Sequence record: PZ445535.1
Strand: one strand, 5' to 3'
Length of the DNA: 44,793 nucleotides
From: a phage
The notes below the pieces were generated by a model. That model worked only from the letters and a program-made list of their open reading frames with translations. It searched no databases and was not told the origin of the DNA. How positions within the stretch are numbered: the first letter of the stretch is position 1; the number at the start of each line of letters is the position of its first letter. A program made the position numbers and the translations under genes. This document shows, one piece after another, positions 1 through 44,793 of this stretch.

Positions 1-1386
1 ATGCGTAACTATGCGGCAGAACACCGCGCACTGGATCGCAAGCTGGCAAAGCGCAACCGACCACCTAAACCAACCCGTGTAGCGCAAGCGGTGCGGCTAT
101 ACCAGCCGGATTGCCTGCCGCACCAGGTAGAGCTTCTACGCGACACTAAGACCAAAATCCTCGGCCTGTGTTCCGGCTTCGGTGGCGGTAAGTCATGGTC
201 AGCAGCCCGTAAAGTCGTCCAGCTTCTATGCCTGAATCCTGGCTATGACGGCATCGTGACAGAGCCGACAATTCCACTTCTGGTTAAAATCATGTACCCG
301 GAATTGGAGAAGTCTTTCGATGAGGCCGGTTTGCGCTGGAAGTTCAACAAGCAGGACAAGATTTATAACGTACTGGTGAAGGGCAAATGGACCCGCGTAA
401 TTTGCGAGTCAATGGAGAACTACACACGCTTGATCGGTATTAACGCCGCGTGGATTGTTGCCGATGAGTTCGACACCACGAAGCAAGACGTCGCGATGGC
501 GGCATATCACAAGCTACTCGGTCGTTTGCGTGCAGGTAATGTGCGTCAGTTTGTCATCGTATCCACGCCGGAAGGCTTCCGGGCGATGTATCAAATCTTC
601 GAAGTGGAGAAGGATAGCCAAAAACGTCTGATCCGGGCGAAGACTACCGACAACCACCACTTACCGCCGGACTTTATCGACACGCTGCGGAGCCAGTACC
701 CGGCAAACCTGATTGACGCGTATCTGGACGGGAAATTCGTCAACCTGACGTCTGGTGCTGTATACAAGATGTTTGACCGCGAGCAGAACGCCAGTACCGA
801 AGAAGTGCAGCCTGAAGACACGCTAATCATCGGCATGGACTTTAACGTCACGAAGATGGCGGCGGTGGTCTACGTTAGACGGCAGCGGGTAACGGAGGCG
901 AAAGAGTTCCGCGACGAGATCCACGCGGTCGATGAATTTGTGGACCTGTTCGACACGCCTGCAATGATTGACGAGATCGAGTCCCGTTATCCTGAACATT
1001 GTGCCGCCGGTAAGGTGGTGATTTACCCGGATAGCAGCGGCAAGTCCCGCAAGACGGTCAACGCGTCATCTTCGGATATTGCACAACTGGAAGACGCAGG
1101 CTTCGAGGTGGAATACGACAGCGTTAACCCGCCGGTAAAAGACCGCCTCATTGCCATGAATACGATGATGTGTAACTCGAAGGGAGTGCGCCAGTATTTT
1201 GTGAATATGGCTAAATGCCCTACACTGGCAAAATGTTTGGAACAGCAGGTTTACGACCTGAAGAAAGGCGAGCCGGATAAAACTGCCGGTGTGGACCACA
1301 TGAACGACGCCGCGGGTTATCCGATTGTGCACCTGTTCCCAGTGATTCGACCTATTGCCGTTGTTCCGACCGTCGATTTCTACTAA
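1..1386 (+). CDS. terL: terminase large subunit (ATPase + nuclease)
   Basis: 461-aa ORF; Walker-A-like GFGGGKS near the N-terminus; acidic nuclease-type motifs (IGMDFN, VDHMNDAAGY) in the C-terminal half; portal gene starts 12 nt downstream. Confidence 0.85.
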   Translation: MRNYAAEHRALDRKLAKRNRPPKPTRVAQAVRLYQPDCLPHQVELLRDTKTKILGLCSGFGGGKSWSAARKVVQLLCLNPGYDGIVTEPTIPLLVKIMYPELEKSFDEAGLRWKFNKQDKIYNVLVKGKWTRVICESMENYTRLIGINAAWIVADEFDTTKQDVAMAAYHKLLGRLRAGNVRQFVIVSTPEGFRAMYQIFEVEKDSQKRLIRAKTTDNHHLPPDFIDTLRSQYPANLIDAYLDGKFVNLTSGAVYKMFDREQNASTEEVQPEDTLIIGMDFNVTKMAAVVYVRRQRVTEAKEFRDEIHAVDEFVDLFDTPAMIDEIESRYPEHCAAGKVVIYPDSSGKSRKTVNASSSDIAQLEDAGFEVEYDSVNPPVKDRLIAMNTMMCNSKGVRQYFVNMAKCPTLAKCLEQQVYDLKKGEPDKTAGVDHMNDAAGYPIVHLFPVIRPIAVVPTVDFY

Positions 1387-1398
1387 GAGGAAAATTTA

Positions 1399-2919
1399 AT
1401 GTCTGTAAACGTAGACAACCAACATCCACTCTACGCGCGCATTGCGCCGGAGTGGAAGATGATTAGGGACTGCGTTGCGGGTGAAAGGGCCGTGAAAGCG
1501 TGCGGCCCGCTTTACTTGCCGTTTCCGTCCAGCGGCGATAATACCGACCCGAAGGCAAAGGCCCGATACAAGGCATATAAGCAACGTGCGGTATTCCTGA
1601 ACGCCACCGCCCGCACACTGAATGCGTTGCTGGGTATCGCCTTTGCGAAGCCAGTGTCCATGAATCTGACAGGTAAGATTGCCGAGCTTATAGACGACGT
1701 AGACGGAAGCGGAATGCCGCTGCCGCAGTTGCTGCGCGGTGCGATGTCAGAAGTGCTGCAATCCGGGCGCGCTGGTTTTATGGTGGACTATGACCGCCAG
1801 GCGCATTTTGACGAACTGGGTAACGTAGTGCCGCAGACAGCCGCCGAGATGGCGATGCACCGCCCACTCATCAAACTGTACTCGGCAGAACAGATCATCA
1901 ACTGGCGACAGACCCACGGCAAAGACACCTTGATCGTGCTAAAAGAGTGCGACGAAATCAGCACTGAAGATACGGACGATTTCGCAAACCACGAAGTCAC
2001 GATCTGGACCGAGCTACGCATGGTCAACGGCAAAGCGCACGCCCGCCGCTGGTTTTTCAACGCAGACACTTCTGAAGTGCAGATGGACCTGCCGCGCGGC
2101 TTTACCAAAACCGACCTGGTGCCGTTGGTGGATTCAGCCGGTCGTGCGCTGGATAGCCTGCCGTTTTGCTGGTGTGGTGCGGTCGATAACAACGCCACTC
2201 CCGATGCCGCGCCTTTGGCGGATATTGCGTCCATCAACATTAAGCACTACAACGCCGAAGCGGACGTTGCCGAGATTGCGCACATCGTAGGCCAGCCGAC
2301 GCTAATCACAACCGGTCTGACCCAATCATGGGCGGATAAAAACCTGAAGGGTGGCATCGCGCTTGGTGCGACAAAAGGCGTTATCCTGGGTCAGAACATG
2401 GACGCAAAACTGCTGCAGGCAGAAGAGCGCAACCTGTCAGTCTCCCTGTGCGAACGCCGCGAAAAGCAGATGGCTAAACTGGGCGCGGCGCTGGTGGAGA
2501 AGGGGAGCGCACCTAAAACGGCAACCGAAGCGGCTTACGACGCGCAGACTGATAACAGCATTCTGTCACTGATTGCCGGTAACGTTGAGAAGGCATTCAA
2601 CAAGGCGCTTCAGATCGTGCAGTTGTTCACTGGAGACACTGCGGAGCAGACTGTGACCCTGAACAAGTTCTACACCGAAATCACGGTTGACGCGCAGCTA
2701 ATGACCGCAATGATGTCCGGTGTGCAGACTGGTACGGTCCGTCTCTCCGATTTCATCAAGTGGATGATGGCACAGGGAGTTATCGACGATTCGCAGACTG
2801 TAGACCAGGTTGAAGACGACTTGCGCAATCAGAATCCGTTGCCGCAAATGTCCCCGGATGCGGTAGACTTGGACGATGATGAATCGGACAAGGTAGAAGA
2901 AGATGCCGCAGAAAATTAA
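1399..2919 (+). CDS. portal protein
   Basis: 506-aa ORF directly after terL; RBS AAGAGG 8 nt upstream; acidic C-terminus; size and position typical of portal. Confidence 0.8.
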   Translation: MSVNVDNQHPLYARIAPEWKMIRDCVAGERAVKACGPLYLPFPSSGDNTDPKAKARYKAYKQRAVFLNATARTLNALLGIAFAKPVSMNLTGKIAELIDDVDGSGMPLPQLLRGAMSEVLQSGRAGFMVDYDRQAHFDELGNVVPQTAAEMAMHRPLIKLYSAEQIINWRQTHGKDTLIVLKECDEISTEDTDDFANHEVTIWTELRMVNGKAHARRWFFNADTSEVQMDLPRGFTKTDLVPLVDSAGRALDSLPFCWCGAVDNNATPDAAPLADIASINIKHYNAEADVAEIAHIVGQPTLITTGLTQSWADKNLKGGIALGATKGVILGQNMDAKLLQAEERNLSVSLCERREKQMAKLGAALVEKGSAPKTATEAAYDAQTDNSILSLIAGNVEKAFNKALQIVQLFTGDTAEQTVTLNKFYTEITVDAQLMTAMMSGVQTGTVRLSDFIKWMMAQGVIDDSQTVDQVEDDLRNQNPLPQMSPDAVDLDDDESDKVEEDAAEN

Positions 2920-4006
2920 CCAACGACTGGCGGATCGCATGATTCGCCGTCACATCTTCACCCAGCGCCTGAGCAACGAGCAGGCGCGTAAGGTGCTGGA
3001 GATGTGGCAAAAATTCCGACCTGCGTTATTGGGTAAGCTGACCGAGTTACTGGATGGCAAGAAGTCAATGAGCAATAAGGCGCTTACCACACTGCTAACC
3101 CAAATCGACAAGACGGTTAAAACCGAACTGCGCAACGAGTTTAAGGTGCTGGCTGAAGGTCTGGCGGAGTTCTCTGATACCGAGGCTGAATATCTGACAG
3201 ACACATTAACGGCAGCACTTCAACCGGCGCTTTCGGTCCCTGCCGTGGAGGTTGTTGGCGTAGTGACTGGTGCGCAGATTGCAGCGACGGCGATGAAAAA
3301 TCCATTCCTGGGGAATACGCTTTTGCAGTGGCCTGATTCTCTGTCAGAATGGACCAGAACGCAGATTAGTAACCAGGTGCGCGCCGGATTTATCCAGGGC
3401 AAACCTACTATGCAAATTATCGCGGACGTCAAGCGCGCATTAGGCGGTCGTAGCGCGCAGGCCATTTCAAGCGTGGTCAAGTCTGCGGTAAACCACTATG
3501 CGGCTACCGCACGCGAATTAATGGTAAAAGCAAATGATGATATTCTCGACGGTCGCCAGTGGCTTTCTACACTGGATACTCACACCTCCACGCTCTGTCA
3601 GTTACGCGATCGCCTGTTTTATCCGGTTGATGTTACTCCCGAAACAAAAGGGAAACGGGACGGTAAAGTGGTGGCTGGATCACAGTATGGCGCTGGTCCG
3701 GGCAAGCTACATTATTGCTGCCGCTCGACTGAGACGTGGAAAGTCAAAGGTATGGAAGATTGGCCCAGTGGTAAGCGTCCGGCACTGAAGGCTGAGGCGG
3801 GTAAACTGCTAAGTGAGCAGGTCAGCGCTAAAACGGACTTCTTCTCCTGGGTGCAACGGCAGCCTCGGCATATCCTTGAGGAATTATACGGAGTGCAGCG
3901 CGCGGACCAGATCCTGCGGGGCGTGAAAGTGCCGACCATGTTTAACGACGCAGGCGAGCTAATGACGATTCAACAACTAAAAAATAAGGGGTTATGGCGT
4001 GATTAA
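2903..4006 (+). CDS. head morphogenesis protein (Mu F / SPP1 gp7-like)
   Basis: 367 aa; overlaps portal stop by 17 nt; conserved-looking DTHTSTLC ... HYCCRS segment; position after portal. Confidence 0.6.
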   Translation: MPQKINQRLADRMIRRHIFTQRLSNEQARKVLEMWQKFRPALLGKLTELLDGKKSMSNKALTTLLTQIDKTVKTELRNEFKVLAEGLAEFSDTEAEYLTDTLTAALQPALSVPAVEVVGVVTGAQIAATAMKNPFLGNTLLQWPDSLSEWTRTQISNQVRAGFIQGKPTMQIIADVKRALGGRSAQAISSVVKSAVNHYAATARELMVKANDDILDGRQWLSTLDTHTSTLCQLRDRLFYPVDVTPETKGKRDGKVVAGSQYGAGPGKLHYCCRSTETWKVKGMEDWPSGKRPALKAEAGKLLSEQVSAKTDFFSWVQRQPRHILEELYGVQRADQILRGVKVPTMFNDAGELMTIQQLKNKGLWRD

Positions 4007-4307
4007 ATACGCAGCTATCGGATTGATTCTCGGCCTTGTAATTGGATTCTGGCAAGGTGACAACTACCGTGCTGGCGTGGTGGCGGAGGCGGCGCAAGAA
4101 GCGCAAGCCCAAGCCCAACGGCAGCAAACTAAGGTCATTCATAAATCAGTGCAGAACGAGCAGGCCCGCGAAGTGGAGTTCCGCACCGTTGAGAAAGAGG
4201 TGATTAAATATGTCACGCGTCCTGATCGCGATAATTGTAAGTTTGATGCTGACCGCGTGCGGATCAAGCAACGTGCCGTTGATGCCGCTAACGGAATCGG
4301 CAATTAA
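3999..4307 (+). CDS. i-spanin (Rz-like)
   Basis: 102 aa; GTG start; N-terminal TM segment AAIGLILGLVIGFW then charged Q/A/E-rich coiled-coil-like region; contains an embedded lipoprotein ORF in another frame. Confidence 0.6.
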   Translation: MIKYAAIGLILGLVIGFWQGDNYRAGVVAEAAQEAQAQAQRQQTKVIHKSVQNEQAREVEFRTVEKEVIKYVTRPDRDNCKFDADRVRIKQRAVDAANGIGN

Positions 4308-4440
4308 GCCGCCGTGTAAGTTTGAGTCACCATCGGAAGATCCAGATGAGGATTTAGCGATTGATGTGCGAAATATGAAATGTGGGGCTGAGCTAAGGGC
4401 GCAAGTGCTGGATTTGCAGGAATTAATTAAGGGGCCGTGA
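4210..4440 (+). CDS. o-spanin (Rz1-like) outer-membrane lipoprotein
   Basis: 76 aa; signal peptide with lipobox LTAC; Pro-rich; starts inside Rz ORF in a different frame and extends beyond it; RBS AAGAGG 9 nt upstream. Confidence 0.6.
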   Translation: MSRVLIAIIVSLMLTACGSSNVPLMPLTESAIKPPCKFESPSEDPDEDLAIDVRNMKCGAELRAQVLDLQELIKGP

Positions 4441-4455
4441 TGGCCCCCTTTTCTG
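4429..4455. terminator. bidirectional intrinsic terminator between convergent Rz1 and moron gene
   Basis: GGGGCC-GTGAT-GGCCCC hairpin followed by CTTTTCT on plus strand and by TTAATTAATT on minus strand. Confidence 0.5.
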
Positions 4456-5217
4456 TTAGCGCGGAATACCGCAAATCTCGTTTAGTGTTTTCACGTCAAG
4501 CGCTACTGCCGTTGACTTTTTCTCTTCCTGCGGGATGAACTGTTTAACTTCGGGCCATGCCTTAATAAGTTTGGTGTCTGTGGTGTATTTATTCAATGTT
4601 CCCATAACCGACAATTTAAACTCATCATATTTTGCACGTAAAGCCCGGCGTGCTTTGTCGTTCTTATCCAGACGTTTGCAAAACTCATGATCTGCCGGGT
4701 AATCTGCACGACCCCGCGGCATGTAGATCGGCACTTGCTCGCCTTCCTCGTTGAGTTCCACCAGCGCCGCAAGTAGCGCCGTCGCAAACCCCGGTACGAT
4801 TTCGCCAATATCAGGGGCCATCATGTTATTGAATTTATCCTCCCAGTACCCGCGATGGCAACGCCAGCTATAGTTATCGCCACTCAATGACAGTGTGCGA
4901 ATATTCCCGCCCATGTTGACTTCGAACGTTGCGTCATATACAGACCCGATGCCGTGGGGCATGTCTTTGTTATGGCTGAAGGTAGCGCGGCTGGCGTACA
5001 CGCTTATGCTAAACATATTGTTGTATGCGTCTTGAAAGCTGCGCATCATTTTCTGCAAACCGACGAAATTGGTAACACCTTCCGGCATCTGATCCATGGT
5101 GATAGCCATAGCAAGGTCGCGCGATTCGGCCATTATCTTTTTGGCCTGCTTCGTGATTTCGTGGTCGGCCAGGATGTTAGCCAGAATCTGCTTTTTAATG
5201 TCTTTGGTCAGTCTCAT
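4456..5217 (-). CDS. hypothetical protein (reverse-oriented moron in head module)
   Basis: 253 aa (MRLTKD...); RBS GAGGAA 6 nt upstream of ATG at 5217; own sigma70-like promoter; convergent terminator shared with Rz1; no motif recognised. Confidence 0.6.
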   Translation of the reverse strand: MRLTKDIKKQILANILADHEITKQAKKIMAESRDLAMAITMDQMPEGVTNFVGLQKMMRSFQDAYNNMFSISVYASRATFSHNKDMPHGIGSVYDATFEVNMGGNIRTLSLSGDNYSWRCHRGYWEDKFNNMMAPDIGEIVPGFATALLAALVELNEEGEQVPIYMPRGRADYPADHEFCKRLDKNDKARRALRAKYDEFKLSVMGTLNKYTTDTKLIKAWPEVKQFIPQEEKKSTAVALDVKTLNEICGIPR

Positions 5218-5247
5218 CGTCATTTCCTCATTGGTTGGTGTGCAACC

Positions 5248-5276
5248 AATATATTGCAACCAACCCCCGTATGCAA
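5248..5276 (-). promoter_or_regulatory. sigma70-like promoter for moron gene (TTGCAT-N17-TATATT)
   Basis: Minus strand reads TTGCAT acgggggttggttgcaa TATATT ggttgcacacc...GAGGAA; contains ATTGGTTGCA motif. Confidence 0.45.
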
Positions 5277-5283
5277 GCAAATT

Positions 5284-5311
5284 TTGCGATTATTTTTATC
5301 ACTGATAATAT
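5284..5311 (+). promoter_or_regulatory. sigma70-like promoter for scaffold/capsid operon (TTGCGA-N16-TAATAT)
   Basis: TTGCGA at 5284-5289, TAATAT at 5306-5311, about 55 nt upstream of scaffold ATG. Confidence 0.4.
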
Positions 5312-5366
5312 TAGGGGCGTGAAGTCGAGCGGGTGGCCCGTTCTGCCACAATCCCTGGGGGATGTT

Positions 5367-6071
5367 ATGAAACTGACTAAAGCAGAATATGACGCGTTGC
5401 CAGAAGGCATGAAGGCTTTATTTGTTGCCGACGGTGACGGGTACAAGGCGACTTTTATGACCGCCGAAGAAGTACAGGCCGAGATCAAAGGTCTGAAGGA
5501 TAACAATGCAAAGCTGGTAGGTGAGAAGAAGGCAGAAGCCGAACGCCGTGCCGAAGCGGAGCGCATCGCTAAAGAGAAAGAGGAAGCCGCCGCGCGCAAA
5601 AATGGCGACCTCGAAGCGATCGACAAGTCATGGAAGGACAAATTCGCTAAATACGATGCGGATACGCAGGGCAAAATCGAAGCCTACCGTAAACAGATTC
5701 ACGATCTTACCATCGGCAGCGCAGCTAAAGACCTGGCATCAAAGCTGTTCGGTAAGAATGCTGGCATTATGCAACGCCACGTTATGGACCGCCTTGCATT
5801 GGAAGACGGCGAAGACGGCAGCCTGAAGGTGCGCGTATTGAAGGACGGCAAACCGTCCGCACTGACTATGGAAGAACTAGAAAAAGAGTTCCGTAGTAAC
5901 GAAGATTTCGCATCCGTCCTGGCTGGTACTCCTGCCGGTGGTGCGCCGAGTAAGCCGACCCACGTCATCGACGATCCGAAATCTAAGATCCAGATGGGCC
6001 ATAGCTTCGGCATTACTGACCTTACCAAACAGGCCAGCGATATTATCGCCAAACTGGGCGACGACGAGTAA
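5367..6071 (+). CDS. scaffolding protein (putative)
   Basis: 235 aa; highly charged with AEAERRAEAERIAKEKEEAAARK coiled-coil segment; immediately upstream of major capsid gene. Confidence 0.5.
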   Translation: MKLTKAEYDALPEGMKALFVADGDGYKATFMTAEEVQAEIKGLKDNNAKLVGEKKAEAERRAEAERIAKEKEEAAARKNGDLEAIDKSWKDKFAKYDADTQGKIEAYRKQIHDLTIGSAAKDLASKLFGKNAGIMQRHVMDRLALEDGEDGSLKVRVLKDGKPSALTMEELEKEFRSNEDFASVLAGTPAGGAPSKPTHVIDDPKSKIQMGHSFGITDLTKQASDIIAKLGDDE

Positions 6072-6076
6072 GCAGG

Positions 6077-6101
6077 TTGCCCGCGAAAGCGGGCAATTTT
6101 G
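6077..6101 (+). terminator. weak intrinsic terminator / attenuator between scaffold and capsid genes
   Basis: TTGCCCGC-GAAA-GCGGGCAA hairpin followed by TTTT. Confidence 0.4.
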
Positions 6102-6168
6102 CGAGCATGAAAAATTAGGGTAACATTAAAAGCACTGGGCGATTGCTCTCTACTCAAAGGATAAATTT

Positions 6169-7281
6169 ATGTCTTTAACAGTGTTCCAGCGTAAACTCGT
6201 CACCGCGGTTACGCAAATGATCCCCGACAACCTGAACGTTTTCAACGCTGCCGCTAACGGCGCAGTTGTTCTCGGTACTGGTGAAGTGCTGAAGGATGTT
6301 GTCGAGAAAATGTCCGTCGGTTTGATTGCCAACCTGGTAACTGACCGTAACGCCTATGCGCCGGTCGGTACTCCTGCCGATGCGAAAGTGCTGGCGCGTA
6401 TGCTGACCAACTCCGTCAACCTATCCGCGAAAGTGGGTCCGGTTGCAATCACCAAAGCTATGATGGCTAAAATCGAAACCAACGTTAACAGCGTTGCGGC
6501 GGAGATTGCGGCACAGGCTACTCAAGCGATCTTGCTGCACTACCTGAAAGCGGGTATCGGCGCGGGTAAAGCTGCGATCGACTCTAACGAGAAAGCGAAA
6601 TATACCCAACCGGAGCGCGTTGACGGGGTAGGCGGTCGTACCTTCCCGACCCTGGCAGACTTCCCGCTGGCGGCGGCTAAGTTCGGCGATCAGGCATCTT
6701 TGATTAAATCCTGGTTTATGGACGGCGTTACCTGGGCTAACTTCATCGCCTATCAGGCGCTTCCTTCCGCCGAGCAGGTCTTCGCGATTGGCGACCTTCA
6801 GGTAATGGGTGATGGCTTAGGACGCCGCTTTATCATCTCCGATGCTGCTGCCGATGCAATGGGTGCGGATAACAGGTGCATGTTGGGTCTTGTTCCGGGC
6901 GCGGTTGCCGTTACCACCAACGGTCTGGACATGCTGGCGCAAGAACGCGGTGGCAACGAGAACATCGAGCGCTGGTGGCAGGGTGAGTTCGACTTCAACG
7001 TGGCGGTTAAGGGCTATCGACTGAAAGCGTTAGCACGCGAAGGCGTCGAAGGCGTACGCTCTTTCACACTGGCAGATATTACCAATAACCGCAATTGGGA
7101 ACCGGATCAGGGCCAGGTTGATAACGCGCCGTACACCACCCACGACGTAGGGGGTACGGATACCGAAGAATCCTCATCTGCACCTCTGAAAGGTCGCCGC
7201 CGTAAGCAGGACGTACCTACCCGTCACATCAAGGAAACTGCCGGTGTGCTGGTAACTCTGACGGCAACTAAAGCATCTTAA
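6169..7281 (+). CDS. major capsid protein
   Basis: 370 aa; RBS AAAGGA; follows scaffold; strong intrinsic terminator directly downstream. Confidence 0.75.
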   Translation: MSLTVFQRKLVTAVTQMIPDNLNVFNAAANGAVVLGTGEVLKDVVEKMSVGLIANLVTDRNAYAPVGTPADAKVLARMLTNSVNLSAKVGPVAITKAMMAKIETNVNSVAAEIAAQATQAILLHYLKAGIGAGKAAIDSNEKAKYTQPERVDGVGGRTFPTLADFPLAAAKFGDQASLIKSWFMDGVTWANFIAYQALPSAEQVFAIGDLQVMGDGLGRRFIISDAAADAMGADNRCMLGLVPGAVAVTTNGLDMLAQERGGNENIERWWQGEFDFNVAVKGYRLKALAREGVEGVRSFTLADITNNRNWEPDQGQVDNAPYTTHDVGGTDTEESSSAPLKGRRRKQDVPTRHIKETAGVLVTLTATKAS

Positions 7282-7298
7282 TTGGTGCATACCCAAAC

Positions 7299-7325
7299 GG
7301 GGCGGGCTTAAGCCCGCCTTTTTTA
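7299..7325 (+). terminator. intrinsic terminator after major capsid gene
   Basis: GGCGGGCTTAAGCCCGCC perfect hairpin followed by TTTTTT. Confidence 0.75.
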
Positions 7326-7338
7326 TAGGAGCAATAAC

Positions 7339-7839
7339 ATGTATGGCGACCCGCAAACATTTGTAGACTATGCCAATGCGCGAGGCGTAGAAGTCACGCT
7401 GGGCGATGCGACGCAGCACTTGACAGTCGTTAACGACTTCCTGAACGGCCTCGACTGGATCGGCGACCCTGCGGACCACCTCGGGATCGATGCGTGGCCT
7501 CGTATAAATTTCCTCTCCGACGGTAAGCCGGTGCGAGACGCAGCTACTAAAGACGTACGCACTGTTCCGAAAGGCCAGAAGGTCGAGTTTTCGGCAATCC
7601 CCGTTGCCGTTGAGCAGGCTGTTTATCGTCTGGCCATGGCGGTGGCTGACGATATTGATATTTCCCCGATCGGCAGTGGGAAAGAGACAATCCGCGAAAC
7701 GGTAGGCCCAATCACGATGGAATACGACCCCGCCACCATTGGCGATTCCGTATCATTCCCGTGGTGGGACGGTATGCTTGGTTATTGGCTGAACACCGAA
7801 GGCAACGCCGCCGGTAACTTTGACGTATACAGAGGTTAA
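7339..7839 (+). CDS. head completion / head-tail adaptor protein (putative)
   Basis: 166 aa; RBS AGGAG; first gene after the capsid terminator; function inferred from position only. Confidence 0.4.
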   Translation: MYGDPQTFVDYANARGVEVTLGDATQHLTVVNDFLNGLDWIGDPADHLGIDAWPRINFLSDGKPVRDAATKDVRTVPKGQKVEFSAIPVAVEQAVYRLAMAVADDIDISPIGSGKETIRETVGPITMEYDPATIGDSVSFPWWDGMLGYWLNTEGNAAGNFDVYRG

Positions 7840-7841
7840 TT

Positions 7842-7961
7842 ATGAATCCCGCAATCATCGTAGCTATGCTGGCGGCATTGGCTACTAAAGAAGACGAGCC
7901 AGAAGTGGAACAACAGGATCCAGACCCGGAGGAAGGAGGCGAAGACGATGGCGGGCTTTGA
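7842..7961 (+). CDS. small acidic hypothetical protein
   Basis: 39-codon ORF MNPAIIVAMLAALATKEDEPE...; starts 3 nt after the previous stop; overlaps next start; not in the supplied ORF track (below size cut-off). Confidence 0.25.
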   Translation: MNPAIIVAMLAALATKEDEPEVEQQDPDPEEGGEDDGGL

Positions 7962-8301
7962 TTATCGGGCGCTGAAGCGGAAAGTTAATCCGCTGATTAA
8001 GAAATTTGGCATGAAGGTGATGGCATCACGTCCGGGCGGCGTGGTGCGCGTGGGCGGCGAGGAAGTGGTGACGCCGCCGTTATCGTTTGAAATCGTCGGC
8101 CTGCGTGAAGAATACAAGCCGCATGAGATCGACGGCACGCGTGTCCTTTCCGGCGACGTTAAATTCTTATGCCAGGCTACCGAGCAGTTGCAGGTTGGCG
8201 ACACGGTTAGGCTGAATAACATCGACTACCGCGTGGTGAATCCTAACCCCCTGCAACCTGCATCGACTACAATGCTGTTCCAGTTACAGCTAAGGGGCTA
8301 A
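7948..8301 (+). CDS. head-tail joining protein (putative)
   Basis: 117 aa; internal RBS GGAGGAAGGAGG upstream; position in connector cluster. Confidence 0.45.
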   Translation: MAGFDYRALKRKVNPLIKKFGMKVMASRPGGVVRVGGEEVVTPPLSFEIVGLREEYKPHEIDGTRVLSGDVKFLCQATEQLQVGDTVRLNNIDYRVVNPNPLQPASTTMLFQLQLRG

Positions 8302-8302
8302 C

Positions 8303-8893
8303 GTGGCAGAACAGTATTCTTTCGCGGCTACGATCGCAACGTGGGTAGAGAAGACGAAAGAGAACAACGATAAGGCAGTGCGGGCAGTGGGTATGCAAAT
8401 CCTCGGTCGCCTTATCGAGATCTCGCCGGTTGGCGACCCGAAGCGCTGGAAGATTAACCGTGCTTTCGCCCTTGCGCGGGAACACGCTAACCGGGTAAAC
8501 GCGGCGCAGCGCAAGAAGAACGGCGGCAAACTGAAGAGGGGGCAGAAGAAGCACGCCAGCGTACTGGTGAGCTTCAAAACTAAATCGGGCGCGGTGACTT
8601 TCCGCCAGCGTGGCTGGGCCGCTAAGAATTACACCGGCGGGCGATTCCGTGGAAACTGGCAGGTATCGTTTGACCGTCCGGCTACCGGCACAGTTGACCG
8701 CATCGACAAGGCAGGGACCGCCACACTTGCCGCAGGTCGTGAGATTCTTGTGCAATACGACTCGGACACTTACGGGTCGATCTGGTTTACTAACAATGTG
8801 CCGTATGCGCAACGGCTGGAATATGGCTGGAGTAAACAAGCGCCCGCTGGCATCGTCCGTGTTGTGGCGGCAGAAATTAATTCGAAGGTGTGA
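8303..8893 (+). CDS. neck / tail completion protein (putative)
   Basis: 196 aa; GTG start with RBS TAAGGGG; position in connector cluster. Confidence 0.45.
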   Translation: MAEQYSFAATIATWVEKTKENNDKAVRAVGMQILGRLIEISPVGDPKRWKINRAFALAREHANRVNAAQRKKNGGKLKRGQKKHASVLVSFKTKSGAVTFRQRGWAAKNYTGGRFRGNWQVSFDRPATGTVDRIDKAGTATLAAGREILVQYDSDTYGSIWFTNNVPYAQRLEYGWSKQAPAGIVRVVAAEINSKV

Positions 8894-8894
8894 T

Positions 8895-9317
8895 ATGAGC
8901 AATACGAAAATCAGGAAGGCGCTTAATAGCGTAGTGGAAGAGTTAGCCTCGGAATTGCAGACCGGCACGCGCATTATCCGGGTAAACTGGGAGAATATGG
9001 CAGGAAACCATGCAGACGGCAACGGCATCTACCTCGAACCGTACCTGCTACCGGCCCCGACCCAGTTTGTCGGCTTACAGCAGAAGGGACGGATCTATGC
9101 GGGTGTGTATCAGGTTGCCGTAGTATTCCCTGCGGACACGGGCACGCAGTATGCCAGCGAACTGGCGGACACCATTGCCGAGTCGCCGAAATGGCAGAAC
9201 GTGAAAATCGACGGCATGGCATTCCAGTTACAGGACGCGCCGTACACCAGCCCAGTGACTGAGGATATTGACGCGGCGCGCATTGTAGTCACAGTTATGT
9301 ATCACGGTTGCGCCTGA
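8895..9317 (+). CDS. tail terminator-like protein (putative)
   Basis: 140 aa (MSNTKIRK...); ATG 2 nt after previous stop; immediately upstream of tail tube gene. Confidence 0.45.
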   Translation: MSNTKIRKALNSVVEELASELQTGTRIIRVNWENMAGNHADGNGIYLEPYLLPAPTQFVGLQQKGRIYAGVYQVAVVFPADTGTQYASELADTIAESPKWQNVKIDGMAFQLQDAPYTSPVTEDIDAARIVVTVMYHGCA

Positions 9318-9378
9318 TTTGTCGAGATTAAGCGCGTGCGGTATCATTAATCGGAATAACTAAACAGGAGATTTCATT

Positions 9379-10104
9379 ATGGGTTATCAACTTCCTAACG
9401 GGTCCAGCGTCCAAATCGGGTCCGTACAGGGCGCGGGCATCGCCGTAACGGCAGCGTTGAACGAGAAGGCGTCTATCAGCAATCTGACGCAAGGCTGTGT
9501 AATCACTTGCGGTGCGTCGCATGGTCTGCAGGTTGGCGATGTTGTTATGTTCACTAAATCCCCGTGGGCACGTGCACTTAACCAGGCATTCATTGTTGGT
9601 AAAGTGGCGGCCAACAACGTGACGCTGGCGCGCTTCGATACGTCAGATAAGTCTAAGTATCCGACCGGGGCGTTCCGGGTTGGCACACCTGGCGAGATCG
9701 TGAAGATTTCGAGCTTTATCGACTTCCCGTTTATCACTAACGTAGCCGTGTCCGGTGGCGACCAGCAGACGACGACCTTCCAGCCGCTACAGGTGAATAC
9801 TGCGATCAGTCTGAACACCACGAAAAACCCGGTGGTCCAGACCTACACTTTCACCCACGACGAAGAAGACCCGATCCGTCCGATTCTGGAAGACCTGGAC
9901 GACACGCAGAAGACTACGGTAATTAAGTTCACTAACCCGGCAGCGTCCAGCGGTAAAGGTGAAATCCGTATCTATGCGGCTAAGGTGTCTTTCCAGAAGA
10001 TTCCGTCTGCGGAAGTGAATAACGTAGAAACGGTACAATCCACTCTTACCATGCAGTCAGAAATGGTTATTTACCGCAAAGACCTGGTAGAAGCCTTATC
10101 CTGA
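9379..10104 (+). CDS. major tail (tube) protein
   Basis: 241 aa; RBS AACAGGAG; strong intrinsic terminator downstream; position before chaperone pair and tape measure. Confidence 0.7.
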   Translation: MGYQLPNGSSVQIGSVQGAGIAVTAALNEKASISNLTQGCVITCGASHGLQVGDVVMFTKSPWARALNQAFIVGKVAANNVTLARFDTSDKSKYPTGAFRVGTPGEIVKISSFIDFPFITNVAVSGGDQQTTTFQPLQVNTAISLNTTKNPVVQTYTFTHDEEDPIRPILEDLDDTQKTTVIKFTNPAASSGKGEIRIYAAKVSFQKIPSAEVNNVETVQSTLTMQSEMVIYRKDLVEALS

Positions 10105-10132
10105 TTTGGTCGGGTAAATAGCGAGTGTTAAC

Positions 10133-10158
10133 ATGGGGGCGTAAGCCCCCTTTTTTAT
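10133..10158 (+). terminator. intrinsic terminator after tail tube gene
   Basis: GGGGGC-GTAA-GCCCCC hairpin followed by TTTTTT. Confidence 0.75.
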
Positions 10159-10171
10159 TGGAGAAAATATC

Positions 10172-10534
10172 ATGGCTAAACAATCCCTGTTCACCCTCGA
10201 CCCAAAACCGACCTTCAAGCTGCCGATTGAAATCCCGCGTCCGGGTGAGAAAGAGCCGGGTAAGCTGACTTTCACAGTCCGCCACCGCCCGATCGACGAG
10301 TTTTCGCAGACCATGCAGGAGACTGAGCGCAAGCTATCAGAATATGACCAGAATGACCCGGATGGCTTTAACGTTATGGTCGAGGCCATCATGCACGTCG
10401 CTGAAGGCTGGAATCTGCCGGATGAGTTCACCGAAGAGAACGTCCGCCGCCTGGTGGTGAACTACCCGCGTGCGTTCGGCGTGTTCCATACGTCGTACTA
10501 TCTAGAATTGATGGGCTTGCGTGAAAAAAACTAA
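10172..10534 (+). CDS. tail assembly chaperone (G-like, unshifted product)
   Basis: 120 aa ending ...LREKN; acidic; immediately upstream of tape measure region; slippery heptamer at its 3' end. Confidence 0.75.
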   Translation: MAKQSLFTLDPKPTFKLPIEIPRPGEKEPGKLTFTVRHRPIDEFSQTMQETERKLSEYDQNDPDGFNVMVEAIMHVAEGWNLPDEFTEENVRRLVVNYPRAFGVFHTSYYLELMGLREKN

Positions 10535-10848
10535 TTGCGGCGGCGCGACGATTTTATGGTCCGCCGCCACCGTCCGAAGACCTTGCCGCTAGTTTATGGG
10601 GTGCGGCCCCCGAAGATATTTGCCCGCCAGTTGCATTATGGCCTGATAACGTCCAGGTCGTTGCCGTTTTCACGGACTGCTCGACGCAGTGGCGCACCGG
10701 TTTTAATGGTGCATACGGCATCGACTATGGCGTACTGGAATGGTTGTTTAAAATGCACGGCATCGAAAACGAGAAGCGCGCTTTTAAAGATATTAAGCTA
10801 ATGGAGCGTATCGCACTCGACGAAATCGCAGCACAACAGGCCGGGTAA
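10172..10848 (+). CDS. tail assembly chaperone frameshift fusion (GT-like), programmed -1 frameshift at 10525-10531
   Basis: A_AAA_AAC heptamer in zero frame 5 codons before the stop; -1 frame stays open to TAA at 10846-10848 and encodes ...KKLIAAARRFYGPPPPSEDLAASLWGAAPEDICPPVALWPDNVQVVAVF...; intrinsic terminator follows. Confidence 0.7.
10525..10531 (+). other. -1 programmed ribosomal frameshift slippery heptamer A_AAA_AAC
   Basis: Heptamer in zero frame of chaperone gene; -1 frame open for 105 further codons. Confidence 0.7.
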
Positions 10849-10862
10849 TTCCGGCCTTTTTC
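10839..10862 (+). terminator. intrinsic terminator after chaperone frameshift ORF
   Basis: GGCCGG-GTAATT-CCGGCC hairpin followed by TTTTT; overlaps stop codon of -1 frame product. Confidence 0.6.
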
Positions 10863-11190
10863 GTATCGGGACAAGCGGGACGTCCCGTTTTTGTCCCACC
10901 CATCCCGCCACACCGAAAACTGCATACCTATTCAGAAATACTGCATAAAACCAAAACGGGACAAAAACGGGACAAGCGGGACGTCCCGCCTCAAAAGTGC
11001 ATACCTATGCAATTTTCGTGCATAAAACAAACGGGACAAAAACGGGACAGATTCCGCGCGGGACAAAGCGGGACGTCCCGCCGTCCCAGTCAGTGCTGCC
11101 GCGGGTTTCAGCCGTTCGGGACAAGCGGGACAAAGCCCAGTCTTTCAGACTAGACGGGGGTCAATGGCCCCCCTCGTCTGAGACTGAATA
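10863..11190. repeat. iteron-rich element A (about 11 CGGGACA heptamers, three GGGACGTCCC palindromes, two ~78-bp tandem units, terminal G/C-rich inverted repeat)
   Basis: Non-coding 400-bp gap inside tail operon; heptamer CGGGACA at 10867, 10957, 10968, 11032, 11043, 11059, 11117, 11126 etc.; inverted repeat CAGTCTTTCAGACTAGACGGGGG...CCCCCCTCGTCTGAGACTG at 11138-11186. Confidence 0.8.
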
Positions 11191-11256
11191 AGGTTGGTTG
11201 CAAAATGACTGATACAATACAAACGGCAACTTGCATAAAAAGGGGGGGACTGCATA

Positions 11257-13899
11257 ATGGCAGATCAAGCCGCAGGCATTACGCTAAAGGCGGACGTGTC
11301 GCAAATTAAATCGGCGAACAATGCGCTAGACCAAATGGCGCAAAAATCCGATAACACCGAAAAGAAAGTTAAGAAGCTAAACGACACCCTCGGCAACAAT
11401 AAGAAGGAGTCGTCCGGCGCTGCGGATGGAATGGGTAAGTTTGCACAGCAGACTGAACGAGCCGCAGATGGCATGACCAAACAGGAACGTTTGGCAAACC
11501 GGTTAGGCATGTCAACCAAAAACCTCGGCTTCGCATCACGCAACGCTGCATTCCAGCTTCAGGACATTGCCGTAACGCTTGAGATGGGTATGCCAGTGCA
11601 CCGTGTCATGCTTCAGCAGTTACCGCAGCTTACCGGTGCGTTTGGCGGTATGGCTAACACCTTGCGTTATGTTGCAGGCGTACTCGGTCCAGTAGGGATC
11701 GGCCTCGCGGCATTAACGGCAACGCTTGGCGTAGGTGTGGCTATGACCACGCGTGCCGATAACCAGGTTGCGGCGCTAAACAAGACGCTCACTCTTTCAG
11801 GTAACATTTCCGGCCTGACAGCTAACCGTATCCTGGAGCTTGCCGAGAACGCCGAGCGCATGGGAGGGACGTTCCGCAAGACTAAGGACACCATTCAGGC
11901 GCTGGCAGCGGCGGGTGTGCGCGCAGGGTCTGACTTCGGCGCACTTGCTAAGGTCGTTAATGATTTCGCCAGTGTATCAAGCGAGCCAATCGAAGACGTC
12001 GTTTCGGCGGTAGCCAAACTGTCAACGGACCCTGTAGGCGGCTTGCGCGCATTGGCGGACCAGTACCATGTCGTTACGGAAGCGCAGATCCAGCAGGTGC
12101 AATCGCTCATGGACGCGGGTAAAGAGACTGAAGCAGTTGCGGCGGCTAACAAGATCGCAACCGCATCATTCTCGGATATGACCACCGAGCTTAAAGCGAA
12201 CATGGGTACGCTTGAGCGCTCAATGAAAACGGTCACATCAGCAGCGAAGTCTATGTGGGATGCTATTCTGGATATTGGTCGGGCACAGTCGTCTAACGAA
12301 GCTGAGATGGAAGCCCGCGAGAAATTGCAGCGACTGACCACCGCCTACTACGTTGAGCAGAAAGCGGTTGCTGAGGCTGGCGGCAAGATGACCGAGGCAC
12401 AGAAGGCCCGGATCGATATGCTGTATAGCGAGATGGTAGCCCAGGAGAAGGTAGTTGCCTCCGCCACGCTGGCTAACCGCCAGAAGCGCGAAGAAGCACA
12501 GACCGCCGAGCAATCGGCTAAAGCACGGCAGCAGGAAAACCAGGCGGCCCGTGAACTGGCGGAGCTTGATGCTAAATACGCCACCAACGCCGAGAAGCGT
12601 GCGAAAGAACTGGCGAAGGTAGACCGCTTGCTGAAGTCCGGCACGATTTCGCAGGAGCGCCACGCCGAGCTTGTCGAGCAGATTAACAAGATGTACAAAG
12701 ACCCGGCACCGAAGAAGGCCGCTGCCGTTCGGGTAGACTCCGGCCTGAAAATGCTTGAGATCGCAAAGAGCGAACTGGCGCAACTTCGCGAGGCTGGAAA
12801 GTTAATCACCGCCAATGCTTCAAACCAGACACGCACACAGCGCGCACAAGCGGCCCTGAGCAAGCTAATTGCCGATAATGAGCAGTTAGTCGCTGCGAGC
12901 AAGTCCAGAGCGCTGACGGCAGCGGAGAAGCAGCAATTAGCCGAGTTTGAGAACGTACGCGCGGTGCGAGAGCAAATCGTCGCGGAAGCGAAGCGCCAGG
13001 ATGAGGTCGAGAAGTCCGTAAAAGCGCACGCGCAGATCGACGCCTACCTGAAGAATCAGGACGCCGAACTGAAAGCCATTACGGCAGGCTACGCCTTATC
13101 GACCCGCGAAGCGTCTAACCTGCGGGAAGAGATGCAGCTAATTGACAGACTGAAGCGCGTCGGTGCTTCCGACACAGATATTGACCGTGCTGTTTCAAAG
13201 CTGCGCGAAGTGCAGGAGGCGCAAACCGGCGCTAACGCGTCGTTGTGGGATGGCTTCAGCCGCGGCCTGAAAGATAGCGTGGATGACCTGGGTAACGGAT
13301 ATACGCAGATGGTATCCGCGACAAAATTCACGTTCGGCGCTATGATGGATACGATGAACGAGTTTTTCGAGACTGGTAAATTCAACGCGAGGGATATGAT
13401 TAAATCCATCCTGAGCGAATTTATCAAGCTGGCTACCTCGCAAGCGTTTAAGTCCGTTGTTACCGCGTTCGGCGGTGGTGGAAAAGACGGACTGTTTGGG
13501 GCGATCTTCTCCGGCCTCACTAAGAACGCCGACGGCGGAGCGTACTCCGGCGGCAACCTTTCCGCGTATTCCGGGCAAGTGGTGAGCCAGCCTACCTTTT
13601 TCAATTACGGCGTTAAGGCGTTCGCTAAGGGCGCAGGATTGATGGGCGAGGCCGGGCCAGAGGCCATCATGCCACTGAAGCGCGGGCCGGACGGTAAGCT
13701 GGGCGTTGCCGCAAGTGGCGCGGGCGGAGGCGGCATCGTTGTGACCACTAACGTCAACATGGGTACGGGGCAGGCCGACACCAGCGTTAAAGGTACCGAC
13801 CCACGAATGGGCCAGGTATTTGGCAAGCAGATCACGGAAGCGGTTAAAGCCGAAATCGTGAAAGCAACTAAACCAGGTGGTGTACTTTATAAACGATGA
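11257..13899 (+). CDS. tape measure protein
   Basis: 880 aa; long alpha-helical Ala/Gln/Lys-rich sequence; Gly-rich C-terminal region; RBS AGGGGGGG; followed by M/L/K/I/J-like genes. Confidence 0.9.
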   Translation: MADQAAGITLKADVSQIKSANNALDQMAQKSDNTEKKVKKLNDTLGNNKKESSGAADGMGKFAQQTERAADGMTKQERLANRLGMSTKNLGFASRNAAFQLQDIAVTLEMGMPVHRVMLQQLPQLTGAFGGMANTLRYVAGVLGPVGIGLAALTATLGVGVAMTTRADNQVAALNKTLTLSGNISGLTANRILELAENAERMGGTFRKTKDTIQALAAAGVRAGSDFGALAKVVNDFASVSSEPIEDVVSAVAKLSTDPVGGLRALADQYHVVTEAQIQQVQSLMDAGKETEAVAAANKIATASFSDMTTELKANMGTLERSMKTVTSAAKSMWDAILDIGRAQSSNEAEMEAREKLQRLTTAYYVEQKAVAEAGGKMTEAQKARIDMLYSEMVAQEKVVASATLANRQKREEAQTAEQSAKARQQENQAARELAELDAKYATNAEKRAKELAKVDRLLKSGTISQERHAELVEQINKMYKDPAPKKAAAVRVDSGLKMLEIAKSELAQLREAGKLITANASNQTRTQRAQAALSKLIADNEQLVAASKSRALTAAEKQQLAEFENVRAVREQIVAEAKRQDEVEKSVKAHAQIDAYLKNQDAELKAITAGYALSTREASNLREEMQLIDRLKRVGASDTDIDRAVSKLREVQEAQTGANASLWDGFSRGLKDSVDDLGNGYTQMVSATKFTFGAMMDTMNEFFETGKFNARDMIKSILSEFIKLATSQAFKSVVTAFGGGGKDGLFGAIFSGLTKNADGGAYSGGNLSAYSGQVVSQPTFFNYGVKAFAKGAGLMGEAGPEAIMPLKRGPDGKLGVAASGAGGGGIVVTTNVNMGTGQADTSVKGTDPRMGQVFGKQITEAVKAEIVKATKPGGVLYKR

Positions 13900-13904
13900 T
13901 AAAA

Positions 13905-13936
13905 TGGCCCTCACACACAACGTGAGGGCTTTTTTA
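13905..13936 (+). terminator. terminator-like hairpin abutting start codon of gene at 13936 (possible attenuator)
   Basis: GCCCTCACACACAACGTGAGGGC hairpin followed by TTTTTT then ATG. Confidence 0.5.
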
Positions 13937-14535
13937 TGGCACAAGGTACAATCACAGTAACGAAGGGTAGTAAGACCGTCACAGGAGCAGGGACAGCGTT
14001 TTTAGGGGCATTGGGTAAAGTGTTCTTGCTGGCTACCATCGACGGCAACGACTACGTTGCTAAAATTGCAGCGTTCAATTCAGCAACGTCTATCACACTG
14101 GTGGACAACTGGCCCGGACCGACTAAATCCGGCGCTGCGTACGAACTGATTGAGGCGCACGACCCGCGGGCTAATGAGTGGCCTTACTACTGGCATATGC
14201 AATTGCAAGGCGGTGGCGACGTGCAGCTATCCTTCCGATCCGAAGAATTGCAATTCGGCAACGGGTACGGGCAGAACATCGCCGACGGGCCGAACGCCGA
14301 GACGAAACAATTCCCGATCCAGTTTGTCGGCTTGACTAACGACAAGTGGAATAACCCGAAGCTGGTTTATAACTTCCTTCGTGCGCATTTTGTGCGACCG
14401 TTTATTGCCACAGCGCCGGACGGGGAGAAAGGGCTTTACGTTGTAGAGCGGTCTAGCTTGTCGTACACTGACAACGGACACTACACGGCAACCGTAGCCG
14501 CGACACTTAAAACAGCCATTGGATTCGTGCAATGA
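13936..14535 (+). CDS. minor tail protein (gpM-like C-terminal half with N-terminal fiber-like domain)
   Basis: 199 aa; C-terminal LQFGNGYGQN...FVGL pattern resembles lambda M; N-terminal ~70 aa is about 39% identical to the N-terminus of the tail fiber at 21416. Confidence 0.55.
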   Translation: MAQGTITVTKGSKTVTGAGTAFLGALGKVFLLATIDGNDYVAKIAAFNSATSITLVDNWPGPTKSGAAYELIEAHDPRANEWPYYWHMQLQGGGDVQLSFRSEELQFGNGYGQNIADGPNAETKQFPIQFVGLTNDKWNNPKLVYNFLRAHFVRPFIATAPDGEKGLYVVERSSLSYTDNGHYTATVAATLKTAIGFVQ

Positions 14536-15320
14536 ATAAACTTTACCGTGAGGCAACACGCTTTGACCCGTCGGGGCGCGTTCGCCTGATTCACATTGAT
14601 GCGCAGGACGTCGATCCTGGCGACGGCGCGATCGGGGCAGGCCACCACTACTTCCACTATTGCTTTATCCCGCACACTGCGGAAGATATTGCCGCTGCCG
14701 GTGGGGATGAGTCTAAGCTGAAGCCTAAATCACTGTTCTTTGACGGGCAGGAATATGAATTTTGGCCCTTTGAGCTAACCGGCCTTAATTTCTCCACCTC
14801 AACGGCAGCAGATCCGCAGCTAACAATCGTCGATATTGGCGGCGTTATCACTCGCTTGTCACTGAATCACGACCAGCTACTTGGAGCTAAGGTTGAGATT
14901 ATCGACACGTTTGCGAAGTTCCTGGACAATGGTGCAGATCCAGACCCAACGCAAAAACGCGTCCAGGAGTTTTACATTGATTCGCAGGTCGGACGCAATC
15001 CTGGGCGACAAATTACGTTTGCGCTATCCTCACCCGCGGATATGGAAGGGCAGGTTGTCCCGCGCCGTCAAATCATGAATATGTGCGAGTGGGCGCTTAA
15101 TGGCAAATACGCCAGCGGGGATGGGTGCACGTGGAATCTGGCGGCCCCCGGCATCAAGTATTACGACGAGCGTGGCAACGAAGTCATTGCCCCGAACATG
15201 GACCGCTGCGGAGGCTGTTTATCGGACTGCTATCTGCGATTCGGTCAAGGACTGGCAGACCCGAAATCGGCGGTGCTGGACTTCGGCGGCTTCCCCGGAT
15301 CTAAACTTATCAAGGGGTAA
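14532..15320 (+). CDS. minor tail protein L-like
   Basis: 262 aa; C-terminal Cys cluster (CTWN...CGGCLSDC) as in lambda gpL; ATGA overlap with upstream gene. Confidence 0.65.
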   Translation: MNKLYREATRFDPSGRVRLIHIDAQDVDPGDGAIGAGHHYFHYCFIPHTAEDIAAAGGDESKLKPKSLFFDGQEYEFWPFELTGLNFSTSTAADPQLTIVDIGGVITRLSLNHDQLLGAKVEIIDTFAKFLDNGADPDPTQKRVQEFYIDSQVGRNPGRQITFALSSPADMEGQVVPRRQIMNMCEWALNGKYASGDGCTWNLAAPGIKYYDERGNEVIAPNMDRCGGCLSDCYLRFGQGLADPKSAVLDFGGFPGSKLIKG

Positions 15321-15322
15321 AC

Positions 15323-16063
15323 ATGTTAACTAAGAAAGTGAGAAGTGAGATTGCCGCGCATGTCGCGGCTTGTCTGCCTGAAGAGGCTTGCGGGCTTGTC
15401 GTCATGGTTGGGCGTAAGCAGGTTTTCGTACCCTGCCTGAACGTGTTCGAAGACCCTACCGGCGAGCGCACCAGGAAAGACGCATTTACTATCAGTGATA
15501 TGGCCTGGATGGATGCCGAGGATATGGGCGAAGTCGTACGCGTAGTGCACTCCCACCCCGGACAGCGTGAGCTAACCCCATCGTTGGGTGACGTAAACGG
15601 ATGCAACGGCAGCGGCATTACCTGGACCATCGTTAATGAGTTTGGCGACCTTATCGAGATCGACCCGGAAGACCCGCCACTGGTAGGCCGCCGTTTTGTG
15701 CTGGGCATTACCGATTGCTACGGCCTCGTCATGGACTGGCACAAGAAGAATGGTGTAAACCTGCCAGACTTCCGCGTTCCGTATAACTGGTGGGAGACGG
15801 GGGAAAACCTGTATATGGACAACTGGCACAGCGCCGGTTTTCGTGAATGCCCTGAGAACACGCCAGGGGCGATGGTAATCATGCAAATCAGCGCATCAGT
15901 ACCAAACCACGCGGGGATCTACCTTCCGGGCGACCAACTCCTGCACCACATTTACGGCAGCTTGTCCAGTGTTATCCCGTTCCGGGCAGGCTTTTTCCGT
16001 GAAAATGTGGTTAAATGGGTCAGACACAAAGACCTACCGGAGAAAATTGCGATATGGCAATGA
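15323..16063 (+). CDS. tail assembly protein K-like (JAB/MPN + NlpC/P60 domains)
   Basis: 246 aa; JAMM-type motif VHSHPGQRELTPSLGD; Cys/His hydrolase-like region ITDCYG...H. Confidence 0.7.
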   Translation: MLTKKVRSEIAAHVAACLPEEACGLVVMVGRKQVFVPCLNVFEDPTGERTRKDAFTISDMAWMDAEDMGEVVRVVHSHPGQRELTPSLGDVNGCNGSGITWTIVNEFGDLIEIDPEDPPLVGRRFVLGITDCYGLVMDWHKKNGVNLPDFRVPYNWWETGENLYMDNWHSAGFRECPENTPGAMVIMQISASVPNHAGIYLPGDQLLHHIYGSLSSVIPFRAGFFRENVVKWVRHKDLPEKIAIWQ

Positions 16064-16671
16064 CCACTTTTAAATTATACGGCGTCTTAGGACGCCGTTT
16101 TGGTAAAGAGCATAAGCTGGACTGCTTCACGCCGGGCGAGGGTATCACCGGCCTATGTGTGAAGTTACCCGGCTTACAGGAATTTTTAATGTCTGCGCAC
16201 CTGGATAATATGATGTTCAAAGTGCGCAAGGGTAATCACACGATGAGCGGGACCGACGAGCTAGGCGAAGCCCACGGCAACCGCGTCATTACCATCGCGC
16301 CAGTAATGACCGGTGCGAAAAGCGGATTAGGCCAATTGCTGGCGGGCGTGGCTATTGTAGTGGCCTCGTTCTATACGGGCGGGCTTGCTGCTGCCGCTTT
16401 CGGTGCTTCCGCCGCTACCGCCGCCGCGATCGGGACTGCGACATTCTCGTTCGGGATGTCTATGGCGCTGGGCGGCGTTATGCAGCTACTGTCACCGCAG
16501 CCGAAAGGATTGCAGACCCGCCAGGACGTGGATAACAAGGCATCGTATGCGTTCGGAGGGCCGGTAAACACGACTGCGCAGGGGACAGCACTTGGTGTAT
16601 TATGGGGCGAGCGTGAGATCGGCGGCGCTATTATTTCTGCCGGTATCGTAACTGAGGATTTACACGAATGA
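16054..16671 (+). CDS. tail assembly protein I-like
   Basis: 206 aa from ATG 16054 (RBS GGAG 11 nt upstream); Gly/Ala-rich hydrophobic C-terminal half; overlaps K stop and J start. Confidence 0.55.
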   Translation: MAMTTFKLYGVLGRRFGKEHKLDCFTPGEGITGLCVKLPGLQEFLMSAHLDNMMFKVRKGNHTMSGTDELGEAHGNRVITIAPVMTGAKSGLGQLLAGVAIVVASFYTGGLAAAAFGASAATAAAIGTATFSFGMSMALGGVMQLLSPQPKGLQTRQDVDNKASYAFGGPVNTTAQGTALGVLWGEREIGGAIISAGIVTEDLHE

Positions 16672-19600
16672 CTATCGTCTACTCCGTAACGGGCCATAAG
16701 GGTGGAGGCGGGAAACAGCACACCCCGCAGGAGACGCCTGATAGCCTGCACTCGCTGGCTAAAATCCGCATTCTGCTCGCACTGGGTGAAGGGGAATTTG
16801 AAGGCATCCCTTCGACAGCCGAGCTACGCAAGCGCGTCTACCTGGACGGCACGCCGATCATGAACGAGGATAACTCGGAAAACTTCCCTGGCGCACGCGT
16901 TGAATTTCGCCCCGGAACACAGCACCAGGATGTGATTCACGGATTTTCAGCCGTGGAAAGCGAGTCATCCGTAAACGTCAAACTGGAACAGGGGACGCCG
17001 TGGGTCCGTCAAATCACCGACACCAGTCTTGACGCGGTGCGCATTCGCATCGGTATTCCTGCGTTGTACACCAACGAGGAAAACGGCGATCTGGTGGGTG
17101 GGCGCATCGACTATAAAATCGTGGTGTACACCGACAACGCTGATCCGCGGGAGTTTAACTTCGCTGCCGTTGGTAAAACAATGTCGCTGTATGAGCGCGA
17201 CCACCGCATTGAATTACCGCCGAACGTTAACACTAGCTGGCGCGTCGAAGTGCACCGCATTACGCCCGACTCCACCTCGGCGAAAGTGGTAAACGATATT
17301 CGCGTGCAGTCAATCACTGAGATTGTCGACGCCCGTTTGCGCTACCCGCTAACTGCGTTGCTATTCGTCGAGTTCGACGCGAAGGCTTTCCAGAATATCC
17401 CGCGCGTGTCTATCAAGTGCAAAGGCCGCAAAGTGCTGGTCCCTAACAACTACGACCCGATCGCGCATACCTATAGCGGCGACTGGGATGGTACCTTCAA
17501 GCGTGCATGGACGGATAACCCGGCGTGGCACTGGTACGATATTTGTATTACGGAACGTTTCGGACTCGGTCGTCGCATCAAGCCGCAAATGCTAAACCGC
17601 TATGCGCTTTACCAGATCGCCCAGCGCTGCGATCAGAAGGTTAGCGACGGCAACGGCGGACAGGAAATCCGGTTTAAGAACGACATGTACATCCAGTCGC
17701 AGACCGACGCATGGACCGTACTGAAAGACTTAGCCGCCATCTTCGCCGGTATGACCTGGTGGGGCAACCAAATGCTGAATATTGTCAGTGACCAGCCGGT
17801 CGCTGCGGTTTCGCACACCATTACTAATGCCTCCGTTATAGATGGGCGATTCGATTATGCGTCTGGCAGCCAGAAGACCCGCTATTCAACCTTTGCGGTG
17901 GCATACGGCAATCCGGCTAACCATTACGACGACGCAATCGCTACGGGCCAGCGTGTGGAACTGGTGCGCCGCCACAAGATTAACCGCCTTGATATTACGG
18001 CGATCGGCTGTACGCGTGAATCAGAAGCGCAACGCCGCGGGCACTGGGCGCTCATCTCAAACCAGCTTGATCAGCAGGTGAGCTTCAAAGTCGGCATGGA
18101 AGGTCTGTTCTTCATCCCCGGAAGCGTGGTAGCTATCGCAGACACCAATATTTCTGGCGGTTTCGAAATCCGCGGCGGGCGCTTACTGGAAGACCCCGGA
18201 ACGCGCACGGTGCTTAACACCGACGAGGAAATTACATTCCGACCAGGTGATAAATTCCTGGTACGCACTGCGAACGGTAGTGTCGAGACTCGCACAATCT
18301 CAAGCGTAAACGGCAACAAGGTTACGCTATCAAGCGCACTTGACGCGGACCCGATCCCGTTCCAGCCGTTTTGCGTTGACGGTGATGATATTCAGGTGCA
18401 GAAGTTCCGCATCACCGATCTGGAGTATGACGACGCGACCAGCACCTTCTCGGTGCGCGGGATTGAGTACAACGACAGCAAGTATGATGCCGTTGATAAT
18501 GGCGCTCGTCTTGACCCGGGCATCTTTACGCAAATGCCGGACGGCGTGCTGAAGGGGCCGGAATCCGTGACCATTACCCCGTCGCAGATTTCAAGCCAGG
18601 GCCAGTTAATCACCAACGTGGATATTGTTTTCCCGCCGGTGAAAGATGCCGTTGTCTATGAAATCCAGTGGCGAAGGACCAGCCTTCAGAATATGGCGGT
18701 GCAGTGGGGTAACGACTGGGTAAACCTGCCTCGCACGCCGTCAAACGGTGCGCACATCCCTAACGTGTTTTCCGGTAACTACCAGGCGCGCGTCCGGGCA
18801 ATCGGTATGGGTGAAATCTCATCCCCGTGGGTGGAATCTGTCATCACGCCGATTGAAGGTCGTCTCGGCGGTCTGAATGCGCCAATCATTACGGCAGCAG
18901 TGTCCGGTCTGCATCAGATCTTGTGGAAGTGGAATCACAACAACGCCGCTACGGATATTTCATACACGGAATTGCAGGTACGCAAGCCGGGTACTGAAGA
19001 ATGGCACTTCCTCACCAACGTGCCGTATCCGGGCGCGGACTATGCGCAGACGTCGCTTGAGTTCGGGGTCTATCAGCAGTTGCGCGCACGCGTGTCTGAT
19101 AAAATCGGCAACCTGTCAGACTGGTCAGCGCCGTTTGAAGGCCAGGTGAGCGATAAAGTCGACGACTACATGAAGGGACTCGACGACGAGTTTTTGACTT
19201 CGGAAGACGGTAAGCACTTCCAGGAGCAGATCGACACGTTCCCGCAAGGCATCTATGAGTCAATGCTCACTGACGCGCAGCAGTTGTTTAACGCCCGCGC
19301 CGAGTACAAAGGGATTTACGCCGAGATCAAGGTGGCTTATAACGTCGCTGCCGACGCACACCAGGCCGTCGCGCAACTGGAAACACTGGTAGGCACTCGT
19401 ATTGACGACGCGGAAGCGGCGATCCACACGCTACAGACTGCACAGAGCACGCACGAACAGGCGTTTGCCCAGTACCAGCAAACTGTGTCAGCGAAGTTTG
19501 GCGAGCAGGAATCGGCGATTCAGCAGGTTCAGACGGCAACGAGTGACGTAGCCAGCGCACTGGCGACCTATAAAACACAGGTAGCCGCGCAGTTCGGGCA

Positions 19601-20114
19601 GCAGTCAGCCGCGATCGAGCAGAAGATGACGTCCACGTTTAACCACTCCGGCGGTAGCGCAACGTACAGCCTGAAAGCTGGCGTGACGTACAACGGGACG
19701 TATTATGATGCGGGTATGCAGCTTTCGGTTGTTGCATCAGGCAACGCGGTTAAATCCCGCATCGCGTTCAAAGCGGACCAGTTCTACATTATGCACCCGT
19801 CGAACGGCACGCTATCCTCGGCGTTCATCGTAGATGGCGGGCAGGTGTACATCGACACGGCACGAATCAAGAATGCGTCCATTAACTTTGCGCAGATCAC
19901 GGACACATTACAGTCCAATAACTTCGCAGGAGGTAGCCGCGGGTGGCGAATCCTGAAGAACGGGCAGGCCGAGTTTAACGAGGTAACAGTCCGCGGCAAC
20001 CTGTTCGCTACCACCGGTAACTTCGGATTCTCGGGCGGGACCGTGACAATCGACAAGACGGGTGTTAACGTGCCGCTACCAGGCGGCGGGAGGGTGAAAG
20101 TCGGAACGTGGTAA
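16668..20114 (+). CDS. central tail fiber / host specificity protein J-like
   Basis: 1148 aa; N-terminus GHKGGGGKQHTPQETPDSL...EGEFEG...VYLDGTPI matches the lambda J pattern; intrinsic terminator downstream. Confidence 0.85.
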   Translation: MTIVYSVTGHKGGGGKQHTPQETPDSLHSLAKIRILLALGEGEFEGIPSTAELRKRVYLDGTPIMNEDNSENFPGARVEFRPGTQHQDVIHGFSAVESESSVNVKLEQGTPWVRQITDTSLDAVRIRIGIPALYTNEENGDLVGGRIDYKIVVYTDNADPREFNFAAVGKTMSLYERDHRIELPPNVNTSWRVEVHRITPDSTSAKVVNDIRVQSITEIVDARLRYPLTALLFVEFDAKAFQNIPRVSIKCKGRKVLVPNNYDPIAHTYSGDWDGTFKRAWTDNPAWHWYDICITERFGLGRRIKPQMLNRYALYQIAQRCDQKVSDGNGGQEIRFKNDMYIQSQTDAWTVLKDLAAIFAGMTWWGNQMLNIVSDQPVAAVSHTITNASVIDGRFDYASGSQKTRYSTFAVAYGNPANHYDDAIATGQRVELVRRHKINRLDITAIGCTRESEAQRRGHWALISNQLDQQVSFKVGMEGLFFIPGSVVAIADTNISGGFEIRGGRLLEDPGTRTVLNTDEEITFRPGDKFLVRTANGSVETRTISSVNGNKVTLSSALDADPIPFQPFCVDGDDIQVQKFRITDLEYDDATSTFSVRGIEYNDSKYDAVDNGARLDPGIFTQMPDGVLKGPESVTITPSQISSQGQLITNVDIVFPPVKDAVVYEIQWRRTSLQNMAVQWGNDWVNLPRTPSNGAHIPNVFSGNYQARVRAIGMGEISSPWVESVITPIEGRLGGLNAPIITAAVSGLHQILWKWNHNNAATDISYTELQVRKPGTEEWHFLTNVPYPGADYAQTSLEFGVYQQLRARVSDKIGNLSDWSAPFEGQVSDKVDDYMKGLDDEFLTSEDGKHFQEQIDTFPQGIYESMLTDAQQLFNARAEYKGIYAEIKVAYNVAADAHQAVAQLETLVGTRIDDAEAAIHTLQTAQSTHEQAFAQYQQTVSAKFGEQESAIQQVQTATSDVASALATYKTQVAAQFGQQSAAIEQKMTSTFNHSGGSATYSLKAGVTYNGTYYDAGMQLSVVASGNAVKSRIAFKADQFYIMHPSNGTLSSAFIVDGGQVYIDTARIKNASINFAQITDTLQSNNFAGGSRGWRILKNGQAEFNEVTVRGNLFATTGNFGFSGGTVTIDKTGVNVPLPGGGRVKVGTW

Positions 20115-20118
20115 ATGC

Positions 20119-20143
20119 GAAGGGGCCAAACGGCCCCTTTTTC
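20119..20143 (+). terminator. intrinsic terminator after J-like gene
   Basis: AAGGGGCC-AAAC-GGCCCCTT hairpin followed by TTTTT. Confidence 0.7.
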
Positions 20144-21107
20144 AATACATATTAGGAAGGACAATAAGCGGAGTAGGTACTGCTATGTTGCGGTTGGGTA
20201 TCAGGAATTGCCGCCGTGAGTAGTTACCGACGACGCGGCTTTTAGCGATACGCACTTTGTTACCCGCCATGCGTATACCGTTCATGCGTACGTGGTTGTA
20301 ACCGCCGTTATTCTCTATCAGCGTGCCGGTGTATGAAAGCTGGATCATACTGTTTCCAATATCCTGGTCCCCCGTGCCAATATTAATCACGCGATTAAAA
20401 ACGAATGGCTTCTTGACCGTGGAGAACGTGACCTGCCCCTGGTTGTTGGTCATCGTGATACCAGCCCCCGGCTGAGGCGGCGTATTGTTGAATATGGCGA
20501 GGTCTAAGTCAACGGCAGCCGCCACGTCGTCAATCCCGCCGTACGAGGCATTGCGGACAATGATATTGGTCCCGTCGAAGGCTACCGACACGTTGCCGTC
20601 GTCCCATCGCGCAAATGGGATGCCACCTACCGGTAATTTCATACTCCCGTTGACGCGAACGCGGCCCACATACTGGCAGGTCATCAGCTTTGCTACGTTA
20701 GATATGGCAGTGAAGTCGGTAGAGTTAGCTACCAGAAGCCCCGCATTGCGCGACCCCACCGGCAGCACTTCCATAATAGTCCCGGCCCATTGAGGCAGGC
20801 CGCTATACGCCCTGAACGCATCAGCGCCACGCAGCGTTACGCCGTTATTGCCGTTTCGCGACACAGACGTAACGTACATCGGATCAGGGATGACCAGAGT
20901 CTGGTCTAATACCTCCATCACTTCAACCGGTCGGGTAAGCACTACTACGACCTGCGATCCTGGCGTTAAGGGTGTATTGATTGTTAGCGTTTTGTCAGAC
21001 TGACAGCGCTGATTGAAGTTTGCACAAAAAGACGGGGCACGAAGCCCCGCGGTGATTTCCATTCTTGGCCTGCCATCGTTATATTCGATAAGAATGCCTG
21101 CACCCAT
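20142..21107 (-). CDS. putative receptor-binding / host-range protein
   Basis: 321 aa; Gly/Asn/Thr-rich, beta-type composition; RBS GGGAG 8 nt upstream; directly downstream of a lipoprotein gene on the same strand, inside the tail fiber region. Confidence 0.4.
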   Translation of the reverse strand: MGAGILIEYNDGRPRMEITAGLRAPSFCANFNQRCQSDKTLTINTPLTPGSQVVVVLTRPVEVMEVLDQTLVIPDPMYVTSVSRNGNNGVTLRGADAFRAYSGLPQWAGTIMEVLPVGSRNAGLLVANSTDFTAISNVAKLMTCQYVGRVRVNGSMKLPVGGIPFARWDDGNVSVAFDGTNIIVRNASYGGIDDVAAAVDLDLAIFNNTPPQPGAGITMTNNQGQVTFSTVKKPFVFNRVINIGTGDQDIGNSMIQLSYTGTLIENNGGYNHVRMNGIRMAGNKVRIAKSRVVGNYSRRQFLIPNRNIAVPTPLIVLPNMY

Positions 21108-21109
21108 AA

Positions 21110-21334
21110 TTACCACTCCCGTGATTTAACTGATACTGTACCTGAGAAGTTACCATCTGCATCGGCGGACAAGCCAGTGTAGCGCATGTCAATGTCTCCG
21201 GTCGCGACCTTTTGCCCATCTACATAACGCAACATGCAGCTTCCAGCGACGTAGGTTACGCAATCACCGTTATGGCGCTCAACCGCACAACCGGACAGCA
21301 TAGCAACGACTAAAATACTTAATAAAGTTTTCAT
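21110..21334 (-). CDS. lipoprotein, putative superinfection-exclusion (Llp/Cor-like)
   Basis: 74 aa; signal peptide MKTLLSILVVAMLSGC with lipobox; RBS AAGGAG 8 nt upstream; own promoter; next to putative RBP. Confidence 0.5.
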   Translation of the reverse strand: MKTLLSILVVAMLSGCAVERHNGDCVTYVAGSCMLRYVDGQKVATGDIDMRYTGLSADADGNFSGTVSVKSREW

Positions 21335-21363
21335 GGTATCATCTCCTTTGTTTTGACAACTTA

Positions 21364-21392
21364 AATATAGTGCAACCAATACGAGATTGCAA
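21364..21392 (-). promoter_or_regulatory. sigma70-like promoter for lipoprotein/RBP cassette (TTGCAA-N17-TATATT)
   Basis: Minus strand: attggTTGCAAtctcgtattggttgcacTATATT; tandem ATTGGTTGCA motifs. Confidence 0.45.
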
Positions 21393-21415
21393 CCAATTAA
21401 TAAGGAGTTTTCGCG

Positions 21416-23329
21416 ATGGCAGCGGGTATACTTAACGTAACAAACAATAGCAAGGCCGTAACGGGGTCGGGCACGACGTTTACGTCATTGAAAGCAGGCG
21501 ACTTTTTATCGCTGGTGGTGGGGCAAGTCCCATACACCGTAGCGATCGAATCAATCCAGAGTAACACGGCGCTTACGCTGGTGCTGCCGTTTGACGGTCC
21601 GACGTCTACCGGTCTGGCCTGGTCGTCGGTTGACCGCGATACTATGTCACTGGCTACTATGGGCGTAACCGTGCAGGCGCAGAAAGCGCTACGTCTTATG
21701 ATCGCGGACGAAAATAACTGGCGTGCAATCTTCGGTGACGCAGAGCAAATCAGCGTTACACTACCCAACGGCACCGTAATGCAAGGTATGTCGTGGGGCT
21801 ACTTGTCCAGTCTGCTTAATGACGTAGACCCCGTTGAAATGCGCAACCTGCAACAGCAGGCTGAGACTGCTAAAAACCAGGCGGTAACCGCGAAGGGGCA
21901 AGCAGAATCGGCACGCGATGCTGCTAACACCGCGAAGACTGGGGCGGAGAATGCCCGCAACCAGGCTAACAATGCTAAAACCGACGCGCAGACGGCAAAA
22001 AGGCAGGCCGAAGCCGCTCGCGATGCTGCTGTCACTGCGAAGACTGGGGCGGAGAATGCCCGCAACCAGGCGCAAGGCTACCGAGATGAGGCGGAAGGTT
22101 TTAAAAACCAGATTAACCCTGCACTATTCGTGCAGAAGTCGCAAAACCTTAATGACGTTGCCGATAAAGCAGAGGCGCGCGCTAACTTGCAAGTTTTCTT
22201 TGCATCAAACTCTAACCTGGGAACTACAGACCTCAATACGCTCGACAGCACGAAGGAAGGGCGTTATTACCAGACCACCTCGGTGAACGCGACACCCGAG
22301 CGTAACTACCCGTTTCAGGAAGCCGGTTGTCTTACCGTGTTTAAAACGGGAGGGGGTAGTGTGGAGGCTTGCATCCAGGAGTACACCACGTTTTCAAGCC
22401 TGCGTCGGTTCGTCCGTTCGCTCGCTGGGGCGGTATGGACGGCGTGGAAGGAGATCTACCTGCAAGGGTCGTCCCCGACATACGAAAATATCGACTCGAC
22501 AGGACGAGTTAGATCTGAAAAGGCATATCCAGCATTCGAGTGGGTGTCGACGAGAGTAGCCGACGATTTCATCGGTAAGCGAGTCAGCATTGAGAACGAC
22601 ACAGGCGTTAATATGAATATGTTCTTCATGCAGAAAGACACAACCGCAAACAGACGTGTCGTAGCGTTCGCAAGGCCAAACTCTACTGTTTTCCACTTCG
22701 TAGGGTATAACGGCGGGCTACCTACAGACGGCAACAGCGCCCCGTCGAATAACATTAACTTTAACACGCAACCGCAAGGATGGCGTATGGTGTCCGGCGG
22801 CTGGCAAAATGCACCGCTCGATGGGAACAACTACGGGACTTTATTCACGCAGTGTGTGCAAGGTGTGTCGCAGGGGGATTCGAAAGACAACGGTACATCT
22901 GGCTTGTGGTATTCACAGCGATATGTTAATACCGATTCTAGGGTGTTCATCCGAAATCAAACAAACAACGCAGCCTGGGGCAGGTGGTATGAATTTACTA
23001 AAACGGCAGTCTCGGATGAACGCCTGAAGAATGTAAAAGGGGATTTGAATGTTGAAGGTGCGCTCGATAACATCAACCGCATGGAATTTAAAATATTCTC
23101 GTTTAAGGATGAGAAGGCTGGGAAGGGGTATCGTCGCGGTGTTATCTCGCAGCAGATTCGCCAGATCGATAAAGAGTACACGAAGGAGATCGGCGGGTAC
23201 TATCACCTCGACCAGACACCAATGCTACTGGATGCCCTCGCGGCAATTAAGGCGTTGCGTGCGCGTGACGAGGCTAATAAAGCAGAGATTGCAGAACTGA
23301 AAGCAGCGATCGCTGAATTGAAGAAATAA
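21416..23329 (+). CDS. lateral tail fiber with C-terminal intramolecular chaperone (S74-like) domain
   Basis: 637 aa; Ala/Asn/Gln-rich coiled-coil repeats; C-terminal SDERLKN...coiled-coil tail typical of self-cleaving fiber chaperone domains; RBS AAGGAG; bidirectional terminator downstream. Confidence 0.75.
   Translation: MAAGILNVTNNSKAVTGSGTTFTSLKAGDFLSLVVGQVPYTVAIESIQSNTALTLVLPFDGPTSTGLAWSSVDRDTMSLATMGVTVQAQKALRLMIADENNWRAIFGDAEQISVTLPNGTVMQGMSWGYLSSLLNDVDPVEMRNLQQQAETAKNQAVTAKGQAESARDAANTAKTGAENARNQANNAKTDAQTAKRQAEAARDAAVTAKTGAENARNQAQGYRDEAEGFKNQINPALFVQKSQNLNDVADKAEARANLQVFFASNSNLGTTDLNTLDSTKEGRYYQTTSVNATPERNYPFQEAGCLTVFKTGGGSVEACIQEYTTFSSLRRFVRSLAGAVWTAWKEIYLQGSSPTYENIDSTGRVRSEKAYPAFEWVSTRVADDFIGKRVSIENDTGVNMNMFFMQKDTTANRRVVAFARPNSTVFHFVGYNGGLPTDGNSAPSNNINFNTQPQGWRMVSGGWQNAPLDGNNYGTLFTQCVQGVSQGDSKDNGTSGLWYSQRYVNTDSRVFIRNQTNNAAWGRWYEFTKTAVSDERLKNVKGDLNVEGALDNINRMEFKIFSFKDEKAGKGYRRGVISQQIRQIDKEYTKEIGGYYHLDQTPMLLDALAAIKALRARDEANKAEIAELKAAIAELKK
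21911..22071 (+). repeat. 105-bp in-frame tandem duplication inside tail fiber gene
   Basis: 56-nt blocks at 21911-21966 and 22016-22071 nearly identical (AGACTGGGGCGGAGAATGCCCGCAACCAGGC); encode repeated ARDAA-TAKTGAENARNQA. Confidence 0.7.
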
Positions 23330-23332
23330 AGA

Positions 23333-23356
23333 AAGGGGCCATTCGGCCCTTTTTTC
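23333..23356. terminator. bidirectional intrinsic terminator between tail fiber and minus-strand operon end
   Basis: GGGCC-ATTC-GGCCC hairpin followed by TTTTTT on plus strand and by TTTCTTTATTT on minus strand. Confidence 0.65.
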
Positions 23357-23930
23357 ATTGTGCAGATTCCCAGTCGAGTTTGCGTCGTATTGCCGGACTT
23401 TCGAAATACTCCTTGCCGTCTACTTCAACAATAGGCCAGTCATTCACAATGACGTACGGATCTGCGACCTCTTCGATTATGCCGGTGGCTTTATGTTGTC
23501 CAAACTCGACGAGCACCAGAATTACTCCGGCAACGCGGCGCTCCATGTACTCGTATGCGCAGCGCGCTTCAACCAGTCCGCGACGAATGCCGGTAGTGGC
23601 CTTCACCTCATACGACCAGACGGCATCGATAACCTGGTCTTTATAGTCTGGTCCTACTTTCACTTTGCGCTTACCCAGCATGACCACATCGCCGCGATTC
23701 ATGGTGTTACCGCTAAATAGTCCGGTGCGCTGGAGCAAGCCTTGCGGGATACAGCTACGACCTCCTGTTTGCCCTTCCAGATACATCCCTGCGAACATCT
23801 CGCCCAGTACGCCAACGAGACGGCTTTGCTTGCACGCGTCGGAACGGTTGCGCCAGTAGTCAAACTCAATGCTTGCAATCAACGATGCCAGATGAAATGC
23901 TTTGCCAGTTAATTCATATTCGCCGTACAT
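23355..23930 (-). CDS. hypothetical protein (possible PD-(D/E)xK-like)
   Basis: 191 aa; RBS AAGGAG; last gene of minus-strand operon; VIDAVWSYEVK resembles D...ExK but is unverified. Confidence 0.45.
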   Translation of the reverse strand: MYGEYELTGKAFHLASLIASIEFDYWRNRSDACKQSRLVGVLGEMFAGMYLEGQTGGRSCIPQGLLQRTGLFSGNTMNRGDVVMLGKRKVKVGPDYKDQVIDAVWSYEVKATTGIRRGLVEARCAYEYMERRVAGVILVLVEFGQHKATGIIEEVADPYVIVNDWPIVEVDGKEYFESPAIRRKLDWESAQ

Positions 23931-23974
23931 GATTAAACTCCTTCAGGTTGCGGGCCGAAGCCCGCTATTAATGA

Positions 23975-24508
23975 TTATTTAAGTGCGTTAGTCACCAGTG
24001 TTTTTTCCATCTTGCGGAAGTCGTCCAGGGTCATCCGGATTTTAGACCCATCTTCGCCGTGCAACGTAACCAGTGGTTTAGTTTTCACTAAAACACCCTC
24101 CGGCAGCTTCCACGCTTCGACAGTTTTCTTCACTGCATCCTGGAAAGCGGTTGCAGCGATCTTGCCATCCAGCTTAACCGCTACGCCCTTCAGGCTGTCA
24201 AACTGTGCTGCCGTTGTGTCGATCTGGACCTCGTCGTGCACGGTGGCGTATGACTCACCCAGTAGAGCGGCATACGCTACCAGGTCGACGATGTTGTCTT
24301 CCCGGTGCTTGCGGTGCTGGCGTACCAGCTTCAGGCAAATCAAGAAGGTCCAGGCTTCTTGCTCGGTAAGGTCGCGACCGGTAAGCGCGTTAAACACGGC
24401 GGCAATTTGTTTAGCGATGCGTTCTTCTTTCGCGTTGCCATAGCCGTTTTCTTTTCCGCGCTGTTCCATAGTGGTGGCGGCGTTTTTGCAGTATTCGAAT
24501 GCTTTCAT
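23975..24508 (-). CDS. hypothetical protein
   Basis: 177 aa from ATG 24508 (MKAFEYC...); RBS AGGAG 7 nt upstream; sigma70-like promoter and 5' stem-loop upstream. Confidence 0.5.
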   Translation of the reverse strand: MKAFEYCKNAATTMEQRGKENGYGNAKEERIAKQIAAVFNALTGRDLTEQEAWTFLICLKLVRQHRKHREDNIVDLVAYAALLGESYATVHDEVQIDTTAAQFDSLKGVAVKLDGKIAATAFQDAVKKTVEAWKLPEGVLVKTKPLVTLHGEDGSKIRMTLDDFRKMEKTLVTNALK

Positions 24509-24554
24509 GGTTTGTCTCCTTTGACGGGAGGCGGTATTGCCTCCCGATGTGGTT

Positions 24555-24583
24555 AATATAATTGGTTGCATTATTGGTTGCAA
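24555..24583 (-). promoter_or_regulatory. sigma70-like promoter (TTGCAA-N17-TATATT) with 5' stem-loop
   Basis: Minus strand: cacTTGCAAccaataatgcaaccaatTATATT; GC stem-loop CGGGAGG...CCTCCCG at 24525-24546 at predicted 5' end. Confidence 0.45.
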
Positions 24584-25041
24584 GTGAATTTTGCAAGATT
24601 CACTGAATAAATGTGCGGGACCAGTTCTTCGCACGCCCGTTTGATGGCGGCTATGTTCTTCGCGCAGTCGTCAATGATGACCAGTTCGTTAACTTCTGCG
24701 TAGCACACCAGGCCAAATACGGAACGAGCTTTATATTCCGGCGGCGGGGTGTCATCCAGCATGTGGCGCAAGAACAGACGGCCTTTCGGGAATCGGTCTA
24801 ATTGCTCTTTCGTTGTCTCCCAGCATTCAGACTGGCGGTTTGACAGGTACGCGATGTCGAAGCCCTGTTTAGCGTACATGCGCAATAACGGCAGCATGTC
24901 ATAATTAATGTCTTCGCGGACGTGGGCCTTATGCCACTTCGCCCAAAACGTTGATTTAGTCTTGATCCCCGGAACTAGGTCGTCGCGCACACTGCTTGAC
25001 CCGTTGATAACGCCATCTAAATCGCAAATCAGTAGTTTCAT
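24571..25041 (-). CDS. HAD-superfamily phosphatase-like protein
   Basis: 156 aa; HAD motif I DLDGV at residues 7-11, then YLSNR and K...IIDD motifs. Confidence 0.55.
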   Translation of the reverse strand: MKLLICDLDGVINGSSSVRDDLVPGIKTKSTFWAKWHKAHVREDINYDMLPLLRMYAKQGFDIAYLSNRQSECWETTKEQLDRFPKGRLFLRHMLDDTPPPEYKARSVFGLVCYAEVNELVIIDDCAKNIAAIKRACEELVPHIYSVNLAKFTCNQ

Positions 25042-25259
25042 TTTAATTCCGCCATTAAATTTTCACGTACAATACGGGCCGAGAATGCGTCGCACACAAG
25101 ATGGCAACGCGCCGTCATGACAAGCCAGCCAGTTAGGTCAAGGCCCAGCAATTGATGTGGTTGGCTTGCGCGCCTTACTTTATTTCCAGGGAAAACCTGG
25201 TAGCGTTTAATTATTTCATCCACGACGCGAGGACTTCGGTCGACGACTAAGATATTCAT
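25038..25259 (-). CDS. hypothetical protein
   Basis: 73 aa; RBS AAGGTG 7 nt upstream; ATGA overlap with downstream gene. Confidence 0.4.
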   Translation of the reverse strand: MNILVVDRSPRVVDEIIKRYQVFPGNKVRRASQPHQLLGLDLTGWLVMTARCHLVCDAFSARIVRENLMAELK

Positions 25260-25725
25260 TTAATTCACCTTCGCTCATTATTTCGATTTGTGCGCTGCCG
25301 TTTGGCGGCACTTCTTCAAAGATTATCAATTGCTGGCATTTGTTGTTACTCGGCCCGACCTTACCGGTGACGGCGTGTATAAACCGGATCCGCCAGTCCA
25401 GCAAAATAATCAGGTTGGCTGTTTGCCTTGCCAGTTTGGCCCACTTCGTGGTCGTATCCTGGTTGAGCAACATTACCGTTCTACGCCCCTGCGATGCGCA
25501 AGTCACCCACGGCAGCGGGTCGGAATACGGCGGATTGCACCACTTCCACCCGGTTAACTCTGACCAGTCAGCATCAAGTGCGCTGTGCTCTTTCGTGAAG
25601 TAGCGCGGTAATAGATGGTTGTGGTCGCTCGCCGCCATGTCGTAGCGGAATTTAAACGCCTTGCGCAGTGGCTTAAATAAAGCGGGCGGCGTTCGCCAGC
25701 TATCCTTCTGCTCATTCTCCGTCAT
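25216..25725 (-). CDS. DNA N6-adenine methyltransferase (phage Dam-like)
   Basis: 169 aa from ATG 25725; N-terminal WRTPPALF and catalytic NPPY motifs; start overlaps upstream gene by 14 nt (translational coupling). Confidence 0.6.
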   Translation of the reverse strand: MTENEQKDSWRTPPALFKPLRKAFKFRYDMAASDHNHLLPRYFTKEHSALDADWSELTGWKWCNPPYSDPLPWVTCASQGRRTVMLLNQDTTTKWAKLARQTANLIILLDWRIRFIHAVTGKVGPSNNKCQQLIIFEEVPPNGSAQIEIMSEGELNEYLSRRPKSSRRG

Positions 25726-26176
25726 GCTGCGGGTCCAGTGCGTAAAGTGGGATCTGTTTGGCGCTTTCCCACAGGCGTTTAATTCTTTCCTGCTCGCCTT
25801 TACCCATCTGGCGCATGTCCGTACTATAGTTGCCGTTGGTGGTGTCACGCCACGCGATCAGCACAAGGTCTTTACGGTCGATCTTCGTTGTGCGGCCTTT
25901 CGGACGGACGTATTCTTCAGCACGTTTGCAATGCTCGCGCAGGGCATCGGCGGTTAGCCGGGTGAGCGATACGGATGTTGTGTACCCGGTGCGCTGCATA
26001 ATGGTGATCAGTTCGCCCAGCAGTTCGAAGCGTTCCGCCAGTTCCTTGCGGGCCTTCTCTTCGGCTTCATAGCTTGCCAGGTAGGTATTTGCCAACGCGG
26101 TAGCGCCGTCCGCTTTCTCGCGGGCTTCAAGACACTGTGCTACCCAGTACGCTTTTTCTTCTTGTAAAATTTTCAT
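25712..26176 (-). CDS. hypothetical protein
   Basis: 154 aa; RBS GGAG 8 nt upstream; TAATG overlap with upstream gene. Confidence 0.5.
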   Translation of the reverse strand: MKILQEEKAYWVAQCLEAREKADGATALANTYLASYEAEEKARKELAERFELLGELITIMQRTGYTTSVSLTRLTADALREHCKRAEEYVRPKGRTTKIDRKDLVLIAWRDTTNGNYSTDMRQMGKGEQERIKRLWESAKQIPLYALDPQHDGE

Positions 26177-26418
26177 TATTTAGTCTCCGTCATGCGAATC
26201 TCATTTTGTGGGATAAATTTGCCGTTCATCTCTACCCAGCAGGATCCGTGCCGCCACTGGGTGTTACGACCGGTTTGCTCCGCATACACAGTCACGCATT
26301 CGTACTTCTCGAAGTGATACGTGCAGGAGGAAGGCATAATGATGCAAAAAACCACTATTAGCACCATCCACACCCATAACCGCAAATCACCGTCGTAATC
26401 TAAAAAGAATCGTTTCAT
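26176..26418 (-). CDS. small membrane protein
   Basis: 80 aa; hydrophobic segment WVWMVLIVVFCIIM; RBS GAGGA 7 nt upstream; first gene after promoter at 26465-26493. Confidence 0.45.
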   Translation of the reverse strand: MKRFFLDYDGDLRLWVWMVLIVVFCIIMPSSCTYHFEKYECVTVYAEQTGRNTQWRHGSCWVEMNGKFIPQNEIRMTETK

Positions 26419-26435
26419 CGTCAAATCCTCATATT

Positions 26436-26462
26436 AAAAAGGGCGTTCCCTTCGGAACACCC
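26436..26462 (-). terminator. intrinsic terminator overlapping transcription start of next promoter
   Basis: On minus strand GGGTGTTCC-GAAG-GGAACGCCC hairpin followed by TTTTT; lies between promoter -10 (26465-26470) and RBS of gene at 26418. Confidence 0.4.
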
Positions 26463-26464
26463 TC

Positions 26465-26493
26465 AATATAATGCAACCAATCTCGCAATGCAA
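26465..26493 (-). promoter_or_regulatory. sigma70-like promoter (TTGCAT-N17-TATATT)
   Basis: Minus strand: attggTTGCATtgcgagattggttgcatTATATT; tandem motif copies. Confidence 0.45.
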
Positions 26494-26498
26494 CCAAT

Positions 26499-26822
26499 TT
26501 ATGCAAAGAAATTTGGATCGCTCATCACATCCACAAGATAAAGGTTGTTAAGGCGGTTGCCGTAGTGGCCTGGCGTGCGCTGACGGCACACAACAGCGTA
26601 GCCCGGTGGGATGGTATTTCCGGTTGCCAGAATCCACGCCACGCGCGCGCCGTTTAGTGATTTACCGTTGTATTCGATGCGAGTGCCACCATCGGCAGTG
26701 TTAAGGCTGCCAATCTTCTTACCAGTGGAATTGAGGCGGATAACGCCGGTCTGGCTATCGTAATTAAACAGTTGTTTGGTCAGTGCTACCGAAAAATCAA
26801 TTGGTTCAAAGATAGTGTTCAT
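26499..26822 (-). CDS. HNH_3-like domain protein (possibly degenerate)
   Basis: 107 aa; FNYDSQTGVIR...GKSLNGARVAWILATG...GY pattern resembles HNH/AP2-type N-terminal domains but the usual His residues are not evident; RBS GAGGA. Confidence 0.35.
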   Translation of the reverse strand: MNTIFEPIDFSVALTKQLFNYDSQTGVIRLNSTGKKIGSLNTADGGTRIEYNGKSLNGARVAWILATGNTIPPGYAVVCRQRTPGHYGNRLNNLYLVDVMSDPNFFA

Positions 26823-27535
26823 TTTAAATTTTCCTCATTGACTGCAATCGCGAAGCCGCGCGGTGTGAGCGACCTGATTAATTTAGTGCGGGCGGACTTG
26901 CCGCCGAGCAGACTATACTGCTTGGAGTACCCTTTTTCAACGAAAACAGGTCTCTTCTCCGGCATCCTGAAGCCGTTTCCAGTCCATAAGCAAGTCAGCT
27001 TCGGGTAGGAATCACGCGCGTTGATGTATTCCGGGAATAATGGGTGCACATCGTCTTCCGGCAGGTAGCCTCCATACTCCCACGGGTTAAATGAGTGGTC
27101 TGGCTTACGCCACTGGGTGGATAGCACACTGCGCGGATTCTCTATCATGTACGGCACCTCGAAGAAGTCACCGAGAAATGCCGCAATCTTCGCTGTGCGC
27201 ACTGCCTTAAGCTGAAAGGCCGGATCTTTCGCACGCTTGCGAGGGAAGGCAGGCGCACCGCTAACCGCAAGGTCCGTACACGGCGGAAAGGCGTAAATAA
27301 TATCGGGCGTGCCAAACCCACCCGCCATAGCGCGGTCAACGAAGTCCAGATCGATAAACACGTTCTTATAGCGAATGCCGCGCCCGTAAAGCCGGTAGTG
27401 ATTGTAGGAGCCGTGGTCGGCCCCGTCGAAGTTAAAGCAGGTGCACTTATGCCCCATCTCGGCAGCACGCTCGATCATAAGGCCGCTGCCGTCGAATAAT
27501 GACCAGATGTTTAGTATCCTAACTCGCTTATTCAC
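26819..27535 (-). CDS. compact DNA (cytosine-5)-methyltransferase-like protein
   Basis: 238 aa; motif I-like LFDGSG, PC motif AFPPCTDLAVSG, ENV-like MIENPRSV; GTG start overlapping helicase stop with RBS GAGG 6 nt upstream. Confidence 0.55.
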   Translation of the reverse strand: MNKRVRILNIWSLFDGSGLMIERAAEMGHKCTCFNFDGADHGSYNHYRLYGRGIRYKNVFIDLDFVDRAMAGGFGTPDIIYAFPPCTDLAVSGAPAFPRKRAKDPAFQLKAVRTAKIAAFLGDFFEVPYMIENPRSVLSTQWRKPDHSFNPWEYGGYLPEDDVHPLFPEYINARDSYPKLTCLWTGNGFRMPEKRPVFVEKGYSKQYSLLGGKSARTKLIRSLTPRGFAIAVNEENLK

Positions 27536-28992
27536 TTACGGCCTCGCTTCTTATCTTTCATGTAGTCCATCAATTCATCCTGGATGTTGCGCTTACCATC
27601 GCGACGGCTTGCCACTAATTCGTCGAGCGTGCCGCGGGCCTGGATAATGTAGACGAATACCGGGCGAGGGTGTCCGGCCTGCATCTGGCGCACCGGTCCG
27701 ATACGTTCGACGATCTGCGCGAAGTGCTCAAAGTTCCACGTATCCGAGAAGATAGCGAGGTGGTGTCCGCCGTCCTGTAAGTTAAGACCGTGGCCTGCCG
27801 ATGCCGGGTGTGCAAACATGATCGGAATCTCGCCCCGGTTCCACGCTTCCATATCCTTAACGCCTTGCTTGCCCTTACCCATTGCGACACCCTGCGGGAA
27901 TTTCTTCTTAAGGCGGGCCAGGTCGTGCTTGTACTGGTAGGCCACAAGCAGCGGTGCGCCGTTAAGTTCTTCTACGATACTTTCCAGGGCGTCTAGTTTG
28001 GCGTCGTGGATTTTCTCCCACTCGTCGGTACGCTCTCCGTCATCATCAACCTTATATACCGCGCCAGATGCAAGCTGGAGGCATTTAATAGTCTTAGCGG
28101 CAGCGTTGGCGGCTTCTACTGTTCCGCTCTCCAGTTCTGCAAATAGCTCGCTTTCAAACTGGTCATAGATCTTGCGGGCTTTCTTAGGCAGGTCAACCAG
28201 TACCGGCGTATAGATCGGCTTGTCGCAACCGAAGTATTCAGCCGCGTCAACGGTTAGCGAAATGTCAGCCAGCTTTGCGTGAATCTCTTTTTCGGAGTTT
28301 TTCAGCGGGGCGTGCTGCATAGTGAAGCTGCCAGGTGCAACCGGCTTACTGATAAACCAGCGGTCGGTGAATGCCTTATAGCTACTGCCGAGGCGTTCGC
28401 CACCGTCAACAAACCAGTTTTGCCCCCACACGTCCTTAAGCCCGTTTGGTGCTGGCGTGCCTGTCAGGTTAATCCAGCGCTTGACGTGCTTATGTGCGAT
28501 CGCCGCCAGGGCGCGGGCGCGTTTGCTACCCTGCTTGCTGCGGTAGCCTTTCAGCTTAGTCGATTCATCGGCAACTACGACCGTAAAAGGCCACTCATCG
28601 CCGCAATAGTTCACAAGCCACTCAACTACATCATAATTGACACACACGACGTTAGCGCCGCTCTCAAGCGCTGTAATGCGGTCCTTCTCTGGTCCAGTGC
28701 CGTCTACTACCTGAAGCGATGAGAAGCCCCATTTATCCTGTTCCGGGGGCCACGTACCGGACGCAACGCGCAGCGGGGCAAGCACCAGCACGCGGTCTTC
28801 TCCGTGATTCAGGATGCCGGTCTGGAACATCTTGTTTAGCGCCCACATGGTAGCGCCGGTCTTTCCCGATCCCATAGTCGCCCAAATATTACAGCGGGCG
28901 TGTTTAATGATGAAAGACGTGATTAACTTCTGGTACTCGCGCCTGCGAAAACGTGCCATCTTGTTACGCCTTTTTCCAGACTTCTGTTTCAT
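27532..28992 (-). CDS. SNF2-family ATP-dependent helicase
   Basis: 486 aa from ATG 28992 (RBS GAGGAA); Walker A MGSGKTG, motif II VVADEST, SNF2-type LTGTPAPN. Confidence 0.75.
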   Translation of the reverse strand: MKQKSGKRRNKMARFRRREYQKLITSFIIKHARCNIWATMGSGKTGATMWALNKMFQTGILNHGEDRVLVLAPLRVASGTWPPEQDKWGFSSLQVVDGTGPEKDRITALESGANVVCVNYDVVEWLVNYCGDEWPFTVVVADESTKLKGYRSKQGSKRARALAAIAHKHVKRWINLTGTPAPNGLKDVWGQNWFVDGGERLGSSYKAFTDRWFISKPVAPGSFTMQHAPLKNSEKEIHAKLADISLTVDAAEYFGCDKPIYTPVLVDLPKKARKIYDQFESELFAELESGTVEAANAAAKTIKCLQLASGAVYKVDDDGERTDEWEKIHDAKLDALESIVEELNGAPLLVAYQYKHDLARLKKKFPQGVAMGKGKQGVKDMEAWNRGEIPIMFAHPASAGHGLNLQDGGHHLAIFSDTWNFEHFAQIVERIGPVRQMQAGHPRPVFVYIIQARGTLDELVASRRDGKRNIQDELMDYMKDKKRGRK

Positions 28993-29179
28993 GGTGCCAA
29001 TTCCTCGTCGTAGCGGTCCAGTTAAACTCATGCCCTACATGCACACCGGTCGCCCGGAATCCTTTAAACTTCTGCCAGCACACGGTCAACGGCAGCGGTT
29101 CGCGCATTGCTGCGATATACCATACGCGATCGCCTGGTTTGCAGTCGCCCAGTGTGGTAAGGCGGTAATGTTCTTTCAT
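28964..29179 (-). CDS. hypothetical protein
   Basis: 71 aa from ATG 29179 (MKEHYRL...); RBS GGAGA 8 nt upstream; follows an intrinsic terminator; overlaps helicase start. Confidence 0.4.
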   Translation of the reverse strand: MKEHYRLTTLGDCKPGDRVWYIAAMREPLPLTVCWQKFKGFRATGVHVGHEFNWTATTRNWHHETEVWKKA

Positions 29180-29189
29180 CGTCATGTCT

Positions 29190-29215
29190 CCAAAAAAGGC
29201 GGGACTAGCCCGCCA
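29190..29215 (-). terminator. intrinsic terminator after zinc-ribbon gene
   Basis: On minus strand GGCGGG-CTAGT-CCCGCC hairpin followed by TTTTTT. Confidence 0.65.
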
Positions 29216-29221
29216 TGTTGA

Positions 29222-29395
29222 TCATTCGCGTTCTTCACGATAGCGGCGCTGCCGTTCTCGTTCGGCCTTGTTCCGGCACGATTTACACTGCGCGCGATAC
29301 CCATCCGGGCTACGTGCTGTTTTGCCAGTGTACTTATGAAATTGCGATAGCGGTTTAACACAGCCGCATTGGCTGCAACGTTTTTCTTCAATCAT
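29222..29395 (-). CDS. zinc-ribbon protein
   Basis: 57 aa from ATG 29395; CSQCGC...CKSC two CxxC pairs; basic C-terminus; RBS GAGG 8 nt upstream. Confidence 0.45.
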   Translation of the reverse strand: MIEEKRCSQCGCVKPLSQFHKYTGKTARSPDGYRAQCKSCRNKAERERQRRYREERE

Positions 29396-29425
29396 TTTAT
29401 ATGCCTCGTTAGTCCTAACCTGCAC

Positions 29426-29454
29426 ACTATAACTTTATGCGACCAATTCCGCAA
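29426..29454 (-). promoter_or_regulatory. candidate promoter (TTGCGG-N17-TATAGT)
   Basis: Minus strand: attggTTGCGGaattggtcgcataaagtTATAGT; overlaps last codons of VRR-NUC gene. Confidence 0.3.
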
Positions 29455-29713
29455 CCAATAAATCCGCGTCGTGGATGTTGTCAATTACCCGAACATCAGC
29501 CCCGCGCTTAGCCATGCGCTCATGTTCCCGTACCTGGTGCGGCTTCGGCTTGCCTCCGGGGCGCTTCACTTCGACGAATACAATCTTGCCGTTGATGATG
29601 ATAATCAGGTCGGGAGCGCCTGCGCGCCCCTCCCATGCCATCTTGCGGCAGAATCCGCCGACCGCTTTTACCTTTTTCATCAGGTGACTTTGCACCTTGC
29701 CTTCAGGAGTCAT
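29435..29713 (-). CDS. VRR-NUC domain nuclease
   Basis: 92 aa; PDLIIIINGKIVFVEVKRPGG...Q..EH pattern typical of VRR-NUC PD-(D/E)xK; ATGA coupling with upstream ORF. Confidence 0.6.
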   Translation of the reverse strand: MTPEGKVQSHLMKKVKAVGGFCRKMAWEGRAGAPDLIIIINGKIVFVEVKRPGGKPKPHQVREHERMAKRGADVRVIDNIHDADLLVAELVA

Positions 29714-29901
29714 TTGGTCTGCAATTCCACGTTACGCAGACGAAGGTCTACCGGTATATCCGACCGCCCGGTTAGCGCCAGCGCCAGGTTTTCAGGCGTG
29801 ACAAGTGCCGTAATGGTCTTGCCACGTTCCAGTCTAATGACGATTCGAATCTCGTCATTGTCCGTCGCGCCAGCGCGCATAATGCTCATTTCTGCTTTCA
29901 T
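29710..29901 (-). CDS. hypothetical protein
   Basis: 63 aa from ATG 29901 (MKAEMSIM...); RBS AGGAAG 7 nt upstream. Confidence 0.4.
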   Translation of the reverse strand: MKAEMSIMRAGATDNDEIRIVIRLERGKTITALVTPENLALALTGRSDIPVDLRLRNVELQTK

Positions 29902-29905
29902 AATC

Positions 29906-32197
29906 TTACTTCCTGTATCTGTACATAATGTCGCCTTCGGCGGCAAGTGGGAAGCCTTTCGCCCAAATAGGTAGGTCGCACATCAGCGCGCAAAGCTCCT
30001 CGGTCGTGTAGTCGTCGGTGTCCGGCACTTCTGTGATCAATTCGTCGTGTACTGACAGGACTATTTCATAGCCCGCAGCTTCAACGCCAGGCATGGACCA
30101 TGCGAGAATATCACGGCATAACGCCTGTACGATGTTTTCCGTCAGTTTGCCGCCGTAGGTATACTGGAAGCCCCACTGGCGCGTCGTCTGATTCTCGCCC
30201 TGGTATTTGATGCGTGTGCTAGTGCGCTTCTTGCCGGTGTCTTCGTCAATCTCGGTCGTGACAGACAGAGCGATGCCGGGGTAGCTCATGATGCGCCCCG
30301 ACGGCAACTCAATTTTCAGCCACCAGCCCGGCGCATCCGGGTCGTCCCGTTCATCATCAAACGTTGGGTCGTGCTTCGCCTTCGTGCGCATGATTTTAAG
30401 CGCTTGTTTGCCGTCTGGACGCACGTTAGCACCTGCCCAGTATGATTTACCCGGATTGCGGATTGCGCACAGCACAGCGTCTTCCAGTTCGGCCCAAAAT
30501 GCGACCGTTTCCGGGTGAGACTCACGCCACATACGCTTGATTGCATCACAGGTCAGCCACACGTTCTTCGGCAGGATGTAAGTCGGTCGCTCGTCCTTCT
30601 TGCCAGGCTTCGGCGGGCGCTTCGCTTCGTTAATCTTCGCGTACTCGTAACCGCGTTTAGCCGCGGCCCAAATATGATCCGGGAACGTACCCTTCATTAC
30701 GTCAGCCATCGTGTACAGGTCCAGACCCAGGTTTTTGGCAAACTGCAAGAACGCCGCAACGCCGCCGCCGTAGCCGAGGCCCAATTCACACGCCTTACCG
30801 ATCTGGCGGAGGTCTTTGCGGTTGGCCTTGATATAATCCGGGTCGAGGCCGAACATCTTACCGGCAGTTTCGCAATAAATATCGCGTCCCGCCTTAAAGA
30901 CCATCAACGCAGTTTTCTCGCCCGCAATCCAGGCAAGGCCGCGTCCTTCCACGTTGGAGTAGTCCGCTACAACAAACTTCTTACCCTTAGCCGGGATAAT
31001 GCAGCCGCGTACGGTCGATGCTGTCAGCTTAGATATGTCGTACGCCCAGTGTGCGGTCCCGCGTAATAGGGAATTGATGCCGTTGGTGAGCATGTGCGAC
31101 CGGACCCAAAAAGCGACGTCGCTCTCGCCTTCGCGGCGCTTAATCTTCCCTTCGTGATCGTCGCTATACTCGCCACGCGCCAGGTTTTGAGGCTGGAAGC
31201 CCTTACCGGCCCAACGCAATGTACGCTTAGCCCCGCCATACTGCAGACAACCACGGCGGCGACCATCGGAAGACAGCCCATTGACGAGCGGATTATATTT
31301 GGTCGATGCCGTTGATGACGCACCGAGGCGCATTTCAATCAGCACTTTGCCCTCGTCCGGGAAGTCAGGATCCGCAAGAAGGTCGTGCAGCGTGGATTTC
31401 TGCGCATTATGGATAGTGAAAGCCGGAGCAATATCGCGCAGCAATGGCAGGAAGTCGTTGCCGGTTAGCTTACCGCCAAACTTCTCCATAGCCTCTTCTT
31501 TCAGTTCTTCTTTGTGCGCTTCCACGGCTTTAATCGCGGCGTAGGCCAGTTTGGTGTCCACGTTAAAACCGCGGTCGTTGATCAACTGGTCAATTGCCAG
31601 TATCTGGTCTTCCTTCGGAGTATTACCCCAATCCGGGATCCGCCAGTACACCTCACGCATTGCGATGATGTCGTATTTCGCATACTTGAGGAATTTGGCC
31701 CACTCTTCAGGGTGAGTCTCGCGAGTGTAGCGGCGGACTTTGTAAGTCTTCGGCGTTGGCTTACAGAATCGCTTAATCAGCGCCTTGCCTGCTTTATCTT
31801 TCGCATGTTCGGCATCAACGCCCAGTACCTGGCACTGCATATCGAGGCTGCCAGGTAATGCGTGGCGAAAGGCCATAATCATGGTGTCTTCGATCTGGCT
31901 AACCGGCAGGTCAATACCCCACTTCTCGCGGATAACCAGGCGGTCAAACAGGAGGCCGTTAGCCATGACGATTTTTGCTTTCTTGCGGACTACCGCACGC
32001 AATGCCTTACGCAGTTCACTCGGCATCTTCGGCGATTCGGTAGCGTCCCACGTCTGCACGCGGCCCTCGTCTATGGCGTAGGTGCAAATCATAATCTCGG
32101 TGGTTGGGTGCTCCGCGTAGGCGTACGCCCCTACTTTCTTCAGGTCCACCCCGCTAAATGTCTCGGTATCGAGAAACAGGCGTTCGAAGTCTTTCAT
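29906..32197 (-). CDS. DNA polymerase I family (family A) with 3'-5' exonuclease domain
   Basis: 763 aa; N-terminal exo motif LFLDTETFS; polymerase motifs including LSVHDELITEV near C-terminus; RBS GAGGA 7 nt upstream. Confidence 0.9.
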   Translation of the reverse strand: MKDFERLFLDTETFSGVDLKKVGAYAYAEHPTTEIMICTYAIDEGRVQTWDATESPKMPSELRKALRAVVRKKAKIVMANGLLFDRLVIREKWGIDLPVSQIEDTMIMAFRHALPGSLDMQCQVLGVDAEHAKDKAGKALIKRFCKPTPKTYKVRRYTRETHPEEWAKFLKYAKYDIIAMREVYWRIPDWGNTPKEDQILAIDQLINDRGFNVDTKLAYAAIKAVEAHKEELKEEAMEKFGGKLTGNDFLPLLRDIAPAFTIHNAQKSTLHDLLADPDFPDEGKVLIEMRLGASSTASTKYNPLVNGLSSDGRRRGCLQYGGAKRTLRWAGKGFQPQNLARGEYSDDHEGKIKRREGESDVAFWVRSHMLTNGINSLLRGTAHWAYDISKLTASTVRGCIIPAKGKKFVVADYSNVEGRGLAWIAGEKTALMVFKAGRDIYCETAGKMFGLDPDYIKANRKDLRQIGKACELGLGYGGGVAAFLQFAKNLGLDLYTMADVMKGTFPDHIWAAAKRGYEYAKINEAKRPPKPGKKDERPTYILPKNVWLTCDAIKRMWRESHPETVAFWAELEDAVLCAIRNPGKSYWAGANVRPDGKQALKIMRTKAKHDPTFDDERDDPDAPGWWLKIELPSGRIMSYPGIALSVTTEIDEDTGKKRTSTRIKYQGENQTTRQWGFQYTYGGKLTENIVQALCRDILAWSMPGVEAAGYEIVLSVHDELITEVPDTDDYTTEELCALMCDLPIWAKGFPLAAEGDIMYRYRK

Positions 32198-32364
32198 TGC
32201 TTAATCCTCACTACGGCGTCAGCGCTGCCGATCATGGAGAAGATGCCGTCGGACATGGCGATCTCTTCACCGTTGTTGCGAATCTCGGCAACTGTGAAAT
32301 ATTCCCCCAGTAGCTTAGACCATACTTTCATTCCGACTTTTACTTCGCTGGCTTTAATCCGCAT
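32194..32364 (-). CDS. small hypothetical protein
   Basis: 56-aa ORF MRIKASEVKVGMKVWSKLLGEYF...; stop overlaps polymerase ATG (ATGA); weak RBS; not in supplied ORF track. Confidence 0.3.
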   Translation of the reverse strand: MRIKASEVKVGMKVWSKLLGEYFTVAEIRNNGEEIAMSDGIFSMIGSADAVVRIKQ

Positions 32365-32378
32365 TTTTCATTGTCCTA

Positions 32379-32404
32379 TTAAAAAGCCCGCATTAAGCGG
32401 GCTT
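32379..32404 (-). terminator. intrinsic terminator after SSB-like gene
   Basis: On minus strand AGCCCGC-TTAAT-GCGGGCT hairpin followed by TTTTT. Confidence 0.65.
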
Positions 32405-32422
32405 GAATAGTGGGCTTTGCCC

Positions 32423-33193
32423 TTAACGGCGGCGACGTTTACGTGGCGCTTCGTCGTCGTCCTCATCTTCGTCATCGCGTGGTTTACGACGTTTGCGAGG
32501 TTTTTCGTCTTCGTCTTCGTCGTCGTCATCGCGGCGCTTGGACTTTTTGGACTTACGCGGCTTGTCGTCATCGTCATCACGACGTTTTGACTTTTTGGAC
32601 TTACGCGGGCTTTCATCTTCGTCATCGTCGCCCAGGTCTTCGTCGGAACATGAAGACCCGCCACCGCCGAAGGCTTCGCCGTCATCACGGAAGCGCATAC
32701 CCAGCAGACCACAGCCTAAGCCTTTGCCGTTGGTATTGTTCCAGGCCCAAATATCTAAGGAAACGTTGCAATAGCAACCGGAATAGATTTCCTTCCCTTC
32801 GATTTCGTCGCCGTCGATGGTCAGACCCTGCTCCGTCTGCTTCTCGCCTTCGGAAGTCTGGATGATCGGCTGTTTGAATGATTTGGCATTGATGTACAGC
32901 TTTCCTTCAAACTCTTCCGTCACTTCTTCACGCTCGTCACCATCACGAACTGCACATTCTTTCGAATCCTGTGCGTAGTGGCGGTCCATCCACTTATCGG
33001 CGTTCTTTTCAGACTTCAGCTTTTCGGTGAGCACTGCGCGTGCCGCCGCTTCCACTTTGTCCACCTGCGGATCTTCTTTATCAAGAATAATCACCGCACG
33101 AAATGCCGGTTTTTGTCCATCCTGTTTAGGGGTATCACGCTCCCAAATTTTCAGGAAGCATACACGTACATTTTTCAGGTTGACTTTAGCCAT
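32423..33193 (-). CDS. ssDNA-binding-like protein with charged repeat tail
   Basis: 256 aa from ATG 33193 (MAKVNLKNVRVCF...); RBS GAGGAA 7 nt upstream; C-terminus built from 16-aa DDDDDKPRKSKKSKRR repeats; SSB assignment is from N-terminal pattern and context only. Confidence 0.45.
   Translation of the reverse strand: MAKVNLKNVRVCFLKIWERDTPKQDGQKPAFRAVIILDKEDPQVDKVEAAARAVLTEKLKSEKNADKWMDRHYAQDSKECAVRDGDEREEVTEEFEGKLYINAKSFKQPIIQTSEGEKQTEQGLTIDGDEIEGKEIYSGCYCNVSLDIWAWNNTNGKGLGCGLLGMRFRDDGEAFGGGGSSCSDEDLGDDDEDESPRKSKKSKRRDDDDDKPRKSKKSKRRDDDDEDEDEKPRKRRKPRDDEDEDDDEAPRKRRRR
32537..32609 (-). repeat. 48-bp tandem repeat in SSB-like gene tail
   Basis: GACTTTTTGGACTTACGCGG at 32541-32560 and 32589-32608 (forward strand); encodes two DDDDDKPRKSKKSKRR units. 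Confidence 0.7.
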
Positions 33194-33257
33194 TTTCCAA
33201 TTCCTCAATTTGCATGTATCGGGGTTATTAGAAGCCACCCCGTCCGGCTTGGTTGCT

Positions 33258-33286
33258 AATTTACTTGGTTGCGTTTCCGCGGTCAA
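33258..33286 (-). promoter_or_regulatory. candidate promoter for SSB-like gene (TTGACC-N17-TAAATT)
   Basis: Minus strand: TTGACCgcggaaacgcaaccaagTAAATT; motif copies CGCAACCAAG / AGCAACCAAG. Confidence 0.35.
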
Positions 33287-33289
33287 GCA

Positions 33290-33523
33290 TTATTTATCAA
33301 AAAGTTTTAAAATCAGGTCGAGATATTTGTGCAGCCACACCAGCGGCGGGCGGTGCACGTTGTTCTCCATCCAGTTCAAACAGGCTTCGTTGTAGCCGTC
33401 GTCCCATAGGCGGGATGGGTGGCGAATCATCCAGGCCAGCGCCGGCAGACCGCCGCAGGTATGTACTACGAATCCCAGTACCGCCAACGGCAGCACCATA
33501 ATCATTGCCAGAATCTTATTCAT
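33290..33523 (-). CDS. small membrane protein
   Basis: 77 aa; hydrophobic N-terminus MNKILAMIMVLPLAVLGFVV; RBS GAGGA 8 nt upstream. Confidence 0.4.
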   Translation of the reverse strand: MNKILAMIMVLPLAVLGFVVHTCGGLPALAWMIRHPSRLWDDGYNEACLNWMENNVHRPPLVWLHKYLDLILKLFDK

Positions 33524-34946
33524 CGTTTAAATCCTCGTCGCTTGCTTCTTGCCATTCCGGGCGCGGGTCGTCAACTGGTGCCAGGACTGGTTTCGCAGGT
33601 GCACGCGTGATTTTATCTTGCAGCTTCGCCCACACTTTCGGTTTCTCATCCTTCAGCACCTTCTCCGCGTCGGTCGGACTGATTAATGATTCCTTGTACA
33701 TCAGGTCGCGCTTGATCCGGGCCGTGGAGAATACGGCGATGACCTCGCTTTCATCCTTCCACTTACGCGCACCTTCACGACCAGCTACCAGCTTCAGGCC
33801 CAGCGCTTCGCCATCACCGGCTAACACAGCTTTGAATACGGCAGCCTCGATCGCTTTGATGTGCTGGCGCATGGTTTCCAGACCGTCGTAAGCCTTTTTC
33901 AATTCTTCCGTGGTCATTGCACCGGCCGGCGCTTCTTTCTCGCCACGCTTCGCACGTCGGGCCGCTTTCCGGGCTTCGCGGGCCATGTTCCGGTCGTGGT
34001 TTTTGCATTCTTCCTCGGTGGCAATGCTTACATCGTCGCCCAGGTCTTCGTCGGTTGCCGTTGGTGGCGTCATTGTGTCGATGGCGGCTTTAGCGCGGGC
34101 GCTACATTGATCCGCAAATCGACACCACTGACACGCATCGGCGCTCGGACGGAAGTCTGCACGGGTGAGATTCTTCTTACCCTTAGCGAAGGCATCCAGG
34201 GCGGCTACTGCGCGTTTTGCTGCGTACTTGGCGAAGATTTCCAGTGCTTCCACCGAAATATCCCACTCCGACGCCCCGCCGCAATACGGCTGGAATATGA
34301 CCAGGCGCACGGTTGTTATGTCGTACATCTTTTGCAGCTTGCGCAGCAGTCCGAGCGCATACAGCATAAGCTGTTTGTTCTCTTTCGCCTCGACCTTATG
34401 GCGTCCGGTCTTCAGGTCGCCAACAATCAGCATGTACGTGCCGTCGGTCTTCTTCATGACCATAACCATATCGGCAGTACCGAAGGTTTTAATCACCTCG
34501 CCGTCAATCTCGTAGCCTTTGTGCAGGACGCGTGTCAGATCCGCGCGCATCTCAAGCTGCACAAACTCGGCAACTTCAAGCAGCGGTCGCCAGTGGTCGA
34601 TGTACGCGTCGCACTGTTTCACCATGTCGTCAGTTACCAGGATGGCGTCCTTAGGTGCTTTCGCTGCTGCTTTAACTGGGCCTTTACCCTGATTTTCGAC
34701 GTAACACCCTTTATAGGTCTTCGCCGTTATATGGTCTTCACCCGCGATAATGCGGTTTAGCACCACTTCAGATACGGTGTGCATACTCGTACCATTGATC
34801 GCGGCTTGCCCGGATTCGTTCGGAATACCTTTCTCCACCACCAGGGCGGCAGGACACCCCATCCATTTTTTAGCGCCGGATGGGCCGAGTAATGAGTGTT
34901 CTGTGTTACTGCCGGATTGCGTCTTGCGCTTCGCTTTGATAGCCAT
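33516..34946 (-). CDS. PD-(D/E)xK exonuclease, Cas4/RecB-like, with Cys cluster
   Basis: 476 aa; nuclease motifs ADMVMV...LIVGDLKTGRHK and QLMLYALG; four-Cys cluster C...CQWCRFADQC (Fe-S type); RBS GAGGG. Confidence 0.7.
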   Translation of the reverse strand: MAIKAKRKTQSGSNTEHSLLGPSGAKKWMGCPAALVVEKGIPNESGQAAINGTSMHTVSEVVLNRIIAGEDHITAKTYKGCYVENQGKGPVKAAAKAPKDAILVTDDMVKQCDAYIDHWRPLLEVAEFVQLEMRADLTRVLHKGYEIDGEVIKTFGTADMVMVMKKTDGTYMLIVGDLKTGRHKVEAKENKQLMLYALGLLRKLQKMYDITTVRLVIFQPYCGGASEWDISVEALEIFAKYAAKRAVAALDAFAKGKKNLTRADFRPSADACQWCRFADQCSARAKAAIDTMTPPTATDEDLGDDVSIATEEECKNHDRNMAREARKAARRAKRGEKEAPAGAMTTEELKKAYDGLETMRQHIKAIEAAVFKAVLAGDGEALGLKLVAGREGARKWKDESEVIAVFSTARIKRDLMYKESLISPTDAEKVLKDEKPKVWAKLQDKITRAPAKPVLAPVDDPRPEWQEASDEDLNDE

Positions 34947-35128
34947 TATTCGACCCTCGTAAACTGTACAATTACATATTTTCGAAAACTCTGAACGCCT
35001 GCCTTCTCAATGCGGCGCTTTAATTCTTGTTGTGCGTCGTGCCAGCATTTGGCGGCGTCGGTATTATCGACAATAAAGGATGTATGGTCGTTTGCTTCGT
35101 GGCATGTTGCCAGGACGAAAAATTTCAT
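34946..35128 (-). CDS. hypothetical protein
   Basis: 60 aa from ATG 35128 (MKFFVLATCHE...); RBS GGGAG 9 nt upstream; TAATG overlaps with neighbours. Confidence 0.4.
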   Translation of the reverse strand: MKFFVLATCHEANDHTSFIVDNTDAAKCWHDAQQELKRRIEKAGVQSFRKYVIVQFTRVE

Positions 35129-35379
35129 TATGGTGTCTCCCAACGGTCAATAGTTTTTGCTTCAGACCCCACTGCAAAGCGAACATATTCATGATTCGAG
35201 TCCGCCCATAAATAAAAGTCTGGATTAGCGAAGGTCGTGCGCTTAATTTGTGCCGGTGTTTCTCGCTTCTTACTAATTACGGCAACGCGGGATTGAAAGG
35301 GGCCGGTGCGCTCGAATAGCCAGTAGTACGGGCGCTGGTCGCGCGAGTCTACCGCTTCAATTAACGTGAATCGTGCCAT
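35128..35379 (-). CDS. hypothetical protein
   Basis: 83 aa (MARFTLIEAVD...); follows an intrinsic terminator; weak RBS. Confidence 0.4.
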   Translation of the reverse strand: MARFTLIEAVDSRDQRPYYWLFERTGPFQSRVAVISKKRETPAQIKRTTFANPDFYLWADSNHEYVRFAVGSEAKTIDRWETP

Positions 35380-35391
35380 TGTCTCGTCTCT

Positions 35392-35420
35392 TAAAAAGAG
35401 GCCCGCTATTCTGCGGGCCT
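35392..35420 (-). terminator. intrinsic terminator after small acidic ORF
   Basis: On minus strand AGGCCCGC-AGAATA-GCGGGCCT hairpin followed by CTTTTT. Confidence 0.6.
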
Positions 35421-35426
35421 GGATTA

Positions 35427-35552
35427 TTAGTCTTCGCCGCCCAGGTTTTCGTAGATCTCGTCCGGGTCGTCTCCGCGTTCTTCGCAGAATTTTTCAAATA
35501 GCGCCCAGTTTTCAGCTATGAAATCAAGCGCCATTCTCATATCGTAATCCAT
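35427..35552 (-). CDS. small acidic hypothetical protein
   Basis: 41-aa ORF MDYDMRMALDFIAENWALFEKFCEERGDDPDEIYENLGGED; RBS GGAAG 6 nt upstream; intrinsic terminator downstream; not in supplied track. Confidence 0.3.
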   Translation of the reverse strand: MDYDMRMALDFIAENWALFEKFCEERGDDPDEIYENLGGED

Positions 35553-35553
35553 A

Positions 35554-36060
35554 TTAGTCTTCCAGTTCGAAATAGGTTTCGACAATTTCTTTCAGTTCGG
35601 TGTGGAAGTCTTCAACGTCGTCATCTTCCAGCTTAGCCACAGTCTTGATTTCGAACGATTCCAGCAGGTCGTCAAATTCGTCGTTCGCGTCGTCATCGTC
35701 GCCGCCTGCAATGATCGCCGCGTATTGTGCAATTTCATCGCGCATTTCTTTCAGCGGGTCGGCGTCTTTCTTAGCCTTGCCTTTGCCCTTGCCTTTGGCT
35801 GGCTTTTCTTCCGGTTCGTCTTCGTCGTCGTCATCTTCTACGACTTCTTTTTTCGCCTTGCCCTTAGCCGTGGACTTCTTAGCAGGCTTCTTATCTTCCT
35901 GCTCTTCATCTTCGTCTTTGGCTTCTTCTTCTTTCTTAGCCTTAGACGGTTTCTTATCTTCCTGCTTACCAACGGCAGCGCCATGAGTTTCGTAATGTTT
36001 AGCGATGGTTTCCAGTGCTACTACGCCGCGAGTAATCAGATTCAGGATTTGCTCAAACAT
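35554..36060 (-). CDS. highly acidic / Lys-rich low-complexity protein (first early gene)
   Basis: 168 aa from ATG 36060; RBS GGAGA 6 nt upstream; about 45% D/E plus K-rich blocks; first ORF downstream of TTGACA...TATTAT promoter. Confidence 0.55.
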   Translation of the reverse strand: MFEQILNLITRGVVALETIAKHYETHGAAVGKQEDKKPSKAKKEEEAKDEDEEQEDKKPAKKSTAKGKAKKEVVEDDDDEDEPEEKPAKGKGKGKAKKDADPLKEMRDEIAQYAAIIAGGDDDDANDEFDDLLESFEIKTVAKLEDDDVEDFHTELKEIVETYFELED

Positions 36061-36107
36061 GGTATGTCTCCGTTTAGTTAAAAGTGAATGTCGTTTCGAC
36101 GAGGTGA

Positions 36108-36137
36108 ATAATAGATTGGTTGCAGTATGGGTGTCAA
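36108..36137 (-). promoter_or_regulatory. sigma70-like early promoter for minus-strand operon (TTGACA-N18-TATTAT)
   Basis: Minus strand: TTGACAcccatactgcaaccaatcTATTAT; about 40 nt upstream of acidic-protein RBS. Confidence 0.5.
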
Positions 36138-36147
36138 CAACTAATTT

Positions 36148-36184
36148 AAAAAAAAAAATCCCCGAAGCAAAACGCAACGGGGAT
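36148..36184 (-). terminator. intrinsic terminator in divergent promoter region
   Basis: On minus strand TCCCCG-13 nt loop-CGGGGA hairpin followed by a run of 11 T. Confidence 0.6.
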
Positions 36185-36206
36185 AACCATAAGAGACAAT
36201 GAGACT
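36148..36206 (-). ncRNA. candidate short terminated transcript (sRNA-like) between divergent early promoters
   Basis: Predicted start about 7 nt downstream of extended -10 at 36213-36221; canonical hairpin + U11 terminator at 36148-36184; no convincing ORF. Confidence 0.2.
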
Positions 36207-36212
36207 GTTTTT

Positions 36213-36241
36213 ATTATTACACGCGCGCGCGCCCGTTTCAA
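36213..36241 (-). promoter_or_regulatory. candidate promoter with extended -10 (TTGAAA-N17-TGtAATAAT) feeding the terminator at 36148-36184
   Basis: Minus strand: TTGAAAcgggcgcgcgcgcgTGtAATAAT; spacer includes a (CG)5 tract. Confidence 0.3.
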
Positions 36242-36253
36242 TATACAAAACAG

Positions 36254-36282
36254 TTGACACCGGTTTAATTTGGGTGTAGTTT
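36254..36282 (+). promoter_or_regulatory. sigma70-like promoter for HTH/primase operon (TTGACA-N17-TAGTTT)
   Basis: TTGACA at 36254-36259, TAGTTT at 36277-36282; spacer holds inverted repeat ACACC...GGTGT. Confidence 0.45.
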
Positions 36283-36313
36283 CTTTGGTCATTAACCAAC
36301 AGGAGGCTGAATT

Positions 36314-36643
36314 ATGAATATCAACGAAGCAATTGAAGTGTTATCTAATGCAATCCGCGGCGAGTCTGGTAAATCCTGGTATTACACAAATGCGGTGGAT
36401 ACTCTGTTATTTGAAGTGTCCAGATTATCGCGTGCCGAGAAAGAGCTTACCGCCAAACTTGAATTGCTGAACGGTACGGCAGCGAGCAAGCTGCAAAAGC
36501 ATAACGAAGAAATGGAAGAATACAAAAAGCAGGTTATCAGACTGCGCGAAGAGGGTAAGTCCTGGGCGATGATTGCCGAGTTAACAGGCATTAACCAGAG
36601 CACGGTGCGATCCTGGGTACGCAATACTAAAACCGCTAAGTAA
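36314..36643 (+). CDS. helix-turn-helix DNA-binding protein (putative regulator)
   Basis: 109 aa; C-terminal HTH-like SWAMIAELTGINQSTVRSWV; RBS AGGAGG; first gene of divergent plus-strand operon. Confidence 0.55.
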   Translation: MNINEAIEVLSNAIRGESGKSWYYTNAVDTLLFEVSRLSRAEKELTAKLELLNGTAASKLQKHNEEMEEYKKQVIRLREEGKSWAMIAELTGINQSTVRSWVRNTKTAK

Positions 36644-36652
36644 GGGATTGAG

Positions 36653-38920
36653 ATGATGAGAAATATAGAATTTGCGATCACACCTCCCGCAAAGAAAGGT
36701 GAATCAGCGGTAGCCCATAACCAATCCATGACTACCGCCGAGTTTTTCGAGTTTATGCTGGATGCGCCGGTGGTGTCGTCAGTTTGCATTAACGGCACTG
36801 AAGATAAGAAAGAATACGCCCGTCGTAAGCGTAAAGGCGACGGTATTGTGGCGACCACCGCCGACGGTACGCGTAAGAAGACCGGCGTTGTTGACCGTTC
36901 GATCCTGTTCTTTGACCTGGACCGCGCCGACAACCGCACACTTACCCGCTGCCGTAGGGCTTTTCGCAAGTCCGGGCTGGAGTATGTCTATCACACCACC
37001 ACCGGCGACCGCCACCCGTTGAAAGACGGCAAACGTTGCGCCCGTTTCCTTGTGCTGACAAACAAACCAGTTCCGGCTGAAGACCTGGGCCGCGCGCAGG
37101 CTGCACTGCTCGAACAACTGGGCCTTACAGACGCGGGCTTTGATGACTGTTCGAAAGACACAAACCGTCTTATGTACTTGCCACACCAGCAGGCTAAGGT
37201 CGAATGCCATGAAGGTAAACGCGCTAACGTGCGTCGTCTGCTTCGCCGGGCTGACCGGATGGGTATTGAGCAGGAGACGTTTCGCCGTGAACTGGCGCAG
37301 GGCGACGACGAGCAGATGAACGGAATCCTCGACTGGTGTTTCCAGGCTGGCTTTGAGCCGTTGCCATCCGGGCGCGGTTATGAAGTGCCGTGCCCGAACG
37401 AACATCTGCACTCTGGCGAAGGGTCAACCGCTATCATGCTTAAGGATGGCGAGATCCGTTTCAAATGTATGCACACCGGCAACGGTTGCTGTTCGGAACT
37501 GAACAAACACCAGCACCTGGCGCTACGCATGATTGGCATCCCGGATATTTATAACGTGGAACCGCACAACATGTCACGCAAACAGATCTCGGCTATCCTG
37601 CCAGGTCTGGACGATGAAGAAGTGGACGCGCAGTATGAGCACATGGTCGATCTGGTAGGTGAGGGTGAGGATTATGCTTCCTGTACCGACGCAGACCTGG
37701 AAGACGAACCGACGGCGCTGTTCTCTAAGCACGACCCGATCATCGAAGGTCTGATTAACTTCAAATCGACCTGGTACGCAGCGGGCGAGTCGAACATTGG
37801 TAAGTCCTTCTTTGTCCTGGGTCAGATGGCTGCCGTTGCCGCTGGCATTCCGTTCGGCGGCGCGAAGGTCGTCCAGTCACATTGCTTCTATTTCGATGCG
37901 GAAGGTGGCGAGGCGTCACACCAGCGTAAAGAGGCACTGCAGATTAAATATGAGCACGACCTGGATAAGCTGCACATTATCGACCTTCAGGCCCGCGGCT
38001 GGGATATTACGAGCAAATCCGGCCTGCGTGAAGTCATCAGCTTTATCAACCGCACCGCGGATGGTGAACCGGTCGGCCTGGTGGCATTCGACTCCCTTAA
38101 CCAGACAGTGGCCCTGCGATCTGCTGACGCCAAACCGTTCGATGAGAACAACGCAAGCGATATGGGTGAGATTGTCAAAGCGCTGAAGGCCATTGCGGAA
38201 AACACAGGCGGCAGTGCGGGCGTCATCCACCACCCGGCTAAGGGTGCAAACGGCAGCAGATCCCCGCGGGGGTCCGGTGCGCTACATGGCGCGGTGGATT
38301 CTGCATTCTTCCTGGAACAGCCAGACGAGAATCAGCCGGGCCAGCTAAACCTGTACCACGAAAAAGCACGTAACGGCGTCAAACAGGGTCCGCGCGGCTT
38401 CGTGCTACTGAAGTGCAAAGTATCCATTAACGAGCGCAAGTCTGACTCGTTCGAAGCGCACCAGTCCACTAACCCCGGACCGGACTTCGGCGATGTAGTT
38501 GCCGGATGGGACGTCAAGCCAATCCAGGCCACGCCGCGCGACGAGACTCTGTACCTCGTACCGGTAGCGCTGACCCCGTTCGCTATTGAACAGGCTAAGG
38601 CGGCAGGCAAGCAGGCTGTTAAGGATGAGAACACCGCAGGCCCGCGCAATGAAAAAGAGAAAGTGCTGTACGCAGCGCTCGAAGCGTTGATGGAAGAGAA
38701 TCCGGGCCACCACGGCTTCAGCAAATCGGCAATCGTCCGCAAAGCTGGGCTGGCGAAAGGCGGCACTTCGACGAAGCCAATCGACGATATGCGCGAGCGC
38801 GGAATCATCGGCTTTTACAAAGACCCGGACACCGGGGCCATTTACGGGTCGTCGAATCTGGTTATCAATTCACAAATATCTATGCAATTGACGGCGACGG
38901 ACGACGACCTTAAAGATTAA
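36653..38920 (+). CDS. DNA primase-helicase (AEP-like N-terminal domain, zinc motif, RecA-fold ATPase)
   Basis: 755 aa; N-terminal FFDLDRAD / HTTTGDRHPL acidic motifs; Cys/His cluster CPNEHLH...CMHTGNGCC; Walker A AGESNIGKS and Walker B LVAFDSL. Confidence 0.65.
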   Translation: MMRNIEFAITPPAKKGESAVAHNQSMTTAEFFEFMLDAPVVSSVCINGTEDKKEYARRKRKGDGIVATTADGTRKKTGVVDRSILFFDLDRADNRTLTRCRRAFRKSGLEYVYHTTTGDRHPLKDGKRCARFLVLTNKPVPAEDLGRAQAALLEQLGLTDAGFDDCSKDTNRLMYLPHQQAKVECHEGKRANVRRLLRRADRMGIEQETFRRELAQGDDEQMNGILDWCFQAGFEPLPSGRGYEVPCPNEHLHSGEGSTAIMLKDGEIRFKCMHTGNGCCSELNKHQHLALRMIGIPDIYNVEPHNMSRKQISAILPGLDDEEVDAQYEHMVDLVGEGEDYASCTDADLEDEPTALFSKHDPIIEGLINFKSTWYAAGESNIGKSFFVLGQMAAVAAGIPFGGAKVVQSHCFYFDAEGGEASHQRKEALQIKYEHDLDKLHIIDLQARGWDITSKSGLREVISFINRTADGEPVGLVAFDSLNQTVALRSADAKPFDENNASDMGEIVKALKAIAENTGGSAGVIHHPAKGANGSRSPRGSGALHGAVDSAFFLEQPDENQPGQLNLYHEKARNGVKQGPRGFVLLKCKVSINERKSDSFEAHQSTNPGPDFGDVVAGWDVKPIQATPRDETLYLVPVALTPFAIEQAKAAGKQAVKDENTAGPRNEKEKVLYAALEALMEENPGHHGFSKSAIVRKAGLAKGGTSTKPIDDMRERGIIGFYKDPDTGAIYGSSNLVINSQISMQLTATDDDLKD

Positions 38921-39030
38921 AATTTGCGCGCATTGGTTGCCGATATGGGAATTCCCATATCGCTAAAAGATTAAATTCTGCGCGCATTGGTTGCCAGATT
39001 GAGCATTAAATCTATATCGCATTGGTTGCC
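38912..39030. repeat. three direct repeats containing GCGCATTGGTTGCC plus perfect 22-bp palindrome
   Basis: 30-bp repeats at 38912-38941 and 38966-38995 (54-bp period), partial third at 39018-39030; palindrome CGATATGGGAATTCCCATATCG at 38941-38962. Confidence 0.75.
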
Positions 39031-39068
39031 GTGTAGTGCTAAATAAGTGAATAGTTATGCAAAATAAG

Positions 39069-39240
39069 TGCATAAAACAAACGGGACAAAAACGGGACAA
39101 ACTACAAGCGGGACAAAACGGGACGTCCCGCCGTCCCCGTCAGGCGTGGTGCGGATTTGAGGCGAACGGGACAAGCGGGACAGACCACAGTCTTTCAGAC
39201 TAGACGGGGGGTATTGTCCCCCCTCCGTCTGAGACTGCAT
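39069..39240. repeat. iteron-rich element B (second copy of element A core)
   Basis: 32-mer GTGCATAAAACAAACGGGACAAAAACGGGACA identical to 11018-11049; GGGACGTCCCGCCGTCCC; CGGGACAAGCGGGACA; G6/C6 inverted repeat at 39188-39237. Confidence 0.8.
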
Positions 39241-39396
39241 AAAATCTCTGGTTGCATAATCAACGGCAGCATAGTGAAAATTGCGGCGGGGGTAGATCTC
39301 GGCAACCAATGCATGTTGGATAATGGAGAGTGAAAAATGCAGTTTGCAATTGCAACTCATAGCGATCAGCATTTCCATGCGCGTGATTGATATTGG

Positions 39397-39425
39397 TTGC
39401 ATTCAGCCTGGCACCTTGCTATATT
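39397..39425 (+). promoter_or_regulatory. sigma70-like promoter (TTGCAT-N17-TATATT) for early genes at 39454+
   Basis: attggTTGCATtcagcctggcaccttgcTATATTggttgcacaccaac; shares a 20-nt block with the promoter at 5248-5276. Confidence 0.5.
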
Positions 39426-39453
39426 GGTTGCACACCAACATGAGGACTGAACG

Positions 39454-39759
39454 ATGAGAGCATTAATCTGGAGTTACACATCAGCGGTCGCAGCGCTCTA
39501 TGAAGCGAAGCACACAAACGGCAACGCCGACCACGCACGCCAGGCTGTCATGTTCGCGCAGCAGGCAATCTTTGCAGCGTTCGACAACATGGACGCCAGC
39601 CTGGATGAACTGGAACCATTGCGTGTGGCAATCTGCGAGTATGCGATGAAATTCGCCCGTGAGCGTCTTGCTTACCGGTTTGGCATCGGCGAAACGGCGA
39701 CGGCTAACATCGCCCGCATTCAGGCCCAGCGTGAGCTACACGCCTTACTTGCGAAATAA
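39454..39759 (+). CDS. hypothetical early protein
   Basis: 101 aa; RBS GAGGA; first gene after promoter TTGCAT-N17-TATATT. Confidence 0.5.
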   Translation: MRALIWSYTSAVAALYEAKHTNGNADHARQAVMFAQQAIFAAFDNMDASLDELEPLRVAICEYAMKFARERLAYRFGIGETATANIARIQAQRELHALLAK

Positions 39760-39768
39760 GGGGCTAAA

Positions 39769-40044
39769 ATGGCATGTAGACGCGCTAAATGGCTATCCTG
39801 GTATATCCCCCTGCATTGCATACGAATATGGGCACAGAATGCGATTGATGGCGATTCTGTGTTCTGGAGCTATCGGGATGACGTCAAGCCGCTGACGCAG
39901 ACCAAAATGCTGCACCAGTTCATGAACGAACACGGGCTACCGGTGAAAACATCATTGCAACCAATGGGGATTCGTATTACATTACGCCGGAAGCCCGCCG
40001 TTGAGCGGGTAGGCAAACACTGGAGACTGCGCAAATGTTCTTAG
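39769..40044 (+). CDS. hypothetical early protein
   Basis: 91 aa; RBS AAGGGG 5 nt upstream. Confidence 0.5.
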   Translation: MACRRAKWLSWYIPLHCIRIWAQNAIDGDSVFWSYRDDVKPLTQTKMLHQFMNEHGLPVKTSLQPMGIRITLRRKPAVERVGKHWRLRKCS

Positions 40045-40169
40045 ACGGAATATCGCAGGCGTTTATCGACCTGCATATGTGCGTACTTGACTACGAACAA
40101 AACGGCATCGCTACGGTATGCGATGGCGACACAAAATCAATTGACGAGATCGAGGAGACAGAACAATGA
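40035..40169 (+). CDS. small hypothetical protein
   Basis: 44-aa ORF with RBS GGAG 9 nt upstream; overlaps neighbours at both ends (ATGA at 3' end); not in supplied track. Confidence 0.3.
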   Translation: MFLDGISQAFIDLHMCVLDYEQNGIATVCDGDTKSIDEIEETEQ

Positions 40170-40723
40170 AATTACTATTCCGCCGTAAGCATGACGGTCG
40201 CATCTTGAAGCTGATCCAGACCCTGGATTCCTACGTCCACTTGCGCCACGCGGCAAGCGATAGAGTATTCCGCGCGCAGAAGACCACGTTGCCGCAGTTC
40301 TTCGAAGTCCTCTCTCATGATATTGAGCGCGGCGATGTGCTGCGGGATATTCGCGATGGGCAATTGTGGGTCGTGGAGTGTGCGGGATTTAATAACCTTC
40401 GTATACAGACACGCATGGGTGGCGTATCGGGCAACATGATTAGGGGAATGACGTACTTCGGGCTAATCCACTACGAGCGCGTGGGGCGTAACTATAAACT
40501 TAAGCGCCCTGGTGTAGTGGCGAAAGAGATCACCCGTACGGAACACCCATATACCAAATACGACGAGCGCAAGGTGCGCGAGCATATCGACAACGCCAGA
40601 GCACAGGCTGCCGCTATGATTCGGGCTGGCAACGATGCCAAACGATTTGGGATTGGTGTTCTTCTGGTCTACCCCGACGGCAGCATGAAGTCTACCGATC
40701 CGCGCGGGGTCATTCTGAAATGA
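40166..40723 (+). CDS. hypothetical early protein
   Basis: 185 aa; RBS GAGGAG 8 nt upstream. Confidence 0.5.
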   Translation: MKLLFRRKHDGRILKLIQTLDSYVHLRHAASDRVFRAQKTTLPQFFEVLSHDIERGDVLRDIRDGQLWVVECAGFNNLRIQTRMGGVSGNMIRGMTYFGLIHYERVGRNYKLKRPGVVAKEITRTEHPYTKYDERKVREHIDNARAQAAAMIRAGNDAKRFGIGVLLVYPDGSMKSTDPRGVILK

Positions 40724-40860
40724 GCGCCGTGATTCGTGATGTGCTAATGCATAACCGCTTTGAGATTGGCGGTCGTGTATTCCGTAACTACTTCGTTGCG
40801 CGCGCCTGGGCGCGCCATATTGGAAAACCGGAGAGTGAAATAAAATGCTATACGATGTGA
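40720..40860 (+). CDS. small hypothetical protein
   Basis: 46-aa ORF with ATGA overlap to upstream gene; no clear RBS; overlaps start of next gene. Confidence 0.2.
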   Translation: MSAVIRDVLMHNRFEIGGRVFRNYFVARAWARHIGKPESEIKCYTM

Positions 40861-41132
40861 TATTTTGGTTTGGTTTATTCTGCGCAATCTTGCTGGTTGG
40901 CGCTGTTACTCTGGTGATTGCAGTCTGGTTTATATGGCCTGCCGTCGAGGCTGTGAGCATTACGCGCATGACCTTTGCCTACTATAAAAAACAAGGAATC
41001 ACGGAACACTCCAGTCGGCTTAAGGTGTGGTGGCTGTGGTATCGAGATATGCTAGGAGGAAGGCGATTTGAAGCAATGCGGTCGCACGGCTGGGAGTGGA
41101 AAGGCGTAGGACGCTGGTCAATTTCAGAATAA
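40845..41132 (+). CDS. membrane protein
   Basis: 95 aa; two hydrophobic segments (FWFGLFCAILLVGAVTLVIAVWFIW); RBS GGAGAG 9 nt upstream; intrinsic terminator follows. Confidence 0.5.
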   Translation: MLYDVIFWFGLFCAILLVGAVTLVIAVWFIWPAVEAVSITRMTFAYYKKQGITEHSSRLKVWWLWYRDMLGGRRFEAMRSHGWEWKGVGRWSISE

Positions 41133-41151
41133 TTATGCAGTCGTGATATAG

Positions 41152-41186
41152 TCCCCAGTGAGGTTTAATCTTACTGGGGCTTTTTT
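41152..41186 (+). terminator. intrinsic terminator before holin gene
   Basis: CCCCAGTGAGG-TTTAAT-CTTACTGGGG hairpin followed by TTTTTT, then ATG of holin. Confidence 0.6.
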
Positions 41187-41489
41187 ATGGAAGTTTTCCA
41201 CAAATTAGATGAATGGGTAATTATCGCCGCTGCCGGTGTGGCGGGTGGCTTCGTAGGTGCGCGTATGCACCCGGAAGCTGCACAAGGACCGGTAAACTTT
41301 GTGCTGTTCGTCGTCGTTGGCTTCCTGTGTGCGGTATTTGGCGCACCAGCCATCGCCGAACTGACCGGCTTGACCAGTCGGCGCATGATCGCAGGTCTTG
41401 GGTTCGTAACGGCAATCTTCTGGATGCCGATTGCGGCACGGATCCGCGAGCTAATCGCTAATGCCCGCTTTCCGGGAGGTGCCAAATGA
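41187..41489 (+). CDS. holin-like membrane protein
   Basis: 100 aa with three predicted TM segments; directly upstream of second membrane protein and endolysin. Confidence 0.5.
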   Translation: MEVFHKLDEWVIIAAAGVAGGFVGARMHPEAAQGPVNFVLFVVVGFLCAVFGAPAIAELTGLTSRRMIAGLGFVTAIFWMPIAARIRELIANARFPGGAK

Positions 41490-41752
41490 TTTTCGGCGTC
41501 GATGTTTGTGCGTGGTTTGGCGTTCTGTTCTTCCTCATCGTCGGCGTGTCGTCGCTGTACAACGTCTACGCCGCATCCGTGAATGACGGCCTTGTTGGTC
41601 GTGTGCTCTATCTCTTAACGGCGGTCTTCTGCGTGGTCGGCTTGATGCAAACCGGGCACGTGGAGAACGCCACTATCAACGCCATTTGCTGGCTGTTTGC
41701 GTTGCGCACACTGCGTAACGCTGTTCTGAAAGGTGTAAAACATGCAATTTAG
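41486..41752 (+). CDS. holin / antiholin-like membrane protein
   Basis: 88 aa with three hydrophobic segments; ATGA overlap with upstream gene; overlaps endolysin start. Confidence 0.45.
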   Translation: MIFGVDVCAWFGVLFFLIVGVSSLYNVYAASVNDGLVGRVLYLLTAVFCVVGLMQTGHVENATINAICWLFALRTLRNAVLKGVKHAI

Positions 41753-42227
41753 CGAGAATGGTCTGCGGTTTACTGCCGCATGGGAAACGTTTAGTCCAGT
41801 GCCCTACTTCGCCACGAAGAAGGAGCAGGAGCAGGGTCTGTATACCTGGGGCTTCGGTCACACGGGAACTAATCCGCCGCGCAGCATTACCCGCACTGAG
41901 GCAATGGAACTACTGCGCAAGGATATTGCCATTGCCGAGAAGTTTGTGCAGCGCGCAATGCCGATCGGGGCGTTCAACCAGGCCCAGTACGACGCGCTTG
42001 TGGATCTGGTCTTCAACGTAGGGCCGCGTGCCATCGGTGCTAATACCGGAACTGGTCGTGCAGTTCGTGCCGGTGATATTCAGACGATCCGTGCTAAACT
42101 GCCACAATTCCGTATGCAAGCCGGGGTTGTTGTCAAGGGTCTGGTGCGTCGCGCTAATGGGCGCCTGGCACTGTTCGATGGTAAGCAGTGGGACGTTGCC
42201 GAGCGTATCGGTCGCAATTCAGCTTAA
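41742..42227 (+). CDS. endolysin (phage lysozyme, T4-lysozyme/GH24-like)
   Basis: 161 aa; N-terminal ENGLRFTAAWE...GLYTWGFGHT and central QAQYDALVDLVFNVG align with the T4 lysozyme catalytic region; RBS AAGGTG. Confidence 0.8.
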   Translation: MQFSENGLRFTAAWETFSPVPYFATKKEQEQGLYTWGFGHTGTNPPRSITRTEAMELLRKDIAIAEKFVQRAMPIGAFNQAQYDALVDLVFNVGPRAIGANTGTGRAVRAGDIQTIRAKLPQFRMQAGVVVKGLVRRANGRLALFDGKQWDVAERIGRNSA

Positions 42228-42236
42228 GGGGGAGAT

Positions 42237-42644
42237 ATGTTAAAAAGTATTCTTGATCATAATGCGGACGCGCTCGATGCGTTGTCTAAAACGGAAGACG
42301 CTGGCGCGCGTCGAATCATTGCAGACACCATCAGCCATGCCGGAGTGTTTGGTGCAAGCCTTCCGGGACCGAAGCCGGATGTGAAGGTGACAAGCGCCAC
42401 AGTAACGGTAACACCAGAGGCAGTTACAATCGGCACCCAGTCTAAGGCTATGGTGGCGGTGCAACCGGCAGGGGCGACCGATAAATCCGGCGTGTGGATT
42501 AGTGGGTCGCCAACCATCGCCACCGTTGACGCTTCGGGTAATATCGACGGCAAAACGCCCGGTTCTGTCGATATTATTTGGGTGGCTAAGGATGGAAGCG
42601 GGGTGTCGGGCCGAAAAACGGTAACTGTGGCAAACGCCGAGTAA
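42237..42644 (+). CDS. bacterial Ig-like (Big_2-type) domain protein
   Basis: 135 aa; C-terminal VTVTPEAVTIGTQSKA...GSVDIIWVAKDGSGVSGRKTVTV beta-sandwich-like pattern; RBS AAGGGGGAG; terminator downstream. Confidence 0.45.
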   Translation: MLKSILDHNADALDALSKTEDAGARRIIADTISHAGVFGASLPGPKPDVKVTSATVTVTPEAVTIGTQSKAMVAVQPAGATDKSGVWISGSPTIATVDASGNIDGKTPGSVDIIWVAKDGSGVSGRKTVTVANAE

Positions 42645-42649
42645 AGAGC

Positions 42650-42677
42650 AAGCCCGCAACTATGGCGGGCTTTTTAT
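42650..42677 (+). terminator. intrinsic terminator after lysis cassette / Ig-like gene
   Basis: GCCCGC-AACTATG-GCGGGC hairpin followed by TTTTT. Confidence 0.7.
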
Positions 42678-42680
42678 TGC

Positions 42681-42710
42681 TTGACTTGCAACCAATTAAT
42701 ATCTCATACT
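42681..42710 (+). promoter_or_regulatory. candidate promoter (TTGACT-N18-CATACT) with TGCAACCAAT motif
   Basis: TTGACTtgcaaccaattaatatctCATACT directly after terminator; upstream of HTH-phosphoesterase gene. Confidence 0.3.
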
Positions 42711-42762
42711 TCTGTCGCCGTGGTATATTGATCGCGGTCAAACTGAATCAGGAAAATATACG

Positions 42763-43905
42763 ATGCACCCTCAAACCAAAATTACAGACGAGCAGTTGAT
42801 CGCCGAAATCCAGGCGGGAACGACCGCGAAAGATATTGCTAAGAAATACGGGATTGCACTGCGCAATGTTTATATGCGCAAAGCACGCTTATCTAAAAAG
42901 GGAATCGGTCACGGTAATGATGCCGTAATTCGTAAGCGGGTTGCCGATGGCTTCGGCGTGAAGCGTGTCTCCGCCCTGGTGCGTGGCAATGGCGAAGAGG
43001 TCATGTCATGGGTTATCACAGAACAGGACAAAGAGCGACAGCTTGAGGCGATGCGCGCAGTGCTGGACGGCATGAACAGCGAAATCACACCGGCAGCACC
43101 AGTAAGCGCCCCGCCAGTACCGATCCAGGCGCTTGACCTGCTCAACCTGTACACCGTGTCTGACTTCCACCTGGGAATGCTGGCATGGGGCGAGGAGACT
43201 GGCGAAGACTGGGATATGGCGATTGCCGAAGACCTGTTCTACCGCTGGTTTGTCGAAGCCTTCGCACGCGCACCGGACGCAGGCACTGCCGTAATTAATA
43301 TCCTCGGTGATATGGCGCACTTTGACAGTCTCGATGCCGTTACTCCCGCCAGTGGTCACATCCTTGACGCCGACACCCGCTACCAGAAGCTGGTCCGCTA
43401 CATGATTCGCATGGTGCGCAATGTGGTGGAACTGGCACTACAGAAGCACCACAAAGTCAAACTGCTAATTGTGCAGGGCAACCATGACGAAAGCGGAATG
43501 ATCTGGCTGGCGGAGATGTTCGCTACGCTGTACGAGAACGAGCCGCGCGTTGAGGTAGACACGTCGCCAGATGTCTATAAGATGGTCCAGCACGGTAAGA
43601 CTACGCTGTTCTTCCACCACGGGCACAAGGCTAAATTTGACGCTATCGAGCCGGTCATGATTTCGAAATTTCGTGAGGCGTTCGGGTCCAGCCAGTACAG
43701 CTATGCGCACGTAGGCCACCTGCACCACCAGAAGATTGTCGAATCGCGCAACATGATTGTTGAACAGCACCGAACGCTTGCCGCGAAGGACGCCTACGCC
43801 AGCCGAGGCGGTTGGATGAGCGGACGCAGTGCAAACGTGATAACCTATAGCGCGAACTACGGTGAAGTAGCACGCTTAACCATTAGCCCGGAAATGTTGA
43901 AATGA
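42763..43905 (+). CDS. HTH domain - metallophosphoesterase fusion protein
   Basis: 380 aa; N-terminal HTH-like TAKDIAKKYGIALRNVYMRKARL; calcineurin-like motifs SDFHLG (DxH), ILGDMAHFD (GDxxD), QGNHDE (GNHD/E), HHGH, GHLHH. Confidence 0.6.
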   Translation: MHPQTKITDEQLIAEIQAGTTAKDIAKKYGIALRNVYMRKARLSKKGIGHGNDAVIRKRVADGFGVKRVSALVRGNGEEVMSWVITEQDKERQLEAMRAVLDGMNSEITPAAPVSAPPVPIQALDLLNLYTVSDFHLGMLAWGEETGEDWDMAIAEDLFYRWFVEAFARAPDAGTAVINILGDMAHFDSLDAVTPASGHILDADTRYQKLVRYMIRMVRNVVELALQKHHKVKLLIVQGNHDESGMIWLAEMFATLYENEPRVEVDTSPDVYKMVQHGKTTLFFHHGHKAKFDAIEPVMISKFREAFGSSQYSYAHVGHLHHQKIVESRNMIVEQHRTLAAKDAYASRGGWMSGRSANVITYSANYGEVARLTISPEMLK

Positions 43906-44114
43906 TTAGACAAGTATTCATGAGCACGCAGGCCGCACGCCTGGCTGAATTACGCAAACAACTGGAAGGATTGCGCCGATTCGAGCGCACAGCGGCAGCG
44001 GTAGGAATGAGTATGTCGGAACGGATCGAGATACTCACTCAAATTCGCCACACAGAGGGCGCTATCGAGGCAGTTACCGGTATGCTGACAAGATACTACG
44101 GTAGACCCGTTTAA
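43902..44114 (+). CDS. hypothetical protein
   Basis: 70 aa; ATGA overlap with upstream gene; intrinsic terminator downstream. Confidence 0.45.
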   Translation: MIRQVFMSTQAARLAELRKQLEGLRRFERTAAAVGMSMSERIEILTQIRHTEGAIEAVTGMLTRYYGRPV

Positions 44115-44123
44115 CCGCACTAC

Positions 44124-44148
44124 AGGCCCGCTTATGCGGGCTTTTTTG
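44124..44148 (+). terminator. intrinsic terminator upstream of terS promoter
   Basis: GCCCGC-TTAT-GCGGGC hairpin followed by TTTTTT. Confidence 0.7.
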
Positions 44149-44173
44149 TGTCTGCAATTCTCCCTGATATAAT
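44145..44173 (+). promoter_or_regulatory. extended -10 promoter (TGaTATAAT) for terS-terL operon
   Basis: Perfect TATAAT at 44168-44173 preceded by TG at 44165-44166; weak -35 TTTGTG; 6-bp stem-loop in leader at 44180-44196. Confidence 0.5.
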
Positions 44174-44242
44174 CAAGACAGGTGGTTGGGCCACCTCCTA
44201 TGTTGCCGATGGTCGGCGCATATGTATAAAGGGGTTATTATC

Positions 44243-44793
44243 ATGGCAGAAATCAAAGTAAAAGGCCGTCGTGCGAAGTTAGACGGGCGAGTCGCAGTCA
44301 CTCCACGCCGCAAACCGGGCGAGCAAACCGAACATACCAATCTCGGACCTGAAATCGAATACGGCAAGCGCCGGAAAGGGGGCAAGTGTGGTCGTCCTAC
44401 TGATTATCGGTCTGTTTATTGTCGCCAGTTGCGAGATTATTTCGCTTCAGCCGACGCATGGCAAGTCAACTACTCGGACAAGGGCGCGGCGCAAGTCATC
44501 CCACGTAACAAGATGCCAACATTTGGGCGCTTTGCGGCGGAAATCGGGGTCGGCGTAGCATGTCTGTATCGCTGGGCGCGTAAGCATGAAGAATTCGCCG
44601 AGGCGATGGCTGACGCTATGGAACTGCAAAAGACCTTCCTCATGGAAGCTGGCGGCGTGACTATCGCAGCAGGCTTCGCTGCATTCCTGCTTAAAGCAAA
44701 CCACGGCGTCCGCGACGATGCACCGCTGGAAGATGACGACGATGATAACGGCGACGTAACCGTTGAGCCGGTCGGTAAAGGGCAGGGCGAGTG
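44243..44793 (+). CDS. terS: terminase small subunit-like protein (3'-partial in window; stop overlaps position 1 if circular)
   Basis: Open frame from ATG 44243 (RBS AAAGGGG) to window end with no stop; HTH-like FGRFAAEIGVGVACLYRWARKHEEF; codon 184 would be T-G + A(1) = TGA overlapping terL ATG; strong extended -10 promoter upstream. Confidence 0.5.
   Translation, partial: MAEIKVKGRRAKLDGRVAVTPRRKPGEQTEHTNLGPEIEYGKRRKGGKCGRPTDYRSVYCRQLRDYFASADAWQVNYSDKGAAQVIPRNKMPTFGRFAAEIGVGVACLYRWARKHEEFAEAMADAMELQKTFLMEAGGVTIAAGFAAFLLKANHGVRDDAPLEDDDDDNGDVTVEPVGKGQGE

What the first reader, a model, noticed from the sequence alone, without database searches (positions are those of the whole stretch)
1..44793. 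No lysogeny module detected; likely virulent phage
I found no integrase-like ORF, no CI/Cro-like divergent repressor pair and no attachment-site-like tRNA fragment. The gene set is dominated by replication enzymes and early takeover genes, consistent with a strictly lytic lifestyle.
Basis: inference. Interest (0 to 1): 0.2.

Follow-up and report, generated by a model that had tools for sequence, protein, structure and literature searches.

The report
Virulent Dhillonvirus genome, no lysogeny genes
The window is a complete genome of a well-known group of strictly lytic E. coli phages (genus Dhillonvirus), and every test for lysogeny genes or integrated copies came back negative, so the finding is correct but ordinary.

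Summary
The window is a whole, circularly closed Dhillonvirus (SO-1/HK578-like siphovirus) genome. It is about 90% identical to Escherichia phage Ioannina and Dhillonvirus LM40P1.

Pfam, PHROGs and NCBIfam scans of 69 called ORFs, and a Pfam scan of 55 further ORFs of at least 100 aa from all six frames, found none of the following:
- tyrosine or serine recombinase, or DDE transposase;
- CI/LexA-type repressor, Cro or excisionase;
- ParA/ParB or protelomerase.

There is no tRNA or tRNA fragment. Called ORFs cover 97% of the sequence and the largest gap is 108 bp. No DNA match exists in 5,426 complete E. coli genomes or in 72,556 plasmids. Capsid-protein relatives occur only on contigs of 45 kb or less.

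- 53% of the genome is packaging and structural genes, so replication genes do not dominate.
- The same replication cassette occurs in an integrated E. coli prophage that has an integrase and a LexA-type repressor, so the cassette says nothing about lifestyle.

PHROGs labels it "transposase / integration and excision". It has only a DNA-binding domain, so the label is misleading.

The parts
44186..44793 (+). Small terminase subunit. The ORF runs to the window end and its stop codon TGA is completed by window base 1, so the window is a closed circular permutation.
   Evidence: PHROG phrog_3064 terminase E 1e-69. Pfam GP3_package/Sf6_terminase, weak. Junction read.
1..4006 (+). Large terminase (1-1386), portal (1399-2919) and head morphogenesis protein (2903-4006).
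   Evidence: Terminase_6N/6C and DUF4055. phrog_241 head morphogenesis E 3e-109.
3999..4440 (+). Rz-like i-spanin (3999-4307) and overlapping Rz1-like o-spanin lipoprotein (4210-4440). They lie far from the holin/endolysin genes.
   Evidence: phrog_2536, phrog_5672 and phrog_1267, Rz-like spanin.
4456..5280 (-). Nmad5 (nucleotide-modification-associated domain 5) gene, on the opposite strand inside the head module.
   Evidence: Pfam PF18757 E 2e-43.
5235..20114 (+). Scaffold, major capsid protein (6169-7281), connector proteins, tail tube, chaperone, tape measure (11257-13899), minor tail proteins and J-like tail tip (16668-20114).
   Evidence: Gp13-like MCP E 3e-59 and TMP_2. Phage_tail_3, Phage_TAC_4, Phage_tail_L, Prok-JAB and NLPC_P60. 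phrog_31 central tail fiber J.
20142..21379 (-). Receptor-binding-protein locus: DUF6453 protein (20142-21116) and small lipoprotein (21110-21379). This is not a lysogeny gene.
   Evidence: PF20051 E 8e-123. PF24052 Phage_lipoprotein E 1e-19. The RBP loci downstream of gpJ are described in PMC8594841.
21416..23329 (+). Lateral tail fibre with a C-terminal intramolecular chaperone domain. Bases 21988-23330 have no nucleotide match to phage Ioannina.
   Evidence: Peptidase_S74 E 8e-9. Unaligned segment found.
23355..23930 (-). 191-aa protein of unknown function, the last gene of the leftward operon. This is the position where the related E. coli prophage carries its integrase. It is not a recombinase.
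   Evidence: No Pfam hit. phrog_10558, unknown function. No PDB sequence match. AF2 pLDDT 71.5. Foldseek best E 0.067, to PD-(D/E)XK restriction-enzyme folds, with no recombinase among the matches.
23975..35379 (-). Leftward replication and DNA-modification operon: DUF6378 protein, HAD phosphatase, Dam methylase (25216-25848), HNH, second methyltransferase (26819-27535), SNF2 helicase (27532-29031), VRR-NUC nuclease (29435-29713), family A DNA polymerase (29906-32197), Enc34/Gp2.5-like SSB (32423-33286), DUF2800 PD-(D/E)XK nuclease (33516-34946) and small ORFs.
   Evidence: Pfam hits and PHROGs hits. Five of these proteins are 31-53% identical and syntenic with an integrated E. coli prophage.
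35554..36060 (-). 168-aa very acidic protein (pI 4.5; 53 D+E), the first gene leftward of the divergent junction. It occupies the slot that holds the LexA-family repressor in the related prophage, but it is unrelated to that repressor and has no DNA-binding domain.
   Evidence: phrog_3127, unknown function, aligned from residue 40 of the long ORF. No Pfam or NCBIfam hit. No similarity to the prophage repressor. Composition.
36061..36313 (.). Divergent early control region. It holds leftward sigma70-like promoters (36241-36213 and 36137-36108), a rightward TTGACA at 36254, and a minus-strand hairpin plus T-run at about 36185-36140. There is no array of repeated operators.
36314..36643 (+). 109-aa DNA-binding protein made of a long helix plus a C-terminal helix-turn-helix. 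It is the first gene of the rightward operon. PHROGs labels it 'transposase / integration and excision', but it has no catalytic domain.
   Evidence: phrog_9366 E 8e-57. Pfam HTH_23 1e-5 and Sigma70_r4_2 3e-5 on residues ~66-105 only. NCBIfam IS630 transposase 19 bits against a cutoff of 100, covering model positions 3-36 of 299, and sigma70-ECF region 4. AF2 pLDDT 87.5. Foldseek gives only 33-44-residue HTH matches, E>0.7.
36653..38920 (+). Replicative helicase-primase.
   Evidence: AAA_25 E 5e-21. Annotated as replicative helicase in relatives.
38921..39453 (.). Non-coding island with five CGGGACA iteron-like repeats, a strong hairpin and seven TGGTTGC motifs. It shares a ~215-bp repeat with 10995-11206.
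10802..11256 (.). Second non-coding island, between the tail chaperone and the tape measure gene, with eight CGGGACA repeats and the same hairpin.
39454..41132 (+). Small ORFs of unknown function. None has a regulator or recombinase signature.
   Evidence: PHROGs families of unknown function. No Pfam or NCBIfam hits.
41187..42227 (+). Lysis cassette: two holins (41187-41489 and 41486-41752) and the endolysin (41742-42227).
   Evidence: phrog_2359 and phrog_2508 holin. Phage_lysozyme E 8e-22.
42237..43905 (+). Ig-like (Big_2) domain protein (42237-42644) and metallophosphoesterase (42763-43905).
   Evidence: Pfam Big_2, Metallophos_2 and Metallophos.

Best explanation
The window is the complete 44,793-bp genome of a Dhillonvirus (SO-1/HK578-like siphovirus of E. 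coli) that can only grow lytically.

Inferred course of infection (not measured here): host RNA polymerase starts at divergent sigma70-type promoters in 36061-36313. Leftward transcription expresses an acidic early protein and then a self-contained replication and DNA-modification set (nuclease, SSB, DNA polymerase A, VRR-NUC, SNF2 helicase, two methyltransferases). Rightward transcription expresses a small HTH DNA-binding protein, the helicase-primase, small ORFs, holins, endolysin and terminase, and continues around the circle into the head and tail genes. DNA is packaged by a TerS/TerL pair; headful packaging is reported for close relatives. Cells are lysed by holin, endolysin and spanins.

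The genome encodes nothing that could integrate it, maintain it as a plasmid, or hold it repressed. Lysogeny is therefore not available to it.

Shown here: gene content, the absence of lysogeny functions, the absence of integrated copies, and genus membership. Inferred: the order of transcription and the role of the HTH protein as a regulator of the lytic programme.
For: Identity of the genome:
- It is 89.8% identical over 100% of bases 1-20000, and 90-92% identical over 85-86% of the remainder, to Escherichia phage Ioannina and Dhillonvirus LM40P1. There are 159-214 related phage records, almost all Escherichia.
- The genome is closed: the terS stop codon spans the window junction.

No lysogeny genes:
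- No recombinase, transposase-catalytic, repressor, excisionase, partition or protelomerase family in 69 called ORFs, nor in 55 shadow ORFs >=100 aa.
- ORFs cover 97.3% of the window; the largest gap is 108 bp.
- No tRNA or tRNA fragment.

No integrated or plasmid copies:
- No match in 5,426 complete E. coli genomes by megablast.
- No match by blastn for the terminase-portal, capsid and junction-helicase segments.
- No match in 72,556 plasmids for the half searched, bases 23355-44793.
- No close MCP relative in 185,579 species genomes.
- MCP relatives (28 clusters, 40-88% identity) and HTH relatives (24 clusters) occur only on contigs <=45.8 kb.

Literature:
- SO-1-like phages (Dhillonvirus) are a virulent cluster with headful packaging (PMC9022532).
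- No lysogeny genes were found in other members (PMC10059673, PMC12677095).
Against: - One paper on another member (EE09, PMC10673088) argued it is 'likely a temperate phage'. Its grounds were a 'putative transposase' gene, a PHACTS score of 0.514, raised host HflK and a lower burst at high MOI. PhaTYP gave virulent at 0.99 in the same paper, and the authors called the question open.
- PHROGs files the HTH gene under 'integration and excision'.
- About 20 small ORFs have no known function, so a completely novel maintenance mechanism cannot be excluded by profile searches.
- Absence from genome databases is negative evidence.
- Only complete E. coli genomes and one genome per species were searched at the DNA or protein level.
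Confidence: 0.93

Rival explanations
1. The phage is temperate by a cryptic or non-canonical route. The 109-aa 'transposase'-labelled HTH protein, or unknown small ORFs, would establish a repressed, integrated or episomal state, as suggested for the Dhillonvirus EE09.
For: The PHROG label 'transposase, integration and excision' for 36314-36643. The EE09 paper's indirect arguments and PHACTS 0.514 (PMC10673088). A divergent promoter junction with an HTH gene resembles the layout of an immunity region. About 20 ORFs are of unknown function.
Against: - The HTH protein matches only the DNA-binding HTH: IS630 model positions 3-36 of 299, 19 bits against a cutoff of 100. It has no DDE, rve or recombinase domain.
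- No other recombinase exists in any frame.
- The leftward partner is an acidic protein with no HTH.
- No integrated or episomal copy exists in 5,426 complete E. coli genomes or in PLSDB, although more than 150 free-phage isolates are known.
- Relatives of MCP and of the HTH protein are never on contigs longer than a phage genome.
Confidence: 0.03
2. The phage is virulent but can persist in a carrier state or pseudolysogeny without any dedicated module. That could mimic temperate behaviour in culture, for example reduced burst at high MOI.
For: The EE09 observations are compatible with this. Sequence data cannot exclude it. It does not contradict the absence of lysogeny genes.
Against: Nothing in the sequence specifically supports it. 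There are no partition or plasmid-maintenance genes and no episomal copies in isolate assemblies.
Confidence: 0.05
3. The lysogeny module exists but lies outside the window, i.e. the window is a fragment of a larger prophage or genome.
For: The finding was made on a window of unknown origin. The terS ORF runs off the end of the window.
Against: The terS stop codon is completed by base 1 of the window, in the same TGATG overlap with terL as in phage Ioannina. The window is collinear end to end with complete 45-kb genomes and all of their modules are present. Its length of 44,793 bp falls in the genus range of 43-46 kb (PMC8594841).
Confidence: 0.01

Closest known systems
Escherichia phage Ioannina (OQ589852) and Dhillonvirus LM40P1 (OZ035746/780/811), genus Dhillonvirus
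   Same: Genome size, gene order and all modules are the same. Identity is 89-92% over 85-100% of the sequence, and the HTH protein is 97% identical.
   Different: About 2.5 kb has no nucleotide match to Ioannina: the distal tail fibre (21988-23330) and several small-ORF segments. Identity times coverage is roughly 83%, below the 95% species line, so it is probably a different species of the same genus.
SO-1-like / HK578-like virulent cluster (Grose and Casjens 2014, as cited in PMC9022532)
   Same: Siphovirus of about 45 kb and about 54% G+C with no tRNA genes, its own family A polymerase and helicase-primase, circular assemblies with headful packaging, and virulent.
   Different: Nothing relevant to lifestyle.
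Integrated E. coli prophage next to yfhL (NZ_AP024130 about 1,254,505 onward; seen in 26 of 5,426 genomes)
   Same: A syntenic leftward replication cassette: SNF2 helicase (52.5% aa identity), VRR-NUC/PDDEXK nuclease (42%), DNA polymerase A (40.5%), SSB (32%) and DUF2800 nuclease (31%). It is followed by a divergent junction and a rightward HTH gene plus a large primase-helicase.
   Different: The prophage has a tyrosine integrase at the end of the cassette, a LexA-family repressor and a small HTH at the junction, Rha/Arc/antiterminator Q regulators and a lambda-like head module. The window has none of these. Its junction proteins and helicase-primase are unrelated to those of the prophage.
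IS630/IS3-type transposases and Mu-like transposable phages
   Same: The 109-aa protein shares the small HTH DNA-binding motif found at the N-terminus of such transposases.
   Different: There is no catalytic DDE domain, no MuB-like ATPase and no terminal inverted repeats. The protein is 109 aa, against about 300-660 aa for these transposases.

Membership tests
Genus Dhillonvirus (ICTV) | Nucleotide identity of roughly 70% or more over the whole genome to members of the genus | tested here: met
   89.8% over 100% of bases 1-20000, and 90-92% over 85-86% of bases 20001-44793, to Ioannina/LM40P1. About 81% identity to Oekolampad, JLBYU60, StarDew and others.
Genus Dhillonvirus (ICTV) | Genome of 43-46 kb with a siphovirus structural module, its own PolA and helicase-primase, and no tRNA | tested here: met
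   44,793 bp. Modules shown. 0 tRNA. Size range from PMC8594841.
Temperate phage with integrative lysogeny module | Tyrosine or serine site-specific recombinase (integrase) | tested here: not met
   No PF00589, PF00239 or PF07508 hit at E<=0.01 in 124 ORFs from all six frames. No PHROG integrase. The positional candidate 23355-23930 has no recombinase fold.
Temperate phage with integrative lysogeny module | CI-type repressor (HTH_3 plus S24 peptidase, or equivalent) divergent from a Cro-type gene | tested here: not met
   No HTH_3, Peptidase_S24 or Cro family. The junction pair is an acidic 168-aa protein and an HTH_23/sigma-r4-like 109-aa protein. Neither resembles the LexA-family/HTH pair of the related prophage.
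Temperate phage with integrative lysogeny module | attP related to a host site, often the 3' end of a tRNA | tested here: not met
   No tRNA or tRNA fragment. No megablast match to any E. coli genome. Identities shorter than 28 bp were not searched.
Temperate phage with integrative lysogeny module | Integrated copies in host genomes | tested here: not met
   None in 5,426 complete E. coli genomes. No MCP relative in 185,579 species genomes. MCP and HTH relatives occur only on contigs <=45.8 kb.
Transposable (Mu-like) phage / IS transposase | DDE/RNase-H-fold catalytic transposase domain | tested here: not met
   The protein labelled 'transposase' (36314-36643) matches only the HTH: IS630 model positions 3-36 of 299, 19 bits against a cutoff of 100; Pfam HTH_Tnp_1 E 0.007. 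The model is helices only. There is no rve or DDE hit elsewhere.
Plasmid prophage (P1/N15-like) | Partition system (ParA/ParB) or protelomerase, and occurrence as a plasmid in isolates | tested here: not met
   No ParA, ParB, CbiA or protelomerase family. No match in 72,556 PLSDB plasmids for bases 23355-44793, the only part searched there. No match among plasmids of complete E. coli assemblies.
Virulent lifestyle (phenotype) | Clear plaques, no lysogens, no immunity in survivors | not testable with these tools
   Only literature on relatives is available: a virulent cluster (PMC9022532), lytic isolates (PMC12677095, PMC10059673) and one dissenting suggestion (PMC10673088).

The most novel reading that the evidence does not exclude
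Dhillonviruses could keep a non-integrative, repressor-like silent state. In this reading, the conserved 109-aa HTH protein binds the dispersed TGGTTGCA motif that overlaps the -35 or spacer of at least six promoters and shuts down the genome. That would explain the temperate-like behaviour reported for EE09. A milder version is that the HTH protein is a sigma region-4-like factor that times the lytic programme through those sites.
Probability: 0.04. Interest if true: 0.55.

Novelty: already known. Interest (0 to 1): 0.08.

Why it matters
The finding matters little as a discovery. Dhillonviruses are a common, repeatedly isolated group of lytic coliphages, and the lack of lysogeny genes is the reason they are proposed for therapy and biocontrol.

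The practical value is a caution for annotation. The PHROG label 'transposase / integration and excision' on a 109-aa HTH protein has already fed a published suggestion that a member of the genus is temperate. A large replication gene set does not indicate lifestyle either, because the same cassette sits in an integrated E. coli prophage that has an integrase and a LexA-type repressor.

Tried and rejected
- **Hidden integrase in an alternative frame.** 55 ORFs >=100 aa outside the gene set gave no Pfam hit except the Serglycin artefact of my GS linker. Rejected.
- **Integrase at the end of the leftward operon, as in the related prophage.** The 191-aa protein at 23355-23930 has no Pfam or PDB sequence match. 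Its AF2 model (pLDDT 71.5) gives only non-significant resemblance to PD-(D/E)XK restriction-enzyme folds. Rejected as a recombinase; its function is still unknown.
- **HTH protein as Cro homologue.** It has no similarity to the prophage HTH, no HTH_3 hit, and only short generic HTH matches by fold search. Its role is undetermined.
- **Acidic 168-aa protein as repressor.** It has no HTH, a pI of 4.5, and no similarity to the LexA-family protein. Rejected.
- **'kilA anti-repressor' annotated in Ioannina.** The corresponding window ORF (29182-29391) has no Pfam, PHROG or NCBIfam hit. Not supported.
- **Operator arrays in the divergent region.** Only short chance-level repeats and one palindrome were found.
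- **Rfam.** Three sub-threshold leader/sRNA matches were taken as chance.
- **185-aa ORF at 40166-40723.** No PDB match.
- **TerL relatives in bacterial genomes.** They are only 36-50% identical, lie in Acinetobacter, Burkholderiales and similar hosts, and share at most TerL, portal and MCP at 24-40% identity. They are distant prophages, not integrated copies of this phage.
- **One call failed for length and one for coordinates.**

Full report
**What the window is**

Megablast of both halves against 50,697 phage records finds 159-214 related genomes, almost all Escherichia phages of the genus Dhillonvirus. The best are Dhillonvirus LM40P1 and Escherichia phage Ioannina. They are 89.8% identical over all of bases 1-20000 and 90-92% identical over 85-86% of the rest. 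The Ioannina record is a circular 45,270-bp genome with the same gene order. A direct blastn shows end-to-end collinearity, with only about 2.5 kb unaligned.

The window starts at the ATG of the large terminase. The small-terminase ORF runs to the last base of the window, and its TGA stop is completed by window base 1. This is the same TGATG overlap as in Ioannina. The window is therefore a complete, circularly closed genome, and no module can be hiding outside it. G+C is 51-56% and there are no tRNA genes.

**Gene content**

I took a gene set of 70 ORFs that covers 97.3% of the bases. The largest uncovered stretch is 108 bp. Pfam, PHROGs and NCBIfam on the early small ORFs give the following map.

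- Plus strand, 44186 through the junction to 23329: terS, terL, portal, head morphogenesis protein, spanins, scaffold, Gp13-like capsid protein, connectors, tail tube, chaperone, tape measure, minor tail proteins L/K/I, J-like tip and a lateral fibre. This run is interrupted by two minus-strand insets: an Nmad5 gene (4456-5280) and the receptor-binding locus (DUF6453 protein plus lipoprotein, 20142-21379).
- Minus strand, 23355-36060: a 191-aa unknown, a DUF6378 protein, HAD phosphatase, Dam, HNH, a second methyltransferase, SNF2 helicase, VRR-NUC, DNA polymerase A, Enc34/Gp2.5-like SSB, a DUF2800 PD-(D/E)XK nuclease, small ORFs and an acidic 168-aa protein.
- Plus strand, 36314-44185: a 109-aa HTH protein, helicase-primase, small ORFs, two holins, endolysin, an Ig-like protein and a metallophosphoesterase.

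Packaging and structure take 53.4% of the genome. Replication and modification take 34.8%.

**Test 1: recombinases and repressors**

None of the 69 called ORFs scanned by Pfam matches any of these at E<=0.01: tyrosine recombinase, serine recombinase or resolvase, a DDE/rve transposase core, HTH_3/XRE, S24 peptidase, Cro, excisionase, Arc, Rha, ParA/ParB or protelomerase.

To cover miscalled genes, I also scanned the 55 other ORFs of at least 100 aa from all six frames. They gave nothing except a Serglycin hit caused by my GS linker. With 97% coding density and no gap above 108 bp, there is no room for an unseen integrase.

The only item any library files under lysogeny is window 36314-36643, which matches phrog_9366 'transposase, integration and excision' over its full 109 residues (E 8e-57).

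**The 'transposase'**

- Pfam sees only a C-terminal helix-turn-helix (HTH_23 1e-5, Sigma70_r4_2 3e-5, HTH_Tnp_1 0.007) at about residues 66-105.
- NCBIfam matches sigma-70 region 4. It also matches positions 3-36 of the 299-position IS630 transposase model, at 19 bits against a cutoff of 100.
- An AlphaFold model built from 19 homologues (pLDDT 87.5) is a short helix, one long helix (21-79) and a two-helix HTH.
- Foldseek against the PDB gives only 33-44-residue matches to generic HTH domains of LuxR/GerE regulators, IS transposase N-termini and recombinase C-termini, all with E above 0.7. A profile search of PDB sequences adds nothing.
- Residues 47-106 are almost invariant across the family, while the N-terminus varies.

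It is therefore a small, probably dimeric, DNA-binding protein without any catalytic domain. The label is inherited from the HTH alone. This matters because a paper on the Dhillonvirus EE09 used a 'putative transposase' gene, together with a PHACTS score of 0.514 and indirect proteomic arguments, to suggest that EE09 is 'likely a temperate phage'. In that same paper PhaTYP scored it virulent at 0.99 (PMC10673088).

**The divergent junction**

Strictly that is right, but a divergent control region does exist at 36061-36313.

- It has leftward sigma70-like promoters (TTGACA-18-TATTAT at 36137-36108, and TTGAAA-17-AATAAT at 36241-36213).
- It has a rightward TTGACA at 36254.
- It has a minus-strand hairpin plus T-run between the two leftward promoters.
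- It has no repeated operator set.

The rightward first gene is the HTH protein. The leftward first gene is a 168-aa protein with pI 4.5 and 53 acidic residues, with no DNA-binding domain and no family assignment beyond phrog_3127.

**Test 2: integrated copies**

- Megablast of both halves against 5,426 complete E. coli genomes (20,395 replicons, plasmids included) finds nothing.
- More sensitive blastn of the terminase-portal, capsid and junction-helicase segments also finds nothing.
- Megablast of bases 23355-44793, the only part searched there, against 72,556 PLSDB plasmids finds nothing.
- A scan of one genome for each of 185,579 bacterial and archaeal species finds no relative of the capsid protein.
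- The same scan finds terminase relatives of only 36-50% identity, in Acinetobacter, Burkholderiales, Flavobacterium and similar hosts. These share at most terminase, portal and capsid at 24-40% identity. They are distant prophages, not copies of this phage.
- In the 15-billion-protein collection, the 28 clusters of capsid relatives (40-88% identity) and the 24 clusters of HTH-protein relatives are found only on contigs of 45.8 kb or less, never on chromosome-sized contigs.
- The 191-aa protein's six relatives show the same pattern.

More than 150 free-phage isolates of this group are in GenBank. Against that background, the total absence of integrated or episomal copies is strong evidence for an obligately lytic group.

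**An instructive relative**

The only E. coli chromosomal hit was a weak match (69-71% identity over 176 nt to 1.6 kb) to a prophage DNA polymerase in 26 genomes. That prophage is integrated next to yfhL.

It carries the same leftward cassette in the same order: SNF2 helicase (52.5% amino-acid identity), VRR-NUC/PDDEXK nuclease (42%), polymerase A (40.5%), SSB (32%) and DUF2800 nuclease (31%). A divergent junction and a rightward HTH plus a large primase-helicase follow.

There, a tyrosine integrase closes the cassette, and a LexA-family repressor with a small HTH gene sits at the junction. In the window, the equivalent slots hold the 191-aa unknown protein and the acidic protein/HTH pair. These are unrelated to the prophage proteins.

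I tested the 191-aa protein as a positional integrase candidate. It has no Pfam or PDB sequence match. Its model (pLDDT 71.5) resembles, non-significantly, PD-(D/E)XK restriction-enzyme folds and no recombinase.

Two conclusions follow. The replication cassette is a mobile module that says nothing about lifestyle. The window really does lack the two functions that make its prophage relative temperate.

**Test 3: attachment-site remnants**

ARAGORN finds no tRNA. Rfam at E<=1 finds no tRNA fragment, only three sub-threshold leader/sRNA matches that I take as chance. Identities shorter than 28 bp with host sites were not searched.

**Literature**

- SO-1-like phages, equivalent to Dhillonvirus, were defined as a virulent cluster. 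Their assemblies circularise, and PhageTerm predicts headful packaging (PMC9022532).
- Other members were reported to lack lysogeny genes (PMC10059673, PMC12677095).
- The BASEL work treats them as small lytic siphoviruses with RBP loci downstream of gpJ (PMC8594841).
- The Ioannina paper does not discuss lifestyle.
- The single dissent is the EE09 paper discussed above, and its authors called the question open.

**Verdict**

The absence of a lysogeny module is real, and the lytic interpretation is well supported (confidence about 0.93). The finding is a known property of a known genus, so interest is low.

- The genome is mostly structural.
- The replication cassette is not evidence for lifestyle.
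- A divergent junction with an HTH gene exists, and one widely used library mislabels that gene as a transposase.

By identity times coverage (about 83% to the nearest records), the genome is probably a separate species within Dhillonvirus. That is an inference, not a formal VIRIDIC calculation.

**Seen in passing**

Two non-coding islands (10802-11256 and 38921-39453) share a ~215-bp repeat. Each carries an array of CGGGACA repeats and a conserved strong hairpin.

A TGGTTGC(A) motif occurs 26 times against 7.5 expected. It is typically paired in front of genes and overlaps sigma70-like -35 TTGCA(A/T) and -10 TATATT elements. Both motifs are conserved at the homologous places in Ioannina. They look like origin iterons and a dispersed promoter/operator motif. 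Whether the HTH protein binds either one is untested.

Noticed in passing
window 10802-11256 and 38921-39453: Two non-coding islands share a ~215-bp direct repeat (10995-11206 and 39045-39260, about 82% identical). They hold 13 of the genome's 14 CGGGACA copies (8 and 5, all on the plus strand; 5.9 expected genome-wide), followed by a conserved strong hairpin (GACGGGGG...CCCCCC..GTC). The arrays look like iterons. One island lies just after the helicase-primase gene and the other, oddly, between the tail chaperone and the tape measure gene. Both are conserved in phage Ioannina.
   Followed up: partly
window 5242/5256(-), 21372/21389(-), 24563/24575(+), 26473/26490(-), 33250/33266(+), 38934-39425(+): The motif TGGTTGC(A) occurs 26 times against 7.5 expected. 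It is usually in pairs 12-31 bp apart just upstream of genes, overlapping sigma70-like -35 TTGCA(A/T) and -10 TATATT hexamers. This looks like a dispersed promoter/operator motif and is a candidate target of the 109-aa HTH protein. That link is inference only.
   Followed up: partly
L002 (NZ_AP024130.1 1240741-1282353), prophage from about 13765 of the locus: An integrated E. coli prophage next to yfhL, present in 26 of 5,426 complete genomes, carries a replication cassette syntenic with the window's (SNF2, VRR-NUC, PolA, SSB, DUF2800; 31-53% aa identity). It combines this with a tyrosine integrase, a LexA-family repressor, a TIR-domain protein, antiterminator Q and a lambda-like head module.
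   Followed up: partly
window 3999-4440: Rz-like and Rz1-like spanin genes (the second overlapping the first) sit between the head-morphogenesis gene and the Nmad5 gene. They are about 37 kb from the holin-holin-endolysin cassette at 41187-42227.
   Followed up: no
window 36140-36241: In the divergent control region, a leftward promoter-like site (36241-36213) is followed about 30-70 nt downstream by a minus-strand hairpin plus an 11-T run (about 36185-36140). A second leftward promoter (36137-36108) comes after that. This could be a short leftward transcript or an attenuator.
   Followed up: no
window 21988-23330: The distal two thirds of the lateral tail fibre gene, including its Peptidase_S74 chaperone domain, has no nucleotide match to the closest relative Ioannina. 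This is a host-range module swap. The gene also contains an internal repeat about 105 bp apart (21957 and 22062).
   Followed up: no
window 4456-5280 (-): An Nmad5 (nucleotide modification associated domain 5) gene is transcribed against the surrounding head genes from its own TGGTTGCA-type promoter. Its function in these phages is unknown.
   Followed up: no
window 32423-33286 (-): The Enc34/Gp2.5-like SSB has a long C-terminal tail of alternating basic and acidic repeats (PRKSKKSKRRDDDD...). The acidic early protein at 35554-36060 has a similar K/E/D-rich low-complexity core.
   Followed up: no

Follow-up and report, generated by a model that had tools for sequence, protein, structure and literature searches.

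A reverse-oriented nmad5 gene in the head region of a Dhillonvirus, possibly a relocated accessory factor of phage DNA replication or recombination

The DNA analysed here (the window; 44,793 nucleotides, record PZ445535.1) comes from an HK578-like coliphage of the genus Dhillonvirus, whose genome it covers completely or nearly so. Positions 3000-7000 find matches in 159 phage records, of which Escherichia phage Ioannina and Dhillonvirus LM40P1 are the closest (92% nucleotide identity) and most others lie at about 81-82%. Along this locus the portal and head-morphogenesis genes are followed by an i-spanin/o-spanin pair that overlaps (3999-4307 and 4210-4440), by a reversed gene (nmad5), and by the genes for scaffold (5367-6071) and major capsid protein (MCP). 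The reversed gene is oriented opposite to every neighbour; it occupies 4456-5217 on the minus strand (ATG 5217-5215, stop TAA 4458-4456) and encodes a protein of 253 amino acids (28.8 kDa, pI 8.3), and exactly this protein is already present in public assemblies (P0001, 100% identity). A preliminary description of the DNA had given the coordinates and the reverse orientation of the ORF correctly, and had placed it among head genes; the immediate left neighbours are in fact the spanin (lysis) genes, with the head genes (head-morphogenesis protein, scaffold and MCP) further out. Searches of the window for Rfam families and tRNAs found none.

Extended mechanically, the ORF reaches a TTG at 5280. 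The ATG at 5217 is taken as the real start, because a ribosome-binding site, GAGGAA (5224-5229, minus strand), lies 6 nt upstream of it and because the N-terminus that it opens, MRLT, is the conserved one of the protein family to which the product belongs. The GAGGA core of this site, which had already been recognised as the ORF's own, is found in all relatives. Compared with nine relatives, nmad5 has a dN/dS (omega) of 0.09-0.13, and it is a genuine coding gene under purifying selection. Constraint is uneven along its length (pN/pS of 0.02-0.06 for codons 181-253, and of 0.3-0.4 for codons 46-105); as no sliding window of the gene has a dN/dS above 1, positive selection on it is not demonstrated.

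Between the convergent o-spanin and nmad5 genes lies a GC-rich hairpin, GGGGCC-GTGAT-GGCCCC (4431-4447; 6-8 bp stem, 5-nt loop), whose loop contains the o-spanin stop codon (TGA, 4438-4440). Its folding energy is -17.5 kcal/mol (z = -2.3) on one strand and -16.7 kcal/mol (z = -2.5) on the other; the hairpin is followed by the T-tract CTTTTCTGTT on the plus strand and by a weaker T/A tract, TTAATTAATT, on the minus strand, and is kept in nine of the nine relatives examined. Given this folding on both strands, the tracts and the conservation, a bidirectional intrinsic terminator shared by the two convergent genes, as had been proposed for 4429-4455, is a sound prediction.

At the other end, nmad5 and the scaffold gene diverge from an intergenic region of 149 bp (5218-5366), in which a generic sigma-70 scan found no promoter. 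Read by eye, an element at 5248-5276 on the minus strand (-35 TTGCAT, 5276-5271; 17-nt spacer; -10 TATATT, 5253-5248) is the predicted sigma-70-type promoter of nmad5, an 8/12 match that falls under the threshold of the generic scan. It is built from a repeated 9-mer, TTGGTTGCA, of which the window holds 14 exact copies, mostly in tandem pairs, against 0.46 expected. Three copies of TTG(G/C)TTGCA at 5241-5280 on the minus strand (5280-5272, with one mismatch; 5263-5255; and 5249-5241) overlap the -35, the spacer and the -10/+1 region, and the last of them forms with CAACCAAT (5237-5230, minus strand) an 8-bp inverted repeat or 5'-UTR hairpin; the fold of this 5' region has -18.2 kcal/mol (z -2.8). 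The same layout, in which the end of one repeat copy supplies the -35 and a second copy lies in the spacer, followed by TATATT, recurs at three sites upstream of non-structural units: at 21396 on the minus strand, upstream of a second reverse-oriented cassette (lipoprotein and DUF6453 genes, 20142-21379, minus strand); at 26497 on the minus strand, within the leftward non-structural operon; and at 39393 on the plus strand, upstream of an ORF at 39454-39759 (plus strand). Between its -10 and the ATG, nmad5 has a leader near-identical to the one at 39424 (plus strand). The ORF behind this paralogous promoter was considered as an Nmad5 remnant and rejected, there being no similarity (hhalign probability 0.4%).

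The promoter-like element of nmad5 is conserved in all ten of the aligned relatives; with its membership of the TTGGTTGCA family and the layout that it shares with the non-structural sites, this makes a promoter of its own, of non-structural type, plausible. The "early-type promoter" of the preliminary description is therefore retained as a conserved 8/12 element that the generic scan misses, and its early timing is only plausible. Back to back with it stands a candidate divergent promoter for the scaffold and MCP genes (5284-5311, plus strand; TTGCGA, 16-nt spacer, TAATAT), which was likewise read from the sequence, lies in a region conserved in relatives and is absent from the output of the generic scan. 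Orientation, predicted promoter, ribosome-binding site and shared convergent terminator together set nmad5 apart as a probable unit separate from the head operon.

The ORF had been described as having no recognisable motif, which proved mistaken: its product is a full-length Nmad5 protein, matching positions 1-206 of the 206 of Pfam PF18757 (E=2.6e-45; 155.5 bits against a gathering cut-off of 27) as well as PHROG 1965, a group annotated as function unknown (E=9.9e-52). The Ioannina orthologue is also annotated as Nmad5, and the ORF is the Dhillonvirus orthologue of nmad5. No NCBIfam or PADLOC model matched the protein. An exhaustive profile search gathered 612 clusters (at 50% identity) of Nmad5 relatives with a typical length of about 200 amino acids, which the window protein exceeds by about 45 residues because of insertions in its middle domain. 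The name of PF18757 is "nucleotide modification associated domain 5"; the family was reportedly defined by Iyer et al. in NAR in 2013, and we infer the rationale of its name from the announcement of phage SN1 and from the loci themselves. A subfamily marked by LNAICG[IL]P is represented by four viral loci only and by no genomic loci, and a second genome scan for Nmad5 returned eight loci in genomes of Providencia, Xenorhabdus and Izhakiella.

Structure prediction and a fold search, which had been recommended for this ORF, gave an AlphaFold2 model (pLDDT 83.9, pTM 0.79; from a 17-sequence alignment) whose Foldseek matches in BFVD with E <1e-3 have TM-scores, normalised to the target, of 0.47-0.82; those that bear a name are Nmad5 or "conserved phage protein", and several bear none. 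Foldseek against the PDB gave no match with E below 0.37, and a profile search of PDB sequences found nothing. Three N-terminal helices (5-62) open the model; a small beta-sheet follows at 79-110, a long helix at 178-208 and short helices at 214-227. Four parts can be distinguished along the chain: a basic, helical N-terminus (residues 1-62); a variable, acidic, beta-containing middle (63-175), in which the poorly conserved sheet falls; a basic segment (176-228) with the long helix and the signature T213-x-x-K216-L-x-x-x-W221-P-E; and, at 236-253, the conserved tail of the C-terminus, TAVALDVKTLNEICGIPR. The two helical parts have a pI of 9.6, and the middle has one of 4.8. Residues 229-253 are modelled with low confidence, yet they are the most conserved part of the family; their low pLDDT may be no more than an effect of the shallow alignment of 17 sequences.

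Residue frequencies were taken from 137 sequences (the window protein and 136 family members, mostly representatives of 50% clusters). Conserved among them are R2, L3, T4, I7, I11, G104, G113 and P167 from the N-terminus to the middle, and T213, K/R216, L217, W221, P222, E223, P229, L245, N246, G250, L/I251 and P252 in the C-terminal third; within the signature helix, K or R occupies position 216 in 99 of the 137, and L217, W221, P222 and E223 occur in 134, 136, 135 and 124, respectively. The family is thereby recognised at its N-terminus by (M)RLT..I...I and at its C-terminus by L-N-x-x-(I/C/L)-G-(L/I)-P. All family signatures are present in the window protein (MRLT..I...I, G104, G113, P167, T213..L217...WPE, P229 and LN..CGIP), which keeps K216 within T-D-T-K216-L-I-K-A-W-P-E-V. 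Family-wide, the conserved residues are mostly hydrophobic, Gly or Pro, with R2, T213, E223 and N246 in addition, and neither a catalytic fold nor a conserved catalytic-type residue set was detected in Nmad5.

As to its evolution, nmad5 is the most diverged and fastest-evolving gene of its neighbourhood. With most Dhillonvirus copies the window protein shares 62-67% amino acid identity, and a value of 91% is reached only within the Ioannina/LM40P1 clade; in the same comparison the portal, head-morphogenesis protein, scaffold and MCP have 87-93%. The dS of nmad5 is about 2.4 (versus 0.6-1.0 for the flanking genes), and a trough of nucleotide identity (47-69%) is restricted to 4477-5213. This pattern of divergence looks like allele replacement by recombination. 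The GC content of the gene (49.0%, versus 53.6% for the window) is among the lowest 4% of equal-sized windows.

Of about 159 related phage records, at least 146 carry a full-length nmad5 at this position, between the spanin and scaffold genes in every record inspected; the gene is therefore a genus-wide feature and not a sporadic moron. In JL1 and Teewinot, the sole deletions seen, only 5' remnants are kept, so natural loss of the gene is tolerated. Several relatives have an extra ORF between the conserved promoter and nmad5: it encodes a PHROG 24635 protein of 104-109 amino acids in SSL-2009a, JL1 and Lzu_P3, and an unrelated protein of 172 amino acids in SM_W22. The nmad5 cassette is genus-wide and its upstream slot is variable; a comparison of synteny, suggested earlier as a check on whether the slot varies, thus finds its variation between the promoter and the start of nmad5. 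The patchiness expected of a moron is seen in this additional upstream ORF and not in nmad5 itself. Homologues at the same position in all relatives, with a structural role, had been named beforehand as an observation that would speak against accessory cargo; the position is indeed nearly universal, and the evidence indicates no structural role.

The surroundings of Nmad5 in other phages were surveyed in 70 IMG/VR loci, which dereplication at 90% reduced to 31; the sampling is biased to one sequence subfamily (WPE[AV][KA]ELL). In 12 of the 31 loci, a DUF2800 PD-(D/E)XK nuclease gene and an SSB gene of the Enc34/T7-gp2.5 type directly precede Nmad5, and DNA polymerase A lies at most four genes away in 9-11 of the 31, mostly just downstream. 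The remaining neighbours are early or replication genes (N peptide, HTH repressors, lambda P, primase, AAA_24/DUF669, SNF2 and dUTPase). The lambdoid phage mEp235 has Nmad5 in its pL operon, ahead of kil, erf, ssb and exo; in Jilinvirus the gene lies between a helicase and a Holliday-junction resolvase, in Vibrio phage Athena1 upstream of replication protein O, and in Edwardsiella phage eiAU-183 downstream of a helicase-primase. An anti-defence or host-modulating role is equally compatible with the lambdoid position among accessory genes of pL, and the replication link of Nmad5 that such neighbourhoods suggest is one of guilt by association.

Thymidine-hypermodification genes flank Nmad5 only in M6-like and LK3-like phages, where it is also found upstream of polymerase A. 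The proteins of Pseudomonas phages M6 and SN1 and of Bordetella phage LK3 (thymidine-hypermodifying Rabinowitzvirinae) belong to the same family as the window protein, with about 38-40% identity over the C-terminal 80 residues; the gene order in these phages is 5-hmdU kinase, Nmad5, hydroxymethylase, further genes and PolA. Neither the window nor its relatives have any thymidine-hypermodification genes, and the families listed for a sample of 150 neighbour proteins, drawn from 29 of the 31 loci, include none of thymidine hypermodification (aGPT-Pplase, 5-hmdU kinase). Genes for Dam and Dcm methyltransferases are present in the window at a distance of more than 19 kb from nmad5. Different from the usual family context, nmad5 adjoins no gene for replication or for nucleotide or DNA modification here, its neighbours being spanin and head genes. 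The usual trio is present elsewhere in the window, on the minus strand (DUF2800, 33516-34946; Enc34 SSB, 32423-33286; PolA, 29906-32197), with a gap of only 225 bp between SSB and PolA that contains no Nmad5, and a helicase-primase is encoded at 36653-38920; the Dhillonvirus gene is therefore located outside the usual module of its family.

Orthologues have been studied experimentally in two sister phages, the dhillonviruses PhiSMA8 and PhiSMS22 (Yamashita et al. 2025, Commun Biol 8:290; PMC11846954), where the authors treated nmad5 as a DNA-modification enzyme and, in the legend of their Fig. 4a, placed it near the capsid gene. On E. coli expressing Tmn, escapers of PhiSMA8 and of PhiSMS22-delta-anti-Tmn share the nmad5 substitution K216E (or K296E); reversion restores Tmn sensitivity and the engineered substitution gives escape, whereas deletion of nmad5 leaves Tmn restriction in place (PMC11846954). 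Because K216E escapes and the deletion does not, it would be mutant Nmad5, and not its absence, that interferes with Tmn sensing. The anti-defence role proposed in the preliminary description finds no support here, since deletion has no effect on Tmn sensitivity and escape comes only with the K-to-E point mutant; the dedicated anti-Tmn gene is another ORF (PMC11846954). The orthologue in PhiSMS22 was deleted without loss of viability, and nmad5 could not be cloned or expressed in trans, apparently owing to toxicity (PMC11846954). The viable deletion mutants and the natural loss of nmad5 speak against a core replication role.

These experiments concern sister-phage alleles, from which the window allele is divergent, as it is from most Dhillonvirus copies; the genus and locus are the same, the 254-aa Dhillonvirus proteins align with the window protein end to end, and the K216 helix is conserved. 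The gene was also considered as one of the known immune triggers of dhillonviruses and was rejected as such, the published triggers being other genes: KpAvs2 is triggered by Ksap1, a separate gene of 74 amino acids, and RAZR by the portal, and escapers of Retron-Eco8 and Borvo map to SSB and polymerase. For Dhillonvirus EE09, the published list of proteins detected in cell-free lysates has 24 entries, none of them of about 254 amino acids.

Morons are autonomous promoter-gene-terminator insertions in the late operons of lambdoid phages. With them, nmad5 of the window shares a predicted promoter and a terminator, a site between morphogenesis genes, a lower GC content, dispensability (in the orthologue) and a slot that varies in some relatives; it differs in being fixed throughout nearly the entire genus, in a virulent phage, in not being known to be expressed from a prophage, and in belonging to a family that is normally at home in the replication or early region. 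Such a replication or recombination context argues for a relocated accessory factor of DNA metabolism more than for classical moron cargo. A different likeness is to the SSB of T7, gp2.5, which docks to the replisome by an acidic C-terminal tail. The C-terminus of Nmad5 is similarly short, highly conserved and predicted to be flexible, and in many phages the gene stands beside those for SSB and polymerase A; the Nmad5 tail, however, is hydrophobic or neutral (L-N-x-x-C/I-G-L/I-P) instead of acidic and the protein has no OB fold; the resemblance would be one of analogy and not of homology.

Our preferred reading, to which we assign a probability of about one half, is that Nmad5, an accessory protein without enzymatic activity, is tied to the replication or recombination of phage DNA and has in the dhillonviruses been relocated into a transcription unit of its own; it is unlikely to be a protein of the head, an enzyme that modifies DNA or an effector dedicated to anti-defence. 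The basic helical segments 1-62 and 176-228, which carry the family-conserved R2, K/R8 and K/R216, would form a binding surface together with the conserved and likely flexible tail (L245-N246-x-x-C/I-G-L/I-P252), and the partner of this surface would be DNA or a conserved replisome or recombination protein; the acidic middle (63-175) is lineage-variable. In the dhillonviruses the gene would have moved to the head region, preceded there by a copy of the TTGGTTGCA-type promoter that belongs to the phage itself, and this private promoter may allow nmad5 to be transcribed together with the non-structural genes and without dependence on the head genes that it interrupts. Host immunity would perceive the activity of Nmad5: in close relatives, restriction by the Tmn KAP-NTPase is lost when the charge of K216, a residue of the signature helix, is reversed; the escape of K216E would then come about via an altered protein (a gain or change of interaction) and not via loss of function.

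A more far-reaching version of the accessory-protein reading, which we regard as speculative and distinctly unlikely as a whole, would deny Nmad5 any part in nucleotide modification and make it a widespread adaptor of phage replisomes or recombination machinery, whose tail and K/R216 helix dock a conserved partner and whose complex is read for its state by Tmn-like membrane KAP-NTPases; the Dhillonvirus copy would have been uncoupled under a private promoter, its middle diversifying under immune pressure. The modules meant here are the T7-like SSB/PolA and the lambdoid Erf/SSB/Exo.

Several of the same observations could be accommodated if Nmad5 were instead counter-defence cargo, made early to neutralise or evade host immunity and exposing its variable middle as an arms-race surface: the cassette looks autonomous, the gene is the fastest-evolving of its region and has a signature of allele replacement, it is dispensable (in the orthologue) and lost in two relatives, its K216E orthologue escapes Tmn and its cloning appears to be toxic (PMC11846954), and a lambdoid homologue lies among pL accessory genes, beside kil and an anti-RecBCD gene. 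We nevertheless consider this rather unlikely, as Tmn sensitivity is unchanged by deletion and the anti-Tmn gene is a different ORF (PMC11846954), no sliding window has a dN/dS above 1, no PADLOC model matches, the gene is near-universal in the genus and not patchy, and its strongest neighbours across the family are replication genes. The apparent toxicity (PMC11846954), the predicted promoter of non-structural type and the neighbouring kil in the lambdoid phage are also what might be expected of a host-takeover protein, toxic and early, that shuts down host replication or division and is unrelated to phage replication; such a role is very improbable, however, in view of toxicity evidence that is indirect (failed cloning only), of the lack of any membrane, nuclease or known toxin domain among those found in Nmad5, and of the conserved SSB-polymerase position in many phages, which is unusual for a shut-off gene.

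A place in DNA base modification, as an enzyme or as a specificity or targeting subunit whose modification is sensed by Tmn, is implied by the family name and suggested by the M6-like phages and Bordetella LK3, where the gene directly follows a two-part 5-hmdU DNA kinase and precedes a thymidylate-synthase-like hydroxymethylase; the Dam and Dcm methyltransferases of dhillonviruses could also be served by a targeting factor. We judge this very doubtful, given that the window and its relatives are devoid of thymidine-hypermodification genes, that none of the corresponding families is listed for the sampled neighbour proteins, and that no catalytic fold or catalytic-type residue set was found; nor would a loss of modification explain escape from Tmn, because deletion of nmad5 leaves Tmn sensitivity unaltered. 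A head-assembly or structural protein, finally, is what the location between the head-morphogenesis/spanin and scaffold/MCP genes would suggest, and position is all that favours it: the opposite orientation and own terminator, the homologues in early or replication regions elsewhere, the viable deletion of the orthologue (PMC11846954) together with the natural losses in JL1 and Teewinot, and the absence from the EE09 lysate proteins make it extremely improbable. What can be kept of the notion of accessory cargo is the architecture, the dispensability (of the orthologue) and the immune relevance, and where it goes too far is in the sporadic distribution and the anti-defence function; the traits of an accessory gene are there in that nmad5 is the fastest-evolving gene, lowish in GC, next to a variable slot, lost in two relatives, deletable as an orthologue, linked to Tmn and apparently toxic when cloned.

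The label "DNA modification enzyme" derives only from the M6-like gene neighbourhood, and the neighbourhood with SSB and DNA polymerase A is the commoner one; changing the label alters which experiments are suited to studying how dhillonviruses are sensed by Tmn, a KAP NTPase. For the engineering of therapeutic phages, the nmad5 locus represents a tolerated, separately transcribed (as predicted) and naturally variable slot in the morphogenesis region.

Both the Nmad5 family and the nmad5 locus of dhillonviruses are already known from the literature and from annotation pipelines, and as the gene has been catalogued and handled experimentally in sister phages, its identification here is not a discovery. 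New, in a modest way, are the argument from gene context that the name Nmad5 is probably misleading, the observation that dhillonviruses carry nmad5 outside the SSB-PolA module, and the placing of the Tmn-escape residue in the signature helix of the family. This residue, K216, is part of the helix that is best conserved across the more than 600 clusters (at 50% identity) of the family, and the contact that it makes is therefore probably a general one.

The 9-mer TTGGTTGCA occurs in 14 exact copies in the window, against 0.46 expected, often as ATTGGTTGCA and mostly arranged as tandem pairs. Multi-copy sites lie at 5241-5280(-), upstream of nmad5 (the reverse-oriented Nmad5 gene at 4456-5217), and at 21371-21396(-), 26472-26497(-) and 39393-39432(+); a pair lies at 24562-24582(+), and single copies are found at 11194(+), 36116(+), 39956(-) and 42687(-). 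Several of these sites are promoter-like: a -35 element TTGCA(A/T) is followed by a -10 element TATATT, and a second copy of the 9-mer lies in the 17-nt spacer between them. They probably make up a promoter/operator family of the phage itself, serving non-structural units. The leader at 5248-5215(-) is almost the same in sequence as that at 39424-39456(+). Around the pair at 24562-24582(+), the nearby starts and ends of ORFs of at least 70 aa are all on the minus strand, and TATATT is absent downstream of it; this pair could act as an operator or as an antisense promoter, or it could be a site that has decayed. The rightward helicase operon begins with a gene (36314-36643(+)) whose 109-aa product carries a sigma-70 region-4-like HTH (PF08281, E=4e-7); this product is a candidate regulator that, speculatively, could recognise the -35-like TTGGTTGCA elements.

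In some relatives, an extra ORF lies between the conserved predicted promoter and nmad5. In SSL-2009a (orf8, 2632-2961(+) of its locus), JL1 and Lzu_P3 it encodes a 104-109-aa PHROG 24635 protein of unknown function, while the 172-aa ORF of SM_W22 (2439-2957(+) of its locus) is unrelated to that version, carries an internal direct duplication, and is separated from nmad5 by the hairpin GGGGCGAAAGCCCC. The tail module holds a second reverse-oriented cassette, of two genes, at 20142-21379(-), encoding a phage lipoprotein (PF24052) and a DUF6453 protein and preceded, as is nmad5, by a predicted promoter with a TTGGTTGCA pair. This cassette is a candidate superinfection-exclusion unit, and the preliminary description's idea of a moron, an autonomous and oppositely oriented accessory gene within a morphogenesis module, fits it more closely than nmad5. 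The T7-like replication module (29906-34946(-); DUF2800 nuclease, Enc34/gp2.5-type SSB and DNA polymerase A) contains a 225-bp gap at 32198-32422, the position at which the Nmad5 gene is found in many other phages.

A 73-aa ORF (25038-25259(-)), flanked by the genes for the Dam methyltransferase and the phosphatase, is conserved across 158 Dhillonvirus-type records, is 100% identical to that of slur05, and has no counterpart in the Ioannina annotation. Its position and length agree with those of Ksap1, the Klebsiella Avs2 trigger described for SECphi18 (bioRxiv 10.1101/2024.01.31.578182).

Flanked by a head-morphogenesis gene and nmad5 is an overlapping i-spanin/o-spanin pair (3999-4307(+) and 4210-4440(+); o-spanin lipobox LMLTAC), about 37 kb from the holin/endolysin genes, which lie at about 41.2-42.2 kb. 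The loop of the terminator hairpin shared with the convergent nmad5 contains the stop codon of the o-spanin gene. A second sharp divergence trough, besides that of nmad5, lies in the major capsid protein gene, at its 3' end (7013-7297(+)), where nucleotide identity to relatives falls to 51-70%, compared with 83-93% over most of the remaining gene. This pattern points to the exchange of a C-terminal or surface segment of the protein.

Follow-up and report, generated by a model that had tools for sequence, protein, structure and literature searches.

Dispersed operators are a known kind of phage control element. The C1 sites of phage P1 and the gp71 "stoperators" of mycobacteriophage L5 are asymmetric sites of 13 to 17 bp that act as single units, lie scattered over the genome and let one protein control many transcription units. 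Both belong to temperate phages and serve the maintenance of lysogeny; those of L5 keep a strict orientation and are mostly located inside transcribed regions. Phage-specific activator words are built differently: the MotA boxes of T4 and the CII sites of lambda, the latter direct repeats of TTGC, overlap or replace a poor -35 element at a fixed position and in a fixed orientation. The MotA box is centered at about -30 and works with MotA and AsiA; the TTGC tetramers of CII sites are 10 bp apart and lie on either side of the -35 element. The C-repressor operators of phages P2, W-phi and P2 Hy dis are direct repeats whose sequence, position and spacing vary among relatives (PMC1904268). According to the abstract of a study on the lytic mycobacteriophage D29, its small oligomerising helix-turn-helix (HTH) protein Gp36 binds direct repeats and represses both early and late genes (PMC12266134). 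In Kagunavirus (Guernseyvirinae), a word detected by PHIRE, tgAATAGTa-ccTATTat-T, is repeated about seven times at predicted promoters and was attributed by the authors to a phage RNA polymerase (PMC9825357).

The word described here, ATTGGTTGCA, would be an addition to the known kind of dispersed phage operators: we found no earlier description of it in the literature, no account of Dhillonvirus promoter organization, and nothing on the timing of Dhillonvirus expression with the host RNA polymerase alone. It recurs in a 44,793-bp stretch of DNA (hereafter, the window), which amounts to an essentially complete genome. The phage is a virulent siphophage of E. coli, of the Dhillonvirus type, with approximately 90% identity to Dhillonvirus LM40P1 and 86% to phage Ioannina. 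As with the sites of phage P1 and L5, an asymmetric unit is present in many copies over the genome; unlike them, the copies take either orientation and keep to promoter cores. As in the P2 family, short direct repeats lie in the core of putative early promoters and show the same plasticity among relatives. However, the P2-family operator is a single one, at one promoter (Pe) of temperate phages with an identified repressor, whereas here the phage is virulent, the unit occurs in about ten promoters, inverted copies are found too, and the regulator is putative. Gp36 is a MerR-type protein acting on GC-rich repeats, and the abstract describing it contains no genome-wide set of promoter-embedded sites (PMC12266134). 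The Kagunavirus word, from a related lineage without an RNA polymerase of its own, is likewise lineage-specific and promoter-associated, but it has a different sequence and a palindromic look, unlike the asymmetric 10-mer.

The gene map of the window was curated by hand from the annotations of Ioannina and SSL-2009a, and a few start codons are approximate. The structural module runs rightward (1-20 kb) and the replication and DNA-modification module leftward (36.1-23.3 kb). Between 36.3 and 38.9 kb, a rightward operon specifies an HTH protein of 109 aa and a primase-helicase of 755 aa; downstream lie a non-coding region of 533 bp (38,921-39,453) and then, again rightward, small genes, lysis genes and the exonuclease and small terminase genes. 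About 7% of the genome (3.1 kb) is non-coding. A generic sigma70 scan revealed no excess of sigma70-like sites, and the structural module was not above chance. The same scan missed most of the motif-bearing promoters, because TTGCAT has only three of six matches to TTGACA. The promoter annotations in the HK578 record are limited to three generic ones.

Counted on both strands, the window contains 12 exact copies of ATTGGTTGCA, where dinucleotide shuffles predict 0.11 (none of 100 shuffles reached 12), and 21 copies with at most one mismatch, where 3.15 are expected. In an unbiased k-mer scan against an order-2 Markov background, ATTGGTTGCA was the top 10-mer of the genome. The 3.1 kb of non-coding DNA alone holds 10 exact copies (0.01 expected) and 16 with at most one mismatch (0.19 expected), and approximately 19 to 20 of the 25 motif-like copies lie outside genes or within the final codons of one. 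The recurrence, which a first-pass annotation had noticed from the letters of the window, is therefore far above a dinucleotide-shuffled control. The sites listed in that annotation all exist and their coordinates are accurate to one base, with small corrections (11193-11202; 29438-29447 and 29450-29459; 33248-33257 and 33264-33273), although it missed the exact copy at 39956-39965 and the degenerate ones at 5230-5239 and 5272-5281.

The 10-mer had also been taken for one half of a palindrome, and this proved wrong. A matrix seeded on GGTTGC drew in too much background and was re-seeded on TTGGTTGC, the 8-mer core. Beyond the core, information is present only at position 0 (A > G) and position 9 (A > C), which gives a unit of the form a-TTGGTTGC-a, and the bases flanking the 10-mer carry zero information. 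The 16-bp palindrome ATTGGTTGCAACCAAT does not occur once in the window and eight relatives. Thus, the unit is an asymmetric 10-mer. Neighboring copies lie 12, 12, 14, 16, 17, 17, 17, 31, 35 and 54 bp apart (start to start); these spacings are out of phase with the DNA helix, which fits units that are bound independently.

All promoter-associated copies fall within -40 to +12 of about ten predicted sigma70-type promoters, with one to three copies each and in both orientations (reverse in P3, P6, P7 and P10; Table 1). Each of the ten tabulated promoters has a -35-like element, a spacer of 16 to 18 bp and a -10-like element, and is directed toward a gene. The copies occupy recurrent slots. At -40 to -31, TTGCA and the next base constitute the -35 element (TTGCAA, TTGCAT or TTGCGG), with TATATT or TATAGT after a 17-bp spacer; this slot is filled in P2, P4, P5 and P9, by a degenerate copy in P1 and by a reverse copy in P3. 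In the spacer, at -23 to -13 (P1, P2, P3, P4, P6 and P7), a forward copy stops 1 nt before the -10 element and a reverse copy abuts it. At -9 to +4, a copy covers the -10 element and the start site (P1, P9 and P6). Promoters in which the motif does not supply the -35 element have a near-consensus TTGACC, TTGACA or TTGACT instead, and therefore need no activator. The register was examined with 210 copies from nine genomes, for which 0.56 -10-like hexamers are expected per offset. Such hexamers were found at +28 (28 times), +11 (22 times) and -3 (46 times) relative to forward copies and at +9 to +11 (29 times) relative to reverse copies, a 40- to 80-fold enrichment over background. The first-pass annotation had described TTGCA(A/T) as a -35 element exactly 17 bp from TATATT, with a second copy filling the spacer, at most sites. 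This arrangement holds in five to six of about 11 promoters (P1 to P5 and P9), but it does not extend to most sites; elsewhere, a consensus TTGAC(A/C/T) is the -35 element, and the motif is restricted to the spacer or the start site.

Table 1. Motif copies, predicted promoters and related features of the window, with corresponding clusters in two other phages. Positions relative to the predicted transcription start are in parentheses.
Feature	Position (strand)	Promoter elements	Motif copies	Gene or context
P1	5230..5281 (-)	-35 TTGCAT 5276-5271; 17-bp spacer; -10 TATATT 5253-5248	degenerate TTTGCTTGCA 5281-5272 (-40..-31); GTTGGTTGCA 5264-5255 (-23..-14); ATTGGTTGCA 5250-5241 (-9..+1); degenerate, inverted, 5239-5230	Nmad5-domain gene (about 4456-5220, - strand)
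Extended -10	5303	TGATAATAT		
Single copy	11193..11202 (+)	extended -10	GTTGGTTGCA (about -32..-23)	upstream of tape-measure gene
Extended -10	11210-11218	TGATACAAT		
P2	21364..21397 (-)	-35 TTGCAA; 17-bp spacer; -10 TATATT 21369-21364	ATTGGTTGCA 21397-21388, contains -35; 21380-21371, ends 1 nt ahead of -10	Cor-like lipoprotein gene (21110-21334, - strand)
P3	24555..24583 (-)	- strand: TTGCAACCAAT-AA-TGCAACCAAT-TATATT	two reverse copies, one at -35, the other abutting -10	- strand gene starting near 24470
P4	26465..26498 (-)	-35 TTGCAT; 17-bp spacer; -10 TATATT 26470-26465	ATTGGTTGCA 26498-26489, gives -35; spacer copy 26481-26472	gene 26176-26424 (- strand)
P5	29426..29459 (-)	-35 TTGCGG; -10 TATAGT 29431-29426	ATTGGTTGCG 29459-29450, gives -35; ATTGGTCGCA 29447-29438 (-28..-19); one mismatch each	Lar-like gene (29222-29395, - strand); within last codons of VRR-NUC gene
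P6	33248..33286 (-)	-35 TTGACC 33286-33281; 17-bp spacer; -10 TAAATT 33263-33258	reverse, degenerate: CGCAACCAAG 33273-33264, abuts -10 (33264-33273 = CTTGGTTGCG); AGCAACCAAG 33257-33248 (-6..+4; 33248-33257 = CTTGGTTGCT)	gp2.5-like ssDNA-binding protein gene
P7	36108..36137 (-)	-35 TTGACA 36137-36132; 18-bp spacer; -10 TATTAT 36113-36108	reverse TGCAACCAAT 36124-36115, in spacer (-23..-14)	leftward early promoter "P_L" of replication and modification operon
P8	36254..36299 (+)	TTGACA, 17-bp spacer, TAGTTT (36254-36282)	no full copy; palindrome TTGGTCATTAACCAA 36285-36299 contains TTGGT part of motif	rightward "P_R" of 109-aa HTH gene and primase-helicase gene
Cluster	38932..39030 (+)	no clear promoter	three same-orientation ATTGGTTGCC at 38932, 38986, 39021	directly past primase-helicase stop codon, flanking CGGGACA iteron array
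Single copy	39247		degenerate, not conserved	
Single copy	39301..39310 (-)	no convincing promoter	ATTGGTTGCC, conserved	non-coding, between iterons and P9
P9	39392..39432 (+)	-35 TTGCAT; 17-bp spacer; -10 TATATT 39420-39425	ATTGGTTGCA 39392-39401, gives -35; 39423-39432 (-9..+1)	rightward genes from 39454
Single copy	39956..39965 (-)	promoter context absent	exact	inside hypothetical gene 39769-40044
Extended -10	41144	TGATATAGT		
P10	42681..42710 (+)	TTGACT, 18-bp spacer, CATACT	reverse TGCAACCAAT 42687-42696, abuts -35 (-30..-21)	upstream of metallophosphoesterase/exonuclease gene (42763)
Extended -10	44165	TGATATAAT		
Cluster, Otaku	26646-26771			primase-helicase end
Cluster, VLCpiS11a	4794-5385			primase-helicase end

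Here, as in repressor operators, a repeated specific sequence overlaps the core promoter, and its copies are conserved across the genus. We give an about even chance to the explanation that ATTGGTTGCA, with its core TTGGTTGC, is a multi-copy operator of a sequence-specific regulator at early and middle promoters. The regulator, which is probably phage-encoded, would most likely bind each asymmetric 10-mer as a separate unit. One to three such units lie within the stretch covered by RNA polymerase (-40 to +12) at about ten sigma70-type promoters that are otherwise complete and are predicted to drive replication, DNA modification, the ssDNA-binding protein, the Nmad5-domain and Cor-like lipoprotein genes, and the genes from 39454. 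As it accumulates, the regulator would compete with RNA polymerase at all target promoters at once, and early transcription would be throttled or shut off, while the motif-free, predicted late promoters of the extended -10 type would stay free. Since the promoters look complete on their own, and copies occupy the spacer and the start site in either orientation, the simplest mechanism would be steric repression. Over-representation, placement, independence from orientation and conservation are direct results; binding, repression as the direction of the effect, and timing are inferred.

The copies at -40 to -31 could equally well have a positive role, and a dual role would be positive there and negative elsewhere. 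Another reading, which we regard as rather unlikely, is that the 10-mer, read together with RNA polymerase, is a positive element as such, a family-specific signature that raises promoter strength or confers phage specificity, either as an extended -35 element or with a class-II-type activator or sigma-appropriation factor as its partner. On the one hand, five to six promoters of the window have a sub-optimal -35 element supplied by the motif (TTGCAA or TTGCAT, three to four of six matches) exactly 17 bp from the -10 element, the copies with clear promoter context in the Klebsiella phage VLCpiS11a also give the -35 element (TGTTGGTTGCAA-17-TATAGT), and the HTH of the 109-aa protein is of the sigma-70 region-4 type. 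On the other hand, copies in the spacer, copies over the -10 element and start site, and reverse copies are unreadable as an extension of the -35 element, and P6, P7 and P10 already have a consensus one. The first-pass annotation had also suggested a family-specific promoter signature; a pure signature of this kind, read by RNA polymerase, likewise leaves the reverse and start-site copies unexplained. In contrast to MotA boxes and CII sites, some copies here occupy the spacer or the start site, either orientation is used, and the promoters look complete. The position and orientation of the copies vary, unlike those of MotA boxes, and no MotA- or AsiA-type match emerged when the small proteins were scanned with Pfam. 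The direct-repeat spacing is also unlike that of lambda CII sites (TTGC-N6-TTGC), as the unit here is 10 bp long, with copies 12 to 54 bp apart and in the spacer and start site.

The operator reading gains from a comparison of nine Dhillonvirus genomes (the window and eight relatives). The core TTGGTTGC is present in 19 to 22 copies per complete genome, including the divergent HK578, where about 1.3 are expected, and in 15 copies in the 35-kb A144 record. The motif copies are kept in the promoters of the eight other Dhillonviruses, and in alignments of orthologous promoters they remain constant while the intervening bases drift. Mean identity in copies versus other non-coding columns is 0.95 versus 0.86 for P1, 0.92 versus 0.74 for P4, 0.99 versus 0.85 for P6, 1.00 versus 0.85 for P7, and 0.93 versus 0.76 for the region at 38.9-39.5 kb. 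In P1, every copy is kept in eight genomes and the 7 to 8 nt between the -35 element and the spacer copy vary; in P4, both copies are kept in all genomes but A144, which is without the first, and the intervening 7 nt vary. A hairpin followed by a T-run, with compensatory changes among relatives, is located directly after the -10 element of P4. Both P6 copies are essentially invariant in nine genomes (one G/A change in two of them) and the upstream spacer varies, P7 is invariant in nine genomes, and P9 is kept in all aligned genomes. The copy at 36115 could also be read as the -35 element of a plus-strand promoter (TTGCAG-16-TAATTT); this was dropped, as the leftward promoter P7 fits better. 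Promoter P8 is kept in all genomes, and the palindrome after it in all except HK578.

Some promoters gain, lose or turn their copies. The -35 copy of P2 is kept in nine of nine genomes and its spacer copy is restricted to the clade of the window. P10 has a second reverse copy in relatives, TGCGACCAAT, which overlaps the -10 element. In P3 orthologs, the same slots hold a reverse and a forward copy in six aligned relatives and two forward copies in LM40P1, where the window has two reverse ones. The occurrence of both orientations in the same slots argues for a reader other than RNA polymerase, and the preservation of the word through such turnover suggests that the 10-mer itself is under selection, in whichever orientation but within the promoter core. 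We consider it very improbable that the repeats have no function of their own and are a by-product of duplicated promoter cassettes and common descent. In favor of it, the -10 element, start-site copy and leader of P9 are paralogous to their counterparts in P1 (a longer stretch consisting of TATATTGGTTGCACACCAAC and the leader), and two VLCpiS11a promoters have about 40 bp in common. However, the other promoters have only the 10-mer in common, its flanks being uninformative; the copies occur in both orientations, which turn over at one orthologous promoter with the word kept; and they are more conserved than neighboring non-coding bases.

The motif marks one promoter class, which we take as early and middle. 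A different set of promoters, predicted to be the late class, has extended -10 elements (TGATAnnAT; Table 1) and lies in the gaps ahead of the genes for the small terminase, scaffold, tape measure and holin. Of the four words, three are found again in nearly all eight relatives, and TGATATAAT is limited to the clade of the window. At three of these four promoters the motif is absent genus-wide; at the fourth, that of the tape-measure gene, only the window clade (LM40P1, Ioannina and the window itself) has it, and the other Dhillonviruses carry GGTTTGTTTT there. The intragenic exact copy at 39956-39965 may be a chance or silent one. The first-pass annotation had proposed a binding site for a phage regulator acting in early shut-off. 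The promoter anatomy, the use of both orientations, the flips in P3 and the motif-free late promoters all speak for an operator, and the binding itself is putative.

Six to seven copies in the non-coding region at 38.9-39.4 kb lie beside origin-like iterons and have no clear promoter, and thus transcription may not be the only, or even the primary, function of the motif. The part of this region that contains the cluster at 38932-39030, which has two to three copies among relatives, is judged non-coding because its indels are not multiples of three. Initiators that also repress promoters are well known, among them DnaA, plasmid Rep proteins and SV40 large T antigen. It is conceivable, though in our estimate unlikely, that TTGGTTGC is primarily a site for an initiator, namely the primase-helicase with its C-terminal winged-helix-like region, and that the cluster is part of an origin; the promoter copies would then be secondary, either because the initiator also represses or as marks that couple transcription and replication. 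The motif itself does not have the form of an iteron, a tandem, regular array of same-orientation repeats beside an initiator gene. Most copies are dispersed in promoter cores over 38 kb rather than arrayed, in both orientations and at irregular distances of 12 to 54 bp, and only 38932-39030 is array-like. The separate CGGGACA family does form an iteron array in this sense.

VLCpiS11a, a Klebsiella phage of the Guernseyvirinae, has TGTTGGTTGC as its top word and 13 copies of the core (1.4 expected). Several of them sit within promoters in the geometry seen in the window (TTGCAA-17-TATAGT at 19002 and 34813), and the arrangement of P5 has its ortholog there. The Serratia phage Otaku has 12 copies (1.7 expected), mostly intragenic. 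Each of the three motif-bearing lineages has a cluster of at least three core copies where the primase-helicase gene ends or immediately beyond it (Table 1). The iterons at this place are not the same (CGGGACA in Dhillonvirus, ACTCGCAA in VLCpiS11a); nor is the small HTH protein, whose gene lies upstream and which is sigma-region-4-like in the former and Cro-like in the latter. Since iterons and small HTH proteins change together and TTGGTTGC stays constant, the small HTH protein is a better candidate for reading the iterons, and a conserved protein, possibly the primase-helicase, is a better candidate for reading the motif.

The small proteins of the window were scanned with Pfam, PHROGs and NCBIfam, and the sole recognizable HTH among them is in the 109-aa product of 36314-36643, which matches the Pfam models Sigma70_r4_2 (E = 4e-7; 29.9 bits, cut-off 25.7) and HTH_23. 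Within the genus, the C-terminal HTH of this protein hardly varies and the first 45 residues are hypervariable. In the structural model (pLDDT 85), a continuous helix of about 59 residues is followed by a three-helix HTH, for which Foldseek returned only generic HTH matches (E about 1). Homologs were detected exclusively in Dhillonvirus-like contigs. Otaku and VLCpiS11a, which carry the motif, lack this protein and have an unrelated Cro-like HTH protein at the same genome position; the 109-aa protein is therefore a weaker candidate, and the link between motif and HTH proteins implied in the first-pass annotation is not supported. Of 120 loci with tandem motif pairs in viral contigs, 24 were Dhillonvirus-like, and none of the others encoded the 109-aa HTH protein. 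The remaining loci were discarded as unrelated coding tandem repeats or, in one case (L011), an unrelated iteron array.

The primase-helicase is common to the motif-bearing lineages over its full length (48 to 49% identity), whereas the motif-less Jerseyvirus has only the helicase core in common with it. GTTGGCCGCG was considered as a Jerseyvirus analog of the motif and rejected, as its contexts look coding. However, phage vB_STM-ZS has a full-length homolog (42% identity, C-terminal region) and no motif enrichment, so that the protein co-occurs with the motif in three of the four lineages that have it in full length, among only five lineages sampled. The structural model of the C-terminal fragment of the primase-helicase is poor overall (pLDDT 45). 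It contains a helix-helix-helix-hairpin unit (pLDDT 64 to 82) and has weak fold matches, mostly to winged-helix proteins and none of them significant, and searches of this region against PDB, NCBIfam and Pfam found no DNA-binding domain. As judged from these comparisons, no candidate reader tracks the motif cleanly. As a rough ranking, the C-terminal region of the primase-helicase is the first candidate, at clearly less than even odds; the 109-aa HTH protein is an unlikely one, another conserved small protein is as unlikely or slightly more so, a host factor is less likely still, and the rest of the probability is unassigned. It would be improbable, in our view, for the whole of the following to apply: the primase-helicase reads the motif through a C-terminal winged helix and represses early promoters, the motif being an ancestral origin-flanking site, common to some Guernseyvirinae, that would have been recruited into about ten promoter cores, and the interchangeable small HTH protein from the gene immediately upstream would read the iterons specific to each lineage (CGGGACA or ACTCGCAA).

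A host protein deserves separate mention because the same core is found in phages of Escherichia, Klebsiella and Serratia with different small HTH proteins. E. coli CytR binds octamers like GTTGCATT, direct or inverted and with flexible spacing, in operators flanked by CRP sites, and several of the motif copies read GGTTGCATT or GGTTGCAAT. Nevertheless, it is quite improbable that the motif recruits CytR or another conserved DNA-binding protein of Enterobacterales. The positions of the CytR octamer beyond GTTGCA (11 and 12) are not conserved, whereas ATTGG, which CytR would not need, is invariant; there are no CRP-type sites alongside the copies; and the motif is absent from two related enterobacterial phages. 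A BLAST search with P4 gave zero matches, and hence no related promoter, in 5,426 E. coli genomes. In species-representative bacterial genomes, ATTGGTTGCANTATANT had scattered single matches in unrelated taxa, about what chance predicts for 15 bases in 596 Gb.

With at least 155 records, Dhillonviruses rank among the most common siphophages of E. coli, both in collections and as candidates for therapy. For them, the operator reading offers a concrete and testable regulon, with one 10-bp word and about ten promoters with mapped copies, set against extended -10 promoters that lack the motif. The 10-mer can serve as bait for DNA-affinity capture of the regulator, and the promoters as compact co-regulated parts. 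The fact that the word is common to Dhillonvirus and some Guernseyvirinae, with iterons and small HTH proteins differing, suggests an older, conserved layer of control that may be tied to the replication module. If the primase-helicase proves to be the reader, the replication initiator of a virulent siphophage would double as a global repressor of early promoters.

Four extended -10 elements (TGATAnnAT or TGATAnAGT), each lying 5' of a gene listed in the table, form a candidate late-promoter class apart from the motif-bearing promoters; three of the four are kept in relatives. At the holin promoter, as at P4, the minus-strand promoter of gene 26176-26424, the -10 element is followed directly by a strong hairpin and a T-run. 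Each hairpin begins right at the end of the -10, so the predicted start site falls within the terminator's 5' arm. At P4, the hairpin has undergone compensatory changes in relatives. These hairpins may be terminators of upstream transcripts, escaped by the local promoter's own transcripts. Compensatory changes are likewise seen among relatives in the conserved hairpin ATCCCCGAAGCAAAACGCAACGGGGAT, which lies between P7, the leftward promoter of the replication/modification operon, and P8, the rightward promoter of the genes for a 109-aa HTH protein and the primase-helicase. Together with its A-run of 11, this hairpin reads, from the minus-strand sequence, as a putative terminator 5' of the leftward promoter.

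Coordinates of repeats, hairpins and candidate promoter elements in the window
Feature	Coordinates	Strand	Location	Repeat copies
Extended -10	44165-44173		5' of small terminase gene	
Extended -10	5303-5311		5' of scaffold gene	
Extended -10	11210-11218		5' of tape-measure gene	
Extended -10	41144-41152		5' of holin gene	
Hairpin, then T-run	26430-26465	-	directly 3' of P4 -10	
Hairpin, then T-run	41153-41185	+	directly 3' of holin promoter -10	
A-run of 11, then hairpin ATCCCCGAAGCAAAACGCAACGGGGAT	36138-36190		between divergent P7 and P8	
TTGGT...ACCAA repeat	36285-36299		P8 leader	
TTGGT...ACCAA repeat	5230-5250		P1 leader	
TTGGT...ACCAA repeat	39426-39441		P9 leader	
Octamer ACGGCAGC, examples	879, 3209, 3856, 9448, 38250			
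Non-coding module 1	10867-11190		between tail-chaperone and tape-measure genes	CGGGACA(A), 8
Non-coding module 2	39082-39237		3' of primase-helicase gene	CGGGACA(A), 5

Short TTGGT...ACCAA inverted repeats occur in the leaders of P8, P1 (the minus-strand promoter of the Nmad5-domain gene) and P9 (serving the rightward genes from 39454), where they could be 5'-terminal mRNA stem-loops, variant operators, or both. Across the genus, the first 45 residues of the 109-aa HTH protein (36314-36643) are hypervariable, and its C-terminal HTH hardly varies; in the divergent Dhillonvirus HK578, the N-terminus is longer and divergent. GenBank labels for this protein differ ('transposase', 'resolvase', 'Gam').

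Other words are also repeated. The octamer ACGGCAGC (family AACGGCA[GA]C) is present in 32 copies across the window versus 3.4 expected, almost all of them intragenic and 24 on the plus strand, regardless of gene orientation. It also ranks among the top words of the motif-bearing Serratia phage Otaku and Klebsiella phage VLCpiS11a, and of the motif-less Jerseyvirus. On an unrelated viral contig (IMG/VR 3300038463_000167) found in the scan for tandem motif pairs, locus L011 (2750-3180) holds 12 copies of cTAATTGGTTGCATCC in ~450 bp, an iteron-like array that has its core in common with the window motif, apparently by coincidence.

The two non-coding modules are paralogous, and of the genome's 14 CGGGACA copies only one lies outside them. 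In both, GGGACGTCCC palindromes accompany the CGGGACA(A) repeats, and both share a long hairpin at their end, CAGTCTTTCAGACTAGACGGGGG...CCCCCTCGTCTGAGACTG. By analogy with ori and crr of phage P4, the paired modules look like an origin plus a second cis site.

Follow-up and report, generated by a model that had tools for sequence, protein, structure and literature searches.

The 44,793-nt sequence analysed here (the window) comes from a virulent, HK578-like siphovirus of E. coli in the genus Dhillonvirus. Its identity is about 90% to phage Ioannina and about 81% to phages such as Oekolampad and slur05. The 20-mer TATATTGGTTGCACACCAAC occurs in the window exactly twice, once on the minus strand (5234-5253) and once on the plus strand (39420-39439). 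A gene in the correct orientation lies downstream of each copy, with start codons at 5217 (minus) and 39454 (plus). A preliminary description had noted an identical 20-nt block upstream of two distant genes, and exact matching and direct alignment bear this out. No further matches with three or fewer mismatches are found in the window beyond the two sites, and the pair is the window's longest perfect inverted repeat (pair I2). Two matches were obtained in none of 100 dinucleotide-preserving shuffles, which rules out a chance match as the source of the pair. The features of the two sites are as follows.

4456-5217, minus strand: site-1 cargo gene, Nmad5, 253 aa (Pfam PF18757, E = 2.6e-45)
5215-5231, minus strand: RBS/start block ATGAGGAAATGACGATG of the site-1 gene, from sequence alignment
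5234-5253, minus strand: site-1 20-mer; -10 hexamer TATATT (5253-5248) fused to the core TTGGTTGCA (5249-5241), then CACCAAC
39420-39439, plus strand: site-2 20-mer; -10 hexamer TATATT (39420-39425) fused to the core TTGGTTGCA (39424-39432), then CACCAAC
39440-39456, plus strand: RBS/start block ATGAGGACTGAACGATG of the site-2 gene, from sequence alignment
39454-39759, plus strand: site-2 cargo gene, 101 aa (phrog_9839), no Pfam family

Promoter layout and accessory genes at the two sites

When the regions upstream of the two genes are aligned, their likeness is modular and extends beyond the block first described. The -10 hexamer TATATT matches TATAAT at five of six positions at both sites, and the hexamer TTGCAT, which matches TTGACA at three of six, lies exactly 17 nt upstream of it in each case. 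The corresponding -35 regions are TTGCTTGCAT at site 1 and TTGGTTGCAT at site 2, and the 17-nt spacers that follow them are unrelated in sequence. On the 3' side of the 20-mer come ATGAGGA, four variable nucleotides and ACGATGAGA, which contains the start codon; an extra CA is present at site 1 only. A GAGGA ribosome binding site (RBS) lies 7 nt before the ATG at both sites. Thus the view that the block and its surroundings hold a -10 element, a transcription start region and an RBS is a plausible one.

Placement of the core directly on the -10 hexamer accounts for 14 of the 20 bases common to both sites. The CACCAAC that follows is a partial inverted half-site to the core (TTGGT-N5-ACCAA). 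At site 1 this inverted half-site is longer, giving TTGGTTG-cacac-CAACCAA, with the inverted arm CAACCAA at 5237-5231. The predicted leaders are about 23-27 nt long, if transcription starts about 7 nt after the -10, and they are unstructured. Searches for known RNA families and tRNAs found none.

The promoters at site 1 and site 2 (P1 and P7 below) fall under the threshold of a consensus scanner because TTGCAT matches TTGACA at only three of six positions; sister promoters with TTGCAA are called at 9/12. With such -35 hexamers and subthreshold scores, the 'immediate-early' timing that had been proposed for the two genes draws no support from the sequence.

The element ATGAGGA-N4-ACGATG has a third occurrence at 26432 on the minus strand, downstream of a promoter designated P5. 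Its distribution among related phages is patchy. At P1 it is found only in the window and in one other sequence (locus L012), at P5 only in the window and in bob, and at P7 in most genomes. It therefore lies outside the conserved promoter, and would appear to be part of the 5' end of the cargo or a product of local gene conversion.

Genes have been swapped behind both promoters, as judged from comparison of related genomes. At slot 1, upstream sequence is conserved to the last base of the 20-mer, where homology ends. At least five unrelated genes occupy this slot across phages, encoding Nmad5 or proteins of 170, 104, 135 and 53 aa. At least two cargo families are found in slot 2. No cargo family common to slots 1 and 2 was found, so there is no evidence of cassettes moving between the slots. 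The exact 20-mer is present in 20 stretches of IMG/VR DNA, all from 42-45 kb contigs, and each genome has it once or twice.

Nmad5 is the sole minus-strand gene within the head-gene block. The Nmad5 protein of a Dhillonvirus is the trigger of the Tmn defence system, and its gene can be deleted (PMC11846954), which fits an accessory slot. The minus-strand gene had been called a moron, and its position in a moron-like slot whose cargo varies between phages agrees with that name. The two genes had also been described as unrelated and hypothetical, but the site-1 gene is no longer hypothetical given its match to Nmad5.

A nine-base core in promoters across the genome

The core common to both sites, the 9-mer TTGGTTGCA, is present in 14 exact copies in the window, and TTGGTTGC occurs 22 times where about 1.3 copies are expected. 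Although intergenic DNA makes up only 7.1% of the genome, twelve of the 14 exact cores lie entirely within it (binomial P ~1e-12). Reading of sequence context, together with an independent consensus scan, identifies about nine sigma70-like promoters that carry cores in either orientation. The element is thus not special to the two accessory genes, as had been supposed. Shared regulation of these two genes remains likely on account of their common promoter/operator architecture, but the element responsible is not private to them. The core-bearing promoters are listed by position.

5231-5276, minus strand: P1; -35 TTGCAT at 5276-5271, 17-nt spacer with a core at 5263-5255, TATATT to 5248, second core, inverted arm CAACCAA
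21364-21396, minus strand: P3; core at the -35 (TTGCAA), core in the spacer, n-TATATT; two forward cores; hexamers from 21392 to 21364
24555-24583, minus strand: P4; TTGCAA-17-TATATT; two reverse cores
26465-26497, minus strand: P5; two forward cores 17 bp apart, then t-TATATT; hexamers from 26493 to 26465
29426-29458, minus strand: P10, a candidate with weaker evidence; variants TTGGTTGCG and TTGGTCGCA 12 bp apart, then TATAGT
33249-33286, minus strand: P9; TTGACC-17-TAAATT; reverse variant CGCAACCAA in the spacer and AGCAACCAA fused just after the -10; hexamers from 33286 to 33258
36108-36137, minus strand: P6; TTGACA-18-TATTAT, 11/12; reverse core at 36116-36124 in the spacer
39393-39425, plus strand: P7; core at 39393-39401 supplies the -35 TTGCAT (39397-39402), 17-nt spacer without a core, -10 at 39420-39425, core at +1
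42681-42710, plus strand: P8; TTGACT-18-CATACT; reverse core at 42687-42695; just after a terminator

Cores in P1 and P3-P9 occupy three kinds of position. They overlap the -35 element, where the TTGCA of the core and one further base make up the hexamer; they lie in the spacer and end 1-2 nt before the -10; or they are fused to the 3' side of the -10. The last arrangement, in which the core also spans the start site, is seen at site 1, at site 2 and, in reverse orientation, at P9. Spacings between cores are variable (12, 14, 17 and 31 bp), and most copies are single asymmetric 9-mers. Exact and variant copies form a motif family that is restricted to promoters and intergenic DNA and is used independently of orientation.

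These promoters serve genes of several kinds. P3 drives lipoprotein and membrane-protein genes. P6, which scores highest in the window as a sigma70 promoter, stands at the head of the leftward early/replication operon, and P8 heads the packaging and structural genes. A second reverse core is fused to the -10 of P8 in three of six genomes (exact in slur05 and bob, with one mismatch in Oekolampad). On the 3' side of P5 are a terminator-like hairpin (26464-26439) and the third ATGAGGA-N4-ACGATG block. The hairpin, which has an 11-bp stem and a T-run on the minus strand, starts directly after the -10 and is kept in six genomes. Transcripts from P5 would start inside its 5' arm, and the hairpin may thus halt read-through from upstream without blocking those transcripts.

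Two further copies of the core deserve mention. One at 11194 was rejected as a promoter element, being without a proper -35/-10 frame and not conserved outside the lineage of the window and Ioannina. An exact core at 39956-39964 on the minus strand lies antisense inside the plus-strand gene 39769-40044 and is kept in six Dhillonviruses, which may reflect either coding constraint or an internal antisense site. Readings of the motif as other known elements were also set aside. The GG/GC spacing does not fit a sigma54 promoter, and DnaA boxes, MarA boxes and NtrC sites are poor matches by eye. No description of the motif, or of the promoters of Dhillonvirus, Eiauvirus or Guernseyvirinae, was found in the literature searched.

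Copies of the motif are also clustered beside a gene for replication.

38927-39312: array 3' of the primase/helicase gene; three direct copies of GCATTGGTTGCC (ends at 38941, 38995 and 39030) and one inverted copy (39300-39312)

The array flanks RCGGGACA iterons and a long hairpin. It is conserved across the genus, and similar arrays are found in Edwardsiella phage eiAU and Serratia phage Tsm2.

Several other repeats were observed in the window. A direct repeat of 181 nt (83% identity) joins 10995-11175 and 39045-39225, which are 28 kb apart; one copy separates the tail-chaperone genes from the tape-measure gene and the other comes after the primase/helicase gene. Each copy contains RCGGGACA iterons and a long conserved hairpin, CAGTCTTTCAGACTAGACGGGGG...CCCCCCTCGTCTGAGACTG, with TTGGTTGCA or CTGGTTGCA within about 25 nt on the 3' side. 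By analogy with ori and crr of phage P4, the pair could constitute a two-part origin. In relatives, the ORF annotations at 10535-11191 may be spurious. The octamer ACGGCA[AG]C has 38 copies on the plus strand and 18 on the minus strand, or about one per kb (for example, at 879, 2518, 3209 ... 40677 on the plus strand). It is found in all three reading frames and thus is not a codon effect. Words related to it top the over-representation lists of every relative examined, including phages without the TTGGTTGC motif, and it may be a Chi-like or priming-related signal. Finally, a 105-nt tandem duplication (80% identity) lies at 21857-22066 inside the lateral tail-fibre gene.

Conservation and distribution of the motif

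Six complete Dhillonvirus genomes, which were picked by genome homology and not by presence of the motif, were aligned at orthologous promoters. Conservation within these promoters is selective: core copies do not change although the spacer bases beside them vary freely, most plainly at P1 and P5. At P1, the core, the -10 and the second core are the same throughout (n=6), in contrast to the first half of the spacer, which is different in nearly all genomes. At P5, a 7-nt linker varies between two cores that are identical in every genome (n=6). The site-1 TATATT is the same in all six genomes; that of site 2 is the same in five, with TAGATT in Oekolampad. The spacer core of P4 keeps its position in six of six genomes, although its orientation differs, with TGCAACCAA in two genomes and TTGGTTGCA in four. 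Retention of a site despite such a flip favours a separate bound factor over a directional polymerase contact.

Representation of TTGGTTGC varies widely outside the genus. There are 23 copies in eiAU and 12 in Tsm2, a member of the Guernseyvirinae, compared to one and four, respectively, in the Jersey-like phages SE1 and Bas75. Enrichment in eiAU is on a par with that in the window, and Tsm2 is also enriched. On its 5' side the core is preceded by A in Dhillonviruses, whereas eiAU and Tsm2 have G there. Phage eiAU belongs to another genus. When window positions 36000-39800 (3.8 kb) are compared to it by BLASTN, only a few hundred bases of the primase/helicase gene match, and its conserved proteins are about 35-70% identical to those of the window. 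Even so, eiAU carries TTGGTTGCAt-17-TATAGTTGGTTGCaaggacGCAACCA, that is, a core at the -35, then a -10 fused to a core, then an inverted copy. A scan of viral contigs for paired cores returned mostly unrelated contigs and tandem repeats and was set aside.

It had been suggested that the two identical blocks arose by duplication of a promoter cassette. A recent event of this type does not agree with the distribution just described. Both copies are kept at both loci in the six Dhillonviruses, which are about 80% identical, and the layout is found again in eiAU, so identity of the 20-mers is no evidence of recent duplication. For the same reasons, it is better explained by selection on a functional site. 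On these comparisons the motif appears to be older than the genus, with the 20-mer identity reflecting long-term upkeep of a functional layout.

Models for the action of the core

We favour the reading in which the core is an operator for a DNA-binding regulator, situated within phage promoters and used for repression at both 20-mer sites. Its probability is about 0.5. The 20-mer would then be the downstream half of a sigma70-type promoter, with the -10 TATATT fused to an operator. This operator would consist of one core TTGGTTGCA and a partial inverted half-site (TTGGTTG-N5-CAACCAA at site 1). More generally, the core would be a sequence-specific protein-binding site at three stereotyped positions in nearly all promoters of the phage. 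In P1 and P7 it would cover approximately -7 to +2, where RNA polymerase melts DNA and begins transcription. Because of this location, repression is the most likely action at both sites. A bound regulator, together with its inverted partner, would block open-complex formation at P1 and P7, and both accessory slots would be switched off together once the regulator accumulates.

We infer that a protein binds the core and that its binding represses; the binder may be one of the candidates described below. The direction of regulation is the weakest step of the operator reading. Cores are found in promoters of every kind, including the near-consensus early P6 and P8, and a simple 'early shut-off repressor' consequently does not fit all sites. 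Cores at weak -35 hexamers would suit an activator equally well.

Several known systems resemble the arrangement in part, though in each case at least one defining feature is missing here. Among them are the stoperators of mycobacteriophages L5 and Bxb1. These sites for the gp71 and gp69 repressors are asymmetric, about 13 bp long and present in many genome copies in short intergenic regions and promoters, and they are kept among relatives. Their orientation relative to transcription is fixed, and they block elongation in the prophage. The core is likewise a short, asymmetric, repeated site that is concentrated in intergenic regions and promoters and conserved among relatives. In contrast to stoperators, its orientation is free and flips at P4, it overlaps promoter hexamers, and the phage is virulent with no repressor known. 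The lambda OR/OL operators of CI and Cro and the phi29 p4 sites resemble the arrangement in having several copies over the -35, spacer and +1, a palindromic version at the start site, and scope for both activation and repression. They differ from the sites described here, which are mostly single asymmetric 9-mers at variable spacing and whose binder is represented by candidates only.

The core could instead be a positive element, through which a phage factor brings in or alters host RNA polymerase where the -35 hexamer is poor. The genes behind the 20-mers would then be middle genes that need this factor, much as T4 MotA acts at middle promoters and lambda CII at PRE. It is in keeping with such a role that the core-derived TTGCA(A/T) is the only -35-like element in five or six promoters, and that the first gene of the rightward early operon, whose own promoter lacks a core, encodes an HTH protein of the sigma-70 region 4 type. 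However, location of cores in the spacer and across +1, their use in either orientation and the flip at P4 are atypical for activators. P6, P8 and P9 carry cores despite good -35 hexamers, and the sigma-4-like protein is absent from eiAU and Tsm2. Activation is therefore considered unlikely. We regard as rather improbable a scenario that dispenses with a separate factor altogether, wherein promoter cassettes were duplicated or recombined, host sigma70 polymerase is their sole reader and the promoters also serve as homology patches for gene swaps. The exchange of cargo exactly at the 3' end of the 20-mer is what such a process would produce, as are the terminator and promoter combinations at P6 and P8 and the hairpin 3' of P5; the patchy ATGAGGA-N4-ACGATG at P1, P5 and P7 suggests gene conversion between promoters. 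Polymerase contacts nevertheless leave unexplained the invariant spacer 9-mers, the two orientations at one position and the array without a promoter. No cargo family is found at both slots, and the block is ancient and not a recent copy. The promoter-early stem-loop (PeSL) cassettes of T4-type phages, which place a promoter and stem-loop beside variable accessory ORFs, are similar in that a conserved promoter precedes variable genes, swaps occur at the cassette border, and hairpins or terminators are present at several promoters (P5, P6 and P8). They are dissimilar in that no stem-loop adjoins the two 20-mer sites, the slots share no cargo, and the 9-mer is used at several promoter positions.

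A further alternative takes the core to be mainly a replication element, an iteron that is recognized by a phage initiator or a host protein at an origin beside the primase/helicase gene, with promoter copies coupling transcription to replication. In each of the three motif-bearing lineages, four or more copies lie at or just past the 3' end of the primase/helicase gene and next to a long non-coding stretch, and the tail of this protein contains a winged-helix-like segment. Phage genomes that carry this primase/helicase family number 637. DnaA boxes, and iterons with autoregulatory operators (RepA of phage P1, alpha of phage P4), similarly combine an asymmetric 9-mer in a replication-gene array with copies in promoters. 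On the other hand, the core matches the DnaA box at only 4/9 positions. Array copies are 54 and 35 bp apart and not helically phased, the phased word in that region being RCGGGACA; most copies are in promoters far from the array; and the winged-helix region, which would provide DNA binding in the initiator, does not co-vary with the motif. In the host version of this proposal the protein would be CytR, whose operators in Enterobacterales consist of direct or inverted half-sites and tolerate variable spacing and both orientations (PMC3454398). The TTGCA / GTTGCATT half-site is common to CytR operators and the core. In contrast, the CytR site does not include the conserved TTGG prefix of the core, the array copies (TTGGTTGCC) do not keep the final A, and the best-conserved portion, TTGGTTGC, lies largely outside the CytR pentamer. 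No CRP site is near any of the promoters: TGTGA-N6-TCACA with two or fewer mismatches has eight matches in the window compared to 15.9 expected by chance, none of them at a core-bearing promoter. A primarily replicative role is accordingly the most doubtful of these alternatives.

For the operator reading, the candidate binders are a 109-aa HTH protein, the 101-aa product of the site-2 gene, the tail of the primase/helicase and a host factor. The 109-aa protein (36314-36643, plus strand) matches Pfam Sigma70_r4_2 at 29.9 bits against a curated cutoff of 25.7. Its structure is modelled with confidence as a long coiled helix with a C-terminal HTH (pLDDT 84), which resembles resolvase- and LuxR-type HTHs over about 35 residues, with no fold match that is statistically significant. 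No homologue of this protein was found in eiAU or Tsm2, though both carry the motif; at the equivalent position, these phages have HTH proteins of the Cro/C1 type. Public annotations of the 109-aa protein as transposase, resolvase or 'recombination nuclease inhibitor gamma' look unreliable.

The site-2 protein has a conserved C-terminus that is HTH-like by eye only. Neither Pfam nor the PDB gave a match to it, and eiAU and Tsm2 lack a homologue. The primase/helicase tail gives a poor, low-confidence model, in which a helix-helix-helix-strand-strand segment (pLDDT 64-82) has best fold matches that are all winged-helix, none reaching E <= 0.001. Identity to the window over this region is 13% in eiAU and 22% in Tsm2, which carry the motif, compared to 29% in SE1; the pair lacking the motif is at 29% and 18%. 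The tail is thus no better conserved in eiAU and Tsm2 than in SE1, and co-variation with the motif was rejected. Although three candidates have HTH or winged-helix features, none is conserved in step with the motif. Sequence searches of the candidates against solved structures were uninformative, and Pfam scans of the remaining small ORFs gave no further DNA-binding domain.

In a presence/absence screen of four outgroups, only a Dam-like methyltransferase and a capsid protein track the motif, in too few genomes to mean much. The methyltransferase, of the Dam family of N6-adenine enzymes (25216-25848, minus strand), is found in eiAU and Tsm2 and is absent from SE1 and Bas75. Its 66% identity to the Tsm2 protein is unusually high, though the sample is small. 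Another protein of interest is the 168-aa product (phrog_3127) of the first gene of the leftward early operon (35554-36060, minus strand). It has an extremely acidic, low-complexity centre interspersed with lysine, is kept in eiAU, Tsm2, SE1 and Bas75, and might be a DNA mimic or a host-takeover protein.

We take the motif to be a phage-wide promoter/operator motif, which is new to the literature searched for this phage group. Dhillonviruses are much used in studies of phage defence and in therapy work, and nothing is known to have been published on the timing of their transcription. A map of about nine promoters with one operator-like core makes their transcription programme directly testable, and the 10-bp core site can be used in pull-downs with the probe ATTGGTTGCA. 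New anti-defence genes could be sought in the two slots, which also offer ready-made sites for inserting engineered payloads. A broader proposal, which we put forward tentatively and consider unlikely, is that (A/G)TTGGTTGCA is the site of one conserved factor, which could be a protein of the phage that has no known DNA-binding domain or else a protein of the enterobacterial host. This factor would be used at an origin-proximal array and at nearly all promoters in virulent siphoviruses of at least three groups (Dhillonvirus, Eiauvirus and some Guernseyvirinae). If so, (A/G)TTGGTTGCA would be a dual-use element similar to the DnaA box that couples genome-wide transcription and replication in these phages.

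What the first reader, a model, noticed from the sequence alone, without database searches (positions are those of the whole stretch)
10525..10531. Canonical A_AAA_AAC -1 frameshift site joining the tail chaperone to a T-like extension
The chaperone ORF ends 5 codons after the heptamer A AAA AAC. The -1 frame stays open for 105 codons (to 10848) and encodes a conserved-looking segment (WPDNVQVVAVFTDCSTQWRTGFNGAYGIDYGVLEWLF). The supplied track reported the downstream region as a separate same-frame ORF, which hides this.
Basis: seen in the sequence. Interest (0 to 1): 0.5.

Follow-up and report, generated by a model that had tools for sequence, protein, structure and literature searches.

The report
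Tail chaperone G/GT frameshift site
This is the usual programmed -1 ribosomal frameshift that lets a lambda-like phage make a short tail-assembly chaperone and a rarer long version from one gene; the site is real and strongly conserved, but ordinary and simply missing from database annotations of this phage genus.

Summary
The window is a Dhillonvirus (HK578-like E. coli siphophage). The heptamer A_AAA_AAC lies at 10525-10531, in phase with the 120-codon chaperone ORF (10172-10534, Pfam Phage_TAC_4). The -1 frame is closed by TGA at 10522-10524, opens at the heptamer, and runs 105 codons to TAA at 10846-10848. It encodes a DUF1799 domain.

One detail in the finding is wrong. The chaperone's TAA stop (10532-10534) directly abuts the heptamer; it is not 5 codons downstream, which is lambda's geometry.

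Main evidence:
- The heptamer is invariant in 18 unique Dhillonvirus sequences.
- Downstream substitutions fall on third positions of the -1 frame (73 of 106 variable columns).
- The same-frame 88-aa ORF breaks after 16 codons in 15 of 17 relatives and matches no family.
- The -1 frame has no start codon before 10744.
- In 80 of 80 metagenomic relatives (37-91% identity) the T domain is in the -1 frame. In 79 of these, A_AAA_AAC or G_GGA_AAC sits flush against the chaperone stop.

Best explanation: a lambda G/GT-type programmed -1 frameshift giving a 14.1-kDa G and a 25.7-kDa GT. Efficiency is probably low, because this heptamer gave under 1% in E. coli reporter assays. The adjacent stop and a hairpin 7 nt downstream may stimulate the shift.

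It is a new member of a known kind. Homologues outside the genus already carry the joined annotation; the roughly 60 Dhillonvirus records checked do not.

The parts
9379..10104 (+). Major tail (tube) protein gene, upstream neighbour (lambda V position)
   Evidence: Pfam Phage_tail_3, E=4e-33
10135..10157 (+). Terminator-like GC hairpin followed by a T-run, between the tube gene and G. It may attenuate transcription into G-T.
   Evidence: Pattern scan; sequence GGGGGCGTAAGCCCCC TTTTTT. Function is inferred.
10160..10163 (+). Shine-Dalgarno GGAG, 8 nt upstream of the G start codon
   Evidence: Read directly from the sequence
10172..10534 (+). Gene G: tail assembly (tape measure) chaperone, 120 aa, 14.1 kDa, the product of standard decoding
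   Evidence: Pfam Phage_TAC_4 over its full length, E=1.2e-24; phrog_569, E=1.4e-40; third-position substitution pattern 80 of 97; mass
10522..10524 (+). TGA stop in the -1 frame immediately 5' of the heptamer. It sets the upstream limit of the shift window.
   Evidence: Conserved in the Dhillonvirus alignment (CGTGAAAAAAAC).
10525..10531 (+). Slippery heptamer A_AAA_AAC, the -1 frameshift site. Zero-frame codons AAA (Lys) and AAC (Asn) occupy the P and A sites.
   Evidence: In phase. Invariant in 18 unique Dhillonvirus sequences, although all three codons have synonymous alternatives. AAAAAAC or GGGAAAC at the same place in 79 of 80 IMG/VR relatives.
10532..10534 (+). Zero-frame TAA stop of G, flush against the heptamer; a possible 'shifty stop' stimulator
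   Evidence: TAA or TGA at this position in all relatives. A stimulatory role is inferred.
10531..10848 (+). T segment: the -1 frame extension of 105 codons plus TAA. It can be expressed only as the C-terminal part of GT = join(10172..10531,10531..10848), 225 aa, 25.7 kDa.
   Evidence: Pfam DUF1799, E=7.5e-21; phrog_680, E=5e-30; third-position pattern 73 of 106 in this frame; open in all relatives, and no ATG/GTG/TTG before 10744
10539..10568 (+). GC-rich hairpin (GGCGGCG...CGCCGCC), 7 nt 3' of the heptamer; a candidate frameshift stimulator
   Evidence: MFE -20.4 kcal/mol. Present in all Dhillonvirus sequences. Only marginally more stable than the amino-acid sequence alone would give (p about 0.06).
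10535..10801 (+). Spurious same-frame ORF (TTG start, 88 aa) that masks the T frame in ORF tracks
   Evidence: No Pfam or PHROG match. Broken after 16 codons in 15 of 17 relatives; amino-acid identity 0.55-0.65 is lower than nucleotide identity.
10838..10862 (+). Terminator-like hairpin plus T-run overlapping the T stop codon
   Evidence: Pattern scan. Function is inferred.
11257..13899 (+). Tape measure protein gene, downstream neighbour (lambda H position), 880 aa
   Evidence: Pfam TMP_2, E=6.5e-43, and Tape_meas_lam_C, E=1.5e-11

Best explanation

Most ribosomes translate 10172-10531, meet TAA at 10532 and release the 120-aa chaperone G. A minority slip back one base while tRNA-Lys and tRNA-Asn sit on AAA AAC, re-pairing to AAA AAA. 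These ribosomes re-read C10531 as the first base of CTA and continue to 10848. The result is a 225-aa GT fusion with the junction ...REKN-LIAAARR...

By analogy with lambda, G and the G part of GT coat the tape measure protein. The T part (DUF1799) recruits the tail tube protein. Neither is expected in the finished virion.

Shown here: the anatomy, the coding status of the -1 frame, its dependence on the upstream ORF, and deep conservation of site and frame.

Inferred: that slippage actually occurs, its efficiency, the stimulators, and the protein interactions. Efficiency is probably around 1% or lower, given reporter data for this heptamer. The candidate stimulators are the adjacent stop codon and the hairpin at 10539-10568.
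For: - Phase and the roughly 10-nt shift window come directly from the sequence.
- G is Phage_TAC_4, T is DUF1799, and phrog_17368 covers both halves.
- Lambda-like gene order: tube, G, T, tape measure, M, L, K.
- The heptamer is invariant in 18 unique Dhillonvirus sequences. Variable columns fall on codon position 3 of the 0 frame upstream (80 of 97) and of the -1 frame downstream (73 of 106).
- The -1 frame is open in all relatives. T amino-acid identity (0.86-0.99) exceeds nucleotide identity (0.78-0.97). The first possible start codon lies 71 codons into T.
- Nine distant homologues from annotated phage records (Drexlerviridae (T1-like), Ralstonia, Pseudomonas, Stenotrophomonas and Serratia phages) all have T in the -1 frame. 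[quoted passage not shown]
- In 80 of 80 IMG/VR relatives T is in the -1 frame. In 79 of 80 AAAAAAC or GGGAAAC sits flush against the stop.
- The G_GGA_AAC variants keep the XXXYYYZ pattern without an A-run. This points to ribosomal rather than transcriptional slippage.
- Joined CDS features are already annotated in the homologues Silvanus, Smarc4 and OzMSK.
- Genome announcements for T1-like phages describe a conserved tape measure chaperone frameshift (PMC4319613, PMC8407766).
- The lambda mechanism and its 30:1 ratio are summarised in PMC5009743.
Against: - There is no direct protein evidence for GT in this phage or genus.
- A_AAA_AAC is a poor shifter in E. coli reporters: 0.16% with no stimulator, 0.19% with the IS911 stimulators and 0.74% with the IS3 pseudoknot. 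A_AAA_AAG gives up to 39% (PMC4066793 supplement). The yield may therefore be far below lambda's roughly 3%.
- The hairpin is not clearly under selection in this genus (p about 0.06 for the window and 0.16 for Envy). It is absent from the largest related clade.
- There is no sequence similarity to lambda G or T, so the protein functions rest on position and analogy.
- Many distant T homologues are called as stand-alone ORFs of about 90-100 aa. Independent T initiation may therefore exist in some lineages, though not in this window.
Confidence: 0.9

Rival explanations
1. Transcriptional slippage. RNA polymerase stutters on the A7 run (10524-10530) and adds one A to a fraction of mRNAs. Standard translation of those mRNAs gives GT with the junction ...REKK-LIAA...
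For: A run of 7 A is present. Adding one A puts CTA ATT... in frame, which can be read from the sequence. Most relatives have runs of 6-7 A.
Against: Relatives with G_GGA_AAC have only 3 A yet keep the same architecture, and T1-like members have 6 A. What is conserved is the phased XXXYYYZ pattern, not the run length. From general knowledge, efficient bacterial transcriptional slippage usually needs about 9 or more A or T. This rival may contribute a little, but it is unlikely to be the selected mechanism.
Confidence: 0.05
2. T is an independent gene translated from its own start, or the annotated small ORFs are real, and the heptamer is incidental.
For: Gene callers often call stand-alone T ORFs in other lineages. 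The OzMSK record notes an independent ribosome-binding site as well. Dhillonvirus records annotate a 31-38-aa 'DUF1799' fragment.
Against: In this window the -1 frame has no ATG, GTG or TTG until 10744. That leaves only 34 codons and omits the invariant QWR and G-x-DY core. The conserved, constrained region starts right at the heptamer. The heptamer itself is invariant at synonymous sites across about 100 genomes.
Confidence: 0.03
3. Sequencing error or pseudogene: one continuous G-T gene has been broken by a 1-nt indel in a homopolymer.
For: Homopolymer runs are prone to indel errors.
Against: The same frame break at the same position occurs in 18 unique Dhillonvirus sequences, 80 metagenomic loci and 9 distant phages, sequenced independently. 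No in-frame fusion appears among the best 150 representatives.
Confidence: 0.01

Closest known systems
Phage lambda G/GT tail assembly chaperones (Levin et al. 1993; Xu, Hendrix and Duda 2004, 2013, 2014, as cited in PMC5009743)
   Same: Two overlapping ORFs lie between the tube protein and tape measure genes. The second ORF is in the -1 frame with no start of its own. A phased X_XXY_YYZ heptamer sits near the end of G. Flanking gene order V-G-T-H-M-L-K is the same.
   Different: There is no detectable sequence similarity. Lambda has Pfam Phage_TAC_2 and Phage_tail_T; this window has Phage_TAC_4 and DUF1799. Lambda uses the efficient G_GGA_AAG with 5 sense codons before the stop. This window uses the weak A_AAA_AAC flush against the stop. 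Here a 408-nt repeat-rich spacer separates T from the tape measure gene; in lambda T and H overlap.
Tape measure chaperone frameshift of T1-like and related phages (e.g. Escherichia phage OzMSK, Stenotrophomonas phage Silvanus, Serratia phage Smarc4, Citrobacter phage Stevie)
   Same: True homologues with the same Pfam pair, 30-40% identity in T. They have the same -1 arrangement and the same A_AAA_AAC-then-stop junction, giving K-N then L-K/I-x-A. Joined CDS features are annotated and the frameshift is mentioned in announcements.
   Different: Different genus. In T1-like phages the +8 to +37 hairpin is clearly more stable than coding alone requires (p <= 0.0035), but only marginally so here. 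Some T1-like members use an A_AAA or A_AAG tetramer instead (Webervirus VAC11, Sf12).
IS1 insA-insB' -1 frameshift
   Same: It uses the same heptamer, A_AAA_AAC, in E. coli. It is a proven low-level frameshift with no established stimulator (PMC4066793).
   Different: It is a transposase fusion, unrelated in protein and in biological role.

Membership tests
G/GT-type programmed-frameshift tail assembly chaperone pair (Xu et al. 2004 definition) | Two ORFs located between the major tail (tube) protein gene and the tape measure gene | tested here: met
   Phage_tail_3 at 9379-10104; TMP_2 plus Tape_meas_lam_C at 11257-13899
G/GT-type programmed-frameshift tail assembly chaperone pair (Xu et al. 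2004 definition) | The downstream ORF is in a shifted frame, overlaps the end of the upstream ORF and has no start of its own | tested here: met
   The -1 frame is open from 10525. The first ATG/GTG/TTG is at 10744.
G/GT-type programmed-frameshift tail assembly chaperone pair (Xu et al. 2004 definition) | A slippery sequence in the correct phase within the overlap | tested here: met
   A_AAA_AAC at 10525-10531, with zero-frame codons AAA AAC
G/GT-type programmed-frameshift tail assembly chaperone pair (Xu et al. 2004 definition) | Frame arrangement and slippery site conserved among relatives, with the shifted frame under coding constraint | tested here: met
   18 of 18 Dhillonvirus sequences; 80 of 80 IMG/VR loci in the -1 frame and 79 of 80 with the heptamer flush to the stop; 9 distant phages
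G/GT-type programmed-frameshift tail assembly chaperone pair (Xu et al. 2004 definition) | Both G and a minor GT fusion are actually made, at a fixed ratio required for tail assembly | not testable with these tools
   Needs a Western blot, mass spectrometry or a reporter assay. Only reporter data for the bare heptamer are available.
G/GT-type programmed-frameshift tail assembly chaperone pair (Xu et al. 2004 definition) | G binds the tape measure protein, T binds the tube protein, and both are absent from virions | not testable with these tools
   Inferred by analogy with lambda (PMC5009743)
Pfam Phage_TAC_4 (PF08748) | Sequence match above the gathering threshold | tested here: met
   87.3 bits against a cut-off of 21.1; residues 1-120 matched to profile positions 1-124 of 124
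Pfam DUF1799 (PF08809) | Sequence match above the gathering threshold | tested here: met
   74.6 bits against a cut-off of 26; profile positions 1-80 of 80
Lambda gpG (Phage_TAC_2) and gpT (Phage_tail_T) sequence families | Detectable sequence homology to lambda G or T | tested here: not met
   BLASTP of G against lambda G gives E=9.2. hhalign of the T family against lambda T gives probability 1.5%. The Pfam families differ. The site works like lambda G/GT but is not a member of those sequence families.
Frameshift stimulated by a downstream RNA structure (dnaX / IS3 type) | A stable structure 5-9 nt 3' of the heptamer that is conserved or selected beyond what coding requires | tested here: inconclusive
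   A hairpin lies 7 nt downstream at -20.4 kcal/mol and is present in all Dhillonvirus sequences. The synonymous-recoding test gives p about 0.06 for the window and 0.16 for Envy. It is significant in T1-like phages (<= 0.0035) and absent from other clades. There is no Rfam match.

The most novel reading that the evidence does not exclude
The heptamer-flush-against-stop junction occurs in 79 of 80 distant relatives and in every Dhillonvirus sequence. It always uses heptamers that shift poorly in E. coli (A_AAA_AAC or G_GGA_AAC). This may mark a termination-coupled variant of the G/GT frameshift. Slippage would compete with release-factor action when the stop codon occupies the A site (a 'shifty stop'). 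The G:GT ratio would then be set by termination kinetics, and so by host physiology, rather than by heptamer strength or a downstream structure as in lambda or dnaX.
Probability: 0.2. Interest if true: 0.4.

Novelty: new member of a known kind. Interest (0 to 1): 0.2.

Why it matters
The main value is practical, as an annotation fix.
- About 60 Dhillonvirus GenBank and RefSeq records were checked by feature name and eight in detail. They leave the T region blank, fill it with spurious small ORFs on either strand, or call a 31-38-aa 'DUF1799' fragment.
- G itself is often mislabelled 'tail length tape measure protein' or 'major tail protein'.
- The correct annotation is a joined CDS, join(10172..10531,10531..10848), with ribosomal_slippage. 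This supplies an essential tail-assembly protein for a genus widely used in phage-defence screens and phage therapy collections.

Mechanistically, this phage is a clean, tightly delimited natural test case. The shift window is 10 nt, the heptamer is weak, the stop is adjacent and there is a hairpin. It could be used to ask how a very low frameshift rate is tuned.

Tried and rejected
- The protein search with the artificial GT fusion returned only two G-only hits of 125 aa. That gives no evidence on fusions.
- Single-sequence AlphaFold of T gave pLDDT 52.5. This is too poor for a fold search, so none was run.
- The PDB sequence search with GT found nothing.
- Rfam found no known frameshift element. 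The only hits were chance miRNA-like matches to a long palindrome at 10881-10974.
- No consistent Shine-Dalgarno-like stimulator lies upstream of the heptamer in the window or its relatives.
- A family-wide downstream structure is rejected. Mean z was -0.26 over 81 unique sequences.
- No formal covariation count was run on the hairpin. The outer stem (GGCGG/CCGCC) never varies and the inner stems differ in register between lineages, so a synonymous-recoding null was used instead.
- Stop-codon readthrough is rejected because the 0-frame downstream is not conserved.
- The other in-phase heptamer at an ORF end (26828-26831, minus strand) is an ordinary ATGA gene overlap.
- Literature searches for a published description of the Dhillonvirus or HK578 frameshift found none in the held library.

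Full report
**What the window is.** The region 9379-11300 matches 159 phage records. Almost all are Escherichia phages of the genus Dhillonvirus (HK578-like siphophages). The best matches are LM40P1 and Ioannina at about 93% identity, and most others are at about 83%. The local gene order is lambda-like:
- tail tube protein (9379-10104, Pfam Phage_tail_3);
- the ORF in question (10172-10534);
- tape measure protein (11257-13899, TMP_2 plus Tape_meas_lam_C);
- homologues of lambda M, L and K.

**The observation.** In the frame of the 120-codon ORF the last codons are CGT GAA AAA AAC TAA. A_AAA_AAC at 10525-10531 is therefore a correctly phased X_XXY_YYZ heptamer. The stop TAA (10532-10534) follows it directly. 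The -1 frame carries TGA at 10522-10524, opens at the heptamer and runs to TAA at 10846-10848. That is 105 codons counted from the re-read C10531. The only stretch in which a ribosome can move from the G frame into the open -1 frame is thus about 10 nt, and the heptamer fills it.

**What the two frames encode.** G matches Pfam Phage_TAC_4 end to end (E=1.2e-24). The -1 segment matches DUF1799 end to end (E=7.5e-21). The same-frame 88-aa ORF matches nothing. In PHROGs, G hits phrog_569 and T hits phrog_680. The 213-position phrog_17368 matches G with its first half and T with its last third, so fused G-T entries exist in that family.

**Coding evidence from close relatives.** I compared 18 unique Dhillonvirus sequences, aligned without gaps.
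- The heptamer and its flanks (CGTGAAAAAAACTRATTG) never vary.
- Upstream of the heptamer, variable columns fall on codon position 3 of the G frame (80 of 97).
- Downstream, they fall on position 3 of the -1 frame (73 of 106). That is position 2 of the rival same-frame ORF.
- The -1 frame is open for 105-106 codons in every relative.
- The same-frame ORF is cut after 16 codons in 15 of 17 relatives.
- T amino-acid identity (0.86-0.99) exceeds nucleotide identity (0.78-0.97). For the same-frame ORF the reverse holds (0.55-0.65).

The first ATG, GTG or TTG in the -1 frame is TTG at 10744. That lies beyond the invariant QWR...G-x-DY core, so T cannot be made on its own.

**Evidence from distant relatives.** A tblastn search with T finds 1147 phage records: Escherichia, Klebsiella, Ralstonia, Pseudomonas, Stenotrophomonas and others, mostly below 60% identity. 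I examined nine of them.
- T is always -1 relative to a TAC_4-like ORF.
- The last two codons of that ORF lie in A_AAA_AAC (Silvanus, EF3-1, egaa, OzMSK) or G_GGA_AAC (Ralstonia Dina, Pseudomonas AUS531phi).
- The remainder have a Lys-codon tetramer instead: A_AAA in VAC11, and A_AAG in Sf12 and Smarc4.

Eighty IMG/VR loci were found with a T-family alignment, at 37-91% identity. T is in the -1 frame in all 80. The seven bases before the upstream stop are AAAAAAC in 76 and GGGAAAC in 3. The remaining locus has GGAAAC ending three codons upstream of the stop, probably the tail of a GGGAAAC heptamer. The phased XXXYYYZ pattern survives where the A-run does not, which favours ribosomal over transcriptional slippage.

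**Is it already known?** Three homologous records carry a joined CDS for the frameshift product: Silvanus, Smarc4 and OzMSK. Genome announcements for T1-like phages mention the conserved tape measure chaperone frameshift (PMC4319613 and PMC8407766). The general phenomenon is well established: lambda G/GT has a molar ratio of 30:1, G binds the tape measure and T binds the tube protein (PMC5009743).

For Dhillonvirus itself, none of the eight records inspected in detail has the joined CDS, and nothing in the feature names of the 60 best protein-level matches suggests one. The T region is blank, carries small spurious ORFs, or has a 31-38-aa 'DUF1799' fragment. The held literature has no description of it.

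**Mechanism and efficiency.** The simplest mechanism is tandem slippage of tRNA-Lys and tRNA-Asn from AAA AAC to AAA AAA, giving ...REKN-LIAAARR... The products would be G at 14.1 kDa and GT at 25.7 kDa.

A_AAA_AAC is a weak shifter in E. coli reporters. It gave 0.163% with no stimulator, 0.189% with the IS911 stimulators and 0.739% with the IS3 pseudoknot. A_AAA_AAG gave 0.29%, 4.3% and 39% in the same three settings (PMC4066793 supplement). The authors note that such weak heptamers are nevertheless very likely used by IS elements; IS1, which has this heptamer, is listed as a proven case. GT is therefore probably much rarer than G.

Two candidate stimulators are present.
- The first is the zero-frame stop flush against the heptamer, conserved in nearly all relatives. 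This is the 'shifty stop' idea of Weiss et al. 1987, and its role here is inference.
- The second is a GC-rich hairpin at 10539-10568, 7 nt downstream, at -20.4 kcal/mol.

I tested the hairpin against a null that keeps the amino-acid sequence and resamples synonymous codons. It is marginal in this window (p about 0.06) and not significant in phage Envy (0.16). It is clearly significant in T1-like phages (<= 0.0035). It is absent from the large metagenomic clade and from several other lineages. I found no upstream Shine-Dalgarno-like element and no Rfam family.

**Comparison with lambda.** The architecture and presumed role are the same, but the proteins are not detectably homologous. Lambda has Phage_TAC_2 and Phage_tail_T. 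BLASTP of G against lambda G gives E=9.2, and hhalign of the T family against lambda T gives 1.5% probability. The site therefore works like lambda G/GT. It belongs to the TAC_4/DUF1799 (T1-type) family, not to the lambda sequence families.

**Controls.** The bare heptamer occurs three times on the + strand, against about two expected, so its occurrence alone means nothing. I scanned both strands for in-phase heptamers whose -1 frame extends at least 30 codons past the stop. Only one other site at an ORF end turned up. It is an ATGA overlap in which the downstream gene has its own ATG and ribosome-binding site. Among the best 150 of 1010 T-family cluster representatives, all are short stand-alone calls of 38-150 aa and none is a natural in-frame G-T fusion.

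**Verdict.** This is a real, correctly interpreted and very well conserved programmed -1 frameshift site of a well-known kind. It is new only in that annotations of this genus omit it. The one mildly interesting point is the family-wide use of weak heptamers pressed against the stop codon.

Noticed in passing
window 10849-11256: The 408-nt gap between the T stop and the tape measure start is non-coding and packed with GGGAC/GTCCC motifs: 17 copies, or 41.7 per kb, against 1.43 per kb window-wide. They are arranged as repeats of CGGGACAAGCGGGACGTCCCG (2 exact copies and 2 diverged, 76-81% identical), AAACGGGACAAAAACGGGACA (2 copies) and a 39-nt TGCATA-containing unit (2 copies). The array is conserved in 9 Dhillonvirus relatives, and phage 'rolling' annotates a repeat_region there. 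It looks like a regulator-binding array with a promoter, sitting in the middle of the tail operon.
   Followed up: partly
window ~39055-39260: A second, paralogous copy of the same repeat module. It shares TGCATAAAACAAACGGGACAAAAACGGGACA, a CAGTCTTTCAGACTAGACGGGGG...CCCCCC...GTCTGAGACTG hairpin and GGTTGCA. It lies in the gap between ORF 36653-38920 and ORF 39454-39759. This explains why most related records matched the query at two places.
   Followed up: partly
window 10135-10157 and 10838-10862: Terminator-like GC hairpins with T-runs bracket the G-T unit. One lies between the tube gene and G, and one overlaps the T stop codon. This suggests attenuated transcription into G-T and again into the tape measure gene.
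   Followed up: no
window 36148-36158: A run of 11 A just upstream of the 755-aa ORF that starts at 36653. It is long enough for transcriptional slippage or phase variation if it lies in a transcript.
   Followed up: no
related records: OQ589852 (L001), NC_031081 (L002), NC_073071 (L113), NC_028901 (L007): Systematic mis-annotation in the genus. G is labelled 'tail length tape measure protein' or 'major tail protein', and spurious minus-strand or small plus-strand ORFs are called across the T region.
   Followed up: yes
L147 and L148 (IMG/VR T1-like loci), position 495-501: Two T1-like loci show TAAAAAC instead of AAAAAAC at the shift site. This is a non-canonical first base that would weaken P-site re-pairing. 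It may be a real variant or an assembly error in the homopolymer.
   Followed up: no
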